64,000 bases of DNA, taken from the NCBI GenBank assembly GCA_041662665.1, contig JBAZSC010000001.1:321511-385510 (forward strand). The letters run 5' to 3'. Origin of the DNA: Patescibacteria group bacterium. GTDB taxonomy: Bacteria > Patescibacteriota > JABMPQ01 > JAQVVF01. This document shows positions 1 through 64,000 of this stretch, piece after piece (within the stretch, counting starts at the first letter, position 1; the number at the start of each line of letters is the position of its first letter). The notes beneath the pieces were generated by a model that was not told where the DNA came from, ran no database searches, and was given only the letters and a program-made list of their open reading frames with translations. The position numbers and the translations under genes are program-made.

Positions 1-1822
1 CAGATTCAAGCTGGAAGACACCGACAGTTTGCGCTTTTTGCAACAAATCATAAGTAGTTTTATCATCCATTTCTAATTTAGTGAAATCTACTTTTACACC
101 ATGTACTGCTTCGATAATTTCCAAAGCTTTTTCAATAATTGTTAAGTTTGCTAATCCTAAAAAGTCCATTTTAAGAAGCCCCAAATTTTCAATTGCATGC
201 ATCTCGTATTGCGTTGTGATTTCTTCGTCTCCTCTTGTAGAAAATTGATATGGCGTATAAGTGTCTAGTGGATCTTTAGTAATTACAACTCCGCAAGCAT
301 GAGTTGAAGAATGTCTTGCAACACCTTCTAATTTTTTCGCAGAATCAAATAATACTTTTGCTTGTGGATCGCCATTATAAAAAGCTGTTAATTCAGGATT
401 TATCTTTAAAGCTTCAGAAATAGTTGAGCCCAATGGAATCATCTTTGCTGCTTTATCGCAATAATCGTAAGGATAGCTCAAAACTCTTCCGCAATCGCGA
501 ACTGCAGCTTTTGCAGCCATTTTTCCAAAAGTAACAATTTGAGCTACATGATCAGCTCCGTATTTTCTTTTTACATATTGCAAAACTTCGCCTCTCCTTG
601 TGTCAGCAAAATCCATATCAATATCAGGCATGCTTATTCTTTCAGGATTCAAAAATCTTTCAAATAATAAATCATTTTTAATTGGATCAAGATCAGTAAT
701 TCTCAATAAATAGGCGATTAGTGAACCTGCCGCGGAACCCCTGCCTGGGCCGACCACTATGCCAGTATCTTTTGCCCAATTCACAAAATCAGAGACAATC
801 AAAAAATAAGAAGCAAAGCCAGTTTTTTCAATAACTGACATTTCATAATCTAGTCTTTCCACAATTATTTTATCAAGCTCATTTCTTCCTTTACCAAATC
901 TCTTTGTCAAGCCTTCCTCGCATTGTTGTTTTAAATAATCCATTGGAGTCAAATCCTTTGGCACAACAAAAAAAGGAAGCTTAGTTTTGCCTAATTCTAT
1001 TTCAACATTGCATTGCTCAGCGATTTTTAAAGTATTTGAAATTGCTTCTGGAGTATTAATAAAATCTCTTTCCATTTCTTCGGTCGGTTTCATTGAAAAA
1101 TCTTCACCCATCATTGACATTCTCTTCTTATCATCAACTTTTTTTTGCAATTGAATGCATAGCAAAATATCCTGGATTCTGTCATCTTCTTTTTTTAGAT
1201 AATGAATATCATTTGTTGCAACCAATGGTGCTCCAATTTCTTTTGCAATTGCAATTAATTTTTCATTTGCTTCAGCTTGTTTTTTGATAGTCGCATGATG
1301 TTGAAGTTCAAGATAATAATTTTCTTTACCAAATATTTCTTGATATTTCAAAGCAGTTTCTTTTGCTAAATTTACATTACTTAAAGCTTCTCGAGCAATC
1401 TGTCCTTCAATGCATGCCGAAAGTCCTATCAAGCCTTTGCAATTACTTTTTAGTAATTCAAAATCAATTCTTGGTTTATAATAAAAACCTTCAACATGTG
1501 CTTTTGAAATTAATTTCAGCAAATTTTGGTATCCTTCTTGGTTTCTTGCAAGTAAAATCAAATGGTAAGGTCTTACATCAATGTGAGCGCGTTTATCACT
1601 CATTTTGTTTGGCGCAACATATGTTTCAACGCCAAGTATAGGTTTAATGCCCGCATCCTTGCAAGCTTGATAAAATTCAACAATTCCATACATTACACCA
1701 TGATCAGTCAATGCTACAGCTGGCATGCCCAATTCTTTTGCACGCGAAACCAGCTCGTCAATTTTTGGCAAGCCATCAAGTAGGGAATAGTGGCTATGTG
1801 TGTGAAGATGAACGAAAGGCAT
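1..1822 (-). CDS. dnaE: DNA polymerase III alpha subunit, N-terminal part (gene continues past window start)
   Basis: Absent from the ORF track because it runs off the edge. Reverse-strand translation from the ATG at 1822-1820 reads MPFVHLHTHSHYSLLDGLPKIDELVSRAKELGMPAVALTDHGVMYG, a PHP-domain N-terminus typical of DnaE. Confidence 0.85.
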   Translation of the reverse strand, partial: MPFVHLHTHSHYSLLDGLPKIDELVSRAKELGMPAVALTDHGVMYGIVEFYQACKDAGIKPILGVETYVAPNKMSDKRAHIDVRPYHLILLARNQEGYQNLLKLISKAHVEGFYYKPRIDFELLKSNCKGLIGLSACIEGQIAREALSNVNLAKETALKYQEIFGKENYYLELQHHATIKKQAEANEKLIAIAKEIGAPLVATNDIHYLKKEDDRIQDILLCIQLQKKVDDKKRMSMMGEDFSMKPTEEMERDFINTPEAISNTLKIAEQCNVEIELGKTKLPFFVVPKDLTPMDYLKQQCEEGLTKRFGKGRNELDKIIVERLDYEMSVIEKTGFASYFLIVSDFVNWAKDTGIVVGPGRGSAAGSLIAYLLRITDLDPIKNDLLFERFLNPERISMPDIDMDFADTRRGEVLQYVKRKYGADHVAQIVTFGKMAAKAAVRDCGRVLSYPYDYCDKAAKMIPLGSTISEALKINPELTAFYNGDPQAKVLFDSAKKLEGVARHSSTHACGVVITKDPLDTYTPYQFSTRGDEEITTQYEMHAIENLGLLKMDFLGLANLTIIEKALEIIEAVHGVKVDFTKLEMDDKTTYDLLQKAQTVGVFQLES

Positions 1823-1825
1823 ACG

Positions 1826-1947
1826 AATTTTCAATTATCAATTTACAATTTTCAATTAATTACTCAATTTTCAATTTTCAACTCGTCGTTTACTGAAAAT
1901 TGACGTTTGAAAATTTAATGGAAATTGGTCATTGATTATTGAAAATT
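1826..1947. repeat. Long AT-rich word-built inverted repeat (ttttcaat / aattgaaaa words)
   Basis: The left arm aattttcaattatcaatttacaattttcaatt... faces the right arm ...aattggtcattgattattgaaaatt across a short loop. Confidence 0.7.
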
Positions 1948-2550
1948 TTATTTATGCTTGCTTTGAAAATAATAAACCGTTCCAACAACAAGAATTGCGA
2001 TTCCAGCTATTAATAAAATAATAAATAGAACCCAACTAAAAATCAGGTGGGAGAGCGAGACAAAAATATCGACTAGTATTCTGCCAAAACTTGTAGAATC
2101 AAGTAAAAAGATTGTTAAGAAAAAAATAAAAAAAATTAAAATATACTTTTTAAAAAAATCTTTTGGACTTGGCAAGAAAGTCTGTAAATATAGTTTTGTT
2201 TTTTTGAATGCTGATATTTTCTTTTTTCTATAATCACTCAAATCAGTTATCGCTTGATAATAAATTTCCAAGTTTTTAATTGTCTCAATTTTTGTCAGAG
2301 TAAAATTTTCTTTTTCGACAATTTTTTTGCATAATGCTCTTGTTTTTTCTAATTCATTTGCATCTGTATAAACAAAGCTTAAAGCCGAGATTTGTCTTTC
2401 TAAATCATCGCCTGGCAAATCAAAATCAGACACTGCTTCTTTAAAAAGTTTTTCAGTTTCAACTAAAGCCATCATATTTCCAGAATCAGTTTTTTCTGAT
2501 AAATATTTTTCTACTTTTTCCCATGACAATTCTTTGTTTTTTTCAGACAT
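1948..2550 (-). CDS. Hypothetical membrane protein (soluble N-terminal half, C-terminal TM helices)
   Basis: 200-aa ORF. The C-terminal half is hydrophobic (ILIFFIFFLTIFLL, VLFIILLIAGIAILVVG). I recognise no family. Confidence 0.5.
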   Translation of the reverse strand: MSEKNKELSWEKVEKYLSEKTDSGNMMALVETEKLFKEAVSDFDLPGDDLERQISALSFVYTDANELEKTRALCKKIVEKENFTLTKIETIKNLEIYYQAITDLSDYRKKKISAFKKTKLYLQTFLPSPKDFFKKYILIFFIFFLTIFLLDSTSFGRILVDIFVSLSHLIFSWVLFIILLIAGIAILVVGTVYYFQSKHK

Positions 2551-2615
2551 TTTTTATGTGATTTACGAATTTACCTTACAGATTATTATATAATAAAACA
2601 TACTTAAACTCAAAC

Positions 2616-2644
2616 AAAAAGCGGACCCTTCTGATCCGCTTTTT
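2616..2644. terminator. Bidirectional intrinsic terminator
   Basis: aaaaagcggacccttctgatccgcttttt: stem agcgga/tccgct flanked by an A-run and a T-run, lying between two minus-strand genes. Confidence 0.6.
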
Positions 2645-2651
2645 GGGAATT

Positions 2652-5393
2652 TTATTGTGCTACTTTACTGAAATCAGCGCTATTTAGGAATTCCTTTTTT
2701 ATTTCTTGAATTGATTTTTCAGTGCTATCCCAGTAGTTAACTCCGCCAACATCCGCTGCTCTAGCGTACAAAGTTTCATATAATTCTACAATTGCAGCTT
2801 TGCGGCCACTACTTTTTTCTATAGAAGCCAATCTATCATTATATTCTTTACTCGTCGCCAGTTTTTGTCTCATTTCTTTTGCATTTGATAATTTTGTCAA
2901 TGAAGCAATTCCAGTTTGGTCACCGCCACGTTTTAACACAATTTCATATGCAAGATTAGCTTGGGCTTTTTTCTGCTCATCTGCAGGCATTGCCGAAATA
3001 TTTCCAACTGATTCAGGGCTTACTGATATTGCAAATTTTGCGCCTACTATATCAATCTTATTATCATCATCTCTTTCAACTTGCTTTAGCCAATAATCAA
3101 CGCCATTCGGATCAGAAATTTTATCTAAATTATCAGCATAGATTCTATCATGTATTTTTCGATACAGCATTTCTATCGTTTTTTTATTGCCAATCTTTTT
3201 TTCAGTTGCTTGAATACGTTTGTCAAATTCTCCAAATTTTCTGTCATTTAGCAATGTAAACTGTACTCCTTTAAGACTTAATGGCTCTTGTCCTTCTGGT
3301 TTATAGAAAAAGCTTGGACCGCCAGCTCTTAAAGAGTTATCTGGTTGTTCATATTTTTCCAATTCAAAAGTATCGCCCAAAACTAAATTATAATAATAGA
3401 GAATAGTTTGAAATCTGTTTAAAGTTTTGAATTCTGAAGAATTTGAGGATTTATCGCCAAAACTTACTTGAAAATAATATGGTTTTCTACCATTTACAAA
3501 TCCGGCATCATTTTTATCTGACAATTGACCGCCTTGTAGATTTTCTAAAACGACATAATAAAGATCTTTTGTTTTATCATAATGCGTTTGTGCAGTTGTT
3601 TGATTTTCAAGAATAACAAAGCCATTAGCATCAGTTTGAATATTTTTTGGATCAACTGTTCCGTATGTAAATATTAAATCCTGATTTTTATAACTATCAT
3701 TGCCAACTTTCCATGTAATGATCTCACGATTTTCATTTCTTGGGATTACAGTTGGATTTACCATTAGAGCAGGTTCATTTCCATTATTTAAAACCGCCTC
3801 GCATTTATCATTTACCAAAACTTGACCTTCAGGACAATTGCCTTGAACTGATGTGCATTCTTCTGTACATCCATTTCGAGTCGTTCCAATAGGACAAACA
3901 AAATTATCCAAGCATACATTTCCTCCGTCATCTGGCGGTATAGGAGCTGTGCATTCTCCATTAACTATTTCTTGACCTTCTTCGCATTGTGTTGCGATAT
4001 TTGCGACAAATTTAATGGAAGTTAAAACTAAATGTGATGGCATTGTCACAACAACTGCAGAATTTACTTGTGTTGGTGGCATGCCTGGAACATCGCCCAA
4101 AGCGCCAACACAAGTATATAATTTTTGATAATTAGTAATTCCCGGATTTTTGGAGAAAAATTCTCCCATTAAGTAATCATTAAAATATTTAATTGGTTCT
4201 TTTAAGTGTTGTCCGGCAATACAAGTGGGCGCATCAACATTAATATCGGCATTGCCTTCAACTGGCAAATAGATCGGAGAAGTTCCACCCTGTCCTTCCA
4301 AAAGCCCAAAGTTATTACTGCCAAAATTATATCTTTGATTATAAACTTGCATAAAAGGACCGCTTCCATCTTTAGAATATTTATAAATTACAGCATATTG
4401 TAATTTTTTTCCTTGAGCATTTTGAGGCACATCATAAGCAAAATGATCTATATTATTTTGCATCGGAATCAACGGAATTCTCACCCATGTATTACCTTCA
4501 TTAAAGCTTACTAAAAATTTAATATTCTCAAAGAATGTCTTTTGATTGCTCGATGGGCTATAAGCAATGTCTCCTGTAACATTTCCAAAATTATTACTTG
4601 TATTTGCTAAATTATCTGAGAAAAAAAGACCATCAGTAAATTCTTTTTTAAAAGTACTATCAAAAAATGGTTGAACAGTACCAACGTTAGCATTTGAAAC
4701 ATTATTGAAAGTATAATCAGCCGGTTTGCCCTCATCTACTGTTAAAGCAATTTTATTGCTTACAATTCCGCAGATGCCAACTTGAATTTCAGAAGATCCT
4801 TGACCTATAGGCATTACTGTTCCATTGTTATAAACAAATAAAGCATCAGGATTATTTGATGACCATCTCAATAAATCGCTCCAGGCAACTGTGTCAAAAT
4901 TTACAAAATAATTTTTAAGATCAATATCTTGTATTGTTGAAGTATTTGCATCAATATCTTGAGAATTAATTTTTATCTTTACGAATTTATCAAGGCTTGG
5001 TTCATTTATTGAATTAGAATCAATTGCGGTCTGATTATTTGCAGTGCTAATTTCGATAGAAGATATTTTTTGTTTTAATTCATTAGGACAAAGATAGCCA
5101 ATTTTATCAGGACTCAAATCTCTATCAAAACTTGATTTATTGCTGTATATCGATAAATTTTTTTGAGCGAAACCTGCTTGAGGATTTAATTTTACATCAT
5201 CCTTCAAAACCAAATGTTCAGAATTAGAAAAATCTTCATCTACAGTTATTGACTGATCTAAAACTACTGCAGCAAAATACCAAATAGTAGTTCCAATTCC
5301 AACAGCAACTAGAATTGCTAAAACGATACCAGTTACAGTTCTGACTTTGCTGCTTGATGTCGTTTTTGTTATTGTTTTCTTTTGATTATTCAT
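2652..5393 (-). CDS. Giant N-terminally anchored surface protein, paralog 1 (Cys-rich EGF-like middle, DUF4214-like C-terminal repeats)
   Basis: 913-aa ORF with one N-terminal TM helix (GIVLAILVAVGIGTTIWYFAAVV). The central Cys-rich stretch is CEEGQEIVNGECT...CPEGQVLVNDKCE. The C-terminal block is shared with the next two genes (FKTLNRFQTILYYYN, DRIYADNL, GVDYW, ELYETLYARAADVGGVNYWDS). Confidence 0.8.
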   Translation of the reverse strand: MNNQKKTITKTTSSSKVRTVTGIVLAILVAVGIGTTIWYFAAVVLDQSITVDEDFSNSEHLVLKDDVKLNPQAGFAQKNLSIYSNKSSFDRDLSPDKIGYLCPNELKQKISSIEISTANNQTAIDSNSINEPSLDKFVKIKINSQDIDANTSTIQDIDLKNYFVNFDTVAWSDLLRWSSNNPDALFVYNNGTVMPIGQGSSEIQVGICGIVSNKIALTVDEGKPADYTFNNVSNANVGTVQPFFDSTFKKEFTDGLFFSDNLANTSNNFGNVTGDIAYSPSSNQKTFFENIKFLVSFNEGNTWVRIPLIPMQNNIDHFAYDVPQNAQGKKLQYAVIYKYSKDGSGPFMQVYNQRYNFGSNNFGLLEGQGGTSPIYLPVEGNADINVDAPTCIAGQHLKEPIKYFNDYLMGEFFSKNPGITNYQKLYTCVGALGDVPGMPPTQVNSAVVVTMPSHLVLTSIKFVANIATQCEEGQEIVNGECTAPIPPDDGGNVCLDNFVCPIGTTRNGCTEECTSVQGNCPEGQVLVNDKCEAVLNNGNEPALMVNPTVIPRNENREIITWKVGNDSYKNQDLIFTYGTVDPKNIQTDANGFVILENQTTAQTHYDKTKDLYYVVLENLQGGQLSDKNDAGFVNGRKPYYFQVSFGDKSSNSSEFKTLNRFQTILYYYNLVLGDTFELEKYEQPDNSLRAGGPSFFYKPEGQEPLSLKGVQFTLLNDRKFGEFDKRIQATEKKIGNKKTIEMLYRKIHDRIYADNLDKISDPNGVDYWLKQVERDDDNKIDIVGAKFAISVSPESVGNISAMPADEQKKAQANLAYEIVLKRGGDQTGIASLTKLSNAKEMRQKLATSKEYNDRLASIEKSSGRKAAIVELYETLYARAADVGGVNYWDSTEKSIQEIKKEFLNSADFSKVAQ

Positions 5394-5541
5394 ATTATTT
5401 TTTTATTTTTTTTGGCATTTAAAATTAAAATCATAAATTTAGTATACATTATTTTATAAAAATCGTAAACAAATATTTAGTAACAAAGGAAAAAAATCAA
5501 AATAAAAACGGGCTTAATTCAGCCCGTAATATTTTATCAAA

Positions 5542-8500
5542 CTATTCAGAAGCTGCAGTTCTAAATTCATCGCTATTTAGGAATTCTGCTTTGATCTCTG
5601 GTATCGATTGTCCTGTACTATCCCAGTAATCAACACCTGCTTTATCAGCTGGTCTTGCATAAATTGTCTCATATAATTCTGTAATTGCGCCTTTTTTGCC
5701 AGATGCTTTTTCAATATCTATTAATCTCTGATTATATTCCTGGCTATTAAACAGATTTTCTCTCATTCCTAGTTGGCTATCAAATGTATCCATTAAGTAT
5801 TTCACGCCATTTTTATCACCAGCGCGTTTTAGTACAACTATATAGGCAAATTCTGCTTGAGCTTCATTTTCACTAGCTGCCATTTCTGCTAATTGATCTC
5901 GATATTCATTACTTACAGAAATTCCGTATTTAACTGCTGATTTGTTCAAGCGATCTGCTTCAGCAATATCAGTCATTTGACTTAGCCAGAAATCAGCTCC
6001 TTCACCAGCAAACTTGTATAAATTATCATCGTAGATTCTATCCAAAATCTTTTTATACAACCAAGTCACCAAATTCATATTTTTCTTTTTCTTGTCCAAT
6101 GTTTCATCAAAGACTTTGAATTTGCGGTCATTGATCATTGCAAATCTGATGCCAGGCAAGCTTAGATTTGTATCGTACCAGAATTTTACGCCGCCATTTT
6201 GTTCTTTATTCCAGTCATAATCTTTAGTCAAATCATAATTTCTGTCAAAGATCCAATTGTAATAGTAGAGGACTGTTCTCATGCGATTTAGCGTTTTGAA
6301 GCTTGCTAGAGTAGTTGTTTTGTTGCTATCAACATACAAGCCCTTATCTCCAACCATGAAGCGATAATAATATTTCATTCTTCCATCAGTAAAGCCATTA
6401 TCATTGAATCCTTGCTTTTCTCCACCTTCCAATTTTCTTAATACCACATAATATTGATTAGCTTTATCATCATATCTTACTTCTGCTTCTTTGTTTAAAT
6501 TATTCTTATCAGTTCCATATTTGAATGTTAAAGTCTTAGCGTCAAAAGCAGTTTTAACTTCATTTTTTGAATTATCATCATTGCCTAAAATTTTCACAAT
6601 TACGCGATCACTGCCTCTGAAAATATTAGTTGCAGTTACAGAAACATTTGGCAATCCTTGCATTCCAGTTGTATCTGTTTCAATGTCGCTCGGATTCTGT
6701 GTGCCTGGATCAACTTGATCACCAACATTTTCTCCATCACTAGTAGATTCAGCAACATTGATTTGAATAGTATTTGAACTGATAGGTGAATTACCAAGAA
6801 AAGTCAATTTTGCATTATAAACACCTGGATTTTCATATGTATGTTTTGGAGATTTCAGATTTGTGAAACTAGCTGATCCTTGCTGATCTCCAAACACCCA
6901 TCCGTAAGAAGCTGAGTTAATGCTACCTTCTTTAATACCAAATTGAACTTCGCAAGGCGCTTTATCGCATGATGTAGGGGTTGCTGTAATCGTCGCTGCT
7001 TGTCCTACTGGAGTTGGCGTTGTTGCTGTCGCTGAAGTTGTAGCTACCTTAAATTTTAAATTAGTTAAAATCAAATCAGAAGGTAACGTTACTACTGCAA
7101 TCGATCTTAACTCAAAATCACCACCAGCGATATAGTTTTCTTTTTGATAGTTTGAAATACCTGGTTCTTTAGAAGCAAAAGGGCTCATTAAAAAATCATC
7201 ATAAAGTTCTGCATTATAAGCATGTCTGGCTAATTCTTGATCAGTAATACGCGTATAGTCATTTTGAAACTCAATATTTGAAGAAACATTATTCTGATTC
7301 AAAAACAAAACTTTATTTTGAGCAAGACCATCTGTATTATTGCCTGGTGTATAAAATATCCCTTTTACTTCTTCTCCTCCAAGAAGTGGTTTACTTTTTA
7401 CAACATTAGGAAGACTCTTGGAAATATCCTTATTATATTGATATGCCACAGCCCATTTCAATTTTTTACTTTTTAGTAAGCTGTCGTCTGGAACATTATA
7501 AGAAAATGAAAAACCATCTGTCGTTTTTGTGTTAGAAATTGGCACAAAATTCCAAGACTCTCCATCGTCAAAACTAAAATATAGTTGGACTTGTGATTTT
7601 ATTACTTGATCATCATTATATTTCAAGAAACCTTCTACATTTTTTATTACATTATTTTCATTTTTTATTTTTCCTGCAAGAGTATTTATTATATTATCAG
7701 AACTAATGCTTCCTGAAATTTCACCAATGTAATCTTTTGATGTAACTAATCTATTAGTATATTTATTAGCAAAAAAACTTTTTGTTGTGCCAATTCCAGC
7801 TGTTGTAGTATTATCAAAAGTATATTTCTCAGTTGGTTGAGAAACATTTTGCCCTGGATTAACATCAATGACAATATTCAATACATCCGTGTTTGATTTA
7901 TCGCACAAATTCATAAAAACACCAGCAGCACCTGGCATAACTGGCCATACAGATCCATTATTTTGTACGATTAATTTGGTTGGATCTGTTACCCATCGTA
8001 CTAAATCTGATAATTTTACATCAGGTTTATTCTTAATTAGTGTTTTTAAATCTATATTTGATCCTTTTAAATTAAAAGTACTTGAATTCAAATCAACATT
8101 GTTGCCATTAATTTTCAGCTTTATGAAATTTTCGAATTTTGTTGCGTTATTAGATAAATCACTAGTATTTATATGATAATAATTTTGATAATCCGGATCA
8201 CTTGAATGCTGTAAGGCTTCACTATCAACATAAAGTTCTACTGTATCTATTGCATCCTTTAACTGTTTCGGACAAATATTATTTTGTTCTCTATTCGAAA
8301 AACTTTTATCCGTACTTGGTAGAATTAATTTATCATCTCTGTCGCTACTATCTCGAATATTTAATGCTTCTTTTTTCAGATTCATATGATCTACTTTTCC
8401 AAAACTTTCATTTATGTATTCAGATGAAAATGTTGGCGCGACCGCAAAATTCCAAATCGCAAAACCAATTCCAGCTAAAGCTGCTACTCCCGCGACAATA

Positions 8501-8553
8501 CCCACAATCAAGCCGGTTTTTGACCGAGTCTTGACACTTGTATCAGTTGTCAT
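5542..8553 (-). CDS. Giant N-terminally anchored surface protein, paralog 2 (PKD-like domain, DUF4214-like C-terminal repeats)
   Basis: 1003-aa ORF with an N-terminal TM helix. It has a PKD-like segment (YGWVFGDQQGSASFTNLKSPKHTYENPGVYNAKLTF). Its C-terminal ~330 aa are colinear with paralog 3 (RMKYYYRF, TLNRMRTVLYYYNWIFDR, LVTWLYKKILDRIYDDNLYKF, ELYETIYARPADKAGVDYWDST). Confidence 0.8.
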   Translation of the reverse strand: MTTDTSVKTRSKTGLIVGIVAGVAALAGIGFAIWNFAVAPTFSSEYINESFGKVDHMNLKKEALNIRDSSDRDDKLILPSTDKSFSNREQNNICPKQLKDAIDTVELYVDSEALQHSSDPDYQNYYHINTSDLSNNATKFENFIKLKINGNNVDLNSSTFNLKGSNIDLKTLIKNKPDVKLSDLVRWVTDPTKLIVQNNGSVWPVMPGAAGVFMNLCDKSNTDVLNIVIDVNPGQNVSQPTEKYTFDNTTTAGIGTTKSFFANKYTNRLVTSKDYIGEISGSISSDNIINTLAGKIKNENNVIKNVEGFLKYNDDQVIKSQVQLYFSFDDGESWNFVPISNTKTTDGFSFSYNVPDDSLLKSKKLKWAVAYQYNKDISKSLPNVVKSKPLLGGEEVKGIFYTPGNNTDGLAQNKVLFLNQNNVSSNIEFQNDYTRITDQELARHAYNAELYDDFLMSPFASKEPGISNYQKENYIAGGDFELRSIAVVTLPSDLILTNLKFKVATTSATATTPTPVGQAATITATPTSCDKAPCEVQFGIKEGSINSASYGWVFGDQQGSASFTNLKSPKHTYENPGVYNAKLTFLGNSPISSNTIQINVAESTSDGENVGDQVDPGTQNPSDIETDTTGMQGLPNVSVTATNIFRGSDRVIVKILGNDDNSKNEVKTAFDAKTLTFKYGTDKNNLNKEAEVRYDDKANQYYVVLRKLEGGEKQGFNDNGFTDGRMKYYYRFMVGDKGLYVDSNKTTTLASFKTLNRMRTVLYYYNWIFDRNYDLTKDYDWNKEQNGGVKFWYDTNLSLPGIRFAMINDRKFKVFDETLDKKKKNMNLVTWLYKKILDRIYDDNLYKFAGEGADFWLSQMTDIAEADRLNKSAVKYGISVSNEYRDQLAEMAASENEAQAEFAYIVVLKRAGDKNGVKYLMDTFDSQLGMRENLFNSQEYNQRLIDIEKASGKKGAITELYETIYARPADKAGVDYWDSTGQSIPEIKAEFLNSDEFRTAASE

Positions 8554-8710
8554 TTGTTTTAATTAATTTATTATTTAAAAATTTAATAAAAAATAAAAAT
8601 TTTTATTCAAATATTTACAAATATATTTTGCAATCAAACTTAAAATTGACTGAATATATTATATCATAAAAAATGAAACATCATATCAACAGCTTTAACA
8701 ATTCGTATTT

Positions 8711-11605
8711 TTATTTTAAAACATTTGTAAATTCATCGCTCTTTAAGAAATCCTCTTTAATTTGTGGGATTGTCTTATTGCTTTCTGCCCAATAATCAAC
8801 TCCAGCAACATCAGCAGGCCTTGAATACAATGTTTCATATAGTTCAGCAATTGCTGCTTTTCTGCCATTATCTTTTTCAATTGTTTCTAGTCTATTATTG
8901 TATTCAAAACTATTTGCCAAATCTTCGCGCATTCTTTTTTGAGAATCCTTGAAAGTATCAACTAAATAATTTACACCGCCTTGATCACCACCACGTTTCA
9001 AAACAACATTGTAAGAAAATTCTGCATTCGCTTCATTTTTTGCTGCAAATAATTCTTGCAATTCATTTCTTGATTCAGTGCTTGCGCTAATTGCAAATTT
9101 TACGCCTTCTCTGGAAATTCTATCTCTGGATCTTATTTTTGTCATTTGTCGATACCAATAATTTACTCCATCATCATCTGCGAATTTATACAAATTATCG
9201 TCATAAATTCTATCTAAACTTTTTTTATATAGCCAAGTTACTAATTTTTTAGTTACTTTTTTCTTATTTAAATAATTATTAAATTCTTTGTATTTTCGAT
9301 CATTTAACATCATAAATCTAATGCCAGGCAAGGTGATATTAGTATCGTACCAGAAATTTACGCCGCCATCTTGGACTTTTGCAAAATCATATTCTTTATT
9401 TAAATCATATTTTCTATCAAAGATCCAATTGTAATAATAGAGGATTGTTCTTTTTCTATTTAAAGTTAAAAATGTACCAAGAGTTGTTTTCTTTTCGCTA
9501 TCCAAGAAAATTCCTTTATCTCCAATAGAAAAGCGATAATAATATTTCATTCTGCCATCATTAAAGCCATCTTGATTAAATCCATCTTTTTCACCGCCTT
9601 GTAAATCTCTTAATACCGCATAATATTTATTTGCTTTACTATCAAAATATACCTTTGCATTTTTATCAAGATTATTCTTGTCAGTTCCATAATTAAATTT
9701 AAGATTATTGCTATCAAGAGCATTATCTAGTTTATTATTTGCATCAGTATCATTGCCAGAAATCTCTGCAATAACTCGATTTGCGCCTCTATAGATGTAT
9801 GTTGTTGTACCGGAAATATCACCATTTGGATTTGGATCATTTGGATCAGGTAATGGAGGATTAGGATCACCAGGTCCGTCAGGTCCATCAGGATCAACTT
9901 CGTCAGTTTTTGTAGCTGTGTAAGAAATATCTAAGTTATCAATATTTAAATATGTATTTGGAATAACCAAAATAGAAAATTCTTTTCTAGCCACTAATAC
10001 AGGAATTCCACCAGATATTATATAGGAAACTCTTATTTTTCCAAAACCAGATTTTTTTCCATTCATTGATACTCCAACTAACGGAAGGTTAGAAAGTTGT
10101 CCAACACGTTGAGAAGCGCTAACATTTTTGTTTTCTTTCGTATTATCAAAGACCTGAACAATATCCGGAGTCAAGCTTTCAATCGTTACATTTGCTTTTT
10201 CAAATCGTGAATCTATGTCATTAGGACCTAAATCTGGCCAAAAAGATTTTTCTAAAAAATAAAATTCTTTAGTTGCATCAGGGCTTGCGACTAAAATTCC
10301 TCCTGGTACTAAATCTTTTTCCAGCATTGGATTTTCGTCACTATTTTGATTTATATTAAAAACTTCAGAACCTGTCATTCCAATTTCAAAATTATCAGCA
10401 GCTCCGCCATTTTCAAAATTTTCATTTTCTTGAAGATTTTCAGCTTGTGCGAGAACTTGTGAATGAAGACCAGTTTCATCAGACTGAATAATTGCTGCCC
10501 ATTTTAGTTCATTACCATCAGAATTAGTGAAATCATAACGAAAACCTTTGCCTGGCATTTTATCTATCCAATTGTCAGATTCATTTGAGATATTATTCCA
10601 GTTTGTTCCGTCATTTGAAAAACTGGATGGAGTATACCAAGTCGCTCCATTATCATTAGAAGCTAATAAAATGATTGTTCCTTTTATATTTTTAGGGCTA
10701 TTTGGCAACAAGATACCGTCAATATCTGCTATTTTTAAATTAATTTCTGCAGATTTTATATTATAATTATCATTTAAATTAGTTGAAATATTCTTTGATA
10801 CAGTCAAGCCTTGGATAAATCTAGTATCCAAAATTTGATTTGTTGGATCAAAAATATCAAAACCAGAATTTTGCACTGGAAATTTATAATTATCTTTGTA
10901 TTCTCCGCAAGCGCTTAGTTGCAAAGTTGCTTCCGAATCAGGAGAAATCGGCAAAATACGCGGTTTTTTTGTTCCATAAAAATCATTATAGACAATTGCT
11001 GAAACAGGCGTCTGTGAATCAATCATTGCTAATGCATTTGGATTATTTTCGCCGTTGTCTCTTCTTGCTGTTAAATTAAGATCATATGGTAATGTTGTAT
11101 ATTGTCCTAAATGTGCATCATCAAAATTTAAAACTTGTTCTTGAAGTTGTACATTATTTTTAGTCAAAGGACTAGCTATGATAGTGGCCATTTGCGAAAG
11201 AGAAATATCATTTGTACAAGTGTCATTTGAACAAAAGGTACCGCAAAGTTGTTTTGTGTAGTTAACATTTCGATCTAAAGGAGCATTTTGCCTTTTTAGA
11301 TTTATCAAGACATTTGGTTTTAAAACATCTCTGCCACCTTCAACAACCATTTGTGCATCAGTTTTAGTTTGATCAATATTATTATTGTTCGCAAAGCTTT
11401 CCAAAAAACTGCATTTAAATGTTCCATCATCTTGAGTCTGGCATCCAGAGGGTGGAATAATTCCAGCGAAAAAAATCGCAGTTCCAATTGCTGTTATCAC
11501 AACCAGAGCAGTAACAATACCAACTACAACTCTTGATCGAGTAGAAACTCTAGTCTTTGTTTGGATGCTTTCTATTAGATTATTCGTATTGTTTTTGTTG
11601 TTCAT
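8711..11605 (-). CDS. Giant N-terminally anchored surface protein, paralog 3 (Pro/Asp-rich linker, DUF4214-like C-terminal repeats)
   Basis: 964-aa ORF with an N-terminal TM helix and the linker DPDGPDGPGDPNPPLPDPNDPNPNGD. The C-terminal block is near-colinear with paralog 2 (RMKYYYRFSIGDKG, TLNRKRTILYYYNWIFDRKYDL, ELYETLYSRPADVAGVDYW). Confidence 0.8.
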   Translation of the reverse strand: MNNKNNTNNLIESIQTKTRVSTRSRVVVGIVTALVVITAIGTAIFFAGIIPPSGCQTQDDGTFKCSFLESFANNNNIDQTKTDAQMVVEGGRDVLKPNVLINLKRQNAPLDRNVNYTKQLCGTFCSNDTCTNDISLSQMATIIASPLTKNNVQLQEQVLNFDDAHLGQYTTLPYDLNLTARRDNGENNPNALAMIDSQTPVSAIVYNDFYGTKKPRILPISPDSEATLQLSACGEYKDNYKFPVQNSGFDIFDPTNQILDTRFIQGLTVSKNISTNLNDNYNIKSAEINLKIADIDGILLPNSPKNIKGTIILLASNDNGATWYTPSSFSNDGTNWNNISNESDNWIDKMPGKGFRYDFTNSDGNELKWAAIIQSDETGLHSQVLAQAENLQENENFENGGAADNFEIGMTGSEVFNINQNSDENPMLEKDLVPGGILVASPDATKEFYFLEKSFWPDLGPNDIDSRFEKANVTIESLTPDIVQVFDNTKENKNVSASQRVGQLSNLPLVGVSMNGKKSGFGKIRVSYIISGGIPVLVARKEFSILVIPNTYLNIDNLDISYTATKTDEVDPDGPDGPGDPNPPLPDPNDPNPNGDISGTTTYIYRGANRVIAEISGNDTDANNKLDNALDSNNLKFNYGTDKNNLDKNAKVYFDSKANKYYAVLRDLQGGEKDGFNQDGFNDGRMKYYYRFSIGDKGIFLDSEKKTTLGTFLTLNRKRTILYYYNWIFDRKYDLNKEYDFAKVQDGGVNFWYDTNITLPGIRFMMLNDRKYKEFNNYLNKKKVTKKLVTWLYKKSLDRIYDDNLYKFADDDGVNYWYRQMTKIRSRDRISREGVKFAISASTESRNELQELFAAKNEANAEFSYNVVLKRGGDQGGVNYLVDTFKDSQKRMREDLANSFEYNNRLETIEKDNGRKAAIAELYETLYSRPADVAGVDYWAESNKTIPQIKEDFLKSDEFTNVLK

Positions 11606-11721
11606 TTAATTATTTTAAAAATATAATGCTTATACAAAATTAATAAATCCAAACTAAACTAAAAGTTTGTACTAAAAAATTATTTGAGAACAAAATTTAA
11701 ATTTTTTATAAACTTTATAAA

Positions 11722-12021
11722 CTAGGAATTTTCGATAGGTTTGCTAATTTCTTTTACAACTCTTCTAGCTCTTTTTTTAAATTCATTTACTCCAGTTTTT
11801 GTTTGCTCTGAAATTTCTTGCGCTTTTTTCATGCCTGCTTCTTTTAATTCATCAGCTTTTTCCATTCCAGCTTCTTTCCATTCATTAGCTTTTTTCTTAA
11901 TATCTTCTCTAGTTTCTTTTCCTGATTTTGGCGCATATAAAATTCCTAAGGCAGCTCCAATTAAAGCGCCTAAAACGATTCCTCCGATTAAACTGCCACC
12001 GTTGCAATTGTTGCATGACAT
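11722..12021 (-). CDS. YtxH-like small membrane/stress protein
   Basis: The Gly-rich N-terminus GGIVLGALIGAALGILYAPKSGKETREDIKKK matches the YtxH signature. It is followed by a K/E-rich helix. Confidence 0.65.
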   Translation of the reverse strand: MSCNNCNGGSLIGGIVLGALIGAALGILYAPKSGKETREDIKKKANEWKEAGMEKADELKEAGMKKAQEISEQTKTGVNEFKKRARRVVKEISKPIENS

Positions 12022-12143
12022 AATGTTTGTTTTAATTTTTAAATTCTAATTAATAATTTCTATCTAATTTCTAATTAATTAATTTTCAATTCAATTTAAT
12101 GTTTGTTAAAAAATTAGAAATTGAAAATTAGAAATTTAGTAAT

Positions 12144-12449
12144 TTATTCTTGTTTAAAAGCTCCTACGATATTTCTAACTTTTTTAAAAACTTGCGAAAC
12201 AGATGCAATTGGTTTTAATAAATTGTTATTGATATCTTGGATCGTTGTTGTTAAACCATTAACTGTAGTTGTCAAATCGCGAACCATTGGATCAATTTCG
12301 TTTAATTTTCTGTTGACATCTTCAACAGTTTTTTTTGATTCTTGGACAATCTTTGTAAGATTGAATACAAGATGACACAAGAATCCTGTAAATGCCAAAA
12401 TTGCTATGCTCGACGCAATAAGCAAAATGTCGTTGCTTGTTTCTAACAT
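12144..12449 (-). CDS. DUF948-like membrane protein
   Basis: 101 aa with an N-terminal TM helix followed by a helical region. It is adjacent to a YtxH-like gene, a pairing common in other bacteria. Confidence 0.55.
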   Translation of the reverse strand: MLETSNDILLIASSIAILAFTGFLCHLVFNLTKIVQESKKTVEDVNRKLNEIDPMVRDLTTTVNGLTTTIQDINNNLLKPIASVSQVFKKVRNIVGAFKQE

Positions 12450-12620
12450 GTGTTTAATTGTTAATTTGTTTTAATAAAACATTTATTACATATATAATAA
12501 CATGATTAAATATAGTCAACAACTGTTGATAACCCGAGATTGTTTTATTGTTTTTTTGTTTTATTGTTTTTTATGTAAAATTATGTTATTTTAAAATCAA
12601 AATAAATATAAACAAAAATT

Positions 12621-13466
12621 ATGGCCAAACAAATTCCACATGAAGAATATATAGAATATGAACAAAAGCAAGTTTCAAAAGATTTTGATCGAAAAAGAAT
12701 GATTTTGAAATATGAAAAAACTGTTATGATAGCAATAATTGTTGTAGTTGTTTTAATTGTTTCGGCAACAATTGGTTTTCTAGTCTATCGCCAAAACAAA
12801 CCAATCGAAAATCAGGCAATCAATCAAACTGTTGAAGCTCCTCCAGCAGGTTTTGCAATCACTACCAAACAAGTTGACATTATAAAAGAAAGTGAAAATA
12901 AATATGATGCTTTTCTTAGAGTTGTTGATTCTGACCAGAATTGGGGAGTGTCAAAATTAGATTATAAAATTTCGTTGAAAGGAGCTGACAAAAGTGTTGT
13001 TGGCGAAAGAACAGGAGTAACCTACATTTTGCCAAATCAAGAAAAATCAATTATTGAACTTGGAATTGATACTACAGCAGCAGCAGCCTCAGTTACAACT
13101 GATTTACAAATTAAAGAAGTTCAAAAATTAACTGAATCGCCAGCATTAAATTTTACAACCGAAAATTTAGCTTATCAGGTCGCGGATAACAAAAGCAAAG
13201 TTACTGGCACAATTGTCAATCAAACACTTTTTGGTTTTCCTGAAATTATGATTAATGTCTTAGTTTATGAAGAAAATAAATTAGTTGGCTATAATTATAC
13301 AACTGTCAATGATTTGACTCCAAATCAAAAAAGAGATTTTACAGTTTTCTGGCGCAAAGATCTCAATGTTAAAAATCCCAAAATAGTAGTTGAACCATAC
13401 GTTAATCCATTTAATTCTCAGCCATTCTTAGATATTTACAGTCAAGGACAGATGCTGGAATATTAA
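12621..13466 (+). CDS. Hypothetical single-pass membrane protein
   Basis: 281-aa ORF with a TM helix (VMIAIIVVVVLIVSATIGFLVY). I recognise no family. Confidence 0.55.
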   Translation: MAKQIPHEEYIEYEQKQVSKDFDRKRMILKYEKTVMIAIIVVVVLIVSATIGFLVYRQNKPIENQAINQTVEAPPAGFAITTKQVDIIKESENKYDAFLRVVDSDQNWGVSKLDYKISLKGADKSVVGERTGVTYILPNQEKSIIELGIDTTAAAASVTTDLQIKEVQKLTESPALNFTTENLAYQVADNKSKVTGTIVNQTLFGFPEIMINVLVYEENKLVGYNYTTVNDLTPNQKRDFTVFWRKDLNVKNPKIVVEPYVNPFNSQPFLDIYSQGQMLEY

Positions 13467-13545
13467 CCATTAACAATTAACCTTTAACCTTTAACTTTTA
13501 ACAGCTGGTGTTAACTGTTGATTGTTAATTGTTAACTGTTGAATC

Positions 13546-14646
13546 GTGCTCAAGTTTCTCCAAATTTTTAAAAAACTTGATTGGTTTTTATTTTCGTCAA
13601 TGATTTTATTGGCGATTTTAGGTTTAGCAGCAATTATTAGCACTACTTATCAGCAAGGATTGCAGGATTTTGTTATTAAGCAAATTATTGCAGTGATCTT
13701 AGGCCTAGTCTTATTTTTTATATTAATAATATTAGATTATCGAATTTTTCAAAGCTATGCATATATTCTTTATGCCTTTTTCACAATTTCATTAGTTTTA
13801 GTACTTTTTTTCGGTACAATTTTTCAAGGTACAAAAGGCTGGTTTAATCTCGGATTCTTTCAGTTTCAGCCAGCAGAGTTTATAAAAATTGCCTTGATTA
13901 TTATTTTAGCTCGATATTTTGTCTATGCAAAAAAACAAAGTATTTTGAAACATGTAATTGTTTCCGGAATTATCATGGCTATTCCTTCCTTCTTAATTAT
14001 GTTGCAACCTGATATGGGTTCAGCATTAGTTCTGGTTGTTATTTGGTTTGGCATGTTGTTGATTTCTGGGTTAAAACGTTCTTATGTTATGACAATTGCC
14101 ATTATTGGTCTTGCACTCGCATCTATTGTCTGGAATTTCTTTTTATATGATTATCAAAAAAATAGAATTACTAGTTTTATTAATCCTGAAAATGATCCAT
14201 TAGGTCAAGGTTATAACATGATTCAAGCCAAAATTGCCATTGGTTCAGGTGAATTGTCTGGTCAAGGTTTAGGCCATGGCAGTCAAAGTCAATTAAAATT
14301 TTTGCCAGCCCAGCATACCGATTTTATTTATGCTGTAATTTGCGAAGAACTTGGTTTTATTGGCAGCGCATTTTTATTAGTTTTATTTTTCGTACTTATC
14401 TTTAGAATTCTAAGAACAGCTATGAAAGCGCGCGATGAATTTGGATTAATGGTTTGTTGTGGTATTGCAATTGGTTTCACTTTTCAGATTCTTGTTAATA
14501 TTGGAATGAATTTAAGTATAATGCCAATTGCTGGAGTTCCATTGCCATTAGTTAGCTATGGAGGTAGCGCCATGATTGCCAGCATGATTTCATTAGGAAT
14601 CGTTCAAAGCATCTTTGTAAGAATTAAAGGACTAGAATTCAAATAG
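13546..14646 (+). CDS. SEDS family peptidoglycan polymerase (FtsW/RodA/SpoVE family)
   Basis: 366 aa and polytopic. Conserved blocks are FQPAEFIKIALIIILA, LQPDMGSALV, TDFIYAVICEELGFIG and PLPLVSYGGSAM. Confidence 0.85.
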   Translation: MLKFLQIFKKLDWFLFSSMILLAILGLAAIISTTYQQGLQDFVIKQIIAVILGLVLFFILIILDYRIFQSYAYILYAFFTISLVLVLFFGTIFQGTKGWFNLGFFQFQPAEFIKIALIIILARYFVYAKKQSILKHVIVSGIIMAIPSFLIMLQPDMGSALVLVVIWFGMLLISGLKRSYVMTIAIIGLALASIVWNFFLYDYQKNRITSFINPENDPLGQGYNMIQAKIAIGSGELSGQGLGHGSQSQLKFLPAQHTDFIYAVICEELGFIGSAFLLVLFFVLIFRILRTAMKARDEFGLMVCCGIAIGFTFQILVNIGMNLSIMPIAGVPLPLVSYGGSAMIASMISLGIVQSIFVRIKGLEFK

Positions 14647-14716
14647 TTGTCAAAATTGTTTTATTGTTTTATTATTAAATTGTTATGGGAACTTCTAGTT
14701 TAACCGATTTTTATTT

Positions 14717-15052
14717 ATGCTAAATAACTCTAAAAAAGAATCATCATTTTTAGATAAAGTCAAATGGTTATCCATTTGTCCATTTTGTAATACAAAATTC
14801 AGTATTGATCAAGCCAGAATTATTTCTGAAAAAAAGGATTCTTTCCTTTTACATGCTTATTGCCAAAAGTGCAAATGTTCAGTTTTAGCGAGTTTAATAG
14901 CTAATCCGATGGGTATTAGTTCTATTGGCCTAGTTACTGATTTAACATATGAAGATGTCTTAAGATTCAAAAAGGCAAGTGAAATAAATTCTGATGACAT
15001 TATTTGTGCATATCAAGATCTATCAAAAACAAAATATAAATTTAAAAATTAG
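14717..15052 (+). CDS. Hypothetical zinc-ribbon protein
   Basis: 111-aa ORF with the CPFC ... CQKCKC cysteine pairs. Confidence 0.45.
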   Translation: MLNNSKKESSFLDKVKWLSICPFCNTKFSIDQARIISEKKDSFLLHAYCQKCKCSVLASLIANPMGISSIGLVTDLTYEDVLRFKKASEINSDDIICAYQDLSKTKYKFKN

Positions 15053-15200
15053 TATTGCCAAAAAAAATAAAGATGCTATACTTATTCATGATTGATTTTG
15101 CGAAAAATAGTCTTTTTATTTTTATTAAATTTATAATTGTTAGCGGTTCTTAAGTTAAACTAATTCTGTTAACTGTTAACTGTTAACTGTTTACTAATCT

Positions 15201-15902
15201 ATGTCAGAACCAAAATTAGAAGCAAAGACCAGAGACCTAAAAAAATCTTTGAATGAATCTAGAAAAAACAAGATGATTCCAGCTGTTTTGTATGGAAAAA
15301 ATTTCAAACCATTACACATTGAGCTAAAATACAATAATTTCGTTAAGATTTATAAAGAAGAAGGCGAGAGTACAATTATTGCTTTGGATATTGATGGCAA
15401 AAAAGAAAACGCTCTTATTAAGGATGTTCAATTTGATCCGATCAAAGATACTGTTATTCATATTGACTTTTTAAGAGTTGACATGAATCAAAAAATCACT
15501 GCAAATGTTGAATTAAAATTTATCGGTCTATCAAAAGCTGTTAAAGATTTAGAAGGTATTTTAGTCAAAAATATCAATGAAATTGAAGTTGAATGTTTGC
15601 CAGCTAATTTGCCAAAAGAAATAATCGTTGATATTTCATCTCTTAACACATTTGAAGACGTTATTAAAATAAAAGATCTTCCTCTTCCTCAAGATGTTCA
15701 TACAGCATTAGATCAAGAAGAAGTTGTCGCAACAGTAACTCCTCCTCGTTCAGAAGCAGAGCTTGAATCTTTAAAAGAAGATGTTGAAGAAGATGTTGAA
15801 AAAGTAGAAGGTGTTAAAAAGGAAGAGCCAGAAGCAAAAGAAGAAGCTACAGAAACAGAAAGCAAAGCTGTTCCAGAAAAAAAAGAAGCTAAAAAAGAAT
15901 AA
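15201..15902 (+). CDS. rplY: 50S ribosomal protein L25/Ctc-type with acidic C-terminal tail
   Basis: IPAVLYGK ... ALIKDVQFDPIKDTVIHIDFLRV is typical of the L25/Ctc family. Confidence 0.85.
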   Translation: MSEPKLEAKTRDLKKSLNESRKNKMIPAVLYGKNFKPLHIELKYNNFVKIYKEEGESTIIALDIDGKKENALIKDVQFDPIKDTVIHIDFLRVDMNQKITANVELKFIGLSKAVKDLEGILVKNINEIEVECLPANLPKEIIVDISSLNTFEDVIKIKDLPLPQDVHTALDQEEVVATVTPPRSEAELESLKEDVEEDVEKVEGVKKEEPEAKEEATETESKAVPEKKEAKKE

Positions 15903-15952
15903 TTAAAAAGGCAAAAGCCAGATCATGGTTTTTGCCTTTATTTTTATAAAAG

Positions 15953-16213
15953 ATGCCTCAAAAACAAATAATCACACCGAAAGAATTTTCTGCTATTCGG
16001 CTTTCATTACAGTTTGGCTATACGATTATAATTCCTTTAATAATTTTTTTACTGATTGGCATTTTTCTTGATAATCGGTTCAAGACATCACCATTATTCA
16101 TTTTTATTGGTGTTATTCTCTCGATAGTTATCTCGACAATCGGTATCTATAAAGCAATTTTACCTTTTTTGGAAATATCTAAAAAAGATAATAATCCTAA
16201 AGATAAAAAATAA
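15953..16213 (+). CDS. Small membrane protein at the head of the atp operon (AtpZ/AtpI-like)
   Basis: 86 aa with two TM helices, located immediately upstream of atpB. Confidence 0.5.
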   Translation: MPQKQIITPKEFSAIRLSLQFGYTIIIPLIIFLLIGIFLDNRFKTSPLFIFIGVILSIVISTIGIYKAILPFLEISKKDNNPKDKK

Positions 16214-16247
16214 ATAGGGAACAAGAAATTTTGTTCCAGATAAATAT

Positions 16248-17165
16248 ATGAAGATATCTTTAGTCGCAGAAGAATTATTTCATATCGGAGGTTTTCCTAT
16301 TACTAATACTCTAATTGTTTCTTGGATTGTAATGGCTGTTTTGGTTATTGTTTCAATTTTAGCGACTAGAAACATGAAGCTTGTTCCAACTGGTTTACAA
16401 AATTTGATGGAAACAGTTATCGAAATGCTTTTCAAGCTTTTTAATACAATCACTCAAAGCGAAAAATTGACTCGCAAGTTTTTTCCACTTGTTGCAACTA
16501 TCTTTTTATTTGTAATAATGTCTAATTGGACTGAAGCTTTACCAGGATTAGATAGTATTGGTTTAAAACCACAGCACGAGGTTACAGCTGAAAAAACAGT
16601 TAGCTCTGGCTTGCCAAGTTTAATTGCTATTGTCAAAGCCAGTAAAAATGAAGGACCAGAATCAATCAATGCATACGAGAATGCTGAAAAAGCTGATACT
16701 TTAAATATTGAATCAAAGCCAGGAGAGGAAGATGCCGAAGGTGCAACAGAATCAAAAGCAGAAGAGCACATTATTCCTTTTCTTCGTTCTCCAAGTTCTG
16801 ATTTAAACTTCACTTTAGCGTTAGCTATAATTGCTGTTGTTAGTATTCAAGTTTTTGGAGTTGTCTTGGTTGGCTTTAGAAATTATTCAAAAAAATTCTT
16901 TAATTTTTCTGGCCCAATTCAGTTTGCTGTTGGATTGCTTGAGCTTGTCTCAGAATTTTCAAAATTACTTTCATTCTCTCTTCGTCTCTTTGGCAATATT
17001 TTTGCTGGTGAAGTCTTATTGATTGTTATTTCATTTTTAGTTCCGTATTTAGTTCCAATTCCTTTTATGGGAATGGAATTATTTGTTGGCTTCATTCAAG
17101 CTTTGATTTTTTCAATGTTGACCTTAGTTTTTCTTACAATGGCTGCAACAGCTGAAGAACATTGA
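16248..17165 (+). CDS. atpB: F0F1 ATP synthase subunit a, with a ~70-aa acidic loop insertion
   Basis: Conserved SPSSDLNFTLALAI and LSFSLRLFGNIFAGE motifs. An extra hydrophilic segment (approx nt 16550-16780) precedes the first motif. Confidence 0.85.
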   Translation: MKISLVAEELFHIGGFPITNTLIVSWIVMAVLVIVSILATRNMKLVPTGLQNLMETVIEMLFKLFNTITQSEKLTRKFFPLVATIFLFVIMSNWTEALPGLDSIGLKPQHEVTAEKTVSSGLPSLIAIVKASKNEGPESINAYENAEKADTLNIESKPGEEDAEGATESKAEEHIIPFLRSPSSDLNFTLALAIIAVVSIQVFGVVLVGFRNYSKKFFNFSGPIQFAVGLLELVSEFSKLLSFSLRLFGNIFAGEVLLIVISFLVPYLVPIPFMGMELFVGFIQALIFSMLTLVFLTMAATAEEH

Positions 17166-17316
17166 TTCCAAGTAATTAGCAATCAGTAATTAGTAACTAG
17201 CAACCATTAAAAGTTTTTTGTTACTAATTACGGTTTACCAATTATTAATTCCTAGCAGTCAATTGCCGACTCAAAACAAAAACTTTTAGTCGTAAGCATG
17301 GCTGTTAGACAATAAC

Positions 17317-17544
17317 ATGGATTTAGCAGTAGCAAAGGTCGTGTTCGCTGGCATTACAATTGCCATCGGCGCAGTAGGCCCAGCATTGGGTATCGGATTA
17401 TTGGCTGGAAAAGGTTTGCAAGCGATTGGTCGCAATCCTGAAGCAGCTCCAAAAATTCAAACAGCTATGATTCTAGCTATGGCTTTCACTGAAGCCATCG
17501 CTATTTATGCATTAGTTGTTGCATTGATTATCAAATTCGTTTAG
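17317..17544 (+). CDS. atpE: F0F1 ATP synthase subunit c
   Basis: 75 aa. GIGLLAGKGLQAIGRNPEA ... AFTEAIAIYALVVALI is a typical c-subunit hairpin. Confidence 0.9.
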   Translation: MDLAVAKVVFAGITIAIGAVGPALGIGLLAGKGLQAIGRNPEAAPKIQTAMILAMAFTEAIAIYALVVALIIKFV

Positions 17545-17654
17545 TAAGTTTTACAGATCAGCACAAGTAACAAGATTAGTTACTTGTGCAAATTTGTAAG
17601 AATTGCGTTGAATATTTTTAATTTTTCATTTTTACTTTTTAATTTTTTAAAAAT

Positions 17655-18167
17655 ATGGAAGTCTTTACTCAACTAGGTATCAAGCCATTACTATTAGTAG
17701 CACAAATCATTAATTTTTTAATATTAATGTTTTTATTAAAAAGATTTTTATACAAACCTATTTTAAAAATGCTTGATGACAGAAAAAAGAAAGTTGAAGA
17801 AAGCATGCAACAAGCAAAAGATATTGAACAACAATTGCAGAATGCTGAAAAAATGAAATTAGAAAAGCAGGAAGAGGCAAAAAAGCAAGCTTCCAAAATT
17901 CTTGATCAAGCCAAAAAAGATGCGGAAATGGTCAGAAAAGATATTTTGACAAAATCAGATGATGATGCAAAAAGAGTTATAAAAAAAGCAACTGATGAGA
18001 TGAAAGGCGAAAAAGAAAAAATGTTAAGTGATGTAAAAAAACAAGCTGCTGATCTTACAATGCTTGCTACTCAGACAGTTCTAAAGAAGGGCTTAGATGA
18101 ACAAAGGCAACGTGAATTAATCGGTGAAGCAATCCAAGAAATTGACAATTTTAAAATTAAGTCTTAA
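17655..18167 (+). CDS. atpF: F0F1 ATP synthase subunit b
   Basis: N-terminal TM helix, a long charged helix, and its position in the operon. Confidence 0.8.
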   Translation: MEVFTQLGIKPLLLVAQIINFLILMFLLKRFLYKPILKMLDDRKKKVEESMQQAKDIEQQLQNAEKMKLEKQEEAKKQASKILDQAKKDAEMVRKDILTKSDDDAKRVIKKATDEMKGEKEKMLSDVKKQAADLTMLATQTVLKKGLDEQRQRELIGEAIQEIDNFKIKS

Positions 18168-18178
18168 AGAAAAAATTT

Positions 18179-18718
18179 GTGCAAAAAGGTTTATTAGAAA
18201 TTAAACAATATGTCGAAGCATTTTACAGTCTTGCCAAGCAAGAAAATATTTTGGATAAGATAAATTTAGAATTACAACTTTTTATTGCCAAAGTATCCGA
18301 AGATTTGAAATTAAAAAAATATCTTTCTAATCCAATTGAAAATATTGCTGATAAAAAAGCAACTATTAAAGATTTATTCCAGGATCAATTATCAACTTAT
18401 ACCCATAATTTTATTTACATTTTTTTGAAAAAGAATGAATTAGAAGTTTTAGAATCAGCTCAATTATATTTAGAGAAATTGATTAAGGAAAGACAGAATG
18501 TTATTGACGCCAAAATTGTTTCTGCAATTCCTTTGACAAAAGAAGAAGAAACCCAGATCAAAGAAAAATTAGCTTCTCAAACTAACAAAAAAATTAATTT
18601 AAATATTACTGTCGATCCAAATATTTTAGGCGGCTTAGTTATCCAAACTAAAGACCAAATGATCGATGCCAGTCTTTTAGGCAAAATCAACAATTTAAGA
18701 CATTCAATAGTTGACTAG
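18179..18718 (+). CDS. atpH: F0F1 ATP synthase subunit delta
   Basis: Operon position, plus the C-terminal ILGGLVIQTKDQMIDASL motif typical of OSCP/delta. Confidence 0.75.
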   Translation: MQKGLLEIKQYVEAFYSLAKQENILDKINLELQLFIAKVSEDLKLKKYLSNPIENIADKKATIKDLFQDQLSTYTHNFIYIFLKKNELEVLESAQLYLEKLIKERQNVIDAKIVSAIPLTKEEETQIKEKLASQTNKKINLNITVDPNILGGLVIQTKDQMIDASLLGKINNLRHSIVD

Positions 18719-18817
18719 GGCTTAGTTTCTTAGGTACTTAGGTTTCATTTCCCTAGGTTCCTAAGTACCCAAGCCCTAAGTATCTAAAATAAGTAACTAA
18801 TCTAACACTTTAAATTT

Positions 18818-20404
18818 ATGGCAGAAACAATATTAGAATCATTAAAAGACAAGATTAAATCTTTTGAAGCGAAAACTAAATTAGATAAAATTGGCATTGT
18901 CACAAAAATCGGTGATGGCATTGCTCAAGTTTATGGCCTTTCCGACTGTGCAAGTTTAGAAATGCTTGAATTTGTAACATCTGAAAATGAATCAGTTTTT
19001 GGTGTTGCTTTGAACTTGGAAGAAGATAATGTTGGTGTCATTATTTTGGGAGATTATCTAAAGATTAAAGAAGGCGATACTGTAAAATCAACTGGTAGAA
19101 TTCTTGAAGTTAACGTCGGCAATAATTTAGTCGGTCGTGTTGTTAATGCATTAGGCGAGCCAATTGATGGCAAAGGTGAGATTAAAGCAGATAAGAATTA
19201 TCCAATTGAAAAAATTGCTCCTGGCGTTTTGGCCAGACAAAATGTTGATACCCCAGTTCAAACTGGTATTAAAGCTATTGATTCAATGATTCCTGTTGGT
19301 CGAGGACAAAGAGAATTAATTATTGGTGATCGTCAAACTGGAAAGACAGCTATTGCTTTGGATACAATTATTAATCAAAAAGGAAAAAATTTGATTTGTA
19401 TCTATGTTGCTATCGGCCAGAAAGAATCGAAGATTGCTAGAATTGTTAACGAGTTAGAAAAGAATGGTGCTATGGAGCACACAATTGTTGTTGTTGCTGG
19501 TGCATCTGATCCAGCTCCATTATGGTATATTGCACCATACACAGGTTGCGCAATGGGCGAGTATTTTATGGATAACAAAAAAGATGCTTTAATTATTTAT
19601 GATGATTTATCCAAGCATGCTTGGGCTTATCGTCAGATTTCATTATTACTTAGACGTCCACCAGGTCGCGAAGCTTATCCAGGCGATATTTTTTATCTTC
19701 ACTCCAGACTTTTGGAAAGAGCAGCTCGTCTTAATGAAAAATTAGGCGGAGGCTCATTAACGGCTCTTCCAATCATTGAAACTCAAGCTGGTGATATGTC
19801 TGCTTATATTCCTACAAACGTTATTTCTATTACTGATGGCCAGATTATTTTGGAATCAGATCTATTTTATGCAGGTACACGTCCAGCTGTAAATCCAGGT
19901 CTTTCAGTTTCACGTGTCGGTTCAGCTGCTCAAACAAAAGCCATGAAAAAAGTTGCTGGCAAAATCAGATTGGACTTGGCTCAATTTAGAGAATTAGCTG
20001 CTTTTGCTCAATTTGGTTCTGAATTAGACAAAGAAACACAAAACAAATTAGAGCGAGGTAAAAGAGTTACAGAAATTTTGAAGCAAGGACAATATAGTCC
20101 GCTTTCAGTTGGCAATCAAGTTACAATTATTTTTGCTGCCACAAAAGGTTTATTGGATGATATTAAGGTTGAAAAAGTCGCTGAATTTGAAAGTAAATTG
20201 CATGAAAATTTCAATAATGAAAGAAAAGAATTATTAAAAAAGATTGAAGAAACAAAAGATTTCGATACTGTTGAACCAGAATTAATTTCTGCAATTGAAG
20301 ATTTCAAAAAGAATGTTGTTCCAAAAGAATGGTTTGTTGTAAAAGAATCCGCCTCCGCTGATGCTTCGGCGGACAAGGAAGAAAAGCAAGATGAGAAAAA
20401 ATAA
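18818..20404 (+). CDS. atpA: F0F1 ATP synthase subunit alpha (with an acidic C-terminal extension)
   Basis: Walker A motif GDRQTGKT, plus the [20 protein letters not shown] block. Confidence 0.95.
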
Positions 20405-20430
20405 TTTTTTTAAAAAATAGCTAAAAAAAT

Positions 20431-20799
20431 ATGGGAGAAGGAGAACCAAAAGAATTACCTAAAGAAATATACTCAGAAAATAGAAAAAAGATTCTGGAAT
20501 GCAAAAAATGGATAGAGGTTTTTCGTGAGCAAATAGATGGAGTATTGCAAAAAATTGAAGAGACCCAAAATGAAATGCAACAAATGTTAGAATCTGGTAG
20601 TGAGCTTTCTATTAATACAGAAAAAGGCAAAGAAAGATTTTCAGATTATCAGCAACGTTCCATTGATGGCTTGAAAGAATTATTAGAAGTATCCAAAAAG
20701 GAAAAAGAAAATCAAGAAAGATTACTTCAATATTTAGAAGAACAAGAAAAATATCTTACGGAGTTAGCAACTAGTGTTAGCGATCAGCAGAGTAATTAA
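20431..20799 (+). CDS. Hypothetical coiled-coil protein inserted between atpA and atpG
   Basis: 122-aa E/K/Q-rich ORF with no recognisable domain. An ORF at this position in the operon is unusual. Confidence 0.45.
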   Translation: MGEGEPKELPKEIYSENRKKILECKKWIEVFREQIDGVLQKIEETQNEMQQMLESGSELSINTEKGKERFSDYQQRSIDGLKELLEVSKKEKENQERLLQYLEEQEKYLTELATSVSDQQSN

Positions 20800-20894
20800 T
20801 TTATTTCTTAAAATAAAGGTTTTAAGAAATTAAAAATTTGTATTTTAAATTTATTTAGGGTTTAGGATTTATAGTTTGGAATTTTTATAATAAT

Positions 20895-21809
20895 ATGGCC
20901 TCAACTAGAGATATCAAAAGAAGAATAAAATCAATTAATAACACTCGCCAGATCACCAAAGCAATGCAGATGGTTTCTGCTGCTAAGATGAAAAAAGCGC
21001 AAGTGGCTGCTTTGCGTACTCGATATTATGCAAATACTGCACTAGAAGTTTTAGGAAGCATATCAGAAAATATGCAAAAAGGAGCTCATCCATTATTGAA
21101 TAAAAGAGATGTTAAAAAAATATTGTTGATTATTATTTCTCCTGACAAAGGTCTTTGTGGCGGATTAAATTCAAATCTTTTCAAAAAAGTTTTAAAATTT
21201 TTAGACAAAGCCAAAAAAGAAAACAAAGAATTAGATTTTATTTGTGTTGGCAAAAAGGGAATTGATTTTGCTAAAAAAATTGGCAATATTATTGCTGAAT
21301 ATGAAAAAATTGGCGATAAAATTAAAATTACTGATGCCACTTCCATTGCCCAAATTCCAATCAATAATTTTACGAATTCGAAATACGATCAAGTTAATAT
21401 TATTTTTACCGAATATGTTTCGACTCTGAAGCAAGAAGCTCGAGAACAACAGATTTTGCCATTCGAAAAAGACAAATTGATTGACCTGACAAAAGCTGGT
21501 AAAAAAGAAGAAGAAAAAATTGAAGAAAAGATTTTAAATAAATCAAAAGCAGATTACCTTTTTGAACCATCAGCCAGACAAATTTTAGCAACTTTATTGC
21601 CAAGATTAGTTGATATGCAAGTTTATCAAGCAATTGTTGAATCAAATGCTTCAGAACATTCTGCCAGAATGGTTGCCATGCAAAATGCGTCTGAAAATGC
21701 AAAAGACATGATTGCAGATTTAAGCTTCACATATAATCAAGCTCGCCAAGCAAACATTACTCGCGAATTATCAGAAATCACTGCTGGTGCCGAGGCATTG
21801 AAGAAATGA
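20895..21809 (+). CDS. atpG: F0F1 ATP synthase subunit gamma
   Basis: N-terminus RDIKRRIKSINNTRQITKAMQMVSAAKM and C-terminus ITRELSEITAGAEAL. Confidence 0.9.
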   Translation: MASTRDIKRRIKSINNTRQITKAMQMVSAAKMKKAQVAALRTRYYANTALEVLGSISENMQKGAHPLLNKRDVKKILLIIISPDKGLCGGLNSNLFKKVLKFLDKAKKENKELDFICVGKKGIDFAKKIGNIIAEYEKIGDKIKITDATSIAQIPINNFTNSKYDQVNIIFTEYVSTLKQEAREQQILPFEKDKLIDLTKAGKKEEEKIEEKILNKSKADYLFEPSARQILATLLPRLVDMQVYQAIVESNASEHSARMVAMQNASENAKDMIADLSFTYNQARQANITRELSEITAGAEALKK

Positions 21810-21909
21810 TGTGTTAGTCACTAATATCTTAATATCCGAATTTCCGAATATCTTCGTGTTTAAATAATGAGATATTAAGAAATTCGGAAATTAAGAAATT
21901 ATAATTTAA

Positions 21910-23292
<1,383 letters not shown>

Positions 23293-23293
23293 C

Positions 23294-23403
23294 TAAATCC
23301 CAAATTACAAATTCCAAACAAATTACAAATAACAAGCCACAAAATAATTTTTGTAATTTGTATTTTGGATATTGTAATTTGTTTGGGATTTGAAATTTGT
23401 AAT
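23294..23403. repeat. Word-built inverted repeat (aaattac/aaatccc/aaattcc words) after atpD
   Basis: ctaaatcccaaattacaaattccaaacaaattacaaat... faces ...tgtaatttgtttgggatttgaaatttgtaatt. Pairing is imperfect and operates at the level of words. Confidence 0.7.
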
Positions 23404-23413
23404 TTTTTATAAA

Positions 23414-23839
23414 ATGTCTAAATTAATTTTAGAAATCATCAGTTTAGAAAAGCAGGTTTTTAATAACGAAGTTGACTCCGTTATTTTGCCAACCGAAGAA
23501 GGTGAGATCGGAATTTTGCCAAACCATGTCCATTTAGTTACCTCATTAGCTCCTGGAGAAATCAAAATTAAGCAAGGCAATGAAGAAACGGTTTTGGCTT
23601 GTTCTGGAGGTTTTGCGCAAATTAATCCAGATAAGGCAATTGTTTTAGCTGATGCTGCCGAACACGCCGAAGAAATTGATGAACAAAAAGCAGAAGAAGC
23701 GATAAAAAAAGCCAAAGAAACAATGGCAAAGAAAGATTTGAAAAAAGAAGAATATGAAGAAGCAGCTGCTGAAGTTCGTCGTTCATTGGCTAGACTTAAG
23801 GTTGTCAAGAAAAGAAGATCAAAGAAAGCCTATCGTTAA
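23414..23839 (+). CDS. atpC: F0F1 ATP synthase subunit epsilon
   Basis: The start is moved to the internal MSKLILEIIS. The ILPNHVHLVTSL motif and operon position support the call. Confidence 0.85.
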   Translation: MSKLILEIISLEKQVFNNEVDSVILPTEEGEIGILPNHVHLVTSLAPGEIKIKQGNEETVLACSGGFAQINPDKAIVLADAAEHAEEIDEQKAEEAIKKAKETMAKKDLKKEEYEEAAAEVRRSLARLKVVKKRRSKKAYR

Positions 23840-23965
23840 AATCCCAAATAACAAATCCCAAAAAACAAACAAATCACAAATTCCAAATCACAAACCTTCG
23901 CAGTCAACTTTTGTAATTTGTTTTTTGTAATTTGTTTGGGATTTGGGATTTGTAATTTTATTTTT

Positions 23966-24403
23966 ATGCCATACAATTTTATCAACGAACATCACGCCGA
24001 AGCAGCTGCATTATTTTGCATAGATTTTAGATTTAAAGATGCAGTAATCAAATTCTTAAGTCAAGAATTAAAATTAAAAAAAGCAGATATTATTGTTTTG
24101 GCTGGCGCTTCAAAAAATTTTGCTGATCCAAAAGATTTGGCCAATAAAAAAACAGCTTTGACTCAATTAGAAATTTCAGCAAAATTGCACGGCATTAAAA
24201 AAATTATTTTAATTGATCATGCTGATTGCGGTGCTTATGGCGGATTAAAAGCTTTTAACAATGATGCAGAATTAGAAAAAAAAGCTCATCTCAAAAATCT
24301 AAAAAAAGCGCAGAGCATTTTATCAAAGAAATTTAAAAGCATTGAAATAATTTTGTATTTCGCAAATCTTAAAAACAAAAAAATAATATTTGAGAAAGCC
24401 TAG
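23966..24403 (+). CDS. Hypothetical protein
   Basis: The start is moved to MPYNF because the upstream part of the track ORF overlaps a word hairpin. It contains IDHADCGAYGG. I assign no family. Confidence 0.5.
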   Translation: MPYNFINEHHAEAAALFCIDFRFKDAVIKFLSQELKLKKADIIVLAGASKNFADPKDLANKKTALTQLEISAKLHGIKKIILIDHADCGAYGGLKAFNNDAELEKKAHLKNLKKAQSILSKKFKSIEIILYFANLKNKKIIFEKA

Positions 24404-24511
24404 TTACAGAAACTTATAACTGTCAACTGTTAACTTATAACTTTGCGGTTATTAACACCTGACAAAAAGTAATAAATATGTTATTTTAAATTTATCTACA
24501 AAGATAATTTT

Positions 24512-25096
24512 ATGTTAACAAAAAAAGACCTAAAAGAAATACTTAAAGAAGAATTTGATAAAAGAGATAAAAAATTAGATCAAAAGTTTGAAAAATCAGA
24601 AAATAAATTTGATCAAAAACTTAGTATTTTAGAAAAAAATTTTGATAACAAGCTAGATCTATTTGAGAAAAATATTGATATAAAATTAGGCGTTTTTCAG
24701 AAAAATGTTGATAAGAAGCTAGGTGTATTTGAGAATAAGATGGACAACAAAATTGATAATTTAGCTTTAATTGTCAAAAAAGGCTTTGATCAAGTTGATG
24801 AAAATTTCAAACTAGTATACAAAAAATTTGAACAAATTGATAAAGAATTTAGGCAGATCAGTAAACGATTTGACAATATGAACGTAGAGATATCTGAAAT
24901 TAAACAAAAAATAGAAATTATCGAATTAAGATTAACAAGTATTTCAAGCAAATTAGAACAATTAGAACGAGATGATTATAGAATCTCAAAAACAGAACAA
25001 GACGATGTTGATGTCTTAGCTTCAGATTTAGAGAATGTAAAAGGCAAAGTCAATGGTTTGGCATTACAAGTAAAAAAAATAGCTTTAAAACAATAA
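24512..25096 (+). CDS. Coiled-coil protein with ~11-aa periodic repeats
   Basis: Reiterated xKNxDxKLxxFE units (EKNFDNKLDLFEKNIDIKLGVFQKNVDKKLGVFENKMDNKID). Confidence 0.55.
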   Translation: MLTKKDLKEILKEEFDKRDKKLDQKFEKSENKFDQKLSILEKNFDNKLDLFEKNIDIKLGVFQKNVDKKLGVFENKMDNKIDNLALIVKKGFDQVDENFKLVYKKFEQIDKEFRQISKRFDNMNVEISEIKQKIEIIELRLTSISSKLEQLERDDYRISKTEQDDVDVLASDLENVKGKVNGLALQVKKIALKQ

Positions 25097-25113
25097 TTAA
25101 TAAATTTTAAAAC

Positions 25114-26316
25114 ATGGACAAAAAACCAAGTTTAGACATTAAATCAGGAAAAACATTTCAAATGAAACCAACTTTAAATTCAAAAGAAGTTATTAAATCT
25201 GATCAAAAAGCTGATCCTAAAAAATCAGATCAAGTTGTAAAAAAACCAAACAAGATTATTCAATTCTTCAAAGACAATCGCTGGGCACAAATTGTCGGAA
25301 TTATCGTTGCAGTTTTATTATTAATTGGAATTGGTTTCGGTATCTATTGGCTTATTACAAAAGACAAAGGAGTAACATTCCAAGAACAGCTCAAGATGGC
25401 AAAAGATCAGCCAAAAGAAATGGCAAGACGACTTGATGGAGTTATCGTGCCAACTGCTGATGCTAATAAATATCCTGTAGCAGTAATGATTGAAAATCTT
25501 GTTGATGTCCGTCCACAGCACGCATTAAGCCAAGCTCAAGTTGTTTATGAAACAGTTGTTGAAGGTAATATTACTAGATTCATGGCGCTTTATGCTGGAA
25601 ATCAGGCCGACGAAATTCATCCTGTCAGATCAGCTCGCCCATATTACTTGCAATGGGCTTCAGAATATGATGCGCTATATGCTCATTGCGGCGGTTCTCA
25701 AGAAGCTCTTGATGCAATTCTAAGTTTTGGCATCAAAGATCTAGATCAGATTGGCGCTGGCGCTCCATATTTCTGGAGAGGCGAAGGCGAAGCTCCTCAT
25801 AATCTTTTTGCATCAACAAAAACTTTAAATTTAGCCTTGCGTGACCGAAAATTAGATACAGTCAAGCCAAAATATGATTCCTGGAAATTCAAAGATGAAA
25901 TCAGAAAAGAAAATCGTCCAACAACAATTCAAGATATTAAAATTAATTTTGCTGGCGATTATTCAGTAGAATACAAGTATGATCCAGAAACAAATACTTA
26001 TCTTCGTTTCAATCCAATTGGTGTTGAGCACAAAGACGCAGTCAATGACAGCCAGATTGCTCCAAAAAATGTTGTAATTCAATATGTTCCAAAAGAACAA
26101 GTTATGGATGATTATGGCAGATTGCAATTAGTCGTAACGGGCGAGGGCAAGGTTCAAGTTTTCCGCGATGGCGAAATGGTAGAAGGAGCTTGGAAGAAAA
26201 ATAGCAGAACTGACAGAACAAAATTCTACGATTCTACAGGTTCAGAAATAAAACTAAATCGCGGCCAGACTTGGATCACAGTTGTGCCTGACGGTTTCAG
26301 TGTCGAAGTCCTGTAA
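25114..26316 (+). CDS. DUF3048-domain membrane-anchored protein (YerB-like)
   Basis: VAVMIENLVDVRPQHALSQAQVVYETVVEGNITRFMALY is characteristic of DUF3048. Confidence 0.7.
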   Translation: MDKKPSLDIKSGKTFQMKPTLNSKEVIKSDQKADPKKSDQVVKKPNKIIQFFKDNRWAQIVGIIVAVLLLIGIGFGIYWLITKDKGVTFQEQLKMAKDQPKEMARRLDGVIVPTADANKYPVAVMIENLVDVRPQHALSQAQVVYETVVEGNITRFMALYAGNQADEIHPVRSARPYYLQWASEYDALYAHCGGSQEALDAILSFGIKDLDQIGAGAPYFWRGEGEAPHNLFASTKTLNLALRDRKLDTVKPKYDSWKFKDEIRKENRPTTIQDIKINFAGDYSVEYKYDPETNTYLRFNPIGVEHKDAVNDSQIAPKNVVIQYVPKEQVMDDYGRLQLVVTGEGKVQVFRDGEMVEGAWKKNSRTDRTKFYDSTGSEIKLNRGQTWITVVPDGFSVEVL

Positions 26317-26331
26317 TTCGCGAATTGCACG

Positions 26332-26346
26332 AATGCCTTAAGACCA
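26332..26346 (-). repeat. Copy 1 of the 15-mer palindromic core TGGYCTTAAGGCATT (inverted on the plus strand)
   Basis: The plus strand reads aatgccttaagacca, embedded in the words cgaattgcac / ctaatctcacgaat. It starts 16 nt after the DUF3048 stop codon. Confidence 0.7.
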
Positions 26347-26411
26347 CTAATCTCACGAATATATAAAACCACGCTTTAAGCGTGGTTTTTAGTTTGATTT
26401 TTGATACAAAA

Positions 26412-26440
26412 TTGACAAAAATAATGTTAAGTGTTATACT
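26412..26440 (+). promoter_or_regulatory. Sigma70-type promoter of the NYN cassette
   Basis: TTGACA (26412-26417), a 17-nt spacer, then TATACT (26435-26440). Confidence 0.6.
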
Positions 26441-26483
26441 CAAAAATACTGTTATCGTGGTCCAGGGAAGGAGGAAAGACAGA

Positions 26484-27383
26484 ATGGAAAAGGACGCACA
26501 ACCTCGTATCGCTCTTTTTATCGACTTTGATAATATGCTTGATTTTCTTACTCCTGATTCAATTTCCAGATTACTAAATAAGCTTCGTGATCTTGGTAGA
26601 ATAGAGCATGCAGGAATTTATACTGATGTTTGTTTTGTTGCGAACTCCGGTAAAACAAAAGACTATGGAATCATTCTTCGTGCCTATGAACAGGGTTGTA
26701 AAATCTTTCATTGCCCAAAGCTAAATGGTCGAGAAAAGCCGAAAGATACAGTGGATGAGAATATTATCACTGATATCCATACGTTGCTTGAAACTCGACC
26801 TGACATTAGTCACTTTGTTCTCGCTTCCCATGATTCAAATTTTCTTAGGTCTGCAAATGCAGTTAGTTTTCGAGGTAAAAATCTTGTTGTTGTCATGAAT
26901 GATCCAGCAGGTAATAGGAGACTAGAACAAATTGCGGATGATGTCATTTTTCTAAGTGAGCTAGAAACGCCAGAAAATAAGGAACCAGCCCCTCCGAATA
27001 ATCCCTTGGCTGAATTCTTAAACCAAAGATTTGCAGATCCAGAAAGCCTATACAAAGCTGTGAGAGAACTTGGCCTCAACAAAAACGATAGGTTAAGACT
27101 TGCCCTAGATGCTGTAATTAATATTAATAGTATGCCTCAAGGAGAATATCCTTACAAATACCTTGTAGATTACCTAGCTCATCAGGGTCAATTCACTTTT
27201 GCTCAGCGAACAGATGAAGGCGCAATTAGAGGTGCGATAAATGATTTGATCGGTTGTAACATTTTACTCAGACAAACAAAACCTGATTTCAAATTCTATG
27301 TTCTAGATCCAACTCATATGTTTGTAATCGTCGCACTCAATTCTGTACATCTTGAAGTCCTCAAAGCTCTTTTGCAAGATTAG
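26484..27383 (+). CDS. NYN-domain (LabA-like) putative RNase; SD-led cassette gene
   Basis: Start reassigned to MEKDAQPRIALFIDFDNM, preceded by gggaaGGAGGaaagacaga. The IALFIDFDN and VLASHDSNF motifs are typical of NYN/LabA. The stop codon lies inside the hairpin agattag..ctaatct plus T-run. Confidence 0.7.
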   Translation: MEKDAQPRIALFIDFDNMLDFLTPDSISRLLNKLRDLGRIEHAGIYTDVCFVANSGKTKDYGIILRAYEQGCKIFHCPKLNGREKPKDTVDENIITDIHTLLETRPDISHFVLASHDSNFLRSANAVSFRGKNLVVVMNDPAGNRRLEQIADDVIFLSELETPENKEPAPPNNPLAEFLNQRFADPESLYKAVRELGLNKNDRLRLALDAVININSMPQGEYPYKYLVDYLAHQGQFTFAQRTDEGAIRGAINDLIGCNILLRQTKPDFKFYVLDPTHMFVIVALNSVHLEVLKALLQD

Positions 27384-27401
27384 ATCTACTCTAATCTTTT
27401 T

Positions 27402-28274
27402 TTATACCCAAATTATCATCACTCTCTCACATCCTCCTAAATCATTTTTGATTTCATATTTTGCTTCTGGCATTTTTTCTTTAACCAGATTTATCATTTT
27501 GTCTTTAAAAACTGGATCAATCTCAAAAAATATAATGCCATTTTTATTCAGATATCTTGGCGCTTGATCTAGTAATTCAGAATACAAAGTTGTTTCTTCT
27601 TTTACAATCAAAGCGGTTTTTGGTTCAAATTTTCTGACATCTTCTTCAGTTAAATCTAATTGTTCAACTGTAATATATGGTAAATTAGCGCAAATTATGT
27701 CAACTTTATTTTCAAGTAATGGTTCTAATAAATTTCCTTGCAATAACTCAACATTTGCTTTATTTTTTTCAACATTTATTTTTGCAACTTCTAGAGCATC
27801 ATAAGATAAATCAATTGCAAAAATTTTAGCATTTTCCAAATTTTTAGCCAGGCTTACAGCAATACATCCAGATCCAGTTCCGACGTCAGCAATTTTTAAT
27901 TCAAGTCTCGAAGACGCTCGGCTTTCTCCGGAAAAAGCCGAGCGTCTTAGTTTTTGTTCACGAATTACTTCTTCAACGAGTATTTCAGTTTCAGGTCTTG
28001 GAATTAAAACTCGTTTATCAACGTAAAAATTTAGTCCGAAAAATTCTTTATTATTAATAATATAGGCAATTGGCTCATGTTTCTTTCTTCTTTCTAAAAG
28101 CTGATTAAATTGTTCAATTTGTTTTTCGTTTAATTCAATTTCAGAATTCGCAAATAAATATTCTTTATTTTTTTTCAAAACAAAAGATAACAAAATTTCG
28201 CAATCCAAATCTGGAGAAGAAGAAATGCCTTTTAATTCTTTTATCGATTTATTTAATAAATTTTTTATAGACAT
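27402..28274 (-). CDS. prmC: Release factor glutamine N5-methyltransferase
   Basis: IADVGTGSGCIA SAM motif and the ICANLPY (NPPY-like) motif. It lies downstream of prfA. Confidence 0.85.
   Translation of the reverse strand: MSIKNLLNKSIKELKGISSSPDLDCEILLSFVLKKNKEYLFANSEIELNEKQIEQFNQLLERRKKHEPIAYIINNKEFFGLNFYVDKRVLIPRPETEILVEEVIREQKLRRSAFSGESRASSRLELKIADVGTGSGCIAVSLAKNLENAKIFAIDLSYDALEVAKINVEKNKANVELLQGNLLEPLLENKVDIICANLPYITVEQLDLTEEDVRKFEPKTALIVKEETTLYSELLDQAPRYLNKNGIIFFEIDPVFKDKMINLVKEKMPEAKYEIKNDLGGCERVMIIWV
27911..27948. repeat. 38-bp GC-rich near-perfect palindrome inside the prmC coding sequence
   Basis: aagacgctcggctttctccggaaaaagccgagcgtctt. It encodes ...SAFSGESRASSRL... just upstream of the SAM-binding motif. 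Confidence 0.8.
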
Positions 28275-28310
28275 TTTATTATTATGTTATTTTTAATTTT
28301 ATTATTCGCA

Positions 28311-29480
28311 TTATCCGATCCAATACCAGTTCGCGAGCATTACAGTAAACAAACTTAACATCATTGAAAATAGCATGATTATAAAATAATTTAACCATTC
28401 TCTTTTTATTGTAAATTTGGCAAGCAGAATAAAGACTGGAAATAAAACTAATGTAAATCTGGTCATAGAAATTAACGATCCAGTCAAGAAGGGAATTAAC
28501 AATGCCAAAAAACAATATAATCCATAAGACTTTCTTAATCTAAAAAATACAACAATAGATAAAATTAAAAAAGTTATAAAAAAGAAAAATTCAAAATCAT
28601 TTCTTAAAGAAAAAGCAAAATTTTGCGAAGGTTGAAAAATATCGTGGACATGATTTTTCAGATCAATCCATATGCCCCAAAAATCAAATCCAATCTTTCT
28701 GTCCCAAGCAGTTTGCGCCTGCATAAATAAAAAAGCATTTTTAAATTTGATCCATAAAAACAGCATATAACTTGCAAGACCAGCAGGCACCAGCAAAGTC
28801 CATAAAATATCTAATTTAATTTCTTTAAAACTAAATTTTCTTTGTTCAATATATTCTAAAATTAAAACCAGAAACAAGATAATGCCAATTGGACGACATG
28901 TGGCTACAAAAAAACCAAAGCTTGAAGCAATCGCAAATCTTCTAGTTCTCGCAAAATACAAACAAGCAACAGCTAAAAATATAAATAATGATTCAGTATA
29001 AATTGATGCCAGAAAAATCGCAGTTGGAAAAATCAAAAAATAAAAAACAGATTTTAGCGCAGAATTATTATCTTGCAATTCAATCTTAGCGAGCTTATAC
29101 AAAAAATAACAAACGCCAAAAGTAGCTAGCGTTGAAATGATTATTCCAGAAATTACTTGAGATTGAAAAACATAACTAAATATTTTAATCAACAACGGAT
29201 AAAGAGGGAAGAAAGCAGTATTGTACAAATTTTTTGCTTGATCAAAAAAATAACCAGATTTAGCAATTTCCAAATAAAAACCAGAATCCCATTTTACAAA
29301 ATACTGCAAAAATTCTGGTAGTTTATCAATAGACCAAGGACTTAAATGATCATAAGCATTATCTGTTGATAAAAAAAGTCTATATTTACCAAGAAAAGCA
29401 ATAAATTGTACAACAACACGCCAACCAATAAATAACAGAATGATGTTCCAGATTTCTTTTTTTGTTAGTTTTTGTTTCAT
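28311..29480 (-). CDS. Polytopic membrane protein, probable glycosyltransferase (PMT_2/mannosyltransferase-like)
   Basis: About 390 aa with many TM helices. The start is moved to MKQKLTKKEIWN because the track start overlaps the divergent promoter. The family call is tentative. Confidence 0.55.
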   Translation of the reverse strand: MKQKLTKKEIWNIILLFIGWRVVVQFIAFLGKYRLFLSTDNAYDHLSPWSIDKLPEFLQYFVKWDSGFYLEIAKSGYFFDQAKNLYNTAFFPLYPLLIKIFSYVFQSQVISGIIISTLATFGVCYFLYKLAKIELQDNNSALKSVFYFLIFPTAIFLASIYTESLFIFLAVACLYFARTRRFAIASSFGFFVATCRPIGIILFLVLILEYIEQRKFSFKEIKLDILWTLLVPAGLASYMLFLWIKFKNAFLFMQAQTAWDRKIGFDFWGIWIDLKNHVHDIFQPSQNFAFSLRNDFEFFFFITFLILSIVVFFRLRKSYGLYCFLALLIPFLTGSLISMTRFTLVLFPVFILLAKFTIKREWLNYFIIMLFSMMLSLFTVMLANWYWIG

Positions 29481-29524
29481 ATATTTTAAAAAAATGTTTT
29501 GACTTAATCGGTTTAGTAAAAAAC

Positions 29525-29553
29525 TTGACATTTACATAGCTGTATGCTATAAT
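29525..29553 (+). promoter_or_regulatory. Consensus sigma70-type promoter of the Cys-rich lipoprotein cassette
   Basis: TTGACA (29525-29530), a 17-nt spacer, then TATAAT (29548-29553). Confidence 0.65.
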
Positions 29554-29593
29554 TAAAAAAGTTCAATCCAGCTGCAGCAGAGGAGGAAAGAAG

Positions 29594-29968
29594 ATGAGAA
29601 GAACACTAATAGCAGTGATTTTCTTCAATCTCATTGGATTTGGTTTTGGTTGTACTCTCAAACCACAGCAATGCCCGTCACAAGGTCTTAAGATTGATGA
29701 AGGACAAGAAAAAAAAAGCTTGCTCATTGTTGAAGAAGCAAAAACTAGCGATTGTTGTGATCCCATTACCCATGGATTGATGAGTACGATTCACGGACGA
29801 GAAACCTATTTCTTTGATAGTTGTCATGGAGACAAGCCATTATATCCTCTTTGCAAGTTTTCTGCAAAGCGCGAATGTTGCGACCGTGCAACAGGACGAT
29901 GGGTTGGTTCTGACGGTTATCTTTCGACGCTTGTAACATGTAGTGGAACAGTTTTTTGTACTTTGTAA
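29594..29968 (+). CDS. Small Cys-rich secreted/lipoprotein; SD-led cassette gene
   Basis: SD agaGGAGGaaagaag precedes the ATG. The signal peptide MRRTLIAVIFFNLIGFGFGC has a lipobox-like Cys, and there are about 10 further Cys residues. The terminator gggccaatgtggctc plus T-run follows. Confidence 0.65.
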   Translation: MRRTLIAVIFFNLIGFGFGCTLKPQQCPSQGLKIDEGQEKKSLLIVEEAKTSDCCDPITHGLMSTIHGRETYFFDSCHGDKPLYPLCKFSAKRECCDRATGRWVGSDGYLSTLVTCSGTVFCTL

Positions 29969-30012
29969 GGGCCAATGTGGCTCTTTTTTTCTATAAAAAT
30001 TGGTGCAATTCG

Positions 30013-30027
30013 AGGCCTTAAGGCATT
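30013..30027 (+). repeat. Copy 2 of the 15-mer palindromic core
   Basis: aggccttaaggcatt, flanked by gtgcaattcg and agtgagattag. It abuts the prfA stop codon. Confidence 0.7.
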
Positions 30028-30034
30028 AGTGAGA

Positions 30035-31099
30035 TTAGTTTATCCCCATTTTGAGACGCTGATCTTCTTCTTTCAATTTATCAATTATTGGATCTAGGTC
30101 ACCGCCCAAAACATAGGGTATACCGTTAGTCGTAAATTTGATTCTATGATCAGTAACTCTATCTTGTGGAAAATTATAAGTTCTAATTTTTTCTGATCGA
30201 TCACCAGTTCCGATTTGCATTTTTCTTTCAGCTCCAGCTTTTTTTGTTCTCTCTTCTTCCTGTTGTGCTAGTACTCTTGATCTCAAAACTTTCATCGCTT
30301 TTGCTTTATTTTTTTGTTGAGATCTTTCATCTTGGCAGGAAGCAACAATGCCAGTAGGTAAGTGTGTAATTCTAATTGCTGAATAAGTTGTATTAACACT
30401 TTGTCCGCCAGCGCCTTGAGAACAAAAAGTATCAATTCTTAAATCTTTCGGTTCTATTTTAAATTCAACTTCTTCTACTTCTGGCAAAACAACAATTGTT
30501 ACAGTTGATGTTTGAATTCTACCTTGTTTTTCTGTTACTGGCACTCTTTGAACGCGATGAACGCCACTTTCATATTTTAAATCTCGATAAACATTATCGC
30601 CTTTGACCGCAAAAATAATTTCTTTAAAACCTCCAATACCTGTTCGATTAGAATTCATTATCTCAATTTTCCAACCTTTTTTTTCAGCAAATCTGGAATA
30701 CATTCTAAATAATTCTGCTGCAAATAAGGCAGCTTCCTCTCCACCAGCTCCAGCTCGAATTTCCATAATCGCATTTTTTGAATCATTTGGATCTTTTGGC
30801 AATAGCTCAACTTCTAAATCTTTCTTCAATTTTTCAAATTCTATTTTTAAATTAGTTAAATCTTCATTTGCCATTTCAATCAATTCTTTATCATTTTCAG
30901 ACTTAATTAATTCTTCATTATCTTTAATTTGTTTCGTTATTTCCTCATATTTATTTATCAAATCAACAGTATCTCTTAATTCAGCAGCTCTTTTAGATAA
31001 TTTTGTCAATTTTAAACTGTCTGAAACTATTTCAGGAGAGCTTAATTCTTGATTTATTTTATTATATTCTTCTTTAATCTTTTTTAATTTTTCTTCCAT
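30035..31099 (-). CDS. prfA: Peptide chain release factor 1
   Basis: GGQ motif (SQGAGGQSVNTTYSAIRITHLPTG) and a PVT tripeptide (RVQRVPVTE). Confidence 0.9.
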   Translation of the reverse strand: MEEKLKKIKEEYNKINQELSSPEIVSDSLKLTKLSKRAAELRDTVDLINKYEEITKQIKDNEELIKSENDKELIEMANEDLTNLKIEFEKLKKDLEVELLPKDPNDSKNAIMEIRAGAGGEEAALFAAELFRMYSRFAEKKGWKIEIMNSNRTGIGGFKEIIFAVKGDNVYRDLKYESGVHRVQRVPVTEKQGRIQTSTVTIVVLPEVEEVEFKIEPKDLRIDTFCSQGAGGQSVNTTYSAIRITHLPTGIVASCQDERSQQKNKAKAMKVLRSRVLAQQEEERTKKAGAERKMQIGTGDRSEKIRTYNFPQDRVTDHRIKFTTNGIPYVLGGDLDPIIDKLKEEDQRLKMGIN

Positions 31100-31223
31100 A
31101 TAATTTAATTATTTTATTTATCTGTGTCTCTGTGTGCATCTGTAAAGTATCTGTGTAAGATTTGTGACACATTAATTATAACAAAAAACAGAGTATTAAT
31201 AAAAACACTCTGCTTTAAAATCG

Positions 31224-31490
31224 CTATTTATTTGCTGCTTTTTCTTTTCTAATTCTTGGCTTTTTTTCTTTCTTGTCTTGTGTAAATTTCAAGAATTTTT
31301 CTTGTCTTGCCTTGAATTTGTCAAGCATTCCAGCTGTATCAACAAATTTGGCTTTGCCAGTAAATGTTGGATGGCAAGCTGAGCAAATTTCAACATGCAT
31401 CTCCGGAATTGTAGATGCTGTTTTGATTGTATTCCCGCAAGCACATTTGATTGTTGCAGGACCAAATTTAGGATGGATTTTTTCTTTCAT
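31224..31490 (-). CDS. rpmE: 50S ribosomal protein L31
   Basis: MKEKIHPKF ... VEICSACHPTFTGK is a typical L31. Confidence 0.9.
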   Translation of the reverse strand: MKEKIHPKFGPATIKCACGNTIKTASTIPEMHVEICSACHPTFTGKAKFVDTAGMLDKFKARQEKFLKFTQDKKEKKPRIRKEKAANK

Positions 31491-31600
31491 GAGCTTAAAA
31501 ATATAAAAACCTAAAAATATAAAAATTTAGATTTATAAAACAATTATACACAAAACACAGAAAAATGCAAGAGTAAATAAAAAAACCGCTTCAAAGCGAT

Positions 31601-31819
31601 TTAAAATCCGAAAGATCTTGATTTCTTTTTATCAAGGTACAATCGTACTTGTTCAGGGGTAACAAGAGAAACTTTCACAGCCATATCTGCGACACATGCA
31701 CCACAAAATATTTTATTGCCCAAGTTTTTTAATTGTACGCCACATTCAAAATGAAAACCGTTTCCACAAATTGAACATGTCATTGCCGAGTTACTGCCAC
31801 AAACTTTGCACAATGCCAT
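31601..31819 (-). CDS. Stand-alone zinc-ribbon protein; SD-led cassette gene, paralogous to the N-terminus of the adjacent Prs
   Basis: Start reassigned to MALCKVCGS, preceded by GGAGGaaaggg. The pattern CxxC..CSIC..GNKIFCGAC..VTPEQ aligns with the Prs N-terminal domain. Confidence 0.6.
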   Translation of the reverse strand: MALCKVCGSNSAMTCSICGNGFHFECGVQLKNLGNKIFCGACVADMAVKVSLVTPEQVRLYLDKKKSRSFGF

Positions 31820-31917
31820 CCCTTTCCTCCTTTTCCTCTGCCAAAAGAACATTTATATTATACAAAAAATGCAAAGAATCGCAAGAGTAAATAAAAAAAC
31901 TGCCAAAAAGCAGTTAT

Positions 31918-33039
31918 CTAGTCAAAAAGTGCAGAAACAGAACCATACTCATAAATAGCCTTAATCGCATCAGCAATTAATTTATCAACAGACACAACTC
32001 TTATTTTTTCATGTAACTTTCTTTCTGGAATATGAACAGTATCAGTAACAGCTAGAAAATCTAGACAAGATAGTTGAATTCGTTCTGCTGCTCCTTCTGT
32101 CAATTCACCATGGATCCCACCTCCAACAACTTTTATTGCTCCATTTTTTAAGCAAGCTTGACCCATTTTAATCATTGTTCCAGCTGATTTCACAATATCA
32201 TCAATAATCAAAACAACTTTACCAGATACATTTCCAATAATCGTTATCTGATCAACTCTATCATCTGTAGTATCTCGACCTTCCTTGTGAGCAACGGCAA
32301 AGCCAACTCCGAATTTCCTAGCATAAGCGCCAACTACTTTGGCATAGCCTGCATCAGTCAAAAAAACAGTTCGATTAGAATCGATCAAATCAGCAAAAGC
32401 TTCTTTCAAAAGCAATGGTGTTGCCCAAAGATGATCAACCGGCTTGTTCGTAAAGCCTTGAATCGCACCAGCATGCAGATCCACAAAAACAAATCTATCG
32501 GCACCAGCTGTTTCAAACAAATCAATCATTAATCTTGCTGAAATAGCAATTCTTGGTTGAGTTTTTCTCTCTTGCCGTTGATAAGCAAAATCAGGAATCA
32601 CTACGCAAACTTCTTGAGCTGAAGCTTGTTTTGCGGCCCTTATCATTATTAGCAATTCTTCTCTAACCTTTGCACCAAGTTCATCTTCGCTAGCAACGGT
32701 TGGCTGAATAATAAAGACTCTTCTTCCTCTTAAGTTCTCAAGAAACTGAGGTCTCATTTCACTGCCTTCAAAATCAGTAAATCTCATTTTTCCAAGTTCA
32801 ACGCCCAGCTTATTACAAACTCTTTGTGCCAAAAGCTCATTAGATCTGCCAGAAAAGATTGCTAATTGATGAGGAGTAACAGATCTATAGAGAGTTTTGC
32901 CACAATCGCGACAAATAAATTTTTTTCCAATTTTTGTCAGGCATTGCGAACAAAAACATTGATCGCAGAACATACAAATTCCTTCTGCCGAATTTTCTTG
33001 ATGCAAGATGCAATGAACTCCAAAACTTTTTTCTGTCAT
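31918..33039 (-). CDS. prs: Ribose-phosphate pyrophosphokinase fused to an N-terminal zinc-ribbon domain; SD-led
   Basis: Start reassigned to MTEKSFG, preceded by aAGGAGGagaga. The Prs blocks are RVFIIQP, IPDFAYQRQERK and VVLIIDDIVKSAGT. The N-terminus is CMFCDQCFCSQCL..GKKFICRDCG. Confidence 0.8.
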   Translation of the reverse strand: MTEKSFGVHCILHQENSAEGICMFCDQCFCSQCLTKIGKKFICRDCGKTLYRSVTPHQLAIFSGRSNELLAQRVCNKLGVELGKMRFTDFEGSEMRPQFLENLRGRRVFIIQPTVASEDELGAKVREELLIMIRAAKQASAQEVCVVIPDFAYQRQERKTQPRIAISARLMIDLFETAGADRFVFVDLHAGAIQGFTNKPVDHLWATPLLLKEAFADLIDSNRTVFLTDAGYAKVVGAYARKFGVGFAVAHKEGRDTTDDRVDQITIIGNVSGKVVLIIDDIVKSAGTMIKMGQACLKNGAIKVVGGGIHGELTEGAAERIQLSCLDFLAVTDTVHIPERKLHEKIRVVSVDKLIADAIKAIYEYGSVSALFD

Positions 33040-33196
33040 TCTCTCCTCCTTGGCAAGGATTTCTCCTTGCATTAAACGGAATGAACTTCATTTCATAATC
33101 TACCTATTTTGTAACAATCAAAAAAGAAACAACCTAGAATTTATTGTCCGCCGTAGTCCCGCAGGACGAAGGCGGATTGAATTTTAAGGAACAAAA

Positions 33197-34843
33197 TTAT
33201 TTTATTTTTTTAATCATGTAGCTATCCTGAAATTTATATCCTTGTTTTCGATAATAATCTCTAACACCGACACCAGAAATAACTGCAATTTTGTTTAATC
33301 TAAATTCTTTTTTAACAATTTTTTCTGCTTCTTTCATCAAACTTTTACCTAAGCCCATGTGTTGTGAAGCCTTCAAATTTTTCTTATCAATTTCAACCAT
33401 TTGTCCTAAACTTTTCAATTCTCTAATTATAGCACAATTATTTAATACATTAATATAATGTTTTTCATGAGTAAAATATTGTGATGGAATTCTTAATCTA
33501 AGATAAGCTAATATTTTATTATTTTTTTCATCCTCATAGCTTAGAAAAATTTCTTTTCCATTTGAGGCATTATAATCCATCCTGGTTAATTTTATATCTC
33601 CCATTTCCCATTTCCCATTTCTCACTTCACGACATCGAATGCATTTGCACAACAAATTTTGTTCAATCATTTTTGCATGAACAACTTGTCTAATATTTGA
33701 CATTTTATTTCCAGCCACAATATCTGGAGCCGGAATATCTCGACCAAGTCTCATTATTCTAACATATTTTGGAATTTTTTGTTTAATTTTAATTAGCAAT
33801 TCAACAATTTCTTTATCGCTGTATGGTTTATATTTTCCTGCTTTCCAAACTTTATATAATTTAGAATTCTTCGTCAAAACACAAGGATAAATTTTTAACA
33901 TATCAGGCTGAAAAGAAGAATCAGAAAATAATTCTTCAAACATTTGCAAATCTTTATTATTATTACTTTTTGGTAAATTCGGCATCATGTGATAATTGAT
34001 TTTAAAACCTGCATCTTTCAGCAATTGTGTTGCCTGTATAGTTTTATCAATCAAATGTCCGCGATTATTGAACTTTAAAACATTATCATAAATACTTTGC
34101 ACGCCTAGTTCAATTCTGGTAGCTCCAAGTTTTCGCATTCTGATTACTTCTTTCTCATCAATCAAATCAGGTCTTGTTTCAAGAGTCATTCCAATAATTC
34201 TATGTTTCGCTTTTTCATTTCGCTTTTGTTCGTCAGTTAAAGTCGTTTGTTTATTTGTTTTATTGTTTTTTTGTTTATTAAAATGATTAGCCGTTTTAAA
34301 ACATTTTAACACAAAATTATTTTGATAATTTTTTGGTAGGGCAGTCCACGATCCTCCCATAATAATCAGCTCAATTTTATCAGTTTTATGTCCGCAAATA
34401 TTTAATGCTTCTAATCTTGTTTCAATCTGTTTTTTTGGCGAGTAATTACAAAGAATTGCTCTCATTACAGCTGGCTCATCATTCAAGTAGCTTTTTGGCA
34501 TTTTTGGTTGACTCGGACAATACAAACATTTTCCAGGACATTTGTATGGCTTTGTAAAAATTGCAATTGAAGCAATGCCAGATAATGTTCTGGTCTTTTG
34601 TTTTTTTAATAATTCCTCAAAATTTTTGTCTTGCTTAATCTTTTTCTCTTTGATTAAATTTCTATAAACTGATAAAATATTAATATTAGTTAGTAAATTG
34701 CATTTATATTTTTTCGAAATCTTTCTTTTTTCCAATTCAAATTTGGATCTTAAAAAAGATTTTTGCTTCAAAGTTTTAATTATAAGTTCTTCAACTGGTT
34801 TCATAAGACTAATTATATTATAATAATAAACCATTTTTGTCAA
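33197..34843 (-). CDS. Elp3-like radical SAM / GNAT acetyltransferase (tRNA uridine-34 carboxymethyl synthase family)
   Basis: A CPGKCLYCP radical-SAM cluster motif, about 540 aa in length, and a C-terminal GNAT-like end (VISGVGVRDYYRKQGY). The true start may be the internal MKPVEEL. Confidence 0.75.
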   Translation of the reverse strand: MTKMVYYYNIISLMKPVEELIIKTLKQKSFLRSKFELEKRKISKKYKCNLLTNINILSVYRNLIKEKKIKQDKNFEELLKKQKTRTLSGIASIAIFTKPYKCPGKCLYCPSQPKMPKSYLNDEPAVMRAILCNYSPKKQIETRLEALNICGHKTDKIELIIMGGSWTALPKNYQNNFVLKCFKTANHFNKQKNNKTNKQTTLTDEQKRNEKAKHRIIGMTLETRPDLIDEKEVIRMRKLGATRIELGVQSIYDNVLKFNNRGHLIDKTIQATQLLKDAGFKINYHMMPNLPKSNNNKDLQMFEELFSDSSFQPDMLKIYPCVLTKNSKLYKVWKAGKYKPYSDKEIVELLIKIKQKIPKYVRIMRLGRDIPAPDIVAGNKMSNIRQVVHAKMIEQNLLCKCIRCREVRNGKWEMGDIKLTRMDYNASNGKEIFLSYEDEKNNKILAYLRLRIPSQYFTHEKHYINVLNNCAIIRELKSLGQMVEIDKKNLKASQHMGLGKSLMKEAEKIVKKEFRLNKIAVISGVGVRDYYRKQGYKFQDSYMIKKIK

Positions 34844-34856
34844 AGGTAATTAATTT

Positions 34857-34943
34857 AACTTATCTAATTAGTCTAACTAATCTAACTTATCTAATTAGTC
34901 TAACTAATCTAACTTATCTAATTAGTCTAACTAATCTAACTCG
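34857..34943. repeat. 27-bp tandem repeat, about 3.2 copies, each containing the palindrome ctaattag
   Basis: The unit aacttatctaattagtctaactaatct starts at 34857, 34884 and 34911. It lies in the divergent gap between the Elp3-like and methyltransferase genes. Confidence 0.85.
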
Positions 34944-34954
34944 TATTTTAAACT

Positions 34955-35671
34955 ATGGACAAAGAATACGCTCAAAAATTAATAGATAAAACCAAGCAGG
35001 ACTACAAATCCTTGGCTAAAGAGTTTTCCGCAACTCGTGCTTTTTCATGGCAAGAATTAGAAGATCTCGTAAAATTTATAAAGCCAAATCAAAATGTTCT
35101 TGATGCGGGCTGTGGCAATGGACGTCTTTATCAATTACTGAAAAATAAAAATATTAAATATTTAGGTATTGATAATAGCGAGGCATTAATTAATGAAGCT
35201 AAAACAAAATATCAATTTGGAAATTTCAGACAAATGGATTTGTTAGATCAACATTTTGAAGCAGAAACTTTTGACATAATTTTTTGCATTGCTGCTTTGC
35301 AACATATTCCATCTAAAGAATTCCGCTTGCAAGTTTTGCGAGATTTTTATCACATCTTAAAACCAAATAGTTATTTATTAATGACTAATTGGAATCTTTG
35401 GCAAGCAAAATATTTTTGGCAAACTATTAAATATTCATTTTTAAGTATTGCTGGCAAGCACAAAGAATTAGATTTGAAAGATGTTTATATGCCATGGAAA
35501 GCAAGATTTGGCGTTGTTGATCGTTATTATCATGCTTTCACCAAAAAAGAATTGGCAAGTTTATTGCAAGAAGTTGGTTTTAAAGTAGAAGATCAGTATT
35601 ATGTTAAAAAAGGTGAAAAATCAAATTGGCGAAATGGATATAATCTAATTACGATTGCTAAAAAAATATAG
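34955..35671 (+). CDS. Class I SAM-dependent methyltransferase, Trm9-like
   Basis: EFSATRAFSW...VLDAGCGNGRLY resembles the FSxTR..W plus GCGNG signature of Trm9/ALKBH8-type methyltransferases. Confidence 0.65.
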   Translation: MDKEYAQKLIDKTKQDYKSLAKEFSATRAFSWQELEDLVKFIKPNQNVLDAGCGNGRLYQLLKNKNIKYLGIDNSEALINEAKTKYQFGNFRQMDLLDQHFEAETFDIIFCIAALQHIPSKEFRLQVLRDFYHILKPNSYLLMTNWNLWQAKYFWQTIKYSFLSIAGKHKELDLKDVYMPWKARFGVVDRYYHAFTKKELASLLQEVGFKVEDQYYVKKGEKSNWRNGYNLITIAKKI

Positions 35672-35673
35672 TA

Positions 35674-35702
35674 TTGACATTATTAGTATTTTTGTATAAA
35701 AT
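35674..35702 (+). promoter_or_regulatory. Sigma70-type promoter of a secreted-protein cassette
   Basis: TTGACA (35674-35679), a 17-nt spacer, then TAAAAT (35697-35702). Confidence 0.6.
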
Positions 35703-35736
35703 AATTAGTCTTAATTCAGTCAAGGAGGAGGAAGAG

Positions 35737-36198
35737 ATGAGAAGAGCAGTTCTGATTGTTCTCTCTGCAATTATATTCAGTTCCAATGCCTTTGCACAAA
35801 AACAACTCACTGTTCCAAAAGAAATTGTTGTAGAAATGGAAAAAACTGGTTGTCAAGTTATCCCATCTTACGTTAGTACTCAGAGCAATTACATCAACTT
35901 TGACATTGATAACCAAAATATCCCAAAATGTGTTGTCATTCCGATCGCAGCCAATTTCTCAACGCTTACTTTCCTTGTCCAAGCGCCATACAATTATGAT
36001 GTTACGGCTGAATTTTCTGATGGCAATCTGCAATTTTACAGGCATCAGAAAGAACGAAGTAAGCTTCAAATCAATCTCTGGAATTGCTTCAATCTTGGTC
36101 GTAATAGTTGGCTATTCGTCAAAGTTTCTATCTATAATCAAGATCCCAAAGCTCAACCAAACCAGAAAATTTATTTCGGAGCTCGTGCCAGGCAATAG
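35737..36198 (+). CDS. Small secreted protein; SD-led cassette gene
   Basis: Start reassigned to MRRAVLIVLSAIIFSSNAFAQ (signal peptide), preceded by cAAGGAGGAGGaagag. The terminator agatcggtttaccgatct plus T-run follows. Confidence 0.6.
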   Translation: MRRAVLIVLSAIIFSSNAFAQKQLTVPKEIVVEMEKTGCQVIPSYVSTQSNYINFDIDNQNIPKCVVIPIAANFSTLTFLVQAPYNYDVTAEFSDGNLQFYRHQKERSKLQINLWNCFNLGRNSWLFVKVSIYNQDPKAQPNQKIYFGARARQ

Positions 36199-36335
36199 CT
36201 CATTTCAGATCGGTTTACCGATCTTTTTTATTTCTCTTGCCAAAATTTTTTTCTCATGTTATATTGCTAACAGTAAACCATTAACACTTCACAGTTAACT
36301 GTTAAATGTTAAAAGTTAATTGTTAATACACCACA

Positions 36336-36456
36336 CGTTTTCCGACCACCAGCCTTCCTCTCATTAACAAATCTTGTTAAATTGAGTGGCATGGTGGAAT
36401 GACGAAAACGGCGGACTAAGGACAAATCTTCTTAGTTCGCCATGGGCGAATTTTTT
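36336..36456 (+). ncRNA. Candidate structured RNA / attenuator-like leader upstream of rpsB
   Basis: Long helix cgttttc..ccacc..gcc / ggc..ggtgg..gaaaacg (36336-36410). A 10-bp hairpin gcggactaag/cttagttcgc (36411-36440) overlaps a small terminator ttcgcc-atg-ggcgaa plus T6 (36436-36456). Confidence 0.3.
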
Positions 36457-36548
36457 AATTTTGTTATTAATTTTAGTTATTTATAATTTAGTTATTTTGT
36501 TATTTTTGTTATAATACAAAGTACTAGATTATATAATCAAATCTAATT

Positions 36549-37289
36549 ATGAAGACCCCAACGATTCAAGAGCTACTAAAGGCAGGTGCACATTTTGGCC
36601 ACAAAGCAGCAAAATGGAATCCAAAAATGAAACAATATGTCTTTGCAAAAAAAGAAGGCATTTATATTATCAACCTTTCCAAAACAAAAGAAATGCTTGA
36701 AAAAGCATTAGAATATGTTGCCGAAATTGCCAAAAAAGGCGGAAAAATTGTTTTTATCTGCACAAAAAGACAAGGCAAAGATATTGTTAAAAAAGCTGCA
36801 ATTTCTTGCAATATGCCTTATGTTACAACAAGATGGCTTGGCGGAACTTTGACAAATTTCAAAACAATTCACAACTTAATTCAAAAATTAAGAACATTGG
36901 AAAGAAAAAAAGAAACTGGTGAAATGGAAAAGAATTATACAAAATATGAAAAGCAATTAATGCTTGAAGATATTGAAAAATTAAATAACAAAATCGGTGG
37001 TTTGAAGAATTTAGACAAATTGCCAGAAGCTTTATTTTTAATCGATGTTATGGATAACAAATCAGCAGTTAAAGAAGCAAGAGTTGTCAATCTTCCAACA
37101 GTTGCATTAGTTGATGCAAATGCCAATCCAGAAATCATCAATTATCCAGTTCCTTGCAATGATGATGCTATCAAAGTTATTGATTTAATGGCAAATACAT
37201 TTGCAGAATGCATTAAAGAAAATTATAAAGAACAAAAGCCAACAGTAGGCAATGTAACAAAAGTTACAGGCCCACAAAATTTGAGATAA
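36549..37289 (+). CDS. rpsB: 30S ribosomal protein S2
   Basis: LLKAGAHFGHKAAKWNPKM and TTRWLGGTLTNF motifs. Confidence 0.95.
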   Translation: MKTPTIQELLKAGAHFGHKAAKWNPKMKQYVFAKKEGIYIINLSKTKEMLEKALEYVAEIAKKGGKIVFICTKRQGKDIVKKAAISCNMPYVTTRWLGGTLTNFKTIHNLIQKLRTLERKKETGEMEKNYTKYEKQLMLEDIEKLNNKIGGLKNLDKLPEALFLIDVMDNKSAVKEARVVNLPTVALVDANANPEIINYPVPCNDDAIKVIDLMANTFAECIKENYKEQKPTVGNVTKVTGPQNLR

Positions 37290-37302
37290 ATAATAAAATA
37301 AA

Positions 37303-38715
37303 ATGGAAAATCAAAATCAAACATCCTATGATGCTTGGTTGAAAGAGTGTGATTTTCTAGCAAAAGTCAGAAAAGAAAACCCAAAAAAGATAGAACGACA
37401 AAACCCAATTATCGAGGATCAAAAATTACTTCAAGATTACGGAATTGAAATAATTTCTGATCTACCTTTGGGTTTTTTGCGTTTTTCGCCAGCTGATTTC
37501 ATTGTTGAAGAAATTACTCAAGATGGCAGAATTACAACTATTGATCCAGAAAATGATCCAAGCTTAGCAGATCAAGAAGGCGAGACAGTTTATGCTGATG
37601 TAGTTAAAATTGGCATTCCAACATTAGAAGCAATTGATCGTATTGCCAAAAAATTGAATGTAGGCTTAGGACAAATTGGCTATTCTGGCATGAAAGATGC
37701 CATTGCTATTACTTCTCAAAAATTTAGTTTTAGAAAAATATCCAGAGATAAAATAAAAGAATTAAAACTTCCAAATATTTATTTAAAAAATATAATTGTT
37801 AGCAAAGGCGCTTTGCAACCAGGAAATTTGATTGGTAATAGATTTAATATTTTTATCCGAACAAAAGGTTTGTACGATCCAAATTTGTTATTAGAAAAAT
37901 TAAACCATATTAAAGAAGTTGGCTTTTATAATTTTTTTGGCAGTCAACGATTTGGCGGAGCTAGGGGAATTGGCCACAAGCTTGGTATAATTTTACTTCG
38001 TGGTGATTATGAGTTAGCAGTTAAAGCATTTTTAATTGCTCAAGGCAAGAATGAAATTCCATTAATCCAAGAATTAAGAAACAAAGCCAAAGCAATTTAT
38101 GGCAATTGGAATGATATGATCAAAATTTATGAACAAATGCCATATACTTTTTCTGGCGAAATAAGAGTTTTAAAAGCTTTGACGCATGAACCAAGTGATT
38201 ATATTAATGCCTTATTAGCAATCAAAGAACAAGTCAAACTTTGGGCTTATGCTTACGGTAGCTATTTATTTAATAAAAAAATCTCACAATTAGTTCGCAA
38301 CAAAATTAATCTGCCAGCTAAATTGCCATTATTTTTGAGCAATGAAAGATCAGACAAAGATTTGTATGAAGACTTTTTAGAAAGCGATAAAACAAAAAAT
38401 TTCCGAGAATCAGCTCGTCCATTTCCATTTATCCAGTTGCGTCATTATGAAGTTCCAACATTATTATCTCCAAAAATTAATTCTTTTACTTGTACAGAAG
38501 ATGGAGTTGCCATTAATTTTGAATTACACAAAGGTGCCTATGCCACAACATTTTTATCTCATATCTTTACTTTGACAATGGGCTTGCCATTGCCAAGTTG
38601 GGTCTCACAAAAAGAAATTGATACCTTAAAAATATTAGAGCTAGGCACAATAGAAAATATCAAAAAAGTTTTTGAAGAATACTGGTCAAATGTTTTAACA
38701 AATTCTGGTAAATAA
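37303..38715 (+). CDS. truD: tRNA pseudouridine synthase D
   Basis: GYSGMKDAIAITSQKFS (GxKD motif) and FGSQRFG are typical of TruD. Confidence 0.8.
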   Translation: MENQNQTSYDAWLKECDFLAKVRKENPKKIERQNPIIEDQKLLQDYGIEIISDLPLGFLRFSPADFIVEEITQDGRITTIDPENDPSLADQEGETVYADVVKIGIPTLEAIDRIAKKLNVGLGQIGYSGMKDAIAITSQKFSFRKISRDKIKELKLPNIYLKNIIVSKGALQPGNLIGNRFNIFIRTKGLYDPNLLLEKLNHIKEVGFYNFFGSQRFGGARGIGHKLGIILLRGDYELAVKAFLIAQGKNEIPLIQELRNKAKAIYGNWNDMIKIYEQMPYTFSGEIRVLKALTHEPSDYINALLAIKEQVKLWAYAYGSYLFNKKISQLVRNKINLPAKLPLFLSNERSDKDLYEDFLESDKTKNFRESARPFPFIQLRHYEVPTLLSPKINSFTCTEDGVAINFELHKGAYATTFLSHIFTLTMGLPLPSWVSQKEIDTLKILELGTIENIKKVFEEYWSNVLTNSGK

Positions 38716-38806
38716 TTCTGCGTTTTCTGCGTTCGATTCTGCGTATTTCTGCGGAATCGTTTTTAACGCAGACTAACGCAGAATCTAACGCAGAACGTGC
38801 AGAAAA
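38716..38806. repeat. Word-built inverted repeat (ttctgcg / cgcagaa words)
   Basis: ttctgcgttttctgcgttcgattctgcgtatttctgcgg faces aacgcagactaacgcagaatctaacgcagaacgtgcagaa. Confidence 0.75.
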
Positions 38807-38829
38807 TAATCTACACGTTTTTTTTGTGC

Positions 38830-38860
38830 AAAAAAAAGACCGACTCGGACGAGTCAGTCT
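38830..38860 (-). terminator. Intrinsic terminator of high-GC cassette C
   Basis: The minus strand reads agactgactcgtccgagtcggtct followed by T8. Confidence 0.7.
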
Positions 38861-38905
38861 AGGTAGGGTGCGAAAGGAACGGGTGTTGTGAGTGTGTGGG
38901 TAGGT

Positions 38906-39493
38906 CTATCGGGTGGGGGGGCTCAGCGTGTAGGTGTAGCGACCGGGGGCGAAGCTGATGTGCAGCTCTTCCTGGGTCACCATGCCGTCGCGGGGGACTG
39001 GCACGTTCACGGTGTCGAGCCTGTACAGCTCTTCACCCTTCTCGTTGACGTTGGCCCAGACGTTGCAGTAGGGTGTGGTCTGGTTGAAGAGGTTGACGAC
39101 ACGATCGGGCAGCTTGAGATCTTTTCCTGTCTGAGTGAGCACCAGCTGCAGGAACCTCTTCCTGCCACGCTTATCCTCACGCCAGAACCAGAAGGCATCC
39201 GTCACCTTGTAGCCAGCCATGCCGAGCTCGCTCAGGAGTGCGCTCATGTCGACCATCTGCCGATTGGCAGCGATGTTCGTGCCGGTGTCATCCATGCCGT
39301 CTCTCTTGACACCGAACTCGATTCCGAGATCCTTTGCCTCCTTGCGGTGCTTCGCAGCCACCGCCTTTGCATCGTACTCCTTCTGAGGGAGCAGAGCCTC
39401 GATCCAGCCGCCGATTCCGGCGACCTTCACGAGGATGATGAGGGGCATGAGCCCCAGACCTTCGAACTGATCAACCAGGACCGTGCGGCTCAT
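38906..39493 (-). CDS. High-GC (about 60%) SD-led ORF of unknown function, 195 aa (module C)
   Basis: Start reassigned to MSRTVLVDQFEG, preceded by acaGGAGGtttccg. Codons mostly end in G or C. There is one hydrophobic segment (LGLMPLIILVKVAGIGGWIEALL). I recognise no family. The plus-strand ORF 38888..39583 is its antisense shadow. Confidence 0.65.
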   Translation of the reverse strand: MSRTVLVDQFEGLGLMPLIILVKVAGIGGWIEALLPQKEYDAKAVAAKHRKEAKDLGIEFGVKRDGMDDTGTNIAANRQMVDMSALLSELGMAGYKVTDAFWFWREDKRGRKRFLQLVLTQTGKDLKLPDRVVNLFNQTTPYCNVWANVNEKGEELYRLDTVNVPVPRDGMVTQEELHISFAPGRYTYTLSPPTR

Positions 39494-39542
39494 CGGAAAC
39501 CTCCTGTCAGTGGTGGCACTCACCCCGATTCCAGGGCTTTTC

Positions 39543-39571
39543 ATCATATCACAGCACCCTATTTTTGTCAA
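39543..39571 (-). promoter_or_regulatory. Sigma70-type promoter of module C
   Basis: On the minus strand, TTGACA (39571-39566), a 17-nt spacer, then TATGAT (39548-39543). Confidence 0.6.
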
Positions 39572-39657
39572 TGGCATTTTTGAAGTGGGAAGTGGGATCT
39601 TGGGATATGAGAAATGGGAACCTTAAATAAGCCAAAAAAAGATATTTGTGCGATTAG

Positions 39658-39672
39658 TGGCCTTAAGGCATT
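39658..39672 (+). repeat. Copy 3 of the 15-mer palindromic core TGGCCTTAAGGCATT
   Basis: Identical 15-mer to copy 4, with flanks atatttgtgcgattag / cgtgcgatttg. It lies just 3' of the MYG1 terminator. Confidence 0.75.
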
Positions 39673-39730
39673 CGTGCGATTTGTAAGCATAAAAAAAGAG
39701 GTAAAAACCTCTATCTAAAAGAACGCTTAA

Positions 39731-40708
39731 TTATGCTTTGAGTGCAACCTTCGCTAGTGCAATCGCTCCTTCTCTTGATTTCGCTACTACAATATGCCCA
39801 TCTTTATGGCAGTTATCAGCATCAGCAACTCCAGTCAATTTGACCAAAGTTGAGCCGCGCTGTCCATGCCATGCTTTTGGCAAGTTTTTACGATAGCGTT
39901 TGCCAGTCCCATATCCAGCATTCACAACATGTACCATCCAGCCATTGTTAACGCGATGAACAACAAATTTGATCAGCGGTAATTCTTTAACAACTGATGA
40001 CCAAGGCATCGGATCATTCAATACAACAATTCTTGGATCATCAGATTCAGGTACCGCTTTCAACACCAGCTCTTCAGCTCTGATGACGCCTGCAGCTCTT
40101 GCAATTGTCCTTTTTAGATAGACCTTGGCAAATTCCAAAGCTTCAAAAAAAGCAACATCTGGATCTCGATCATTTTCATCCCAAGCTGGATTATAATTAT
40201 CAATCACATTTGAAATAGTGTGTGCAGAGATATCTTCCACTTTTCCTTGAAAAATCTTGTAGCCATTGTCCTGTGCATCAATTGGAATCACCAGCCACTT
40301 TTCTACAAGCTTAGCTACTTTTTCATTTCCATCACAAATTGCTACTCCAAACTTTTTCCAGACCAATCCAAAAGAAGCATAGGGCAGATGTGCGGTCACT
40401 TTCTTGCCAAACAATTTCCACATCAGCAAGTTGATAATATGCTTGAAAATCCAAGCAAACCGCAAGACTTTGAAAAAGCCTTCACGTATTCCAGCTCCGC
40501 CAAACATGTGATGATCAAAGTCGCCAGTATTTGGATCATTTTCGCCGCCGACATCAACTCGAAAATCAGCCTTTTCGTAAACTTCCTGATCGCGAGTCCG
40601 AAAAATTTGAATGATAAAGAGCAATGCCAATGCTGCACACGCAAACACATCATCAGCATGAAACCTTCCATTATGCGTTGCAACAACCTTATGTTCCTTC
40701 TCAATCAT
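39731..40708 (-). CDS. MYG1/UPF0160 family metal-dependent hydrolase; SD-led cassette gene
   Basis: The N-terminus VATHNGRFHADDVFACAAL is the MYG1 signature. The SD is GAGGAGGaagaggaa. The terminator agaggtttttacctct plus T-run follows. Confidence 0.8.
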   Translation of the reverse strand: MIEKEHKVVATHNGRFHADDVFACAALALLFIIQIFRTRDQEVYEKADFRVDVGGENDPNTGDFDHHMFGGAGIREGFFKVLRFAWIFKHIINLLMWKLFGKKVTAHLPYASFGLVWKKFGVAICDGNEKVAKLVEKWLVIPIDAQDNGYKIFQGKVEDISAHTISNVIDNYNPAWDENDRDPDVAFFEALEFAKVYLKRTIARAAGVIRAEELVLKAVPESDDPRIVVLNDPMPWSSVVKELPLIKFVVHRVNNGWMVHVVNAGYGTGKRYRKNLPKAWHGQRGSTLVKLTGVADADNCHKDGHIVVAKSREGAIALAKVALKA

Positions 40709-40742
40709 TTCCTCTTCCTCCTCTTCGTTTTCGCAGCTAATT

Positions 40743-40771
40743 AAAATATCAGAAAATAACTAAAATGTCAA
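40743..40771 (-). promoter_or_regulatory. Sigma70-type promoter of the MYG1 cassette
   Basis: On the minus strand, TTGACA (40771-40766), a 17-nt spacer, then TATTTT (40748-40743). Confidence 0.55.
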
Positions 40772-40800
40772 CTGAATGTAAAATATATTTGTGTTATTTG

Positions 40801-40815
40801 TGGCCTTAAGGCATT
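40801..40815 (+). repeat. Copy 4 of the 15-mer palindromic core TGGCCTTAAGGCATT
   Basis: tggccttaaggcatt with flanks atatttgtgttatttg / tgtgcatattcg. It lies just 3' of the TPR gene stop/terminator. Confidence 0.75.
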
Positions 40816-40847
40816 TGTGCATATTCGAGAGTATAAAAAATCAGCCG

Positions 40848-42353
40848 TTATTTCGACTGATCAACTCGGTTAAAGGACATTCCAAATGCGACTCTGTAGG
40901 CCGCGTACGCAGGTTCAAGGTACTCTCTTTCATCTGAACAAATATGTTGTTCACAACAAGTCAAGAAATAGTCAGCCTGTTTTTTGTCATGTCTCTTCGG
41001 CATTGTGAAAAAGTAGACAAAAGGCAGATACATTTCTGGCCTGCGTTTGTCATCATCAACCAGCATTTCCAAAGCTTGCAAAGTCCTCAGCATTTCAGAT
41101 AGCTTTGATCTGCCAATTCTTGATTTCTCAAGATAGATGAACAGAAGATTAACAGAAATTGCAGCAATGATTTCAGTATCATCAAAGGCCTTGATTGCTT
41201 CTTTGCATGTTGTTGCAAGAACATCAAGCCTTGTTGCTTTCATTTCTGGATCCGGAAGATGAGCGATTGTATGCCGATGTTCTTTCAGATGTCCAAGAAA
41301 TGCGCGTGTTGCCTGAATTGACTTTTCATCATCAACTCCAGCTTCGCGGCATTTTACCAAGTACTCGATTGCTTTCGCAAAAGTGCTTGGCTTTCTGGCA
41401 TAGAAAAAGACAAAAGCTGCATAGATTCTTGGTGGAACTCTGACACTCAAACCTTCAGCTTTTGCAAGCAGTTCATGCATTTCTTTTGATTTATCATCTC
41501 TGAATTTCTTTGACCATTCCAGATAGACATACAACAATCCTTCTATGGCTTGAATCAAGAAAGTAGGCGAATCTTGTAGATAGCTGATCGCTTCCAAAAA
41601 GAGCATCTCAGCTTCAGCAAGCTTTAGTCTTTGTTCATCAAGATCTTCAATCTCTTTGACAGCTTTGCGTTGATGTTCAGCATAAGCAGAACAAGCAGTT
41701 CCAACAAAGCTCAAGGCCAGAGATCTATTTTCTTTGAACTGAACAAAGAAAATCAATGCATCAGCAAACTTGTCCTTGGCGATCATCACTTCAATGTAAT
41801 CTTTCACCAGATAACCAACTTGTTTATTTTCACCATAATACTTCAGTAAGTGGGCAAGTTGAACTTGCGCTTTTTCAAAATCATCTTGAGCAAGATAGAT
41901 TCTTGCCATCATGCAATTTGCCTGACAAGAGAAGGGATTGATTCTCAAGGCGTCTTCAGCGTATTGCCTTGCATCATCAAATCTCTTTTGCTCGAGGCAA
42001 GTCTTAGCCTGAATCAGATAGAAATCAGTATCTTCATCAGAATCGCTAAACAATGCAGTGAGTTCGCTGATTTTTGCATTTTCGCGATCAGGAAAGAATC
42101 TCATCAAATAGCTTAGCTTTGCCATCGCCTGATCTTTTTGACCAGATTTATGCAAAGCATGAATCTGAAGATTCATTGCCAAACCATTGCAAGGATCTTC
42201 TCCAAGAGCTTTTTCGCAATGAACTAATACACCAGCAAAATCATTCTGTCCTAAACAAGTCGCCGCTTTTGCACAAGAATCAGGTTCAAGTGTTGATGAA
42301 TCACCAAGCAATTCAAGTAAATCACCAAGATTAAGATCTTCTGGCTCAGCCAT
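40848..42353 (-). CDS. TPR-repeat protein; SD-led cassette gene
   Basis: 501 aa with repeated A..Y...AL..(D/N)P helical-pair motifs (FDDARQYAEDALRINP, FEKAQVQLAHLLKYY). The SD is GAGGAGGaagaga. Confidence 0.7.
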   Translation of the reverse strand: MAEPEDLNLGDLLELLGDSSTLEPDSCAKAATCLGQNDFAGVLVHCEKALGEDPCNGLAMNLQIHALHKSGQKDQAMAKLSYLMRFFPDRENAKISELTALFSDSDEDTDFYLIQAKTCLEQKRFDDARQYAEDALRINPFSCQANCMMARIYLAQDDFEKAQVQLAHLLKYYGENKQVGYLVKDYIEVMIAKDKFADALIFFVQFKENRSLALSFVGTACSAYAEHQRKAVKEIEDLDEQRLKLAEAEMLFLEAISYLQDSPTFLIQAIEGLLYVYLEWSKKFRDDKSKEMHELLAKAEGLSVRVPPRIYAAFVFFYARKPSTFAKAIEYLVKCREAGVDDEKSIQATRAFLGHLKEHRHTIAHLPDPEMKATRLDVLATTCKEAIKAFDDTEIIAAISVNLLFIYLEKSRIGRSKLSEMLRTLQALEMLVDDDKRRPEMYLPFVYFFTMPKRHDKKQADYFLTCCEQHICSDEREYLEPAYAAYRVAFGMSFNRVDQSK

Positions 42354-42583
42354 TCTCTTCCTCCTCGTTTTTGCCTTTGACTTTCTGCTTTCTTTCTGTT
42401 ATTCTGAATCTGGAAGTTATCAATTTTATCCGCGTGCAATCCGATAAATCCGCGTTATTCGAAAAGCTGATTTTAACGGATTACATGCGGATAAAACTGA
42501 AAAATTAGTTATTTTGTTAAGAGCAAGAAAAAAAGAGCACTAAACATTATATAATATAATTATTAATTTGTCAATTTAAACGT

Positions 42584-43174
42584 ATGACACAAATAAAAAT
42601 GGAAGACGTCAAAAAATTACGCGAAATGTGTGGAGCTGGTTTTATGGACTGCAAAAAAGCTCTAGATGAAGCAAACGGAAATTATAATGAAGCAGTAAAA
42701 TTATTAAAGAAAAGAGGACAAGAGATCATGGCCAAAAAAGCTGGACGTGAAGCAACAGAAGGAATTATTGATTGCTATGTTCATGCTAATAAAAAAATTG
42801 GTTCAATGGTTGAAATCTTATGCGAAACAGATTTTGTCGCTAGAAATTCTGATTTTCAAGCTATGGCTCATGATATTGCAATTCAAGTTGCAGCTTCTAA
42901 TCCAATTTGTGTTTCACCAAATGATGTTCCAGCAGAAAAGTTAGCTGAATTAAAAAAAGAATGGCAAGAAGAAATCAACAAAATGGGCAAGCCAAAAGAA
43001 ATTGCAGATAAAATTATGGAAGGCAAAATTAAAAAATATTGTGAAGAAAACGCTTTAACAACTCAAGCCTTAGTTAAAGATCCAGAAAAAACTGTTCAAG
43101 AATTGTTGACTGAAACAACTGCAAAGTTGGGAGAAAAACTCGTGATAAAACGATTTGAACGTTTTGAAATATAA
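42584..43174 (+). CDS. tsf: Translation elongation factor Ts
   Basis: VKKLREMCGAGFMDCKKALDEANGNYNEAVKLLKKRG is a UBA-like EF-Ts N-terminus. Confidence 0.9.
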   Translation: MTQIKMEDVKKLREMCGAGFMDCKKALDEANGNYNEAVKLLKKRGQEIMAKKAGREATEGIIDCYVHANKKIGSMVEILCETDFVARNSDFQAMAHDIAIQVAASNPICVSPNDVPAEKLAELKKEWQEEINKMGKPKEIADKIMEGKIKKYCEENALTTQALVKDPEKTVQELLTETTAKLGEKLVIKRFERFEI

Positions 43175-43190
43175 ATTTAAAAATTAATAG

Positions 43191-43270
43191 TGTCATTCTG
43201 AGGCCTAAGCCGAAGAATCCCGTGATTGTTATCTGATTTACGGGATCCTTCACTGCGGTTCAGGATGACA
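43191..43270. repeat. GTCATYCTGAG-family hairpin repeat
   Basis: tgtcattctgaggcctaagccgaagaatcccg ... cgggatccttcactgcggttcaggatgaca. Confidence 0.75.
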
Positions 43271-43304
43271 GTATATTTTTCGTTATTACTTTTAAAACAA
43301 AATT

Positions 43305-44003
43305 ATGTACAACAGAATAATGCTCAAATTATCTGGTGAATTAATGATGGGCAACAAGGATTTTGGTATTGATCAAAAAACAGTTAGTAAATATGCTTCT
43401 CAAATTGTTGAATTAGTAAAAATGGGCAAACAAGTGATTGTTGAAATTGGAGCTGGAAATATTTATCGAGGTAGAGAAGAAAAAGAAATGAAAAGAACAA
43501 TTGCTGATAATTTAGGAATGTTAGGTAGTGTCATGAATGCAATAAATTTGCGAGAAGCTATTGATAAATTTGGCCATCAAGAAGCAAGAGCTTTGTCACA
43601 AATTTACATGCCATTTATTATTCAATATTACACTCCAGGAAAAGCAATTCATTATATGGATGAAAAAAAGATTGTTATTATGGGCGGAGGAACAGGAAAT
43701 CAATTTTTTTCAACTGACACTGGAGCAGTACTTCATGGATTGCAAACAGGATGCGATGTTGTTTTAAAAGCAACAAATGTTGATGGTGTTTATAATTCTG
43801 ATCCAAATGAAAATAAAGATGCAAAAAAATACGATACTCTTTCTTATGATGAAGTTTTGTCTAAAAAATTAGCAGTCATGGATCAAACAGCTTTTGCACT
43901 CGCTCGTGATAATGGATTGACAATCGTTGTTTTTAATGTTACAAAAGAAGGTAACTTGAAGAAAGCAGCAATGGGTGAGAAAATAGGAACGATTGTGAAG
44001 TAA
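43305..44003 (+). CDS. pyrH: UMP kinase
   Basis: IMLKLSGE ... GGGTGNQFFSTDTGAVL ... ATNVDGVYNSDP. Confidence 0.9.
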   Translation: MYNRIMLKLSGELMMGNKDFGIDQKTVSKYASQIVELVKMGKQVIVEIGAGNIYRGREEKEMKRTIADNLGMLGSVMNAINLREAIDKFGHQEARALSQIYMPFIIQYYTPGKAIHYMDEKKIVIMGGGTGNQFFSTDTGAVLHGLQTGCDVVLKATNVDGVYNSDPNENKDAKKYDTLSYDEVLSKKLAVMDQTAFALARDNGLTIVVFNVTKEGNLKKAAMGEKIGTIVK

Positions 44004-44112
44004 ATTAATATAATACGAATCTACAAATGGATGCTAATCTACGAAAATACGAATACGACAATTCGCATATTTGTAGATTAGCATAAAATTCGTAGATTCG
44101 TATTACATATAT

Positions 44113-44904
44113 ATGAAAATAATTGCAGGTATCAAATTTAATGTTTTAGACAAGATCTATAATTTTGACCAAAATAATATTATACTAAATAAGGGTGATA
44201 AGGTCATTGTTGAGACAGAACAAGGTACAGAAATTGGCACCGTTGTTTTTGCTAACAAAAATGTTGATGAAACAAAGCTTGAATTTGCTTTAAAGCCAAT
44301 TTTAAGAAAAGCAACAACAACTGATACTGAAAAGCTTGATAATTATAAGATTAAGCAGGAAGAAGCTTTAAAAGTATGCAAAGAATTAGTTGGCAAACAC
44401 AATTTAGATATGAAAATAGTTGCTGCTAATTATACTTTTGATGGTTCAAAAATAATTTTTTATTTTACTGCTGAAAGCAGAGTTGACTTCAGAGAATTAG
44501 TAAAAGACTTAACAAAAAAATTTCAAAAATCAATTCGCTTGCAACAAGTAGGATCCAGAGATGTTGCTGCAAAATGCGGCGGATGCGGAATGTGCGGTAA
44601 GGAATTATGTTGCACAAAATTCTTAAAAGATTTTGCTAGCATCACAACAGATATGGCACGAGAACAACAAATGGTTCAGCGAGGATCAGATAGAATTTCA
44701 GGTTGTTGCGGAAGATTATTATGTTGTTTAGCATACGAAACAGAATTATATCAAGATTTAGCTAAAGATTTTCCAACAGTTGGCAAAAGAGTTAGAACAA
44801 AACAAGGAGTTGGAACAGTTATTGGCAGAAATCTATTAACCAGAAATTTGGATATATTGCTTGATGATAAGACAAGAATATCAGTTAAGCTCCCGGAGAG
44901 ATAA
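44113..44904 (+). CDS. PSP1-domain protein (YaaT/RicT-like)
   Basis: The length, and the Cys cluster CGGCGMCGKELCC ... CCGRLLCCL near the C-terminus, are typical of the PSP1/RicT family. Confidence 0.7.
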   Translation: MKIIAGIKFNVLDKIYNFDQNNIILNKGDKVIVETEQGTEIGTVVFANKNVDETKLEFALKPILRKATTTDTEKLDNYKIKQEEALKVCKELVGKHNLDMKIVAANYTFDGSKIIFYFTAESRVDFRELVKDLTKKFQKSIRLQQVGSRDVAAKCGGCGMCGKELCCTKFLKDFASITTDMAREQQMVQRGSDRISGCCGRLLCCLAYETELYQDLAKDFPTVGKRVRTKQGVGTVIGRNLLTRNLDILLDDKTRISVKLPER

Positions 44905-45042
44905 TTTCTAATTATAAATTTCTAATTTCTATTAAATTCTTAATGAATTAATTTTCAAACCTAACGGCTAGTATAGACATTAGAAATTAATGCATTATTA
45001 ATTTAATAAAAATTAGAAATTAGAAATTGAAAATTAATAACG

Positions 45043-45678
45043 ATGTTTACATTGCAAACTTTAATTCCCGAAATAATTATTATTCTAGCCCTCGCTGGAA
45101 TTATTATGATTGCTGCAAAAAAATTTCCAGAAGTAGCGAAAATTAAAGTTGAGAATAAAAATAAAGAAAAATCATTATTTCAAAAAGCGGGCAAGTCAAT
45201 AATTGATTTTTCAGTAAGTGTAGCAAAAGCAGTTTTTGCTAGAATCGCTAATCTAAAAAATCTTAAAGATAAAATTAAAAAAGAAGAAAAAAAGGATGTT
45301 GATAATATCAGTAGACCAAGGCAAGAATTAAGAAAATTAATTCTCAATCGTCCAAAATCAAAACCGAAAGTTTTGCCAATTGCAAAAACGGAAACAAAAT
45401 CTCCAATCAGTTTGCGTGCAAAAGCTGAGCTTTTGACTGGAAAAAAAGAATACAAAGAAGCAGAAAAAGTTTATTTAGAATTAATTAAAAAAGATCCAAG
45501 AGATATAGTTGCATATAAAGGTTTAGGAAAAATATATTTTATTCAACAGATTTTAAGCGATGCGCAATCAGCTTATGAGCAAGCCGTAAAATTAAATCCA
45601 GATGATTTGGAATCTCAGACTGAAATTTACAAAATCAGAAATTTAAAAAAGGATTTGTCAATTAGAGGAAGGAAATAA
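45043..45678 (+). CDS. Membrane-anchored TPR protein
   Basis: An N-terminal TM helix and C-terminal TPR motifs (AEKVYLELIKKDP, AQSAYEQAVKLNP). Confidence 0.6.
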   Translation: MFTLQTLIPEIIIILALAGIIMIAAKKFPEVAKIKVENKNKEKSLFQKAGKSIIDFSVSVAKAVFARIANLKNLKDKIKKEEKKDVDNISRPRQELRKLILNRPKSKPKVLPIAKTETKSPISLRAKAELLTGKKEYKEAEKVYLELIKKDPRDIVAYKGLGKIYFIQQILSDAQSAYEQAVKLNPDDLESQTEIYKIRNLKKDLSIRGRK

Positions 45679-45789
45679 AATTTCATTCTGTCATCGCTGG
45701 TTAAATTTGTTGGTGTCAACAAATTTAACCAGCGAAGGATCCCATGATTTATTGCTGATTAATGGAATAATTGCGTAAACTTTTAACGG

Positions 45790-45972
45790 GCCGTTGTAGC
45801 TCAGTCGGCAGACCTGCCCGCCATCGCCCGAGCCATTGTAGCTCAGTTGGTAGAGCAATTCCATGGTAAGGAGTAGGTCACCGGTTCAATTCCGGTCAAT
45901 GGCTCAGGCGAGGGCAGGCGGGGTAATTCCATGGTAAGGAGTAGGTCGGCGGTTCGATTCCGCCCAACGGCT
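45790..45972 (+). tRNA. tRNA-Thr(GGU) interrupted between positions 23 and 24 (D-arm) by a 110-nt insertion
   Basis: The 5' part GCCGTTGTAGCTCAGTCGGCAGA (45790-45812) plus the 3' part GTAATTCCATGGTAAGGAGTAGGTCGGCGGTTCGATTCCGCCCAACGGCT (45923-45972) reconstitute a canonical 73-nt cloverleaf. It has acceptor GCCGTTG/CAACGGC, a D-stem with a G10-U25 wobble, and anticodon loop ATGGTAA. Confidence 0.6.
45832..45904 (+). tRNA. tRNA-Thr(GGU), complete, nested in the insertion of the outer tRNA
   Basis: GCCATTG TA GCTC AGTTGGTA GAGC A ATTCC ATGGTAA GGAGT AGGTC ACCGG TTCAATT CCGGT CAATGGC T: a full cloverleaf with anticodon GGT. Confidence 0.85.
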
Positions 45973-46056
45973 TTGCCCACCGAAGTTTTGCAAAGCAAAA
46001 CGAAGGAGGGCTTTGTCTTGATATTTTTTTAAAAAAAGATTAAAATATTAACAATT

Positions 46057-46139
46057 GGGTAGGTACCAAAGCGGTCAAATGGATCAGGCTGTAAACCTGA
46101 TGCCCTCGGGCTTCGCAGGTTCGAACCCTGCCCTACCCA
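46057..46139 (+). tRNA. tRNA-Tyr(GUA), class II with a long variable arm
   Basis: Acceptor GGGTAGG/CCTACCC, anticodon loop CTGTAAA, variable arm TGCCCTCGGGCTTC, and T-arm GCAGG TTCGAAC CCTGC. Confidence 0.9.
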
Positions 46140-46155
46140 AACGTGAATTTAAATC

Positions 46156-46226
46156 GCCCTCTTAGTTCAGTGGCAGAACAGCAGTTTTGTAAACTGCATA
46201 TGTCAGTTCGATTCTGACAGAGGGCT
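46156..46226 (+). tRNA. tRNA-Thr(UGU)
   Basis: Acceptor GCCCTCT/AGAGGGC, anticodon loop TTTGTAA, and T-arm GTCAG TTCGATT CTGAC. Confidence 0.9.
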
Positions 46227-46336
46227 TTCGAAAATTACAAATGTCAAATTCCAAATTCCAAACAAATTACAAATCACAATATACAAAATCTTTGTAATTT
46301 GTTTGGAATTTGTTATTTGTAATTTTATTTAATCTC

Positions 46337-47089
46337 ATGTCTCTTTTATCACAGGAGCTAATTAAATTAGGTCTATCTGACAAAGAAGCAAAAGTATATT
46401 TGGCTTCATTGGAATTAGGATATGACACAGTTTTAAATATTGCAAAAAAAGCAGGGATCAATCGACCAACTGCTTATTTTATTTTAGAGTCATTACAAAA
46501 AAAGGGGATTGTTACAACTTTTGAAAAAGATAAAAAAACTTATTTTGCATCCGAATCTCCTGACAAGTTAGTTACATTATTAAATCAGCAAAAAGAAGAT
46601 CTTAATCAAAAGCAAAAAGAATTTGAAAATATTTTGCCAGAATTTAAAGCTTTATTTAATTTGCCAACAGAAAAACCAACTGTCAGATTCTTTGAAGGCA
46701 GGCAAGGATTGTTATCAATGCGCGAGGATTTTTTGAAAACTACAGACAAAAAAATTGAGGCAATGTATTGTCTAGATGATCTTAACAAAGTTTTTACTCC
46801 TGAAGAAAATGCAAAGTTTACAGACAGAAGAGCTGAAAAAAATATTGAAACTTTCGCTATATATACTTCAATCAATGGTCCAACAAAAAGACCAAAGGCT
46901 CCAGGTGAAAGACGTTTTATTCCTTTCGATAAATTTCCTGTGACTGCTGATATTACAATATATAATAATAAAGTTGCCATTGCATCTTTGAAAGGAAAGC
47001 TATCAGGAGTAATTATTGAAAATAAAGAAATTGCTAATACAGTACGTTCACTATTTTATTTAGGTTGGGAATCAGCCAAAAAAGTATAA
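46337..47089 (+). CDS. TrmB-family transcriptional regulator
   Basis: The start is moved to MSLLSQELIKLGLSDKEAKVYLASLELGYDTVLNIAKKAGINRPTAYFILESLQKKGIV, which is a TrmB-type winged HTH. Confidence 0.75.
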   Translation: MSLLSQELIKLGLSDKEAKVYLASLELGYDTVLNIAKKAGINRPTAYFILESLQKKGIVTTFEKDKKTYFASESPDKLVTLLNQQKEDLNQKQKEFENILPEFKALFNLPTEKPTVRFFEGRQGLLSMREDFLKTTDKKIEAMYCLDDLNKVFTPEENAKFTDRRAEKNIETFAIYTSINGPTKRPKAPGERRFIPFDKFPVTADITIYNNKVAIASLKGKLSGVIIENKEIANTVRSLFYLGWESAKKV

Positions 47090-47098
47090 GAACATGCT

Positions 47099-47963
47099 AG
47101 AAACTCGGTTTTCTATTAATCAAAAAAATAAACTTATTGTAAGTAAAAACAAGGTATAAAAAATAATCATTTAATTAAGATAAAACCGAGTTTCGCGTGA
47201 ATTCAAAAATAGAAATGCGCAAAACAAATTTTACAAATGAATCATTTTATCATATCTACAATCGCGGTACTGAAAAACGCGATATTTTTTTGCAAAATTA
47301 TGATTATTTTCAATTTATTAAATTATTAAGAAAATATAAAAATAATTTAGTTGAAATAATCTGCTATTGCTTAATGCCGAATCATTTTCATTTATTGCTA
47401 AAACAATTAAATAATAATGGAATCAGCAAGTTCATGCATTTATTAACAATAAGTTATGCAAAATATTTTAACAAAAAATATGATCATAGCGGAGTTTTAT
47501 TTCAGGGAAAATTTAAAGATGTCCAGATTTTGAGCTATATTCAATTGCTAAATATTTCAAAATACATCCATATAAATCCAGCTAAAGATCAGAATATTTT
47601 ATTAAAACAAAAAATAATTACATTAGAAAATTATCCTTGGTCTTCTTATAAAGATTATATAAATATCAGAAACGGAACATTATGTAATAAAACCGAAATA
47701 ATAAATTGTGTAGAAGGTAATTTTGTAAAAGAGTATAAAGAATTAATAAAGGCACATTTGATGAATTATAATGAGAGAAATTTGGATAAATTAATACTTG
47801 AATGAGTGAAATAGAAACTCGGTTTTCTATTAATCAAAAAAATAAACTTAATGTAAGTAAGAACAAGGTATGAAAAATAATCATTTAATTAAGATAAAAC
47901 CGAGTTTCATCATGTTGTAAATAATTGACACACGAAACTCGGTTTCTTCGGAAACCGAGTTTC
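47099..47963 (+). mobile_element. IS200/IS605-like (RAYT-type) Y1 transposase element with hairpin-forming flanks
   Basis: The transposase ORF is flanked by two 96-bp direct repeats (47099-47194 and 47813-47908). Each repeat is bounded by gaaactcggtttt ... aaaaccgagtttc. A third minimal hairpin gaaactcggtttcttcggaaaccgagtttc lies at 47934-47963. Confidence 0.75.
47197..47805 (+). CDS. IS200-like / REP-associated tyrosine transposase (HUH Y1 family)
   Basis: FYHIYNRGTEKRDIF, the HUH motif in CYCLMPNHFHLLLKQ, and YIHINPAK. The track start is GTG. An ATG 18 nt downstream is an alternative start. Confidence 0.8.
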   Translation: MNSKIEMRKTNFTNESFYHIYNRGTEKRDIFLQNYDYFQFIKLLRKYKNNLVEIICYCLMPNHFHLLLKQLNNNGISKFMHLLTISYAKYFNKKYDHSGVLFQGKFKDVQILSYIQLLNISKYIHINPAKDQNILLKQKIITLENYPWSSYKDYINIRNGTLCNKTEIINCVEGNFVKEYKELIKAHLMNYNERNLDKLILE

Positions 47964-47984
47964 AAAGAATGTGTTAATTTTCGC

Positions 47985-48245
47985 GCAAAATAAAACCGGG
48001 CAAAAGCTCGGTTAAGGGAACAAAGGGCAAAAAATCGATTCATCCAATTGGCGTTCATTTTATTGTCTTCTCCGTCAGGAGTTGGGGGAGTCGCTTGGCA
48101 CTTATAACTGTTAACTTTCAACTGTTAACTAGTTTTCAGTCGCCCATGACGTCCTCCTCTACCAATGGGGTAGAGGTTAGCATCGCCATAGTTTCAGGCG
48201 CGCCTTCCTCGACCCAGGGAACCAAAGATCAAGATGATTTATAAC
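47985..48245 (-). ncRNA. Candidate noncoding transcript with a GC-rich 5' domain
   Basis: It is bounded by a consensus promoter (48251-48278, minus strand) and a hairpin plus T-run (minus strand aaccgagcttttgcccggttttatttt, near 47990-48015). The GC-rich segment at 48135-48225 contains the hairpin cctctacc/ggtagagg and the palindrome aggcgcgcct. Confidence 0.3.
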
Positions 48246-48250
48246 AATGT

Positions 48251-48278
48251 ATTATAGCAAGCCTGTAGTATTTGTCAA
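48251..48278 (-). promoter_or_regulatory. Consensus sigma70-type promoter (minus strand)
   Basis: On the minus strand, TTGACA (48278-48273), a 16-nt spacer, then TATAAT (48256-48251). Confidence 0.6.
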
Positions 48279-48481
48279 TAGATTTGGACAATTTAGTGTA
48301 ATTAGTAATGAGTAACTAGTAATTAGGCGAAAAAACTTGCAAAATTATTAATACCTGATATTATCAAAATTGTCAGTAATAATAGACAAAATAAGCTAAA
48401 ATAGCTTGTTTTTATTTTGCCTTGTTTAAAGCAAAATATGTCAAAATATCGAAAAAGATAATAAATATTTGTAAAAACCTC

Positions 48482-48510
48482 TTGACATGATAAAAATAGA
48501 GTAATATAAT
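48482..48510 (+). promoter_or_regulatory. Perfect consensus sigma70 promoter (plus strand)
   Basis: TTGACA (48482-48487), a 17-nt spacer, then TATAAT (48505-48510). Confidence 0.65.
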
Positions 48511-48574
48511 GCAGAGTTCTAAGCTCAAACCAAGCTCATTCCAAAATGTCAATCAGAGCAAACTAGTTTAACAG

Positions 48575-48654
48575 TCTAACCAGTTTAGGTTAACCAGTCT
48601 AACTAGTCTAACCAGTTTAGGTTAACCAGTCTAACTAGTCTAACCAGTTTAACC
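48575..48654. repeat. 32-bp tandem repeat, about 2.5 copies
   Basis: The unit tctaaccagtttaggttaaccagtctaactag starts at 48575 and 48607, with a partial copy at 48639. There are no unique spacers. Confidence 0.85.
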
Positions 48655-48663
48655 GCATTTCCG

Positions 48664-48751
48664 TCTATTTATTAGAGGAGGTGAAATGGTCTCCAGGGAA
48701 TAAATCTTTTCTTTAGTCCTTGCTGAGCCACTTCGGCCTCTAATAAATGGG
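48664..48751 (+). ncRNA. Hairpin-closed structured element containing an SD-led 5-codon mini-ORF
   Basis: A 15-bp closing stem: tctatttattagagg (48664-48678) pairs with cctctaataaatggg (48737-48751). Inside is aGGAGGtgaaATGgtctccagggaaTAA (MVSRE), with an inner stem caggga/tccttg and a cttcgg loop. Confidence 0.35.
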
Positions 48752-48974
48752 CAGAATGAAATTTCCAATTACCAATTTCCAATTCACAATAAATTTTCAA
48801 TAAGCAATTTTCAATGACGACAGTGACGATTTGAAAATTAGTAATTGGTCATTTATTGTAAATTGATAATTGGAAATTAGAGATATGTAATCAGTAACTA
48901 GTAATCAAAAAATTGATTCCTAAATACTGATTGCGTGCGAGAGGGGACCAAGAGTCCTCGAGGAGGAAAGGACA

Positions 48975-49196
48975 ATGGCGAATTGCATCATCTGCCACCA
49001 GCGCGTTGCGAGCGGCGGTGACCGGCATGCCAAGGGGCAGTGTCCGGCGAAGAAGAAGGAGCGCGAGCAGAAGGAGAACGAGGTGCAGGCCGGCGATCTC
49101 GCGACCCCGGGTCGCGGAGACGTCGTGCCGCTGGCCGGCAAGACCAGCACCCAGCTCTCCAACAAGGGCAAGTCCCGGGGGTCCAAGTCGGGCTGA
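48975..49196 (+). CDS. High-GC SD-led small basic protein, 73 aa (module A)
   Basis: The SD cGAGGAGGaaaggaca precedes the ATG. Of the overlapping ORFs here, this is the frame I picked because its codons mostly end in G or C. The protein is MANCIICHQRV...GQCPAKKKEREQKE... I recognise no family. Confidence 0.55.
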   Translation: MANCIICHQRVASGGDRHAKGQCPAKKKEREQKENEVQAGDLATPGRGDVVPLAGKTSTQLSNKGKSRGSKSG

Positions 49197-49392
49197 GCCT
49201 GACACGACCCACAAGACGAGCCCAAGTACTAGGTTCTAGTGTCGTTCCGTTTCATCCCCAAGTTCCCCAGATTTTTCTTCAGTTTTCCGCCAGTACCTTC
49301 CATGCCAGACTCTTGTCTGGCCCCACCTGAAATAATAATGATTACATTGTTATTTGAGGCGGTACATTAAAAAATGATCAATTTACAATTTT

Positions 49393-49547
49393 TCACCCTT
49401 CGGGTGACCACCCGCAGGGTGGCAATAAATTACCAATTACCAATTTTCAAAGCGACGATGGTCGTAATTGGAAATTGTTCATTGAAAATTTATTGGAAAT
49501 TGCAAAATTGGTAATTGCCACCCTACGGGTGGTCACCCGAAGGGTGA
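49393..49547. repeat. About 155-nt composite inverted repeat with GC-rich self-complementary ends
   Basis: tcacccttcgggtgaccacccgcagggtggcaa ... ttgccaccctacgggtggtcacccgaagggtga. The AT-rich ccaatt/aattgg words sit in the middle. Confidence 0.8.
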
Positions 49548-49639
49548 GAAATTAGGGTTTGCGGTAAAGCAAAGATCTTAAAAAAGATTTTCGCCTTGCT
49601 GCAAAGTGCAGCCTATAGCAGAGAAGGAAAAGTAAACGA

Positions 49640-49816
49640 TGAACGATCAGATGGACGCGGCGGACCGGCGGATCATGGACGAAACGACTGTTCGGCTCGA
49701 AGGCCGGCAGGTCAAGTCCAGCCAGGGAGCTGGTTCCAGGTCGGCAGAAGTGCCAATCTGGAAGATCCGCGCGAGCCGTCGTGCTCTCCCCGCCATGGCA
49801 GTCTACGGCGACTAGA
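49640..49816 (+). CDS. Possible high-GC small ORF, 58 aa (module B)
   Basis: Below the ORF-track length cut-off. ATG at 49640 with only a weak SD (agaaGGAaaagtaaacg). The protein is MNDQMDAADRRIMDETTVRLEGRQVKSS..., and the frame has mostly G/C-ending codons. Confidence 0.35.
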
Positions 49817-50061
49817 CCTACCCCCAACTCTTCAGTTTTCCGCTCGTACCCTCCTGTGGTCACTTTTCGTGGCCACCTCAGCTTAAGCAACGATGTGATC
49901 GTTGAGTAAGTAGAGAACGTTACAAAATTATCAATTTCCAATTTACAATTCTCAATAAATTTTCAATGAACGATTTCCAATGGCGATACTCGGTCTGAAA
50001 ATTGAAAATTGGTAATTTATTGGAAATTGTAAAATTGATAATTGGAAATTAAATCTAGCTT

Positions 50062-50106
50062 TCAGCAGTTTGCCTCAAATTATTTTGAGACACACTATTG
50101 ATAGCT
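50062..50106 (+). promoter_or_regulatory. Conserved ~45-nt leader element, copy 1
   Basis: tcagcagtttgcctcaaattattttgagacacactattgatagc. It is about 80% identical to copy 2 and contains the hairpin ctcaaa/tttgag. Confidence 0.45.
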
Positions 50107-50148
50107 ACATCTCGTCCTTTCACCAACTGAAGCACACAAGGAGGAAAA

Positions 50149-50814
50149 ATGCCAAGTAAAGACAAGCCAAGACATGTTTTTGTTAATTGCTTGTTTCATG
50201 AAAACGAAAGGCTTACAGTCACCAACAAGGATGGTGAATTAAAAGCCTGGGGATTTGATGGCGATGTAATAAGTATCATCTCGGAATCCATGTTGCTTAG
50301 CATATCGGGTTCCAATCTGCAACTTGATAAAAGAAAAAAAGCATTGTGTAGATATTTAAAGCTTTTCTTCAACGAAGGAAAACAACCTCCAGCAATTTGT
50401 TTTGAGCATGCAAGGAAGTTGGAATCTGTGTTGTTGCAAATGCGACGATTTCTTCCTAAGGAAAAAGCTAATGTCCAGATTTCTATGATTCCATATCAAG
50501 AAAGTCTGGATAAATGGGCAATCTGGGTAGCCGAAGTAAAAAGAAATAGAGATATTGAAGCTACGAGATTGTGGCGTGAGATTATTTCTAAGCATTTTCC
50601 AGATGATGAAAGTATTGCAGACGAGCAAGACGCAAAAGTGCTTGCTGATCGTCTGTCTTCTGAATGTGTTAGAGAATTATTTGATAAGATACGCAATACT
50701 GCACTTTACCGCAAATCAGAAAAATCTGAATTGCTGAAACAGATCGGATTGTACTTAGCAGAAAAAGCGTATGAAGAAGCAAAAATAAAACATGAAATAG
50801 ATTCTTGGAAGTAG
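50149..50814 (+). CDS. Hypothetical protein, 221 aa; SD-led cassette gene
   Basis: The SD cAAGGAGGaaaa precedes the ATG. GC content is intermediate. I recognise no family. Confidence 0.6.
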   Translation: MPSKDKPRHVFVNCLFHENERLTVTNKDGELKAWGFDGDVISIISESMLLSISGSNLQLDKRKKALCRYLKLFFNEGKQPPAICFEHARKLESVLLQMRRFLPKEKANVQISMIPYQESLDKWAIWVAEVKRNRDIEATRLWREIISKHFPDDESIADEQDAKVLADRLSSECVRELFDKIRNTALYRKSEKSELLKQIGLYLAEKAYEEAKIKHEIDSWK

Positions 50815-50943
50815 ATGACTGCATTTTAACCTCTGTATGTTTCCAGTTTTTATCAAGTTTTTAATGAATAATTTGCAATAGTTTGAAAATTAATTCATTG
50901 AAAATTTAATAAAAATTAATAATTAGAAATTAAAAATTCGCTG

Positions 50944-50987
50944 TCAGCCTTTTGCCTCAAATCATTTGGAGACAAAAGATTGATAGC
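50944..50987 (+). promoter_or_regulatory. Conserved ~45-nt leader element, copy 2
   Basis: tcagccttttgcctcaaatcatttggagacaaaagattgatagc. It lies upstream of high-GC module D. Confidence 0.45.
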
Positions 50988-51247
50988 CTGTCCCGTACTA
51001 TGTTTCTGGTGAATATAAAAAAACATTGATTACTTTAGGAATTTAATCAATGCAACAAACAATATTTATTAGATACTTAGTATGGGATTAATGCTAGAAC
51101 ACTGACAACTTGGAAGGTAAAAATAATAGTCAAAAGTGTTAACTGTTAAGTGTTAATGGTTAACTGTTTGAAGTTGGCACATCGCGGCCAGGCAAGGCCG
51201 CGTTCGCGCGCGAGTAGATTCCGCTTGTGTCAGAGGAGGAGAGCGAC

Positions 51248-53515
51248 ATGTCGACCAACTGCGAGCCGAAGAGCGTCAGCACCGTCAACACCGTCACCGA
51301 GGAGAAGGAGGTGAAGCCCGCCCGGGTGCGCAAGCCCCGGGTGAAGGTCGAGAAGGAAGAGCAGGAGCAGTTCAACGAGGATGGCACGAAGAAGGATGTG
51401 AAGGACGAGGCCCCGCCCAAGAAGCGGAGCCACCACAAGAAGGTCGAGAAGTCCGTCGCCGTCGAGACCGAGACCGCCGAGCCCGCCCCGCCCGCCGAGT
51501 CCACCCCCAAGGTGGCGTCGGTGGCGGTGGTCGAGCAGCCGGTCCAGGTCGCCCCGCCCGCCGCGCCCCAGCCCGAGCCCCCCAAGAAGGGCGAGGTCGA
51601 GGACGTCAACGAGGACGAGGACAAGGACGGCGAGAGCGAGGGTGAGGACGAGGAGCAGGAGACCAGCGAGGAGGCGCTGGAGGACGCCCAGATCAACGAC
51701 CTGGAGTTCCAGAAGAAGATGAGCGAGCTCCCCCGGCACGAGCAGATCCGGCGGCAGAAGGCCCGCAACCGGGTCATCACGAGCAACCGGCGCAGCCGCA
51801 AGACGGCGGCGCAGGACAAGAACCGCGCGGAGCACAACGAGATGCGCGAGGCCGGGCGGCCGGAGGTGAAGATCACCATCCCGGACCCCCTGATCTGCAG
51901 CGCCCACGCCGGTGAAGTCCTGAAGCTCGAGGACGCCTACTCGCTGAACAGCAGCGTGGTCTACGAGCTGACCCAGGTGAGCCAGGAAGGCAAGACCGAG
52001 GCGCAGACCAAGATCCTGAAGTTCGTGGTGAGCAAGCTCGCTCCGCTGTTCCGGTTCAACTGCGAGACCATCCCGGCCTACTGCAAGACGGTGGTGGACG
52101 TGCTGGCGAAGAACATCGCGGCCGTCCAGCCCCTCATCGCGCACGAGAAGAAGGCGCGGTGGGAGAGCCGGATCGTCATGCCCTACGCGGCCGCGCTCCG
52201 GCACTTCGCCGAGAGCAAGGCCGCGGTCGAGGGCAAGCAGCAGAACGTCAAGGACCGGCAGAACAAGGAGGCGTGGGCCTGGTTCGACGAGAACATCGGC
52301 AAGTTTCACGCCGAGCTGGTCGGGCTGCGCAGCGTCGAGGAGATCGTCGGCAAGATCGACATCCTGAACGGCCTGAACGACAAGTGTCTCGACACCTTGC
52401 GCCACCACTTCCTCGAGACCCTGCCCGTGATGCGCTACAGCGAGCCCGGCAAGATGCTGGGTCAGCTGCTGCGCGAGCGGGGCAAGAAGTACGAGCAGGT
52501 GCAGATCGAGGAGCAGCGGGCCCGCAAGGCCGAGGCCGACGAGAAGCGCAGGAAGGAGGAAGAGAAGGCTCTGGCCGGGCTGGGCGAGCTCGAAGGGCTG
52601 TTCGGTGGCGAGGAGAAGCAGGGCGAGGAGCAGGACGAGGAGCCCAGCGAGCGTGACGAGAACGAGAAGCGGATCGGCAAGTGGCTGGAGAAGCTTGTCG
52701 GCGGGAAGATGCACAGCGCGGCCGGGCTGATGACGCCCAGCGCCCTGCGCGAGATCTTCGCCGCGGATCCGGGCGCCGAGGTCTACTCGGCCTGCCCGTT
52801 CAGCCAGCAGGCGCCGGGGACCCAGTACTCCACCTACGTGAACCGGAAGGGCGACAACGAGCCCCTCTTCGCGACGGTGACGGTCCCGACCCTCGTGGTC
52901 GAGACCGACGACGAGGGTCAACCGATCTGCGACGGCAAGGGGCGGCCCAAGCCGTGGATCAACCCCCGTACGAGCAAGACGCAGTACGAGGGGCAGATCG
53001 CGGTGCTGACGAAGCACGAGGCCCGCTGGGCCGCGTCGATCCGCATCCGCCAGATGGCCGAGGAGCAGGTGAACAACGGCCGGTACGACTCGCTGGAGGA
53101 GGCCATCAACGGCATCCATCAGGAAGTCAACCAGGCCAAGACCAACCTCTGGGCGGCCAAGAAGGAGTTCAACGAGGCCAAGGTCTCCGGCGACCAGAGC
53201 CGCATCGACGCGGCCGAGGAGCGCCTGAACCAGGCCAAGGAGGTCATGAACCATCTGAGCGACGACCGTCGTCCGTGGTACCAGGGGATGCTCGAGGGAA
53301 GCCTCGGTGTCCTCAAGTACTACGATCTCAAGAACACGGTCGAGATGCTCAACAAGCCCCGTGAAGAGCGGCCCGCCAAGCGCAACACGCGCGGCGGCGG
53401 GACCCACGGCAACTACGAGCAGGAGCAGTCCCAGGGCGCGAGCGCGGAAGAGCAGGAGGCCTTCTTCCGCAGCCAGAACAACCAGAGCTTCGCCAACAAG
53501 GCCCGCCAGGTCTGA
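51248..53515 (+). CDS. High-GC, GC3-saturated SD-led ORF of unknown function, 755 aa (module D)
   Basis: ATG at 51248 preceded by caGAGGAGGAGagcgac (the track start at 51227 is GTG). By my manual read, about 30-odd of ~755 codons end in A or T. The protein is K/E/Q/N-rich with an acidic/basic low-complexity N-terminal ~200 aa. I recognise no domain. Confidence 0.75.
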   Translation: MSTNCEPKSVSTVNTVTEEKEVKPARVRKPRVKVEKEEQEQFNEDGTKKDVKDEAPPKKRSHHKKVEKSVAVETETAEPAPPAESTPKVASVAVVEQPVQVAPPAAPQPEPPKKGEVEDVNEDEDKDGESEGEDEEQETSEEALEDAQINDLEFQKKMSELPRHEQIRRQKARNRVITSNRRSRKTAAQDKNRAEHNEMREAGRPEVKITIPDPLICSAHAGEVLKLEDAYSLNSSVVYELTQVSQEGKTEAQTKILKFVVSKLAPLFRFNCETIPAYCKTVVDVLAKNIAAVQPLIAHEKKARWESRIVMPYAAALRHFAESKAAVEGKQQNVKDRQNKEAWAWFDENIGKFHAELVGLRSVEEIVGKIDILNGLNDKCLDTLRHHFLETLPVMRYSEPGKMLGQLLRERGKKYEQVQIEEQRARKAEADEKRRKEEEKALAGLGELEGLFGGEEKQGEEQDEEPSERDENEKRIGKWLEKLVGGKMHSAAGLMTPSALREIFAADPGAEVYSACPFSQQAPGTQYSTYVNRKGDNEPLFATVTVPTLVVETDDEGQPICDGKGRPKPWINPRTSKTQYEGQIAVLTKHEARWAASIRIRQMAEEQVNNGRYDSLEEAINGIHQEVNQAKTNLWAAKKEFNEAKVSGDQSRIDAAEERLNQAKEVMNHLSDDRRPWYQGMLEGSLGVLKYYDLKNTVEMLNKPREERPAKRNTRGGGTHGNYEQEQSQGASAEEQEAFFRSQNNQSFANKARQV

Positions 53516-53621
53516 ACCTTCCAACAACCCGCCCCCGGGACAAGTCCAAGCTTTAAGCTTGTAACCTTGCTCCCTGGCGCGCGGCACACTACCATTCCAG
53601 TTCTTTCATTCCCGTTCCTTC

Positions 53622-53650
53622 AGAAGACCCTTACCGGTCTTCTTTTTTTT
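53622..53650 (+). terminator. Intrinsic terminator of module D
   Basis: agaagaccc tta ccggtcttct followed by T8. Confidence 0.7.
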
Positions 53651-53701
53651 CACTAAGTTATCAGTTAACAGTTGAAAGTTATAAGTTACGTCAATTTACT
53701 C

Positions 53702-53730
53702 TTGCCATTTTTCAAGATTCCTGCTATCAT
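53702..53730 (+). promoter_or_regulatory. Sigma70-type promoter of rpmG
   Basis: TTGCCA (53702-53707), a 17-nt spacer, then TATCAT (53725-53730). Confidence 0.5.
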
Positions 53731-53773
53731 TGCAGTATAGCTTATAACTTACAACTTTTAACTTATAACTTCG

Positions 53774-53929
53774 ATGCCACAAGATAATCTCATTAAATTA
53801 GAATGCACTGTTTGCAAGAGCATTAATTATTATTCTCGCAAGAACAAAAAAGTTCTTAAAAATAAAATTGAGATCAAAAAATTCTGCAAGAAATGCAAGA
53901 AACATACTCTACACAAAGAGACTAAATAA
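53774..53929 (+). CDS. rpmG: 50S ribosomal protein L33
   Basis: Below the ORF-track cut-off. It translates to MPQDNLIKLECTVCKSINYYSRKNKKVLKNKIEIKKFCKKCKKHTLHKETK, a typical Zn-ribbon L33. Confidence 0.9.
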   Translation: MPQDNLIKLECTVCKSINYYSRKNKKVLKNKIEIKKFCKKCKKHTLHKETK

Positions 53930-54043
53930 CAAATTCCAAATTCCAAACAAATCCCAAATTACAAAAAACAAACCAATAAAACAATTTTGTAGTTTGTGAT
54001 TTGTAATTTGTTTGTGTTTTTGGGATTTGGGATTTTAACACAA

Positions 54044-54114
54044 GGGGATGTAGTTAAATGGTATAACTGCGGTCTCCAAAACCGCTGTCGAGGGTTCGAT
54101 TCCTTCCATCCCCG
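54044..54114 (+). tRNA. tRNA-Trp(CCA)
   Basis: Acceptor GGGGATG/CATCCCC, anticodon loop CTCCAAA, and T-loop TTCGATT. The usual rpmG-tRNA-Trp neighbourhood is present. Confidence 0.9.
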
Positions 54115-54138
54115 TTCTATTTATGCTACAATATTAAT

Positions 54139-54328
54139 ATGAGCACAAATAGTCGGGAAAATTTTTTAAAGATCTATGCCAATATACCATTGAGTATTAG
54201 GCAAGAGATTGTTATAACTTTAGATGATAAGCCAATCACATGGGATGTGGCTTTTTTTTGAGATTCAAAATAGTACTAAGAAAAGCAAAATAATTTTAGA
54301 AAAATTAGAATTATTAGAAATTATTTAA
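54139..54328 (+). pseudogene. Small ORF split by a frameshift at a T8 homopolymer
   Basis: MSTNSRENFLKIYANIPLSIRQEIVITLDDKPITWDVAFF stops at the TGA at 54259. With T7 instead of T8 (54252-54259) it would continue EIQNSTKKSKIILEKLELLEII to the TAA at 54326. Confidence 0.4.
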
Positions 54329-54337
54329 GATAATAAT

Positions 54338-54616
54338 ATGAAAAATAACGACACTTTAATTAAAAAAGCTGATGTTCAAAAAATCGCTGACAACGGAACA
54401 AGAATTTACGAAAAAGTAAAAACAGAATATGATCCAAAAGAAAAAGGAAAATTTTTAGCAATTGATATTGATAGCAAAAAATTATATTTAGGAAAAACAA
54501 GCATTGAGGCAGTTGAAAAGGCAAAGCAAGTACATCCAAACAAAGTTTTTTTTGTTGTTAAAATAGGCTACGATACCGTAGAATCAATGGCAAGATTATT
54601 TTCTAAAACAAAATAA
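54338..54616 (+). CDS. Small protein of the type found paired with retropepsin-like proteases (DUF5678-like; tentative)
   Basis: 92 aa. Its stop codon is 2 nt before the start of the protease-like gene. The family name is from memory and unverified. Confidence 0.4.
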   Translation: MKNNDTLIKKADVQKIADNGTRIYEKVKTEYDPKEKGKFLAIDIDSKKLYLGKTSIEAVEKAKQVHPNKVFFVVKIGYDTVESMARLFSKTK

Positions 54617-54618
54617 AA

Positions 54619-54987
54619 ATGATTAAGGGAATTTTTATTGAAAATACGCCTTTCATTAAAATTATTATTGGCTGGGAACAATCAATACAAACGCCTTTTG
54701 CAATACTTGATACAGGATTTACCGGTGATTTACAAGTTACTCCAAAAATTGCCAAAGAATTAGGATTAGAAGTAATTGAAGTTATCAAGATGCAAATGGC
54801 AAACGGACAAATTGTTGAAATTCCAGCTGCTCATGCCGTAGTTGTAATGGAAGGCAAAAAGGAATTAGTTCAAGTTTTAATTTCTGAAAATCTGCCTTTA
54901 ATTGGCATCAGCTTATTATCGAAATTTAAGTACAAAGCTATTCTAAATTGCAAACATAAAACAGTTGAATTAGAAAAAGCTAAATAA
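54619..54987 (+). CDS. Retropepsin-like (clan AA) aspartic protease
   Basis: ILDTGFTGDL contains the D-T-G active-site motif, and the protein is about 120 aa. Confidence 0.65.
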   Translation: MIKGIFIENTPFIKIIIGWEQSIQTPFAILDTGFTGDLQVTPKIAKELGLEVIEVIKMQMANGQIVEIPAAHAVVVMEGKKELVQVLISENLPLIGISLLSKFKYKAILNCKHKTVELEKAK

Positions 54988-55006
54988 ATTTCAATAAAAC
55001 AAAAAA

Positions 55007-55372
55007 ATGACAAAAGAAGACATAAAAGAAATGCGTAAGATAGTTTCTGAAACAACTGGAAAATTAATTAAGGATTCAGAAGAAAGAATGGAGAAAAAAA
55101 TGCGCATAGTTTTTTGCGAAGGCGCAGAAAAATTGATTTTGCCAAGTGTTAAAAGTATGATTAAAGATTCAGAAAATAAAATAGATCTTAAGTTGGAAAA
55201 ACAAAAAAAAGAAATTGTGCATGAATTACAAGATAGCAATGATGCTTTGGCTAAAGAAGTAAAAGATTTCAGAGAAGAACAGGCTTCGAAGAGTTATGTT
55301 TTGGAACAATTAGACGAAAAATATATTGATCATGAAAAGCGCATTATCGTTTTGGAAGAAAAAACAGCTTAA
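55007..55372 (+). CDS. Hypothetical coiled-coil protein
   Basis: 121-aa K/E-rich ORF. Confidence 0.5.
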   Translation: MTKEDIKEMRKIVSETTGKLIKDSEERMEKKMRIVFCEGAEKLILPSVKSMIKDSENKIDLKLEKQKKEIVHELQDSNDALAKEVKDFREEQASKSYVLEQLDEKYIDHEKRIIVLEEKTA

Positions 55373-55391
55373 ATTTTAATATAAAACAAAA

Positions 55392-56783
55392 ATGACAAAA
55401 AAATTATCAACAATTTTAGCGCTAATTTTCGGGCTATTTTTTTTGTTTCAAAATTCTCATGCAGCTAATCCTTGGCCAGCTGGAACTGGCACTGATATTG
55501 GCACAAATTTACCGCCAGACCCTATAGTTTATGAACCAAGCGGTCTTGCGTGGCAAAGCAGATTAGGTACTTTGTTTGTCGTAGGCGATTCAGGCAATAT
55601 TACAGAAATGACTAACGATGGCAGTATTTTACATAATTGGTATTATGGCAGCGCCTTTGATTTAGAAGGCATCGCCGTTGCCAATCCAGATTCTAATTAT
55701 GTTTATGTCGGTCGTGAAGATAATCGCACAATTTATGAATTTGATTTAAATACTTGGCAATTATCTGGAAAATCTTGGGATTTGTCATCTTGGATGCCGG
55801 ATATTCCAAATCAAGGCTTAGAGGCATTAACATATGTTCCAAATGGGGATCATCCATATTCTAATTCTGCTTCAGGTGGTTTATTTTACGCCGGTCATCA
55901 AAGTGATGGCAAAATTTATGTTTTTGATGTCAATTTAAGTGCTAGCGGTTCAGTCAATTTTATCAGCACAATTACTCCTCAAGCTGGAACAACAGATTTA
56001 TCAGGTCTTGATTTTGAGCCATCAACCCAAATTTTATATGCCATTTTTGATAGTTCAGATTTATTAGTAGAAATGCAAGCAAATGGCACAGTTTTAAATA
56101 GCTATAATGTGCCAGGAACAGCACAAGAGGGAATTTCTGTACAACCAAATTGTCCAAACACAACTACAAATATTTATTTAGCAGAAGATGCTACTCCACA
56201 GATTTTTAAATATTCAAATTATCCAAATTATTATCAAAATTGTACACAAGTTATTGAAGAGGAAGAAAGACAACAAGAAGAAGAGAATCTTCAAGACGAT
56301 TCAAGAATAACTTTAGTGCAAGCTTTAAATGGCTATACTTTAACTGGTCAAAAATTAATAATTTATTTCAAGAATTTACCAAGCAATTTAACAAAAGATT
56401 CAGCCTATTGGATGAAATGGACACAATATAATAAATATCCTCCAAAATGGATTAATAAAGAAAATAAGACTCTAAAAAGATATTGGCGTCTTGAAACAAA
56501 TCTCAAAAATTACGTTCCAGCTGATTCTACACAAAAATATAAGATTCAAGTTACTTTTAAATATAATAAAAAGCTTTATAATAATTTAAAGAAAAAACAA
56601 AGTGATCTAAAAAAATCAGATTTAATTTTAAAATTTAGAACAAAAAAAACAGAATGGAAAAAATTAACTAAATACTGGAAGAACACAAAAATTGTTCACG
56701 TCAAAAATAAAAGACAAATTAAAGTTAAATATTTTACGAAATTCAAAAAGACAAATTACTATTTCGGCATTGGCGTTGAATAG
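55392..56783 (+). CDS. Secreted beta-propeller-like protein (SdiA-regulated/YjiK-like N-terminal domain) with a Lys-rich C-terminus
   Basis: A signal peptide (FGLFFLFQNSHA), then YEPSGLAW...LFVVGDSG...DLEGIAV. Confidence 0.55.
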   Translation: MTKKLSTILALIFGLFFLFQNSHAANPWPAGTGTDIGTNLPPDPIVYEPSGLAWQSRLGTLFVVGDSGNITEMTNDGSILHNWYYGSAFDLEGIAVANPDSNYVYVGREDNRTIYEFDLNTWQLSGKSWDLSSWMPDIPNQGLEALTYVPNGDHPYSNSASGGLFYAGHQSDGKIYVFDVNLSASGSVNFISTITPQAGTTDLSGLDFEPSTQILYAIFDSSDLLVEMQANGTVLNSYNVPGTAQEGISVQPNCPNTTTNIYLAEDATPQIFKYSNYPNYYQNCTQVIEEEERQQEEENLQDDSRITLVQALNGYTLTGQKLIIYFKNLPSNLTKDSAYWMKWTQYNKYPPKWINKENKTLKRYWRLETNLKNYVPADSTQKYKIQVTFKYNKKLYNNLKKKQSDLKKSDLILKFRTKKTEWKKLTKYWKNTKIVHVKNKRQIKVKYFTKFKKTNYYFGIGVE

Positions 56784-56954
56784 TTTTTTTACGAGAATTA
56801 TGAATAATGAATCAGGAATCATGACTTGAATAATGAGTAATGAATTTAGAATTCGATATTCTTAATTCATGCTTCAAATCATGATTCATAATTCGTTATT
56901 CATAATTCTTTTTTGATTGACTTTATTTTAATCTCAGAATAAACTATACCAGTT

Positions 56955-58148
56955 ATGACAAGAAAACCAGAAATAATGAGCCCAATTCGCGATTTTGCCT
57001 CACTAGCCGCCTGCAAAAATTATGCAGATGCAGTCTATTTTGGCATCTCTGATAGTCTAAGCATGCGCGCTCATTCAGGTATTAAGATAGGCTATATGGC
57101 TAAATTCATTAAAAAATGCCACTCCTTTAAGATCAAGGCCTATCTAACAATTAATAGCGCTATCTATAATAACGATTTAACTAGAGCAGAAAAACTGATA
57201 AAAAAGGCTAAGGCATCAAAAATAGATGCCATTATCATCTGGGATTTGAGTTTAATTGAAATAGCTAAAAAATACCGCCTACCTTTTTTCATCTCAACTC
57301 AAGCCAATATTTGTAATTTTAAAACAGCCCAATTTTACCAAAAATTAGGCGCCAAAAGAATCGTTTTAGCGAGAGAAATGTCTTTAAAACAAATTAAAGA
57401 ATTAAGAAAAAAAGTTAAAATTGAAATAGAAACATTTGTTCATGGCGCAATGTGTTTGGCAATTTCTGGACGCTGTATTCTATCAAGCTATTTATATGAC
57501 ACATCTGCAAATTGCGGAGCCTGTGCACAGCCTTGCCGTAAAGAATGGATTTTGCAAGATTCAGAAGGAAACAAATTAGTTAATCAAGGCCAATATTTTA
57601 TGTCTGCCAAAGATTTGTGCATGATTAAATATGTTCCAGAATTAATTAAAGCAGGTATAGATTCATTTAAGATTGAAGGCAGACGCAGAGATCCAAGATA
57701 TATTGAAGTTACTTCTCGCTGTTATAAAGAAGCAGTTGATTCATATTTTGATAAAACCTTTAGCTTAGAAAAAGTAAAAAAATGGCAATCAGAATTAAAT
57801 ACTGTTTATAATCGAGGCTATTCAACTGGTTTTTATTTTAGCAAACCAGATAAGTCAGGCATTAGTTATGAAAAAGCTGATAATGCAAGCATTGTTAAAA
57901 AAGTTTTAATTGGCTATGTCACAAATTATTATGCTAATATAAATGTTGCTGAAATTGATTTAAAACATCATTCGCTAAAAATTGGTGATAAAATTTTAGT
58001 AGAAGGCAAGACTTCTTTCTTTGAACTAAAAATTAGTTCACTTGAAAATAATCATCATAAAATTCAGAAAGCTAAAAAAGGCGAAATTGTCGCTGTTAAA
58101 ATGGATAAGAGAGTAAGAAAAAATGACAAAATTTTTATTTTAGAATAA
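56955..58148 (+). CDS. Peptidase U32 family protein (PrtC/TrhP-like)
   Basis: PEIMSPIRDF...ADAVYFG, FVHGAMCLAISGRCILSSY and CAQPCR motifs. Confidence 0.8.
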   Translation: MTRKPEIMSPIRDFASLAACKNYADAVYFGISDSLSMRAHSGIKIGYMAKFIKKCHSFKIKAYLTINSAIYNNDLTRAEKLIKKAKASKIDAIIIWDLSLIEIAKKYRLPFFISTQANICNFKTAQFYQKLGAKRIVLAREMSLKQIKELRKKVKIEIETFVHGAMCLAISGRCILSSYLYDTSANCGACAQPCRKEWILQDSEGNKLVNQGQYFMSAKDLCMIKYVPELIKAGIDSFKIEGRRRDPRYIEVTSRCYKEAVDSYFDKTFSLEKVKKWQSELNTVYNRGYSTGFYFSKPDKSGISYEKADNASIVKKVLIGYVTNYYANINVAEIDLKHHSLKIGDKILVEGKTSFFELKISSLENNHHKIQKAKKGEIVAVKMDKRVRKNDKIFILE

Positions 58149-58150
58149 TT

Positions 58151-58226
58151 TGTCATTCTGAGCGAAGCGAAGAATCCCATTAATGAGCAATATAATCATG
58201 GGATCCTTCGCTTCGCTCAGGATGAC
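58151..58226. repeat. GTCATYCTGAG-family hairpin repeat
   Basis: tgtcattctgagcgaagcgaagaatcccat ... atgggatccttcgcttcgctcaggatgac. The arms are nearly perfectly complementary. Confidence 0.85.
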
Positions 58227-58286
58227 CGTAATAAAAAGGTCGAACCTTACACAAATTCCCCCGTAGAAAAAAAGGAGGGACGAGCA

Positions 58287-58592
58287 ATGGAGGGAATCAA
58301 TAACAGATATGTATTGATGGCTCTAATTGCCGATCCATACAATTCATCATATGGCAAAGCATTGAAGTCAGGTTTAGAAATTGAATTTCAGCTTTGGGAC
58401 GGTCGAATTATTTCAGTTAGCAATTTCAAAGAAGAGGGAAAAATTCCTGATTTTCGCACTTCAAACTATTGGTTTCCTGACCACATTGTTGTGCCATTGA
58501 TGGACAAGCTCATTATCGAAAATCGTTCCTTTGTTCTGAGTGCTGGACGCGGCGATTTGCGTTGTACTATTATTTGGCAGGTCAAGAGTTGA
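58287..58592 (+). CDS. Small hypothetical protein, paralog a; SD-led
   Basis: The SD aAAGGAGGgacgagca precedes the ATG. It shares LQLWDGRII and C..T(I/V)IW(Q/E)(V/F)K with the next ORF. Confidence 0.6.
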   Translation: MEGINNRYVLMALIADPYNSSYGKALKSGLEIEFQLWDGRIISVSNFKEEGKIPDFRTSNYWFPDHIVVPLMDKLIIENRSFVLSAGRGDLRCTIIWQVKS

Positions 58593-58622
58593 GCAAGTTT
58601 TCCACATACAAAGGAGTGAGAA

Positions 58623-58931
58623 ATGCTGATAAAAATGAAAGACAAGAAGGATCTGGCCTCATGGATTGTATTTCATCATGAATATCAAATAGATATAGAT
58701 AAAACTGATGAATTACAGCTTTGGGATGGTAGGATTATAGTAGGCAGACTTTTACCAGAGAATCCAGAAAAAGTTGACCTTTGGATAGAAAGAAACAACG
58801 TGCGTAGCAAGAGAAAGCTATTTAATCAACTTCTCGATCGATTGCTAAGCTCCAGATCTTCTTTTACAATCCAATGTGAAAATATTTTGAAGGTGTGCAG
58901 GTTTACTGTTATTTGGGAATTCAAAAAATAA
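58623..58931 (+). CDS. Small hypothetical protein, paralog b; SD-led
   Basis: The SD cAAAGGAGtgagaa precedes the ATG. The terminator aaggct...agcctt plus T-run follows. Confidence 0.6.
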   Translation: MLIKMKDKKDLASWIVFHHEYQIDIDKTDELQLWDGRIIVGRLLPENPEKVDLWIERNNVRSKRKLFNQLLDRLLSSRSSFTIQCENILKVCRFTVIWEFKK

Positions 58932-59016
58932 TTAAATGTACTTTTGTATCTAAGGCTTGATCATTTTTGATAGCCTTTTTTATTTACGCAAAGTAAAATT
59001 TAAGGTAAAATAACAC

Positions 59017-59092
59017 TGTCATCCTGAGCCACAGCGAAGGATCCCGTTAATGAACAATGGTCTCGAGATTCTTCACTGCGGTTCAGAATGAC
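59017..59092. repeat. GTCATYCTGAG-family hairpin repeat
   Basis: tgtcatcctgagccacagcgaaggatcccg ... cgagattcttcactgcggttcagaatgac. The two arms differ from perfect complementarity only by transition-type changes. Confidence 0.8.
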
Positions 59093-59106
59093 GGATTATA
59101 AATATC

Positions 59107-60573
59107 ATGAATCAAAATCCTACAGAAAATTTAAAAAAATATTTAGATTTAGCGAGAAAATCAAAAACTTTTGAATTTCTTAATATCTTAATATCAGAAT
59201 ATCCGAAGGCTAGTATCTATTTAGTCGGTGGTTTTGTGCGTGACCAAATTTTAGGTTTAGAATCCAAAGATTTAGATTTTGTTGTTACAAAAATTAAGGC
59301 AGATGATCTGAAAAAATTTTTAGGAAAATATGGTTCTGTAGAATTAGTCGGTGCTTCGTTTGGTGTTTTTAAATTTGTGCCAAAAGAATCAGAATTTATG
59401 AATCAGAAAATGGAAGCTTTTGATATTGCTCTTCCTCGAACAGAAAAATCTTTAGGAACTGGCGCATATCGAGATTTTGATGTCCAATCAGATCCAGAAT
59501 TGCCAATAGATGTTGATTTATCAAGACGCGATTTGACAATCAATGCCATTGCTTATGATATCAAAAATGATTCTATAGTTGATCCATATTTTGGTCAAAA
59601 AGATTTAGCTAATAAAATAATCAAAGCAGTTGGCGAGCCAAAACAAAGATTCCAAGAAGATTATTCCAGAATTTTAAGGGCAATAAGATTTGCTCTAAAA
59701 TTTAATTTTCAAATTGAAGATAATACTTGGCAAGCAATTAAAGATGACGCTCCAAAAATTTTAGATGCAGTTCCATTTGAAACAATTTCTAAAGAATTAT
59801 TGAAATCTTTAGACGCAAATCCAGTTAGATTTTTAGATCTTTATGATCAAAGCAAATTATTAAATATAATTTTGCCAGAAGTAGAAGAATGCAAAGGTGT
59901 TATTCAGCCAAAAGAATTTCATGAAGAAGGCGATGTTTATGAACATACAAAATTAGCGTTAACTTTTATTCCCAAAAATTCTACTGTCAGATTTAAACTA
60001 GCAACTTTATTGCATGACATTGGCAAACCAAGCACAACTAAAACTCCAGAAAAAGATGGTGTTGAAAGAGTGCGCTCTGACGAACATGCCGAAGTCGGTG
60101 CAGAAATTACTGGCTATATATGCAATCGCTTAAAATTGCCAAATAATTTATCAAACGAAATAGTTTGGCTGGTAAAATACCACATGTTTTTTGTTTCAGG
60201 AAAAGTTGAAGATATGCGTCCAAACACAATCAAAAAATATTTTATTGATAATCCAAAATTAGGTGATGAACTTTTGGATTTATATTATGTTGATACAAAG
60301 GCATCATTTGGTCCAACTCAAGAAAAAAATTTAGCAAGAATTACTGAAGTTCGCGATTATATTAATAATATGCGTGAACAATTTAGAAAATCAGAAATAA
60401 AAACTTTCCGACATGTTATCGATGGACAAGATATTATGAAAGAATTTAATTTAAAACCTGGAAAAGAAATTGGAGAATATTTGGAAAAAGCAGATAAATT
60501 TATTTTGGAATTTGTTACCAAAAATGGGGAAGAGCCTAGTAAAGAAGAAGTCCTAAAAAGTCTAAAATCCTAA
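59107..60573 (+). CDS. cca: CCA-adding enzyme / tRNA nucleotidyltransferase with HD domain
   Basis: YLVGGFVRDQILGLESKDLDF, RRDLTINAIAY and LLHDIGKP. Confidence 0.8.
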   Translation: MNQNPTENLKKYLDLARKSKTFEFLNILISEYPKASIYLVGGFVRDQILGLESKDLDFVVTKIKADDLKKFLGKYGSVELVGASFGVFKFVPKESEFMNQKMEAFDIALPRTEKSLGTGAYRDFDVQSDPELPIDVDLSRRDLTINAIAYDIKNDSIVDPYFGQKDLANKIIKAVGEPKQRFQEDYSRILRAIRFALKFNFQIEDNTWQAIKDDAPKILDAVPFETISKELLKSLDANPVRFLDLYDQSKLLNIILPEVEECKGVIQPKEFHEEGDVYEHTKLALTFIPKNSTVRFKLATLLHDIGKPSTTKTPEKDGVERVRSDEHAEVGAEITGYICNRLKLPNNLSNEIVWLVKYHMFFVSGKVEDMRPNTIKKYFIDNPKLGDELLDLYYVDTKASFGPTQEKNLARITEVRDYINNMREQFRKSEIKTFRHVIDGQDIMKEFNLKPGKEIGEYLEKADKFILEFVTKNGEEPSKEEVLKSLKS

Positions 60574-60702
60574 ATTCTAAATCCTAAACAAATTCAAATG
60601 ACTAAAATCAAAATGATCAAAAGTCGATTTGAAATTTAGTATTTGAATTTTTAATTTGTTTAGAGTTTAGGATTTAGTGCTTTGAGTTTTAATTAAAAAA
60701 AT

Positions 60703-61611
60703 ATGTTATACGATTTAATTATAATTGGTGCCGGACCAGCAGGTTACACATCAGCAATTTACGCAGCTAGATACAAAATCAATACTTTAGTTTTGGCAAA
60801 AGAAATCGGTGGTCTAGCAATGTCTGCTCCGAAAGTAGAGAACTGGCCAGGTGTTTTAGGAAAAACAGGAATTGAATTAATGGCTGATTTTAAAAAACAC
60901 GTTGAGCATTATGGTGTTAAAATTTTAATGGAAGAAATTTCAGATATTAAAAAAGAAAATAATCTTTTCACAATTTTAACAGAAACTCAACATTATCAAG
61001 CAAAGTCAATAATCTTAGCGCTAGGTTCAGAAAGACGAAAATTAAATATTCCTGGCGAAAAAGAATTAACTGGCAAAGGTGTTGCTTATTGCGCCACTTG
61101 TGATGCAATTTTCTGCAAAAATAAAATCATTGCAGTAGTTGGTGGTGGAAATTCAGCTGCTGTTTCAGCATTACTTTTATCTGAATATGTGAGCAAAGTT
61201 TACATGATTTATCGTAAATCAAAATTAAAAGCCGAACCAATATGGGTTGACCAGATTTTAAAAAATAAAAAAATAGAAATTATATATAATGCAAATGTAA
61301 TTGAAGCAAAGGGTGAAAAATTTTTAGAAAAAATTGTTTTAGACAATAAAAAAGAATTACAAGTTGGCGGATTATTTATAGAAATTGGAGCTAAACCTCA
61401 AACAGAATTAGCAAAATGTTTAAATGTTAAATTAGATAAAAATAATTTAATCATTATTGATCAAGCTTGCAAAACAAATGTTGACGGCGTATTTGCAGCT
61501 GGCGATATTACAACTGGCTCAAATGAATTAAAACAAATTGTAACTGCAGCATCCGAAGGTGCAATTTCCGCTACATCAGTTTATGAATACTTAAAGGCGA
61601 GTAACAAGTAA
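60703..61611 (+). CDS. trxB: Thioredoxin-disulfide reductase
   Basis: IIGAGPAGYTSAIYAAR, the redox-active CATCD motif, and GGGNSA. Confidence 0.9.
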   Translation: MLYDLIIIGAGPAGYTSAIYAARYKINTLVLAKEIGGLAMSAPKVENWPGVLGKTGIELMADFKKHVEHYGVKILMEEISDIKKENNLFTILTETQHYQAKSIILALGSERRKLNIPGEKELTGKGVAYCATCDAIFCKNKIIAVVGGGNSAAVSALLLSEYVSKVYMIYRKSKLKAEPIWVDQILKNKKIEIIYNANVIEAKGEKFLEKIVLDNKKELQVGGLFIEIGAKPQTELAKCLNVKLDKNNLIIIDQACKTNVDGVFAAGDITTGSNELKQIVTAASEGAISATSVYEYLKASNK

Positions 61612-61659
61612 CTAGTAACAAGTAACTAGGATGAGATAATACTGTCATTTAGTTTTTTA

Positions 61660-61688
61660 TCGACAAAAATATTATTTTGTAATATATT
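61660..61688 (+). promoter_or_regulatory. Putative promoter of an SD-led cassette
   Basis: TCGACA (61660-61665), a 17-nt spacer, then TATATT (61683-61688). Confidence 0.4.
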
Positions 61689-61730
61689 TATATATCGTAC
61701 TTTTTGATCGAGCCAAAGGAGGAGGAGAAA

Positions 61731-62111
61731 ATGGAAGAACGAATAACACAAAGTCTAGTAAAAACATGTTCTCTCTGTTTAAATAATTTTGCAGATTTGG
61801 TGGAAGTTTCAAAGATAGCCGGCTATGATTTTATGCTTCCAGATGATAAAGAAAAACATGTTATTGGTTTGATTCCAGATTGTGTAACTTATTTAGTTTT
61901 CATTCTCACAGAAGGAAAGTTCGAACTCAAGTCTGCAAATCAGATCTTCTCATCTCGTGGATTAGATTTTGTCGCAAGTGTAATGGAACGATTTGCCGGA
62001 GATTTTCATATCATTTATATCAAAGACAGCAGTTTCATTTACGAATTAAAGATTGAAAAAGGCAAAAGAACAGTTGAAAGAAGAGTCGAATTAGATGAGT
62101 TCCTTCATTAG
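61731..62111 (+). CDS. Hypothetical protein, 126 aa; SD-led cassette gene
   Basis: Start reassigned to MEERITQ, preceded by cAAAGGAGGAGGAGaaa. The terminator agatgattaatttcatct plus T-run follows. Confidence 0.55.
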   Translation: MEERITQSLVKTCSLCLNNFADLVEVSKIAGYDFMLPDDKEKHVIGLIPDCVTYLVFILTEGKFELKSANQIFSSRGLDFVASVMERFAGDFHIIYIKDSSFIYELKIEKGKRTVERRVELDEFLH

Positions 62112-62323
62112 ATGATTAATTTCATCTTTTTTTATTTCTTGTCTCAATCCGTCAAATTTGGTAAAATAACTATATAAAAATTCAATAAACAAATTCCAAA
62201 TCCTAAACAATTTACAAATTACAAAACACAAAATATCTTTGTAATTTGATTAAAAAAATTGTATTCCAATTTTTTTAATTGTGGTTTGTTTGGAATTTGA
62301 GATTTGTAATTTAATTTAACTTT

Positions 62324-63409
62324 ATGTTAAAAATTGTAATTCTAGCAGGAGGAACAGGAACTCGTTTTTGGCCACAAAGTAGAGAATCAACTCCAAAACA
62401 ATTCAGTAAAATCATTGCTGACAAGACAATGATTGAATTAACTTATGAAAGGTTTTTGGCTGATTTCAAAAAAGAAGATATCTATTTTTCAACCAATCAA
62501 AAATTCGCCAAAATTATTAAAAAAATATTTCCAAAAGTTAGCAAGGAAAATATTATTATTGAGCCAGAAAAAAGAGATACAGCACCAGCAATGGGTTTTG
62601 TTGCTGCATATTTAGACAACAAATTTCCAAATGATCCTATGGTTTTTATTCCATCAGATCATTATATTGCAGATGTTAAAAAATTTATCCAATCATTAAA
62701 GTTGGCAAGTAAATTTATTGAAAAAACTGGCAAGATGATGGACATTGCAATTACTCCAAATTTTCCAAGCACCGTTTTAGGATACACTCATATTGGCAAA
62801 AAAAGCCAAGAAACAAATGGCATTAAAATTTATGAATTTAAAGGTCATGTTGAAAAGCCAGATTACAAAACAGCAGAACGATATTTAAAAGCTGGCGATT
62901 ATTTATGGCATGCTAATTTTTATATGTGGACTCCAAAATTATTTTTAGAAGCTTACAAAAAATATTCACCAATCCATTACAAATCTTTAGCCAAAATTAA
63001 AGAATATTTAAAAAACAAAGATCTAAAAAAGGCAGATGATGAATTTAAGAAAATGCCAAAAGATTCAATTGATTATGCTATTACTGAAAAAATGGATCCA
63101 AAAGATGTCTTAATTATCAAAGGTGAATTTGGCTGGAGTGATATTGGCGCTTGGGATGTTTTGTATGATCAATTATCAAAAGAACAAGATGCTTCAAAGA
63201 ATATGGTCAAAGCAGTTTGGGAAGGTTTAGATACAACAGGCTGTTTAGTTTACGGCCCAAAGGATAAAATCATTGCCACAATTGGTGTAGATGATATGAT
63301 CATTATCGACACTCCTGATGCCTTATTAGTCTGTCCGCAAAGCAGAGCCCAAGATGTCAAGAAAATTGTGGAGAGTTTGAAAGCGAAGAAGAAGGAGAAA
63401 TATTTATAA
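62324..63409 (+). CDS. Sugar-phosphate nucleotidyltransferase (mannose-1-phosphate guanylyltransferase-like)
   Basis: The N-terminus ILAGGTGTRFWPQSRESTPKQF is typical of ManC/CpsB-type NTP transferases. Confidence 0.8.
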   Translation: MLKIVILAGGTGTRFWPQSRESTPKQFSKIIADKTMIELTYERFLADFKKEDIYFSTNQKFAKIIKKIFPKVSKENIIIEPEKRDTAPAMGFVAAYLDNKFPNDPMVFIPSDHYIADVKKFIQSLKLASKFIEKTGKMMDIAITPNFPSTVLGYTHIGKKSQETNGIKIYEFKGHVEKPDYKTAERYLKAGDYLWHANFYMWTPKLFLEAYKKYSPIHYKSLAKIKEYLKNKDLKKADDEFKKMPKDSIDYAITEKMDPKDVLIIKGEFGWSDIGAWDVLYDQLSKEQDASKNMVKAVWEGLDTTGCLVYGPKDKIIATIGVDDMIIIDTPDALLVCPQSRAQDVKKIVESLKAKKKEKYL

Positions 63410-63511
63410 TGAAGTATGAATAATGAATTATGAATTATGACTAGAATAATGAATCTAGAATAGAGAATCATTCTTTATTCATTATTCTTAATTCATAATT
63501 CTTGATTTAAC

Positions 63512-64000
63512 ATGGACATCATCAAAAAAGCAATCAGTAAAAATAATATTCAAGCAAATAAGCCATCAAAATATCTTAACCAAAAGAATTACAATCTCTC
63601 TAGGTTAATAATTGTTGCAGTTATTGCTGTTTTGTTTTTGTTTGCAATATATTTTAACCATCAATTTTATAAATCAAATAGCAAAACAAGCAAATTTATA
63701 GAATTCAATGTTTCGCAAGGAGAAAATATTTCACAAATTGCTAAAGATTTGCATAGCCAAAATTTAATTCGCAGCGAATTTTATTTTAAAACTTATGTTT
63801 CTTTGAAGCATGCAAGCCAAAAAATTAATCCAGGCAAATATGAGCTTAATCAAAAAATGAGCGTTGCTGATATTGCTGGCATGATCATCGGCAACAAATC
63901 TTCAAAGCAACAAAAAATAGTGATTATAGAGGGCTGGAATTCCAAACAAATTGCAGAATATCTTGGCGATCTATATGCAAAAATAATGCCAGCAAGAATG
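63512..64000 (+). CDS. mltG: Endolytic transglycosylase MltG/YceG-like, N-terminal part (continues beyond the window)
   Basis: Absent from the track because it runs off the edge. ATG at 63512, then a TM helix and FNVSQGENISQIAKDLHSQNLIRSEFYFKTY ... INPGKYELNQKMS. Confidence 0.7.
   Translation, partial: MDIIKKAISKNNIQANKPSKYLNQKNYNLSRLIIVAVIAVLFLFAIYFNHQFYKSNSKTSKFIEFNVSQGENISQIAKDLHSQNLIRSEFYFKTYVSLKHASQKINPGKYELNQKMSVADIAGMIIGNKSSKQQKIVIIEGWNSKQIAEYLGDLYAKIMPARM

Follow-up and report, generated by a model that had tools for sequence, protein, structure and literature searches.

Why do some genes of a tiny, AT-rich Patescibacteria genome start behind a strong Shine-Dalgarno (SD) motif when their housekeeping neighbours do not, and are they imports or old residents? 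We addressed this question in the window, that is, the whole 64-kb stretch of DNA analysed, and in about 60 kb from relatives, a sample smaller than a whole genome. The reading that we prefer, with evenly balanced confidence, is that the SD-led units have long formed a second expression class in this Patescibacteria clade, conserved and separately controlled, and are not recent imports.

Two kinds of gene start in the window

A preliminary description of the locus had listed 14 starts with a strong SD in an otherwise SD-less background. All 14 have a GGAGG-type motif 4-9 nt upstream of the ATG, which is an exact GGAGG at 13 of them and AAGGAG at 58623. Duplex energies calculated against CACCUCCUUU, which may differ from the clade's own 16S 3' end, were -9.0 to -12.3 kcal/mol for the 14 SD-led starts and -3.3 to +2.7 kcal/mol for 44 backbone genes. 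The ranges do not overlap (Mann-Whitney p = 2e-8), so that the two initiation regimes are real and the backbone genes are SD-less as claimed. The pattern GGAGGN{4,9}ATG was observed 20 times compared with 4.29 +/- 2.03 in shuffled sequences, a number that none of 100 shuffles attained. About one quarter of the window's genes are SD-led. The leaders of backbone genes are A-rich at -6 to -2, and the G frequency is 0 at -10, -8, -7, -6, and -5 and 0.14 at -9. Pfam bore out the assigned backbone identities, namely rodA, rplY, rpsB, truD, tsf, pyrH, cca, trxB, U32, NTP-transferase, prfA, prmC, rpmE, and the atp genes tested (a, c, alpha, and beta subunits).

The description of the SD-led genes as self-contained promoter-leader-ORF(-terminator) units between housekeeping genes was also supported. 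The promoters named there are present, and nearly all sigma-70 near-consensus matches of at least 11/12 in the window lie 5' of GGAGG units; within 130 nt, a promoter is obvious for only about half of the units. Nine to ten units close with a GC hairpin followed by a T-run, in agreement with the claim that most do. By eye, backbone genes and tRNAs also have sigma-70-like (extended -10) promoter matches, and thus one polymerase could serve both classes. The unit junctions are the same in independent assemblies (ENA ERZ27249449, Logan SRR18595301, SRR6484324), indicating that the GC islands are not chimeras. The products seen include nucleotide salvage and nuclease enzymes, secreted, Zn-ribbon, and CsrA-like proteins, and clade-specific orphans. 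The units are as follows.

26412..27383, +, NYN-domain unit: promoter TTGACA-17-TGtTATACT 26412-26440; GGAGG 26470; CDS 26484-27383 (299 aa, GC 0.38)
29525..29995, +, Cys-rich lipoprotein-like unit: perfect promoter 29525-29553; GGAGG 29582; CDS 29594-29968 (124 aa, GC 0.40); terminator 29967-29985 + T-run
31583..31884, -, Zn-ribbon 72-aa unit: promoter TTGCGA-16-TATAAT 31884-31857; GGAGG 31830; CDS 31819-31601; terminator 31602-31583
31898..33049, -, Zn-ribbon-Prs (PRPP synthetase) unit: GGAGG 33049; CDS 33039-31918 (373 aa, GC 0.38, GC3 0.22); terminator 31915-31898
35674..36224, +, secreted 153-aa protein (p153) unit: promoter 35674-35702; GGAGGAGG at 35724; CDS 35737-36198; terminator 36207-36224
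38837..39571, -, p195 high-GC unit: promoter TTGACA-17-TGaTATGAT 39571-39543; conserved 5' hairpin; GGAGG 39504; CDS 39493-38906 (195 aa, GC 0.60, GC3 0.81); C-rich 3' UTR; terminator 38860-38837
39697..40771, -, MYG1 unit: promoter 40771-40743; GGAGG 40721; CDS 40708-39731 (325 aa, GC 0.42); terminator 39712-39697
40839..42574, -, TPR unit: perfect promoter 42574-42546; ~180-nt leader; GGAGG 42364; CDS 42353-40848 (501 aa, GC 0.40); terminator 40862-40839
48136..48278, -, divergent unit, absent from the earlier list: perfect TG-extended promoter 48278-48251; GGAGG 48157, partly paired with upstream CCUCU; 3-codon mini-ORF from 48147
48482..48756, +, promoter + GGAGG mini-ORF/RNA unit, absent from the earlier list: perfect promoter 48482-48510; ~248-nt RNA 48511-48756
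48962..49196, +, p73 high-GC unit: GGAGG 48962; CDS 48975-49196 (73 aa, GC 0.67, GC3 0.88); C-rich 3' UTR
49639..49815, +, p58 high-GC unit, absent from the earlier list: weak SD GAAGGA; 58 aa, GC 0.63
50140..50814, +, p221 unit: GGAGG 50140; CDS 50149-50814 (221 aa, GC 0.37)
51102..53650, +, 'big' high-GC unit: conserved upstream block, CTGACA-17-AATAGT 51102-51130; GGAGG 51235; CDS 51248-53515 (755 aa, GC 0.66, GC3 0.96); conserved C-rich 3' UTR; terminator 53622-53643
58274..58985, +, paralogue pair unit: GGAGG 58274; CDSs 58287-58592 (101 aa) and 58623-58931 (102 aa, AAGGAG); common hairpin terminator ~58950-58985
61660..62111, +, p126 unit: promoter TCGACA-17-TATATT 61660-61688; GGAGGAGG at 61718; CDS 61731-62111 (126 aa, GC 0.33)

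Three more units of like architecture, carrying two CsrA-family genes and a membrane-protein gene, lie 1-2 kb past the window end. The divergent unit, whose promoter is kept in the relatives L006 and L007, is possibly a decayed cassette or leader. RNA 48511-48756, for which no Rfam family was matched, ends in a ~100-nt hairpin containing GAGGAGGUGA; lying upstream of the 48975 unit, it may be a structured RNA or a regulatory leader. The 3' UTRs of p58 and p73 are paralogous, and the high-GC 'big' proteins of L007 and L006 have a central domain to which p221 is homologous.

Conservation in relatives and base composition

The preliminary description suggested that the units are horizontally acquired or mobile cassettes, possibly with a GC series in which the 65% GC ones are recent and the 40% ones ameliorated. 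On this view, they would have brought in the signals and composition of SD-using donors. The units are indeed autonomous and atypical in composition, and their presence across close relatives is far more variable than that of the backbone. No orthologue of 29594, 31819, 50149, 58287, 58623, or 61731 was found in the compared relatives, where the slots are partly covered (29594 has no match in L006, and 31819 none in L006, L007, or L039), so that some of these may be recent gains. Among the relatives' loci compared, p73 has an orthologue in L007 only and p58 in L006 only. An IS200-like transposase adjoins the densest unit cluster, and imperfect palindromes separate single-gene modules at 48.7-51 kb, the content of which differs between strains. 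Palindromic repeats also border several indels, but palindromes are common to all intergenic spacers.

Against recent acquisition, same-slot orthologues of Prs, p153, p195, MYG1, TPR, and the 755-aa gene were found in the set of L006, L007, and L036-L039, which includes outgroups at only 60% TruD identity. The orthologues keep the -35, the TG-extended -10, the GGAGG, and the terminator, whereas the leader around these signals diverges; the signals are conserved in five genomes for p195, four for Prs, three each for MYG1, TPR, and 'big', and two for p153. Orthologues of Prs are SD-led and lie 5' of rpmE in L007, L039, and the outgroup L038, those of p195 (GC 0.53-0.62) are in L006, L007, L036, and L037, those of TPR in L007 and L036, and that of p153 in L007. 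The gene order in the outgroup L036 is tsf-TPR-MYG1-p195-truD. MYG1 was not found in L006 or L007 although the same slot is filled in L036. Since L036 and L038 carry the units, the absences in L006 and L007 are losses; direct repeats of ~35 nt (GCACrAATGCCTTAAGGCCAC...) flank the MYG1 unit, and a single copy persists in L007. The comparison of synteny identified these six units as old clade residents.

The search for a foreign source was equally negative. The nearest out-of-clade homologues of MYG1 with a source name are mostly from other Patescibacteria (~40% identity), the homologue search gave no near donor for Prs, and among 1.84 billion representatives the 755-aa protein matched only three, all of them from the clade. 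Searches for an integrase, an att site, a viral relative, or a PHROG or defence-system match to the units were negative.

The median GC is 0.39 in SD-led and 0.31 in backbone genes, and the median GC3 is 0.33 and 0.21, respectively (p about 1e-7). The claim that SD-led genes are GC-richer therefore stands as a trend, but 58623 (GC 0.34) and 61731 (GC 0.33) are scarcely above the backbone. Four units had been placed at 60-65% GC; only 3 of the 14 listed genes (39493-, 48975, 51248) are in this class, at 60-67%, and the fourth, 49639-49815, was unlisted. The proposed GC series is contradicted by the finding that each gene's own GC class and GC3 are constant in every genome compared. The proportion of four-fold sites that differ is 49-51% in 'big' and 36-53% in the backbone (about 50% in most comparisons), and C<->G changes account for 81-84% of the differences in 'big', whereas those in the backbone are mostly A<->T. 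The sites are saturated in both classes yet remain C/G in 'big', indicating that the GC3 of ~0.95 is a maintained gene-specific equilibrium and not a stage of amelioration. Taken together, we consider the mobile-cassette explanation quite improbable overall and largely refuted for the six syntenic units. The data show the two regimes, the conserved signals, the synteny, the losses, and the maintained GC.

At the extreme of the class are 3-4 genes with a GC3 of 0.8-0.96, in each of which the silent sites lie at that gene's own C/G equilibrium. Such an equilibrium implies that selection acts on the nucleotides or the mRNA, or that a process biased towards GC acts locally. Selection able to hold ~750 silent sites is hard to square with a small-genome symbiont, and no known process accounts for ~95% G/C at the silent sites of a few genes. 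High GC and SD are separable, since one CsrA-like gene is SD-led at GC 0.29.

Reading of the GGAGG tract

If the preferred reading of an old second class is right, the bulk of genes would be translated SD-less from A-rich, G-free leaders as in Bacteroidia, and a minority of mostly accessory genes would stay as insulated single-gene transcription units, each with a near-consensus sigma-70 promoter, a 35-180-nt leader, a GGAGG-bearing polypurine tract, and usually a GC hairpin terminator. Selection across species would hold the signals and each gene's base composition, and the differences between genomes would come mainly from deletion between repeats in the intergenic spacers. The way in which the GGAGG is read, its link to CsrA, and the reason for the high GC are our inferences. 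The tract may provide an initiation route apart from that of bulk mRNAs, by pairing with a normally little-used 16S tail, by binding of a CsrA-like protein, or both. If so, the class would be switchable independently of housekeeping translation.

The unit leaders differ from ordinary SD leaders in being G/A-rich polypurine tracts: the spacer 3' of GGAGG is 84% purine and 30% G compared with 57% and 8% in SD-using relatives (p about 1e-6). The canonical 16S 3' end is ...GAUCACCUCCUU, which leaves the polypurine extension GGAGGA(A/G)GAG unexplained. The 16S of L008, the one relative for which this sequence was available, ends in ...GAUCAUUUAAUAAA and lacks CCUCC, so that SD-antiSD pairing may not operate; L008 is SD-poor as well and still has a GGAGG-led tdk unit. 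A Parcubacteria subgroup reportedly lacks CCTCCT, according to an excerpt of PMC9297842. The ribosome may therefore not read the tract as an SD at all in a clade without the CCUCC tail, the tract being an operator for a CsrA-like RNA-binding protein or pairing with an altered pyrimidine-rich 16S tail such as CUCUUCCUCC. Both CsrA-family genes past the window end have the same leader type as the units, as autoregulation predicts. We judge this reading of the tract as a non-SD element rather unlikely, however, because the 4-9 nt to the ATG is the spacing of working SDs, L008 is distant (Tsf 49% identical), and GAGGAGGUGA in the 48511-48756 hairpin matches the canonical tail perfectly; binding of the protein to the leaders is a proposal from sequence. 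In classic CsrA targets, GGA stands in hairpin loops 10-60 nt apart, and the stacked GGAs of the unit leaders, 3 nt apart, depart from this arrangement.

A structural necessity might also produce the SD, if GC-richer 5' ends fold too stably for the unstructured route and the genes therefore require an SD together with a polypurine leader that does not pair, with no separate regulation involved. The predicted folding of -30 to +30 agrees with this (median -9.6 for SD-led and -3.9 kcal/mol for backbone genes, p = 2e-4), as does the GC of the first 30 nt of the CDS (0.40 and 0.27). It is nevertheless improbable: 58623, 61731, and the CsrA-like gene are SD-led at backbone-like GC, and the elevated, maintained GC and the co-occurring consensus promoters and terminators are left unexplained. 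Finally, the high-GC, U-poor, SD-led genes could have been built for the GC-rich, SD-using bacterial host of a presumed epibiont and be delivered as nucleic acid. They are rich in codons that the backbone hardly uses (per 1000, CGG 26 vs 0.2 and CCC 29.7 vs 0.5; AAG:AAA is 90:1), they are fast-evolving clade-specific orphans, which fits an arms race, and the bacterial signals are canonical. The transfer machinery and the host are suppositions, however, and the same signals drive ordinary enzymes needed in the cell itself, namely Prs and MYG1. We know of no precedent for delivery of genes into a GC-rich host as an expression target, and regard this explanation as extremely unlikely.

Comparison with known systems

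Phage morons, associated with Juhala et al. 2000 and Hendrix, are said to be autonomous promoter-gene-terminator units of deviant GC between conserved genes. The units resemble them in anatomy, deviant composition, and placement in gene-order gaps, but here they are flanked by housekeeping genes of the chromosome and not by a prophage, no viral homologues were found, and the units are syntenic and old in the clade. The model of foreign-gene amelioration reportedly due to Lawrence and Ochman likewise concerns atypical genes in a uniform genome; here, however, there is no drift to the genome value, saturated sites stay C/G, and no donor was found. The single-gene modules at 48.7-51 kb are separated by palindromes and strain-variable like integron cassettes, but they have their own promoters and no integrase or attI, and the palindromes are genome-wide intergenic repeats. 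The CsrA/Rsm system shares GGA-rich leaders over the ribosome-binding site and CsrA-family genes with the same leader; the CsrA-like proteins here differ by a ~35-residue insertion, the GGAs are not in separated hairpin loops, and any sponge RNA is putative.

Some Parcubacteria lineages have a 16S without the anti-SD motif, as an excerpt of PMC9297842 states. Like L008, they are SD-poor Patescibacteria. Loss of the anti-SD makes a retained GGAGG class unexpected, and the excerpt mentions no such conserved class. In Bacteroidia, bulk genes have no SD but upstream adenines and no G, and a strong SD is retained in a minority; rpsU of Flavobacterium johnsoniae is such an SD-led exception, and in Flavobacterium the strong SD is regulatory and read by only a subset of ribosomes (PMC7797042, PMC9976891, PMC13000453). 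The present genome shares the SD-less bulk with A-rich, G-free leaders and the minority with a strong SD. In contrast to the one gene of F. johnsoniae, the SD-led class in this different phylum comprises about one quarter of the window's genes, and these are accessory genes with their own promoter, usually a terminator, and mostly a shifted composition.

Initiation signals and anatomy of the SD-led units

The window has a GC content of 34%, four tRNAs and, within its 64 kb, no rRNA gene. Its ordinary genes, here called the backbone, include rodA, rplY, the F-type atp operon, prmC, prfA, rpmE, rpsB, truD, tsf, pyrH, cca, trxB and a U32 peptidase gene. At each of the 14 starts for which the preliminary description had proposed a Shine-Dalgarno (SD) sequence, a GGAGG-type site was detected 4–9 nt 5' of the ATG, and 13 of these sites were exact GGAGG. 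The pattern GGAGGN{4,9}ATG occurred 20 times in the window versus 4.3 ± 2.0 times in shuffles, so that a CCUCC-complementary purine motif at canonical SD distance (4–10 nt) is present above chance. Duplex energies, computed against a canonical 16S tail from which the clade's own tail may differ, ranged from −9.0 to −12.3 kcal/mol for the 14 SD-led genes and from −3.3 to +2.7 kcal/mol for 44 backbone genes; the absence of overlap supports the existence of two initiation regimes. In the leaders of 37 backbone genes, A made up 0.59–0.78 at positions −6 to −2 and G was absent at −10, −8, −7, −6 and −5. The backbone thus shows the Bacteroidia-type trait of a missing SD with A raised and G lowered just 5' of the start, and it was SD-poor in all six related genomes compared (L006, L007 and L036–L039).

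The SD-led genes exceeded the backbone in GC and GC3 (p ~1e-7), as had been described, although a GC of 60–67% was found in three of the 14 and not in four; genes 58623 and 61731 were barely above the backbone. A GC hairpin followed by a T-run closes nine to ten units, in agreement with the terminators noted before. All promoter matches of at least 11/12 in the window lie 5' of GGAGG units, save one intragenic match. A separate promoter regime was considered for these units and rejected, because sigma-70-like extended −10 matches were also present at tRNAs and at backbone protein genes, the latter judged by eye. From these matches, the SD-led units appear simply to add a consensus −35 to a promoter type common to the backbone. 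They are flanked by prfA, rpmE, rpsB, truD, tsf and rpmG, that is, autonomous promoter-ORF-terminator units of deviant GC stand between conserved genes. Further units were found in the window, and the same anatomy recurs in three genes on L040, the contig that runs past the right end of the window:

48278(−) and 48482(+): divergent promoter and GGAGG units
49639–49815: high-GC gene (p58, 58 aa)
L040 4163–4492 and 4571–4918 (−): tandem CsrA-family genes of 109 and 115 aa, ~1.3–2.1 kb past the window's right end
L040 5028–5294 (−): small membrane-protein gene (88 aa), following the CsrA-like genes and followed by rplJ-rplL

The unit at 48482 starts with a perfect sigma-70 promoter and specifies an RNA of ~205–264 nt, found in three species:

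Window 48482–48756 (+), L006 15788–16049 and L007 15444–15646: promoter and RNA element

This RNA is ~97% identical among the three species over its initial ~45 nt and its final ~100 nt, and between these parts lies a repeat array that varies. The final 100 nt are predicted to form a long hairpin (−40 to −48 kcal/mol), which contains GAGGAGGUGA partly paired with CCUCUAA. A mini-ORF inside the RNA is not conserved in length, and no Rfam family was found for the element. It is a candidate for a new structured RNA or regulatory leader.

Assemblies made independently (ENA ERZ27249449, Logan SRR18595301 and SRR6484324, JGI 3300014208) contain the same strain with identical junctions. Because the junctions agree in three independent assemblies, and orthologous islands exist in sister species, the GC islands are not assembly chimeras. 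Population hypervariation was likewise rejected, since the other assemblies were 100% identical save for two exceptions: the 48.6-kb RNA varies in the number of its repeats, and one position, 49010 in the gene of p73 (48975–49196), differs.

Several further observations were made in the window. Three tandem paralogous genes (2652–11605, −; 913, 1003 and 964 aa) are SD-less and AT-rich and gave faint DUF4214/PKD matches. Similar Cys-rich CxxC...CxxC patterns occur in the 72-aa Zn-ribbon protein (31601–31819, −) and in the N-terminal extension of its neighbour, the Zn-ribbon-Prs protein (32900–33039, −); the two may be paralogous domains. An IS200/IS605-like Y1 transposase gene (47197–47805, GC 0.22) is bracketed by 97-nt direct repeats of 97% identity (47098–47194 and 47812–47908), and neither L006 nor L007 has an equivalent of the stretch 47098–47908 at this position. 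The intergenic spacers of the backbone consist of short AT-rich repeat units, often private to a single spacer (a 9-nt period of TAACTAATC, units ACAAATTCCAAAC and TGTTAACTG), which are arranged in long imperfect palindromes:

23295–23405, 34847–34941, 44902–45036, 48759–48878, 49387–49553 and 56794–56909: examples of palindromic AT-rich spacers

These spacers resemble AT-rich terminators that act in both directions, and several of the indels that separate sister genomes end within them.

Orthologues and synteny of the units

Related genomes were gathered via Tsf, MYG1 and Prs. L006 and L007 are sister species, whose backbone proteins are 85–92% identical to those of the window (TruD down to 71% in L007), and L036 to L039 are farther relatives (TruD 60% identical in L036). 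The preliminary description had suggested horizontally acquired or mobile units, with the most GC-rich as possible recent arrivals. Recent acquisition was contradicted by the synteny comparison, in which six units had orthologues in the same slots, including in the outgroups L036 and L038:

33039–31918 (−), Zn-ribbon-Prs: 5' of rpmE in L007, L039 and L038
35737–36198, p153: after a methyltransferase gene in L007
42353–40848 (−), TPR protein; 40708–39731 (−), MYG1; 39493–38906 (−), p195: between tsf and truD in L036, with p195 present in all five genomes
51248–53515, the 755-aa protein: 5' of rpmG in L006 and L007

For six other units no orthologue was found among the fetched relatives, whose sequences do not cover every slot.

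Alignment of the flanks revealed that TTGACA, the TG-extended −10, GGAGG and the terminator hairpins were kept while the leader sequence diverged. Every orthologue of MYG1, TPR, Prs and p153 has kept GGAGG, as have four of the five of p195 (GAGGAG in L036), and both orthologues of the 755-aa gene carry AGGAGG. A conserved motif between diverged flanks is the pattern of purifying selection. Since the outgroups possess TPR, MYG1, p195 and Prs, the absence of any of them from L006 or L007 represents a loss. MYG1 is bracketed by ~35-nt direct repeats, of which L007 retains a single copy. The units are probably lost one by one, through deletions between intergenic sequences that are repeated.

Searches outside the clade gave no near donor in the homologue lists of MYG1 or Prs. 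The best source-named matches of MYG1 were mostly other Patescibacteria at ~40% identity, and the list of Prs passed directly from clade members to generic Prs of bacteria, at 42%. An exhaustive HMMER search of 1.84 billion representative proteins returned three matches to the 755-aa protein, all from clade members, and a word-index search returned the protein itself alone. No donor lineage of matching composition was found for these three proteins. A phage or moron origin of the units was rejected: scans for viral-contig relatives of p195 and p221 (50149–50814) were empty, PHROGs gave a single weak match (E 1e-4, to the 755-aa protein) and PADLOC nothing meaningful. A metagenome-contig scan with the p195 alignment was also empty, and structure prediction of p195 without an alignment reached a pLDDT of 41, too low for use. 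The scanned ORFs of the window included no integrase. Neither 5'–3' UTR complementarity nor terminal inverted repeats around the units rose above shuffles, except for the direct repeat flanking MYG1 and a 9-mer around the 755-aa gene. In the latter, TTGGAAGGT 5' of the gene (51110–51118) is exactly complementary to ACCTTCCAA directly after the stop codon (53516–53524); the pair is conserved in the window, L006 and L007, and its match against shuffles is borderline (p ~0.06).

Base composition and codons of the high-GC genes

The range of GC among the units had been put forward as a possible series of amelioration. This reading fails, as each gene's own composition was unchanged in every genome compared. 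GC3 of the 755-aa gene was 0.96, 0.93 and 0.93 in three genomes; that of p195 was 0.74–0.88 in four orthologues and 0.75 (whole ORF) in the fifth, L006; those of MYG1 and TPR were 0.34–0.37 and 0.33–0.38. The 755-aa protein is 33–37% identical between genomes whose core proteins are ~90% identical. At conserved residues, 49–51% of its four-fold sites differ, and 36–53% in the backbone (~50% in most comparisons), which means that silent sites are saturated in both alike. In the 755-aa gene 81–84% of these differences are C<->G, and most in the backbone are A<->T. Since saturated sites stay C or G, the high GC3 of this gene is an equilibrium of its own and not due to a shortage of time. Together with the lack of outside relatives, this indicates that a GC3 near 0.95 in orphan genes is a maintained, gene-specific equilibrium within a genome at 0.2. 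It is the most surprising and unexplained aspect of the units, and one that current mutation-bias and amelioration models do not predict.

Codon usage differs accordingly: per 1000 codons, CGG occurs 26 times in the high-GC genes versus 0.2 in the backbone and CCC 29.7 versus 0.5, and the AAG:AAA ratio is 90:1 versus 220:1217. CGG, CCC, AGG and GGG are common in the high-GC genes, and their near-absence from the backbone (3, 7, 12 and 14 in 13,604 codons) suggests that the corresponding tRNAs are missing or scarce. The p221 gene has a GC of 37%. Its product matches the central domain of a large protein of L007 encoded at 66% GC (L007 16934–17482) with 33% identity (E = 6e-24), and it is homologous also to the corresponding domain of the large protein of L006, likewise encoded at 66% GC; one protein family therefore exists in both compositional states. 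No similarity was detectable between p221 and the large protein next door in its own genome.

Reading of the GGAGG tract and comparison with known systems

The GGAGG-to-ATG spacing in the units is consistent with a functional SD. In the spacer that follows GGAGG, purines make up 84% and G 30%, versus 57% and 8% in AT-rich SD-using relatives (p ~1e-6), which gives a GGAGGA(A/G)GAG-like leader motif unlike that of ordinary SD leaders. Among the fetched relatives, a 16S gene was found in none except the distant, SD-poor L008 (Tsf 49% identical). This gene is complete (L008 12366–14790), and close to its 3' end it is split by an intron that codes for a LAGLIDADG-type protein. The 3' exon terminates in GUAGGGGAACCUGUGCGUAGAUCAUUUAAUAAA (also given as GAUCAUUUAAUAAA) and lacks the CCUCC anti-SD. 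A thymidine-kinase unit of L008 nevertheless combines a TTGACA promoter with AAAAAGGAGGG, an elevated GC and a terminator hairpin. Anti-SD loss has been described for some Parcubacteria (PMC9297842).

The tandem CsrA-like proteins on L040 scored 53–56 bits against Pfam CsrA (cut-off 27), with a ~35-residue insertion splitting the domain, and each gene has its own TTGACA promoter, GGAGG leader and hairpin terminator. CsrA proteins bind GGA motifs that overlap ribosome-binding sites. In positions −25 to −1, the units carry a mean of 2.1 GGA versus 1.7 in SD-using relatives (p = 0.025). On sequence grounds, the tract may therefore be recognised in either of two ways: through base pairing to a 16S tail, be it canonical or altered, or through a protein. 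A canonical 16S end (...GAUCACCUCCUU) in this clade would favour SD pairing, and a tail such as CUCUUCCUCC would account for the GGAGGAAGAG extension. If the clade's 16S lacks CCUCC like that of L008, the tract would be read by a protein; a conserved GGAGG must then have a reader other than ribosomal RNA.

For the class as a whole, we give an even chance to a second, conserved class of expression units in a genome that otherwise does without SDs. Its members would be insulated, each with a single gene; selection would maintain their signals and composition, and they would be lost one at a time. The GGAGG tract may, we infer, provide this class with a separately controllable initiation route. 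An operator for a protein, on a ribosome without an anti-SD, would accord with the CsrA-like genes and the 16S end of L008; it is an unlikely reading, given alongside a spacing suited to SD pairing. We are more doubtful that the SD compensates for more structured, GC-richer 5' ends, which would suit the raised GC of the SD-led genes but fails for those that are AT-rich. Recent horizontal transfer, suggested by the deviant composition and initiation signal, is largely refuted for six units by their orthologues in the same slots, and we regard it as improbable.

Very improbable in our judgement is a maintained orthogonal class, built with polypurine GGAGG leaders for reading when or where the bulk AU-rich mRNAs are not read. 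Its extreme members would be the U-poor genes with GC3 ~0.95, full of codons unused elsewhere in the genome. Such a class might operate if housekeeping translation were stopped, by an AU-specific RNase or by an altered state of the ribosome, and the unit mRNAs survived; in the most radical version, it would be expressed inside a GC-rich, SD-using bacterial host. Host expression of the SD-led high-GC genes has no positive evidence in its favour and is hardly credible.

The proposed second expression class can be set against several known systems. Phage morons resemble the units in anatomy and reside in phages or prophages, whereas the flanks here are chromosomal housekeeping genes. Integron cassettes are promoterless ORFs, each with an attC, served by IntI and attI; the present units carry their own promoters, and the palindromes here, unlike attC, are generic intergenic repeats of the genome. 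Targets of a CsrA/Rsm regulon have at least two GGA, one over the ribosome-binding site and typically in hairpin loops; CsrA-family proteins are encoded here by two genes past the window end, and the GGAs are stacked. Amelioration would entail absence from the same position in relatives, a donor of matching composition and a drift to the resident GC; six units instead have orthologues in the same slots, no such donor was found for the three proteins searched, and no drift was seen in the genes compared. The units are a counter-example to the shortcut that atypical GC and a different ribosome-binding site denote recent horizontal transfer.

The nearest system is translation in Bacteroidia, which shares SD-less bulk genes with A-rich, G-free leaders. 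There, the anti-SD is sequestered, by bS21/bS18/bS6, and a strong SD persists in a single gene, rpsU, where it serves autoregulation (PMC7797042, PMC9976891, PMC13000453). The present case differs in that rpsU is not among the SD-led genes of the window, whose members are NYN, Prs, MYG1, TPR and orphans; these form a large class of accessory genes in another phylum, each with a promoter, usually a terminator, and a shifted, maintained composition. Only for Bacteroidia has it been established that translation dispenses with the SD apart from a rare SD-led exception, that one autoregulated gene. In the present ultra-small Patescibacteria lineage, genes led by GGAGG, each with a promoter of its own, form a large class that is kept across species beside an SD-free core; this class could reveal how cells of this kind divide up gene expression while having almost no classical regulators.

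Follow-up and report, generated by a model that had tools for sequence, protein, structure and literature searches.

A predicted GC-rich, hypervariable single-gene unit paired with truD in AT-rich Patescibacteria genomes

Introduction

Bacterial genes that depart sharply in base composition from their genome are routinely read as recent transfers or as mis-assemblies, and they are dropped by binning tools. Islands acquired by horizontal gene transfer (HGT) and phage morons are two kinds of system against which such an outlier may be set. Other described systems share different properties with the locus considered here. Allele swapping at hypervariable loci is known from capsule, O-antigen and pilin loci and from the GC-rich vls locus of the AT-rich Borrelia burgdorferi. 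Rare-codon translational control is known from Streptomyces, in which it involves the TTA codon and the bldA tRNA. Small RNAs with C-rich seeds include those of the RsaE/RoxS type and the alpha-proteobacterial mmgR, which carries anti-SD-like CCUCC motifs. Lastly, DGRs are abundant in CPR bacteria.

The gene under study encodes a 195-aa protein on the minus strand (38906..39493, TAG stop included) of a 64-kb stretch of Patescibacteria DNA, which is referred to in its entirety as the window. Like HGT islands and morons, its locus is a sharp compositional outlier and a self-contained unit adjoined by variable accessory genes. Unlike them, it lies outside any prophage, has neither mobility genes nor att sites, and occupies one chromosomal site with a dS equal to that of its neighbours. 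Moreover, the deviation is kept across phylum-level divergence with no amelioration. Among the hallmarks of a genomic island, compositional deviation is the only one found here; patchy presence, donor homologues and mobility signatures were not seen. The unit shares its autonomy with phage morons, but neither a phage location nor phage homologues.

The resemblance to allele-swapping loci lies in conserved flanks that surround deeply divergent alleles older than the genome split and, for vls, in the placement of a GC-rich locus in an AT-rich genome. However, the present unit is a single small gene without a signal peptide and without silent cassettes or paralogues in the window; its exchange unit coincides with the predicted transcript, its GC3 is far more extreme and it is fixed beside truD across the phylum. 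As in TTA/bldA control, a subset of genes uses codons that the rest of the genome avoids, but here recoding extends over the entire ORF and both UTRs, and it runs the other way, placing GC codons in an AT genome. The unit also resembles the RsaE/RoxS and mmgR RNAs, in that a C-rich tract, predicted to be unpaired and containing anti-SD-like words, directly precedes a terminator hairpin and U-tail. Membership of such a family is not supported: Rfam gave no match above noise for the unit, its sole match (mmgR/suhB) scoring 17.6 bits against a gathering threshold of 41 (E = 0.83, chance level). With DGR targets it shares fast evolution in a CPR genome and the presence, in relatives, of Avd-like (PF05635) genes a few kb away. 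In contrast to such targets, it has no template/variable repeat pair, its whole ORF rather than the C-terminal region is divergent, and the changes at synonymous sites are not A-specific.

Results

The first-pass annotation of this DNA reported a jump to about twice the surrounding GC, which is borne out by both GC windows and GC3. In 200-nt windows GC rises from 0.31-0.35 to 0.56-0.62 over 38.8-39.6 kb and then falls to 0.38-0.43; the unit itself (38,830-39,537) has a GC content of 0.57-0.60 and the surrounding genome one of 0.31-0.34. The remainder of the window lies near 0.30 GC, except for three further GC-rich blocks and a tRNA cluster. Four tRNAs lie within the window. The 195-aa ORF has GC1/2/3 of 0.61/0.38/0.81, and the mostly G/C-ending codons noted earlier are thus confirmed by its GC3. 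For comparison, GC3 is 0.19-0.23 in rpsB, truD, tsf and pyrH and 0.228 ± 0.050 (maximum 0.37) across the window's 51 ordinary ORFs of 100 aa or more, which places the gene about 11 SD away and far outside chance. GC at the first codon position is raised as well, to 0.61-0.65 versus 0.41-0.48 in the neighbours. Codon usage is a mirror image of that of the housekeeping genes, among whose 1,692 codons CCC and CGG do not occur, and the highly expressed neighbours rpsB and tsf are without the GC3 bias of the 195-aa gene. Runs of A/T of at least 5 nt number 0-4 per kb in the GC-rich unit versus 42-50 per kb in neighbours. In six lineages GC steps at the predicted +1 (from 0.30-0.38 to 0.45-0.60) and again past the T-run, and the promoter and upstream flank stay AT-rich.

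All parts of the autonomous promoter-SD-ORF-terminator unit proposed by the first-pass annotation were located, as predictions from the sequence. The TTGACA-N17-TATGAT promoter is a near-consensus sigma-70 promoter (39543..39571, minus strand), in which TTGACA (39571-39566) and an extended -10 element, TGaTATGAT (39551-39543), are separated by a 17-nt spacer. It matches 11 of 12 consensus positions in addition to the TG motif, is the sole such site in the region, and is nearly invariant in seven lineages whose proteins are just 34-65% identical. About 55 nt upstream of the -35 element lies a box, TTTTTGGCTTATT (39626..39638, minus strand), which is identical in the window and in the relatives L001, L003 and L022 despite differing flanking sequence. 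The GC-rich 5' UTR, put at about 45 nt in the first-pass annotation, is predicted at about 43 nt with a GC content of 0.60 (39494..39537, minus strand). It opens with a predicted 5'-terminal stem-loop (39537-39522) and carries the GGAGG SD (39504-39500) ahead of the ATG at 39493. Most orthologues are predicted to form this hairpin, and L001/L018 carry a single compensatory change in it, from C-G to U-A; its folding z-scores are not significant alone, and the covariation is a single event. The covariation was judged by inspection and from single-sequence folds; gap-free MAFFT misregisters the arms in L018 and L019.

Beyond the stop codon the predicted 3' UTR (38861..38905, minus strand) is C-rich and G-poor (C 0.39, G 0.12) and is predicted to be unpaired; in the minimum-energy folds of the alleles that were folded, the C-rich tract was unpaired in five of five. 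The tail described earlier, ACCTACCC (38905-38898), follows the TAG immediately, and the pyrimidine box, CCCGTTCCTTTCGCACCCTACC, occupies 38883-38862. Anti-SD-like words in the tract (ACCTACC, CACCTTCC and CACCTCC) have the terminator hairpin and U-tail directly downstream. This intrinsic terminator (38830..38860, minus strand) consists of a 10-bp hairpin (38860-38837) and then eight T, with a folding energy of -15.2 kcal/mol (z = -3.8), and was recovered by a terminator scan; box, hairpin and T8 therefore all lie where they had been reported (38883-38830). The final 46 nt of the unit are identical between the window and L003. Across relatives, terminator types vary independently of allele class and of host relatedness. 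An explanation of the GC content by specific secondary structure in the mRNA was rejected, the folding energy of the predicted whole mRNA being ordinary for its composition (z = -1.19, 20 shuffles).

A coding signal had been set as a check on the ORF, and it is present: homologues of the 22-kDa protein (pI 7.8) align over their full length with indels in frame, and orthologues that are 62-65% identical show a dN/dS of 0.34-0.43. The dS of the gene (0.71-0.90) is similar to that of its neighbours (0.58-1.19). The family alignment conserves the motifs DTG, WFW, N.W.N and RLDT.N. These comparisons indicate that the ORF codes for a protein under purifying selection. Among 1.84 billion representative proteins, a profile search recovered 88 family members, all of them metagenomic hypothetical proteins, and a word-indexed search with a 50-sequence profile added just two distant ones. 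Every member that is named or was checked by context comes from Patescibacteria, with only a minority of the 88 placed taxonomically, and every 90%-identity cluster that was looked up had one or two members. Neither the window protein nor the JGI model P0001 had an exact match on record. Metagenome pattern scans gave no match with A3 and three loci with A5. A relative apparently from Prevotellaceae (L009) was rejected as spurious, being a chance match within a 503-aa fucosidase-like ORF.

That the protein could be assigned to no family, as the first-pass annotation had stated, agrees with the wider searches. Pfam, NCBIfam and PADLOC gave no match to the family; PHROG gave no significant match (weak ones for one member each, best E = 2e-4); and structure searches of PDB and BFVD with the AlphaFold model found no fold analogue. 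The family can accordingly be described, as far as these sequence and structure searches reach, as uncharacterised and without known relatives. The model used was built from 50 sequences and has a pLDDT of 91.6 (with six sequences the pLDDT was 40). It suggests an alpha/beta protein of about 22 kDa that is soluble and has no apparent signal peptide or TM segment. The single hydrophobic helix proposed earlier is not supported by this model, in which residues ~13-35 form, at high confidence, a beta-strand and a short helix; the same residues hold an invariant Lys and read as an amphipathic strand in distant homologues. A 231-aa ORF on the plus strand (38888-39583) was also rejected as a real gene, since it is interrupted by one to four stops in L001, L003, L018, L010, L015, L020 and L021. 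Its frame is codon-aligned with that of the 195-aa gene and is open automatically when TTA, CTA and TCA codons are absent.

The position of the gene is as constant as its composition. It lies between truD and tsf, with the same junctions, in independent NCBI, JGI and SRA assemblies, at least five of which are 100% identical, and syntenic homologues occur in many more; in every relative recovered it is present at the truD-tsf site. More specifically, it stands tail-to-tail with truD (37303..38715, plus strand; tRNA pseudouridine synthase D, 470 aa, Pfam TruD E = 4e-65) in all ten lineages with enough flank, across gaps of 55-239 bp, and the pairing persists at TruD identities of 35-40%, where every other neighbour differs. 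No copy was found away from the truD locus in any of the ten contexts. The recurrence of the junctions in independent assemblies and the pairing in ten of ten lineages indicate neither a chimera nor a recent insertion, and the chimeric assembly feared in the first-pass annotation can be set aside. Judged from these comparisons, the gene-truD pair is ancestral rather than an insertion.

The two genes are convergent, each with its own predicted terminator, and nothing in their arrangement points to co-transcription or co-variation, since the 195-aa gene diverges 10-30 times faster in dN than truD does. The convergent arrangement need have no functional meaning and may be a passive outcome of, for instance, a shared terminator. 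An imperfect 89-nt hairpin with TTCTGCG/CGCAGAA units (38716..38804), between the truD stop and the terminator of the unit, is probably the truD terminator; it is not conserved, as the spacers of relatives differ, and its miRNA-precursor-like matches are only at chance level. Besides truD and tsf, the neighbourhood includes an Elp3-like radical SAM enzyme, prfA, prmC, rpsB and pyrH. On the far side lie two minus-strand genes assigned by Pfam, MYG1 (39731-40708) and a TPR gene (40848-42353), with a mildly elevated GC3 of 0.33-0.34. L001 and L013 have the TPR gene and L018 has MYG1, and neither occurs in L003, L004 or L022. By this distribution both are variable accessory neighbours outside the conserved unit. 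The 3.8-kb block that had been described as inserted into the rpsB-tsf region is thus a composite, in which only the 195-aa gene is constant and MYG1 and TPR come and go. Between 38.7 and 39.7 kb there is no integrase ORF and no flanking direct or att repeat, 50,697 phage records gave no tblastn match, and viral contigs gave none either in pattern scans, a method sensitive to close relatives only.

Alleles of the gene are far more divergent than their surroundings. L003 and L022 share upstream DNA that is 97-100% identical, a tsf that is 95% identical and TruD proteins identical at 91% of residues, with a flank dS of 0.27-0.61; their 195-aa alleles have 34% amino acid identity, a dS of 1.12 and a dN of 0.68. 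Divergence begins just past the 5' hairpin, and identity returns by the end of the terminator. The alleles in this pair are thus far older than the conserved flanks that bound them, and on this evidence they predate the split of the two genomes. Old alleles within conserved flanks fit allele exchange by recombination. By the same comparisons the gene evolves much faster than its neighbours, despite purifying selection. None of the repeats within the window involves the unit, whether as a template/variable pair, silent cassettes or paralogues, and with no such repeats found the ideas of a DGR, of silent cassettes and of paralogues were rejected.

The GC-richness itself persists through this turnover. 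In every lineage the family gene is GC-richer than truD (GC3 0.49-0.85 vs 0.18-0.49). Fourfold sites differ at 43-56% in the 195-aa gene versus 36-48% in neighbours, and each pair of orthologues shows 10-14 G<->C swaps in the 195-aa gene, against 0-2 G<->C and 16-31 A<->T swaps in neighbours. Turnover by G<->C swaps at a neighbour-like rate indicates that the GC equilibrium is actively maintained. The substitution pattern thus presents GC-richness as a stationary state that coincides with the predicted transcript and stands against the AT-rich equilibrium of the genome. The literature searched contained no account of GC-rich genes being maintained in CPR or Saccharibacteria.

The three further GC-rich blocks (48897..53654) are modules on the plus strand, with ORFs of 73 aa (48897-49334, GC3 0.88), 58 aa (49577-49926, GC3 0.75) and 755 aa (51125-53654, GC3 0.96); an AT-rich gene of 221 aa lies among them. 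In L001 and L003 the modules keep both their synteny and their GC-richness. They are also hyperdivergent, with the 755-aa gene at 26-31% amino acid identity versus 84-91% for housekeeping genes, and the hyperdivergent modules are all four of the GC-rich ones. The core of the 755-aa protein found no homologues in a word-indexed database. Words of 8-10 nt are common to the 3' UTRs of the 195-aa gene and the other GC-rich modules, to a degree reached in 0 of 500 shuffles. This sharing rests on an exact k-mer test; strict hand-made regular expressions for the 3'-UTR motif showed no enrichment. As judged by these features, the 195-aa gene has at least three hypervariable counterparts in the window, which behave alike and have related 3' UTRs.

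Discussion

The explanation preferred here, to which about an even chance is given, is that of a resident single-gene unit whose GC is kept by selection at the level of the transcript and whose protein takes part in a co-evolving interaction. The unit would be a resident single-gene transcription unit of the chromosome of Candidatus Saccharibacteria. From its near-consensus sigma-70 promoter an mRNA of about 700 nt would be made, comprising the 5' stem-loop, the GGAGG SD, the 195-codon ORF, the unpaired C-rich 3' UTR of about 45 nt and the intrinsic terminator. Alleles would be swapped by recombination inside the conserved flanks, and selection on the transcript would keep the GC state. Such an mRNA, having almost no A/U runs and being protected at both ends, may withstand AU-directed RNases unusually well or be treated in a different way by the translation apparatus. 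Its product may engage in a fast co-evolving interaction, for example in conflict with a host or phage, and the fixed linkage to truD suggests that this interaction may be RNA-related.

Selection on the transcript is favoured, and GC-biased gene conversion is its main rival. Under conversion, frequent exchange of alleles (for example by natural transformation, with diversifying selection) and heteroduplex repair biased toward G/C would raise GC with no selection on RNA. This is a rather unlikely account, with which several findings nevertheless accord: divergent old alleles lie between conserved flanks and the limits of the divergent block are those of the GC block, all four GC-rich modules are hyperdivergent, and GC1 is shifted together with GC3. 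A biased process would also spare the need for very strong selection per site. By our own calculation, a scaled force of about 3-4.6 per site would be required to hold GC3 at 0.81-0.96 where the equilibrium is near 0.2, and this equals or exceeds the strongest selection on codons reported so far; such selection seems demanding for a symbiont with a small population and favours a biased molecular process. However, on the transcript strand the 3' UTR is strongly biased toward C over G and, by prediction, unpaired, and a strand-symmetric DNA process cannot yield such an asymmetry. In addition, homologous pairing must take place in the promoter and upstream flank, which have stayed AT-rich, and alleles with 35-60% DNA identity cannot form a heteroduplex over the cassette. 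To our knowledge no bacterial case of biased conversion approaches a GC3 of 0.8-0.96 in a genome of 31% GC. Alternatively, the G/C-ending codons, which the rest of the genome hardly uses, may gate translation by tying it to a few minor tRNAs or tRNA modifications, as a condition-dependent switch that would mirror TTA/bldA control. The inverse relation of codon usage to the housekeeping genes, the setting amid tRNA and translation genes (truD, the Elp3-like enzyme, tsf, prfA and prmC) and the recurrence of the trait in four modules all accord with gating. Nevertheless it is doubtful, since it has no need of GC-rich UTRs and a few rare codons would suffice, where replacement here is near-total (GC3 up to 0.96).

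The remaining explanations derive the composition from outside the chromosome or from error. Recurrent import of alleles through the conserved flanks, out of some GC-rich reservoir as yet unseen (for example a Patescibacteria plasmid or phage, or the DNA of a host), would explain both an L022 allele far older than the L003/L022 genome split and terminator types that are independent of allele class and host relatedness. It is nonetheless improbable: no copy was seen off the truD locus in the ten contexts, in the phage collection or in viral contigs (by scans reaching close relatives only), dS within one allele class equals that of the flanks, which indicates chromosomal residence, and we know of no Patescibacteria replicon with a GC3 of 0.8-0.96. 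Recent horizontal acquisition from a high-GC donor, as an unameliorated moron-like cassette or island between truD and tsf, is the reading implied by the first-pass annotation and must be considered very improbable. The orthologues occupy the same site with a dS equal to that of their neighbours, the gene is truD-linked and GC-enriched even at TruD identities of 35-40%, the sole match outside Patescibacteria was spurious (a minority of the 88 members being placed), and neither phage or viral-contig relatives nor an integrase or att repeat was found. Those points weigh against its self-contained promoter-ORF-terminator architecture, the variable TPR and MYG1 genes that adjoin it, and a composition and codon usage like those of high-GC Actinobacteria, a group that includes the known hosts of Saccharibacteria. 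Finally, abrupt boundaries might betray a chimeric assembly or a structured RNA, and the full-length antisense ORF a 231-aa product. Such readings have next to no likelihood given identical junctions in at least five independent assemblies, the lack of any Rfam match above noise or significant mRNA fold z-score, and the stops that interrupt the antisense frame in seven relatives.

A bolder proposal, and a long shot, treats the GC-rich modules (the 195-, 73-, 58- and 755-aa genes) as a separate genome compartment, made up either of host-directed effector cassettes or of the products of an undescribed, transcript-bounded mechanism of GC-biased diversification. In composition and codon usage this compartment would resemble the high-GC actinobacterial hosts rather than the symbiont. 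By analogy with the T-DNA genes of Agrobacterium, which are bacterial genes tuned to their recipient, the mRNA or DNA of host-directed cassettes may work inside the host cell, where host-like codons, an extended -10 element and avoidance of AT-directed silencing or RNases may matter.

Thus, a GC3 of 0.8-0.96 amid ordinary genes near 0.23 is here a sign of neither recent transfer nor mis-assembly, and composition-based contamination filters would wrongly remove such genes from Patescibacteria MAGs. Opposite composition equilibria lie a few hundred bases apart, and the GC-rich one is tied to a predicted transcript and to extreme allelic diversity. To this are added a confidently modelled fold with no analogue in PDB or BFVD and a phylum-wide pairing of the family with truD, which is directly testable in genetically tractable Saccharibacteria. 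If transcript-level selection is responsible, synonymous and UTR sites of an ultra-small symbiont would be under unusually strong constraint at the RNA level; if a biased process is, it would amount to a new locus-specific mechanism of mutation or conversion. Either way, the composition marks out a few fast-evolving genes, probably with roles in interaction, in organisms about whose machinery for dealing with hosts little is known.

A resident GC-rich gene between truD and tsf

In a 200-nt sliding window, GC climbs from 0.31-0.35 to 0.56-0.62 at about 38.8-39.6 kb and then drops back; the rest of the 64-kb window stays at about 0.30 except for the tRNA cluster and three further GC-rich blocks (48.9-49.3, 49.6-49.9 and 51.1-53.7 kb). 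The GC-rich unit described in the first-pass annotation (module C) is borne out by this profile and by the GC3 of its 195-aa gene, X, which reaches 0.81 against 0.19-0.23 for rpsB, truD, tsf and pyrH and 0.228±0.050 (maximum 0.37) for 51 ordinary ORFs of the window. The parts attributed to the unit were all located on the minus strand: a promoter (TTGACA, a 17-nt spacer and a TG-preceded TATGAT) that matches 11 of 12 consensus positions and is the sole promoter-like site of the region, a predicted 5' UTR of about 43 nt, the SD GGAGG 6 nt upstream of the ATG at 39493, the 195-aa ORF ending at 38906, ACCTACCC immediately 3' of the stop codon, a pyrimidine box (38883-38862), and a terminator made up of a 10-bp hairpin and a run of 8 T. 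Between the truD stop and this terminator lies an 89-nt imperfect hairpin (38716-38804) of tandem TTCTGCG units and their complement, which is likely the truD terminator; the hairpins found at this position in relatives are unrelated.

A search of 5.8 billion proteins retrieved five homologues with 45-65% identity, besides the JGI model of X itself, which lies on a 645-kb contig. On the homologue contigs, which come from independent projects, the gene lies in each case between truD and tsf at about 0.6 GC against a background of about 0.3. The junctions are 100% identical across five assemblies of one strain from different samples, and an assembly chimera is rejected because the same junctions recur in independent assemblies. 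The organism name in the NCBI record is uncultured Candidatus Saccharibacteria bacterium. When the window is compared with two relatives' contigs (L001 and L003), the dS of X (0.71-0.90) falls within the range for rpsB, truD, tsf and pyrH (0.58-1.19), and its dN/dS is 0.34-0.43 against 0.07-0.20 for those genes. Thus, the reading of X as a protein-coding ORF holds, and among these three genomes it is constrained and shares its history with its neighbors. Recent horizontal gene transfer (HGT) is rejected, since X sits next to truD at an ancestral site with a neighbor-like dS. A 231-aa antisense ORF is a by-product, with stops in seven relatives; its frame is codon-aligned, and without TTA, CTA and TCA codons such a frame stays open.

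The 3.8-kb inserted block envisaged in the first-pass annotation proved to be composite, with the TPR gene present in L001 and L013, MYG1 in L018, and neither in L003, L004 or L022. The MYG1-family (UPF0160) and TPR genes of the window (39731-42353) have an intermediate GC3 of 0.33-0.34 and vary in presence among close relatives; the interval from tsf to X behaves as a small variable island. Overall, what the annotation observed is confirmed, and its interpretation is only partly supported.

Association with truD

Among 1.84 billion representative proteins, a profile search recovered 88 family members of 164-276 aa, aligned over most of their length and sharing the motifs R-D, DTG, W.N, R-L-D-T-x-N and a C-terminal T-Y. 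Named members belong to 'Patescibacteria group' and Candidatus Uhrbacteria, and the 90%-identity clusters looked up each comprise no more than 1-2 sequences. In all ten independent lineages having genomic context X is convergent with truD across a gap of 55-239 bp, with TruD identity to the window falling as low as 35-40%, and its other neighbor varies (tsf/TPR/MYG1, uvrC, DUF4012 and others). X is also GC-richer than truD in 10 of 10 lineages, both in total GC (0.47-0.61 versus 0.30-0.45) and in GC3 (0.49-0.85 versus 0.18-0.49). The constancy of this convergence and GC contrast indicates that the truD-X pair is ancestral; in this Saccharibacteria clade the entire pair sits between rpsB and tsf. 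As the sole constant genomic clue to the role of the protein, truD gives a hint of RNA; the convergence of the two genes could itself be passive.

A predicted protein of no known family

None of the family members matched Pfam or PADLOC, and PHROGs and NCBIfam gave only three single weak matches and two chance matches, respectively, in keeping with the earlier failure to assign the protein to a family. A profile search of PDB sequences likewise returned nothing (best E = 0.85). AlphaFold reached a pLDDT of 40 with six sequences; with a 50-sequence alignment it produced an alpha/beta model of eight strands and several helices (pLDDT 91.6, pTM 0.88). Comparison of this model by Foldseek revealed no significant neighbor in the PDB (best E = 0.14, TM below 0.2) or among BFVD viral models (best E = 0.045). 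The supposed hydrophobic helix is not supported: the model places a beta-strand in this segment, which in distant homologues is an amphipathic strand. The protein is of 22 kDa with a pI of 7.8, and the model makes no signal peptide or membrane segment evident.

Hypervariability and probable allele exchange

L003 and L022 are closely related at the amino-acid level (rpsB 98%, tsf 95% and TruD 91% identical; flank dS 0.27-0.61) and are 97-100% identical over the 200 bp upstream of X, but their X alleles are only 34% identical (dS 1.12, dN 0.68). Divergence sets in directly after a conserved 5' hairpin, and identity starts to recover within the terminator region and is restored past the T-run, so that the divergent block extends from 5' UTR to terminator between conserved flanks. 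The window and L013 exhibit the same pattern (tsf 92%, X protein 45%), and two terminator types are spread without regard to allele class or host relatedness. We read these alignments as probable whole-allele exchange via recombination in the conserved flanks; within the window, neither a paralogue nor a silent cassette nor a DGR-type repeat turned up. The hypervariability of the protein suggests an antagonistic interaction. The tsf-X intergenic region of about 200 bp (L003 ~9750-9990), 97-100% identical in spite of the flanking-gene dS, may reflect either strong constraint or recent exchange.

Maintenance of high GC across the predicted transcript

At fourfold-degenerate sites in codons whose amino acid is kept across orthologues, X differs between orthologues at 43-56% of sites and truD, tsf and pyrH at 36-48%. 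The swaps are of opposite type: G<->C swaps number 10-14 per pair in X and 0-2 in these neighbors, in which A<->T swaps number 16-31. Codon usage in X is the inverse of that in housekeeping genes (Leu CTC/CTG versus TTA/TTG, Lys AAG versus AAA, Glu GAG versus GAA, Ile ATC versus ATT), and CCC and CGG, absent from 1,692 housekeeping codons, are present. Similar turnover, opposite swaps and inverse codon usage thus reveal two opposite stationary compositions, a few hundred bases apart, over equal evolutionary time. Lineages in which synonymous sites have reached saturation many times over also retain the contrast between X and truD. Because the two compositions coexist and outlast saturation, slow amelioration of foreign DNA is ruled out. 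These comparisons indicate that the GC-richness of X is an actively maintained equilibrium.

The boundaries of the GC block follow the predicted transcript. GC in six lineages steps up at the predicted +1, from 0.30-0.38 over the preceding 40 nt to 0.45-0.60 over the 40 nt that follow, and in the five lineages with a located T-run it falls from 0.49-0.62 in the 3' UTR to 0.23-0.38 right after the run. The promoter is nearly invariant among alleles whose proteins are 34-65% identical. A 5'-terminal stem-loop after the -10 is predicted in most orthologues and is plausibly real, with one compensatory C-G to U-A change and folding z-scores that are not significant. In the 3' UTR, C is frequent (0.34-0.40) and G scarce (0.11-0.17), a strand asymmetry that is an RNA-level signature, and this region is predicted to be unpaired in every folded allele ahead of a strong terminal hairpin (z -2.5 to -3.8). 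Against composition-matched shuffles the whole mRNA has no folding advantage (z = -1.19), which argues that composition is kept and not a particular structure. Runs of A or T of at least 5 nt occur at 0-4 per kb in X versus 42-50 per kb in its neighbors. Rfam searches gave nothing above noise, with mmgR/suhB on the 3' UTR at chance level (17.6 bits, gathering score 41); together with the whole-mRNA fold, this led us to reject an ncRNA reading.

Sister modules

The products encoded by the three other GC-rich blocks are a 73-aa Cys/Lys-rich protein (module 48897-49334, ORF 48975-49196, GC3 0.88), a 58-aa protein (module 49577-49926, ORF 49639-49815, GC3 0.75) and a 755-aa highly charged protein (module 51125-53654, ORF 51248-53515, GC3 0.96). 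In L001 and L003 these blocks keep both their synteny and their high GC; they are hyperdivergent and have C-rich 3' UTRs. Identity between the window and L003 is 26-31% for the 755-aa protein and 84-91% for housekeeping proteins; similarity is still visible in the 135-nt 3' UTR of the 755-aa gene. Pairwise comparison of the 3' UTRs of all four modules found 8 shared 10-mers versus 0.11 expected, a number equalled in 0 of 500 shuffles. CCCGTTCCTT is common to the 3' UTRs of module C and the 755-aa module, ACCTACCC right behind TAG to module C and the 58-aa module, and one 15-mer to the two small modules. The shared GC-richness, hyperdivergence and 3'-UTR words mark module C as one of a class. 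The sister proteins have no Pfam domain and no phage relative, and a homologue search with the 755-aa core was empty. A 60-nt element present twice with 78% identity (50046-50105 and 50928-50987), upstream of an AT-rich 221-aa gene and of the GC-rich 755-aa gene, may be a shared regulatory site; the copy upstream of the 755-aa gene is conserved in L001 and L003.

Other elements of the window

AT-rich palindromic intergenic elements with short units such as CAAATTCCAAA and GGAAATTG lie at many gene ends (for example 23287-23391, 46231-46335, 48759-48880, 49420-49520, 49925-50044, 53916-54020, 60556-60698 and 62176-62314) and look like a genome-wide repeat-hairpin style of terminator. A second copy of the 3' half of tRNA-Thr(GGT), 88% identical, occurs 68 nt downstream (45857-45904 and 45925-45972), a repeat of the type that integration at a tRNA gene leaves behind. 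An IS200-like Y1 transposase ORF (47197-47805) lies between 97-nt direct repeats that are 97% identical (47098-47908), and related Y1_Tnp genes occupy other sites in relatives, such as the truD-rpsB gap in L022. A small aspartic protease pair is possibly formed by a 122-aa ORF (54619-54987), which carries a retropepsin-like ILDTGFTGD motif, and the 92-aa ORF ahead of it. From its sequence we take a 548-aa radical-SAM enzyme (33197-34843), whose copies in relatives match Pfam Radical_SAM and Radical_SAM_C, to be Elp3-like, a type of enzyme uncommon among bacteria. Its surroundings abound in genes for tRNA and translation (truD, rpsB, tsf and pyrH, with prfA, prmC and rpmE in relatives).

Origin and significance of the high GC content

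X is established as a resident, ancestral, protein-coding and fast-evolving gene, one that probably swaps alleles, and its predicted transcription unit is held at high GC. As its cause we favor selection on the transcript, which would keep GC high through RNase resistance, longevity or special translation, because the GC boundary coincides with that of the predicted transcript and takes in the UTRs, because the 3' UTR combines strand asymmetry with a predicted lack of pairing, and because the mRNA looks protected at either end. This explanation is weakest in the force it requires, since by our own calculation a shift in equilibrium GC3 from about 0.2 to 0.81-0.96 takes a scaled per-site force of about 3-4.6. 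The main rival, GC-biased conversion tied to frequent allele exchange, accounts for the hypervariable genes being the GC-rich ones; however, it leaves unexplained both the C>G asymmetry and heteroduplex between such different alleles, and the flanks in which pairing must occur are AT-rich. Rare-codon gating is possible but less likely, as it requires neither GC-rich UTRs nor near-total recoding, and an unseen GC-rich reservoir of alleles, likewise less likely, found no support.

Module C is built like a moron and behaves in populations like a capsule-, pilin- or vls-type locus, and it could be filed conservatively as a variant of a hypervariable locus. It fails the tests that define an HGT island, moron, DGR target, curated protein family, solved fold or Rfam family, and we found no description in the literature of maintained GC-rich genes in CPR bacteria. 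We rate module C as lying outside the known kinds, a real and unusual feature that merits experimental follow-up.

Follow-up and report, generated by a model that had tools for sequence, protein, structure and literature searches.

The 64 kb window analyzed here, meaning the whole stretch of DNA under study, is part of a 645-kb contig of a Saccharibacteria (Patescibacteria) chromosome and contains four GC-rich units: C (38837-39536, G+C 0.60), A (48925-49321, 0.61), B (49596-49876, 0.59), and D (51176-53643, 0.66). These values of 59-66% compare with 32% G+C in the remaining window, and the abrupt GC jump described in the original prediction was found, although the 5′ boundary of B is gradual (0.40 to 0.43). 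The flanking 60-nt blocks reach only 0.22-0.30 G+C at A and D and 0.38-0.40 at C, and in each unit the stretch of high GC is, for the most part, the one inferred to be transcribed. Independent ENA and Logan assemblies are identical to the window except for one SNP and one repeat-copy difference, indicating that the units are not an assembly artefact. The neighboring genes were identified as a Y1_Tnp/RAYT-like gene, a TrmB-like gene, and L33, as proposed before, and AT-rich “word” hairpins are present between the units.

GC3 and codon statistics show that all four units are genuinely protein-coding. GC3 was 0.81 in C, 0.88 in A, 0.75 in B, and 0.96 in D, compared with 0.18-0.35 in the host genes of the chromosome, which agrees with the preference for G/C-ending codons noted previously, and among all ORFs of the 64 kb window only these four had a GC3 of 0.72 or higher. 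Codon adaptation to host usage was 0.18-0.24 for the modules and 0.54-0.77 for the host genes (n = 37). The D ORF has a strong three-base periodicity (GC1/2/3 = 0.65, 0.38, 0.96), uses AAG 67 times and AAA never, and contains 21 CGG codons, against five in the 37 host genes together. The three codon positions and the UTRs all show elevated GC, and the ORFs are probably translated and the units under selection.

C is a complete transcription unit on the minus strand (38829..39571), with a TTGACA-17-TATGAT promoter carrying a TG (39543-39571), a 5′ UTR hairpin (~39523-39537), an SD (39500-39504), an ORF of 195 aa (38906-39493), a C-rich 3′ UTR beginning with ACCTACC (38861-38905), and a terminator (38837-38860) with an additional T-run. 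The protein has one hydrophobic segment (residues 13-31), its AF2 model is poor (pLDDT 40), and a database search found six clusters of its family. Its orthologues adjoin TruD/EF-Ts in six lineages and the promoter and leader are kept in six genomes, while the terminator types are discordant with the genome tree.

Modules A, B, and D lie on the plus strand. A (48925..49321) has a GAGGAGG SD and encodes a 73-aa protein (48975-49196) with a CxxC..GGDxH..GxCP motif and a basic tail; this small, basic protein is possibly zinc-binding. Its 3′ UTR (49197-49321) contains GTTCCGTTTCATCCCC and a B-type block, TCTTCAGTTTTCCGCCAGTACCTTCC, and includes a hairpin lacking a U-tract (49303-49321). B (49553..49906) consists of a conserved leader (49553-49638), a weak SD, a 58-aa ORF (49639-49815), and a 3′ UTR that begins with ACCTACC and contains TCTTCAGTTTTCCGCTCGTACCCTCC, with a hairpin that also lacks a U-tract (49856-49876) and a second hairpin (~49884-49906). 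We identified no promoter directly upstream of A or B. The region 48482..48756 (+), upstream of A, has a promoter with a 12/12 consensus (48482-48510), 32-nt tandem repeats (~48540-48650), and a long hairpin of ~95 nt (48659-48756) with almost no variation among four genomes, and may be the leader of an A(-B) transcript.

Module D (51102..53650) is preceded by a promoter-like CTGACA-17-AATAGT sequence (9/12, 51102-51130) that is conserved in relatives, followed by a 5′ UTR hairpin (51183-51202), a GCGCGCG run, a GAGGAGG SD, and an ORF of 755 aa (51248-53515). The protein has a disordered, K/E/P-rich N-terminus and helical central and C-terminal parts, and its AF2 model is moderate (pLDDT 61). 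Opposite D, the other strand holds a shadow ORF of 785 aa. The D 3′ UTR (53516-53650) starts with ACCTTCC and folds into a long hairpin, an unpaired pyrimidine box, CCAGTTCTTTCATTCCCGTTCC, and a terminator (53622-53643). It is 89-91% identical in three species and is the best blastn match of the region between the window and L015; this 3′ UTR and the ~95-nt hairpin upstream of A are both too conserved for compensatory base-pair changes to be counted. The ORF of 221 aa upstream of D (50149..50814, +; GC 0.37, GC3 0.32), bracketed by a direct repeat of ~105 nt (50002-50105 and 50883-50987), had been taken for an orphan, but homology (E = 4e-22) shows it to be a low-GC paralogue of the Cys/His-containing domain at the center of D-family proteins.

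A fifth, small GC-rich unit was found on the minus strand (47990..48278, GC island 48071-48240), 260 bp from the Y1_Tnp gene. It has its own terminator, a C-rich stretch, CTCCCCCAACTCC, and a promoter matching the consensus at 12/12 positions. Both consensus promoters proposed earlier are present. Its GAGGAGG-N5-ATGGGCGACTGA sequence corresponds to a mini-ORF, MGD*. The unit is kept in L003, L005, and L015, and its hairpin sequence differs between genomes.

The shared build attributed to the modules was confirmed in part. GGAGG-type SDs are present and weak in B, every sequence word quoted earlier occurs, the 3′ UTRs are C-rich and G-poor after the stop (C 0.34-0.44, G 0.13-0.18), and each module has a hairpin, a canonical terminator in C and D and a stem without a U-tract in A and B. 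The claim that the 3′ UTRs are related stood only in part. In dinucleotide-shuffle tests, A-B was the only strongly similar pair, owing to a common block of 26 nt (z 8.3-8.7); A-C, A-D, and B-D similarity was at chance level, and B-C and C-D rose to z 3-4 only once orthologous sequences were added from further genomes. ACCTWCC directly follows the stop in B, C, and D. The 26-nt B-type block occurs in the A allele of the window and is absent from other A alleles. The 5′ UTRs of the modules have nothing in common beyond the SD, the four proteins compared with one another are unrelated, and pairing of the pyrimidine boxes with the units' own SDs was no better than with shuffled sequence.

Comparison of neighborhoods of ~20 kb in four to six lineages showed that related Saccharibacteria genomes have the modules together, at matching syntenic sites. 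All four are present in L005/L013; L015 has B, C, and D and cleanly lacks A; and L003 has A, C, and D, with no B between A and D. A thus has orthologues in L003 and L005, B in L005 and L015, and D in L015 (P0008) and L005 (P0009), with a partial one in L003. The module positions are fixed between core genes, and both the synteny and the high GC of the modules persist in at least three further lineages of Saccharibacteria (GC3 0.74-0.93 at the same sites in L003, L005/L013, and L015/L016), where the orthologous proteins align with invariant residues. Co-occurrence, common build, and common evolutionary behavior support the view of the original prediction that the four units belong together. No homologue of a module protein was found outside the clade among 5.8 billion clustered proteins, where D matched only itself, or among 1.84 billion representatives, where the D family has three clusters. 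Phage records, plasmid records, viral contigs, Pfam, NCBIfam, PADLOC, and PDB gave no match to the module proteins, Rfam gave no family match to the units, and PHROG gave a single weak match to a family of unknown function (E = 1e-4).

Between genomes, flanking proteins are mostly 83-100% identical (TruD 70-91%), compared with 32-71% for the module proteins, showing that the module ORFs are hypervariable and evolve far faster than their neighbors. In the close pair L005 and L015, nucleotide identity is ~97% in TrmB and most intergenic DNA, drops to ~50-55% within the B and D ORFs, and returns to 82-90% at the D 3′ UTR; the D ORF itself has a breakpoint, its first ~140 nt being 80-93% identical and the rest ~50%. 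Where D conserves an amino acid, the codon is identical in 0.67-0.71 of cases, while full randomization would give 0.63-0.65, and C<->G changes (36-42 per pair) predominate among the differences. In core genes, by contrast, the differences are A/T, A/G, and C/T changes, and in the close pair L005-L015 these genes keep identical codons at 0.78-0.90 against 0.52-0.57 expected. Module synonymous sites of this pair are therefore near saturation and core sites are not, which demonstrates allele replacement at the modules. The saturated sites have changed mostly between C and G and yet remain G/C, which points to active maintenance of the high GC, and a recent import that has not been ameliorated is excluded.

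We give a probability of about one half to the reading that the units are not imported but belong to the chromosomes of one narrow clade of Candidatus Saccharibacteria, where an active force, most likely selection on the RNA or its decoding, keeps them GC-rich, and that their fast-evolving ORFs are exchanged among relatives and have a host-interaction or conflict role. The main alternative, which we consider rather unlikely, is that the modules are recombination hot spots with frequent allelic exchange between strains, where GC-biased gene conversion, through heteroduplex repair, drives all weakly constrained sites to G/C as a by-product, an argument also made for the Borrelia vls cassettes. 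Allele replacement in L005 versus L015, the breakpoint in D, the discordant C terminators, the B-type block in the A allele of the window, and an elevated GC that extends to every codon position and to the UTRs would all fit this mechanism. However, the GC edges at A and D are sharp, the putative crossover zones in UTRs and flanks are the conserved parts and not the GC peak, and the paralogue of the D central domain keeps a host-like GC ~430 bp upstream of the D start codon. A GC3 of 0.96 against a background of 0.2 would also demand an unusually strong bias, far exceeding, to our knowledge, what has been reported in bacteria. A precedent exists in the Borrelia vls cassettes (vlsE and silent cassettes), with a hypervariable protein and a coding region of ~49% G+C in a 28.6% genome, some 20 points higher, a composition thought to be selection-maintained and tied to gene conversion (PMC11499132). 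Unlike that contiguous array of promoterless silent cassettes, with a GC skew of ~0.5 and G-runs, the modules have a GC skew of only 0.01-0.11 and no silent cassettes or extra copies in the window, two points that also count against the gene-conversion mechanism. Their four proteins are unrelated, every unit has separate UTRs and a separate terminating hairpin, and variation is seen between genomes and not within one (1 SNP), whereas vls varies within a strain.

The original prediction put forward, as a working hypothesis, a foreign or mobile multi-gene system split into units under host-type promoters. The donor would have been GC-rich (a host bacterium, a plasmid, or a phage), the RAYT may have moved the genes, and they would since have been domesticated. 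The composition and codon usage do resemble those of a GC-rich organism, and the abrupt change, the orphan proteins, the A and B hairpins without U-tracts, the absence of A from L015 and of B between A and D in L003, and the nearby Y1_Tnp gene recall a horizontally acquired genomic island of atypical composition. This origin is now largely refuted and very improbable: no donor homologue appeared in any database searched, the positions are fixed in four lineages whose core synonymous sites are close to saturation, and third positions have turned over but are still G/C, incompatible with passive amelioration. The RAYT lies at other sites in L005 and L015, with its own REP hairpins, and was not seen within the 20 kb examined in L003, so no mobility gene is linked, and we noticed no integrase, att-like direct repeats, or terminal inverted repeats at the module borders. 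Expression directed to or dependent on the host bacterium, with host-like codons translated after delivery of RNA or DNA or read with host-derived tRNAs or RNA, is highly improbable as well. It would suit the rapid, effector-like evolution and a module codon usage that is the opposite of the genome's own, and host RNA uptake with complementary codon usage has been reported in Patescibacteria (bioRxiv 10.64898/2026.06.21.733656). There is, however, no sign of transfer, the promoters are ordinary sigma-70 ones within the epibiont's AT-rich DNA, and the rare codons are decodable and used at low frequency in its own genes. Assembly chimeras or structured noncoding RNAs with accidental ORFs can be considered refuted; GC-rich DNA does yield long accidental ORFs, such as the one opposite D, but the junctions recur in independent assemblies, orthologous islands exist in other species, Rfam is silent, and periodicity, aligned invariant residues, and the agreement of SD, ATG, promoter, and terminator on one strand all speak for genes.

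Other known systems resemble the modules in part. Allele-replacement loci under diversifying selection, such as pherotype and O-antigen-type loci, also place highly divergent alleles, older than the genomes that carry them, between conserved flanks in near-identical genomes. Their GC is usually lower or unremarkable, whereas the units studied here have an extremely high GC throughout, and conservation is strongest in a 3′ UTR. In Gram-positive bacteria, small RNAs of the RsaE/RoxS type are derived from 3′ UTRs or have C-rich seeds, and the module 3′ UTRs similarly place an unpaired C/U-rich box (UCCC, CUUCC words) just before the hairpin of a terminator and are better conserved than the ORF, although there is no sequence or Rfam relationship. 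The preprint of Katayama et al. (2026) contrasts AT-ending epibiont codons with GC-ending host codons across whole genomes and proposes a functional meaning; the modules show the same contrast in a minority of genes. Our literature search found no description of such a conserved, host-like GC-ending minority within an epibiont chromosome.

In conclusion, we propose that the locus holds four independent, mostly monocistronic units and a fifth mini-ORF unit, each built from an AT-rich sigma-70-type promoter (clear for C, promoter-like for D, and not identified directly upstream of A or B), a GC-rich leader that forms a hairpin in units C and D, a GGAGG SD that is weak in B, an ORF, and a C-rich, G-poor 3′ UTR with a hairpin at the end. 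An active, unit-specific force would hold them at 59-66% G+C, with a GC3 as high as 0.96, although the genome has 32%; selection acting on the RNA or on how it is decoded is the most likely candidate. The conserved 3′ UTRs, with a single-stranded pyrimidine box followed by a hairpin, are probably RNA stability or regulatory elements. The ORFs evolve very fast and are swapped as whole alleles among relatives by recombination in the conserved UTRs and flanks, which is how genes engaged in host interaction or conflict would be expected to behave and suggests that the units may play such a role in these Saccharibacteria.

Four genes of the window, modules C, A, B and D, form islands of high G+C in AT-rich DNA. 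A sliding-window profile places them at 38.8-39.6, 48.9-49.35, 49.55-49.95 and 51.1-53.7 kb, with a small additional island at 48.07-48.24 kb, and the remaining GC-rich spots in the window are tRNA genes only. Measured from promoter or leader to terminal hairpin, the units have a G+C of 0.60 (C), 0.61 (A), 0.59 (B) and 0.66 (D), against 0.32 in the rest of the window. The 60-nt blocks directly outside A and D have a G+C of 0.22-0.30, and the edges are softer at C (0.38-0.40) and on the 5′ side of B (0.40 to 0.43). The ORFs of C (38906-39493, minus strand, 195 aa), A (48975-49196, plus strand, 73 aa) and B (49639-49815, plus strand, 58 aa) have GC3 values of 0.81, 0.88 and 0.75, compared with 0.18-0.35 in the host genes, meaning the window's own AT-rich chromosomal genes. 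The ORF of D (51248-53515, plus strand, 755 aa) has GC1/2/3 of 0.65/0.38/0.96, and all four ORFs show a three-base periodicity as in real genes. No other ORF of at least 45 aa across the 64 kb has a GC3 of 0.72 or more. With the usage of the 37 host genes in the window as reference, codon adaptation is 0.18-0.24 for the modules and 0.54-0.77 for the host genes; D uses AAG 67 times and AAA never, and contains 21 CGG codons, compared with 5 in all 37 host genes. As the codon periodicity marks these islands as coding, structured RNAs of a thermophile can be dismissed, and Rfam searches at gathering or E-value thresholds returned tRNAs only. An assembly chimera is excluded by identical independent assemblies and by orthologous islands in relatives. 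The original prediction was right about the GC jumps, the ORFs, the Shine-Dalgarno sequences (SDs), the quoted words and hairpins, the C-rich, G-poor 3′ UTRs, the two consensus promoters (both 12/12), the TrmB-like, Y1_Tnp (RAYT-like) and L33 genes and the AT-rich word hairpins, and its observation is real in almost every detail.

The modules are confined to one clade of Saccharibacteria. Searches with D returned only itself among 5.8 billion protein clusters and three clusters among 1.84 billion representatives (HMMER), and C returned six clusters; we found no module homologues outside the clade, and phage, plasmid and viral collections gave no match. The exact 3′ UTR of D and a profile of protein C had no match in a metagenome collection, and a viral scan was likewise negative. 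One match in a Prevotellaceae locus (L010) was spurious, as it lay within an unrelated 503-aa Prevotellaceae protein. In every locus recovered from relatives, C lies between TruD and EF-Ts, and A, B and D, where present, lie between the TrmB-like gene and rpmG. All four modules are present in L005/L013, A is cleanly absent from L015 and B is absent from L003, so that what is missing in relatives is single units only. In all these relatives, too, the units stand out from AT-rich DNA as GC-rich islands (GC3 0.74-0.93), and the proposal that the four proteins should co-occur in other genomes was thus borne out, at the same sites. Other genes near these sites are less stable. In the window, a MYG1-family gene and a 501-aa TPR gene (39731-42353, GC about 0.40-0.42, slightly above host level) lie between module C and EF-Ts; this pair occurs in the window genome only, L003 having just a size-matching 501-aa gene and L005 and L015 neither, and in a further locus, L012, MYG1 adjoins C. 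Four-helix genes of the 23S_rRNA_IVP/bAvd-like type (L003 6900-7286, L005 4769-5134, L015 3790-4176) vary in place, either between EF-Ts and pyrH or beside TrmB, and behave as insertions, since the matching places in the window lack them.

Conservation of position goes together with fast divergence of sequence. Among the four genomes (the window, L003, L005 and L015), flanking proteins are mostly 83-100% identical (TruD 70-91%), and module proteins are 32-71% identical. In TrmB and most of the intergenic DNA, L005 and L015 share about 97% nucleotide identity. Within the ORFs of B and D, this falls to about 50-55%, the breakpoint in D lying about 140 nt after the start of the ORF, and in the D 3′ UTR, it rises again to 82-90%. 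At conserved amino acids, D alleles use the same codon at a frequency of 0.67-0.71, where 0.63-0.65 is expected under full randomization, and their synonymous differences are overwhelmingly C<->G. The core genes of L005 and L015 have 0.78-0.90 identical codons against 0.52-0.57 expected, with differences of the A/T, A/G and C/T types. It follows from these comparisons that the module alleles by far predate the genomes carrying them and are therefore exchanged between relatives via recombination in the conserved flanks. Amelioration toward the composition of the recipient was not seen between alleles, whose synonymous sites are randomized yet remain G or C. As third positions have turned over fully and are still G/C, the GC-richness is actively maintained, by selection or biased conversion, rather than being a remnant of import. 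Compared with the window, independent assemblies of its strain show a single synonymous SNP and a difference of one copy in a 32-nt repeat; with 1 SNP in 7.7 kb between assemblies, there is no sign of ongoing hypermutation.

Most of the units have the anatomy of a separate transcript. The promoter of module C (11/12, with a TG extension) is kept in six genomes; the unit further has a short leader hairpin whose sequence varies while its pairing, judged by eye, is kept, a GGAGG SD, and, after the ORF, a C-rich 3′ UTR followed by a canonical terminator. In module D, a promoter-like site is conserved, the leader contains a hairpin and a GCGCGCG run, and the SD is strong; the 135-nt 3′ UTR of D is predicted to fold into a long hairpin followed by a pyrimidine box that stays unpaired and then a terminator. 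Modules A and B end in terminal hairpins without U-tracts and may be transcribed from the 12/12 promoter at 48482-48510, through a long-hairpin element downstream of it (48659-48756, plus strand, roughly 95 nt, consensus -39 kcal/mol). This element is nearly invariant in the four genomes, with surrounding intergenic DNA at about 70% identity, and has no match in Rfam. Between promoter and element lies a tandem repeat (48540-48650) with a 32-nt unit resembling GTCTAACCAGTTTAGGTTAACCAGTCTAACTA, which has one copy fewer in L001, an independent assembly of the window's strain. A large composite hairpin between A and B (49387-49553) has outer arms of CACCCTTCGGGTGACCACCCGCAGGGTGGC, 95% complementary; its GC-rich arms enclose an AT-rich word hairpin, and the other spacers are purely AT-rich. 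On the minus strand, a fifth unit at 47990-48278 has a 12/12 promoter, GAGGAGG-N5-ATG and an ORF of 3-5 codons (MGD* in the window, MGDGD* in L003, L005 and L015), followed by about 120 nt and its own terminator. The unit is conserved in all four genomes, with a hairpin sequence that differs between them, and its C-rich stretch and GGCGAC-stop resemble the 3′ end of module B.

The original prediction also treated the four modules as one family with related 3′ UTRs, and here the outcome was mixed. Local alignments compared with dinucleotide-preserving shuffles found a 26-nt block, TCTTCAGTTTTCCGC..GTACC.TCC, common to the 3′ UTRs of A and B just before the hairpin (z 8.3-8.7). B-C and C-D pairs reached only p of about 0.05 in the window, and z 3-4 only when orthologous UTRs were added, and the A-C, A-D and B-D pairs were at chance level; overall, 5 of the 72 UTR pairs had p < 0.01. 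The exact word CTTCAGTTYT occurs in A and B only, and ACCTWCC occurs 11 times in the window against 4.3 expected, beginning at the first post-stop base in three of the four units (B, C and D). The relatedness of the 3′ UTRs therefore holds only for the A-B block and for short positional motifs. The B-type block (49276-49301 in the A 3′ UTR, 49829-49854 in B) is absent from A of L003 and L005, and the distribution of this block suggests local conversion between the 3′ ends of A and B in the window's lineage. The 5′ UTRs of the four units have nothing in common except the SD, and the four proteins have no homology to one another. The family claim thus stands for the build, the co-occurrence and the evolutionary behavior of the units, and is only weakly supported by sequence, so that the units appear to have a common design and a few short 3′ motifs but no common sequence ancestor.

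Within single modules, the 3′ UTR is a different matter. That of D is 89-91% identical across three species in which the D ORF is largely unalignable. When the window is compared with L015, no other stretch that we found in this region is as well conserved (TrmB 83%, rpmG with tRNA-Trp 81%), and the D 3′ UTR exceeds both its ORF and the neighboring DNA. Conservation is lower in the 3′ UTRs of A, B and C (60-78%). Pairing of the post-stop ACCTWCC or C-rich boxes with the unit's own SD was considered and rejected, as duplex energies were no better than those of dinucleotide shuffles. The best reading of this pattern is that the module 3′ UTRs carry conserved RNA elements.

The proteins themselves could be placed in no family and given no fold. 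They had no match in Pfam, NCBIfam or PADLOC, and PHROG gave one weak match (phrog_5083, E = 1e-4), a family of unknown function. Protein A combines a conserved CxxC..GGDxH..GxCP motif with a basic tail, protein C has a single hydrophobic segment (residues 13-31), and protein D has a disordered K/E/P-rich N-terminus followed by helical domains with invariant Cys and His residues. A PDB sequence search yielded only marginal L29 noise, the AF2 model of C was too poor for use (pLDDT 40), and that of D (pLDDT 61) had no Foldseek match in the PDB below E = 0.3. Between B and D lies a 221-aa ORF with homology to the central domain of D (E = 4e-22 against the L005 allele) and with host-like GC (GC3 0.32). 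The presence of this AT-rich paralogue beside D shows that the GC pressure is tied to particular units and not to the region or the protein fold. A direct repeat of about 105 nt (50002-50105 and 50883-50987, 79% identical) precedes both the paralogue and module D and contains a word hairpin and the palindrome CTCAAA..TTTGAG; relatives have one copy, upstream of D. This arrangement suggests the footprint of a partial tandem duplication, and the repeat is possibly also an operator.

A foreign or mobile origin, as originally proposed, would account for the atypical composition and codon usage of the units, but this is all that they have in common with genomic islands. No module homologues were found in a plausible donor lineage or mobile-element pool, the only ones recovered being internal to the clade, and the recovered loci show neither a variable insertion site nor a patchy distribution. 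The RAYT-like Y1_Tnp gene (47197-47980 in the window, followed by GAAACTCGGTTTC hairpins) was the candidate for a linked mobility function. In L005 (14230-15000, near a radical-SAM gene and flanked by GC-rich REP-type palindromes of the GGCC-TTTAGG-CC type) and in L015, it occurs at other sites with its own REP-type hairpins, and none was seen in 20 kb of L003. Repeat scans around the modules found generic AT-rich word hairpins only, and no constant association of the units with RAYT or REP hairpins was found, as REP-like hairpins flank RAYT and not the modules. The variation of RAYT and its repeats is unconnected with that of the modules. As neither a donor nor a linked mobility function nor a variable insertion site was found, the idea of a foreign or mobile origin fails. 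The nearest analogue is the vls system of Borrelia, with about 49% G+C in a 28.6% genome and a GC skew of about 0.5, whose composition is thought to be selected and tied to gene conversion (PMC11499132). The units likewise are high G+C coding regions within an AT-rich genome, but the GC skew of the four module ORFs is 0.01-0.11, and tblastn and blastn found no silent cassettes or extra module copies in the 64-kb window besides the low-GC 221-aa paralogue. As to variation within a strain, which vls shows, two consensus assemblies differ from the window by just the one SNP and the one repeat copy. A diversity-generating retroelement also fits poorly, as module variability covers whole ORFs (up to 2.2 kb), no reverse transcriptase domain was seen in the Pfam-scanned ORFs (36.5-56.8 kb) or in the precomputed Pfam lists of related loci, no template repeat of module DNA was found, and the bAvd-like/23S_rRNA_IVP genes of relatives are not consistently next to the modules. 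Hallmarks of integron cassettes did not come to notice either.

We propose that the modules are genes specific to this Saccharibacteria clade, that they probably take part in interaction or conflict with the host or with other cells, and that their units are kept GC-rich. As the force behind this, we favor selection acting on the RNA or its decoding, since the borders of high GC mostly coincide with the inferred ends of the transcripts and since the neighboring paralogue is AT-rich. A serious alternative to such selection is GC-biased conversion tied to the allele exchange demonstrated above. An AT-rich episymbiont thus has a conserved gene set that is hypervariable and extremely GC-rich, a composition under active maintenance, and we found no description of this phenomenon. 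Full-text searches of the literature found no account of GC-rich gene islands in Saccharibacteria or Patescibacteria, and a "hypervariable gene" reported in Gracilibacteria is a PTD repeat protein and a different phenomenon.

Deviant local base composition is normally taken as the scar of a recent transfer. Here, the deviation is extreme (GC3 up to 0.96 versus about 0.2), restricted to a few units and conserved across species, and as it has outlasted complete synonymous turnover, some force, selection or biased conversion, acts on specific genes of a reduced, AT-rich symbiont genome. Being the fastest-evolving genes of the region and exchanged between relatives, the modules are candidates for host interaction. 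A recent preprint proposed that the AT-biased codons of Patescibacteria are complementary to those of their GC-rich hosts, avoiding translation of imported host RNA (bioRxiv 10.64898/2026.06.21.733656); neither it nor other literature that we found describes a conserved minority of "host-dialect" genes in an epibiont. We consider it very improbable, but worth stating, that the modules are a small, fast-evolving gene set written in the codon dialect of a GC-rich host, to be translated by that host or gated by imported tRNA or RNA. In a delivery version, transcripts or DNA would pass through a cell-cell channel and be translated in the host, and in a gating version, imported host tRNA or RNA would control translation inside the epibiont. 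If true, codon usage would work as a switch that responds to host contact or as a signal for expression across cells. The conserved module set gives a testable handle on the codon-avoidance idea in Patescibacteria and on the strength that GC-biased conversion may reach in bacteria. It also adds protein families that are new, together with at least three RNA-like elements that are conserved.
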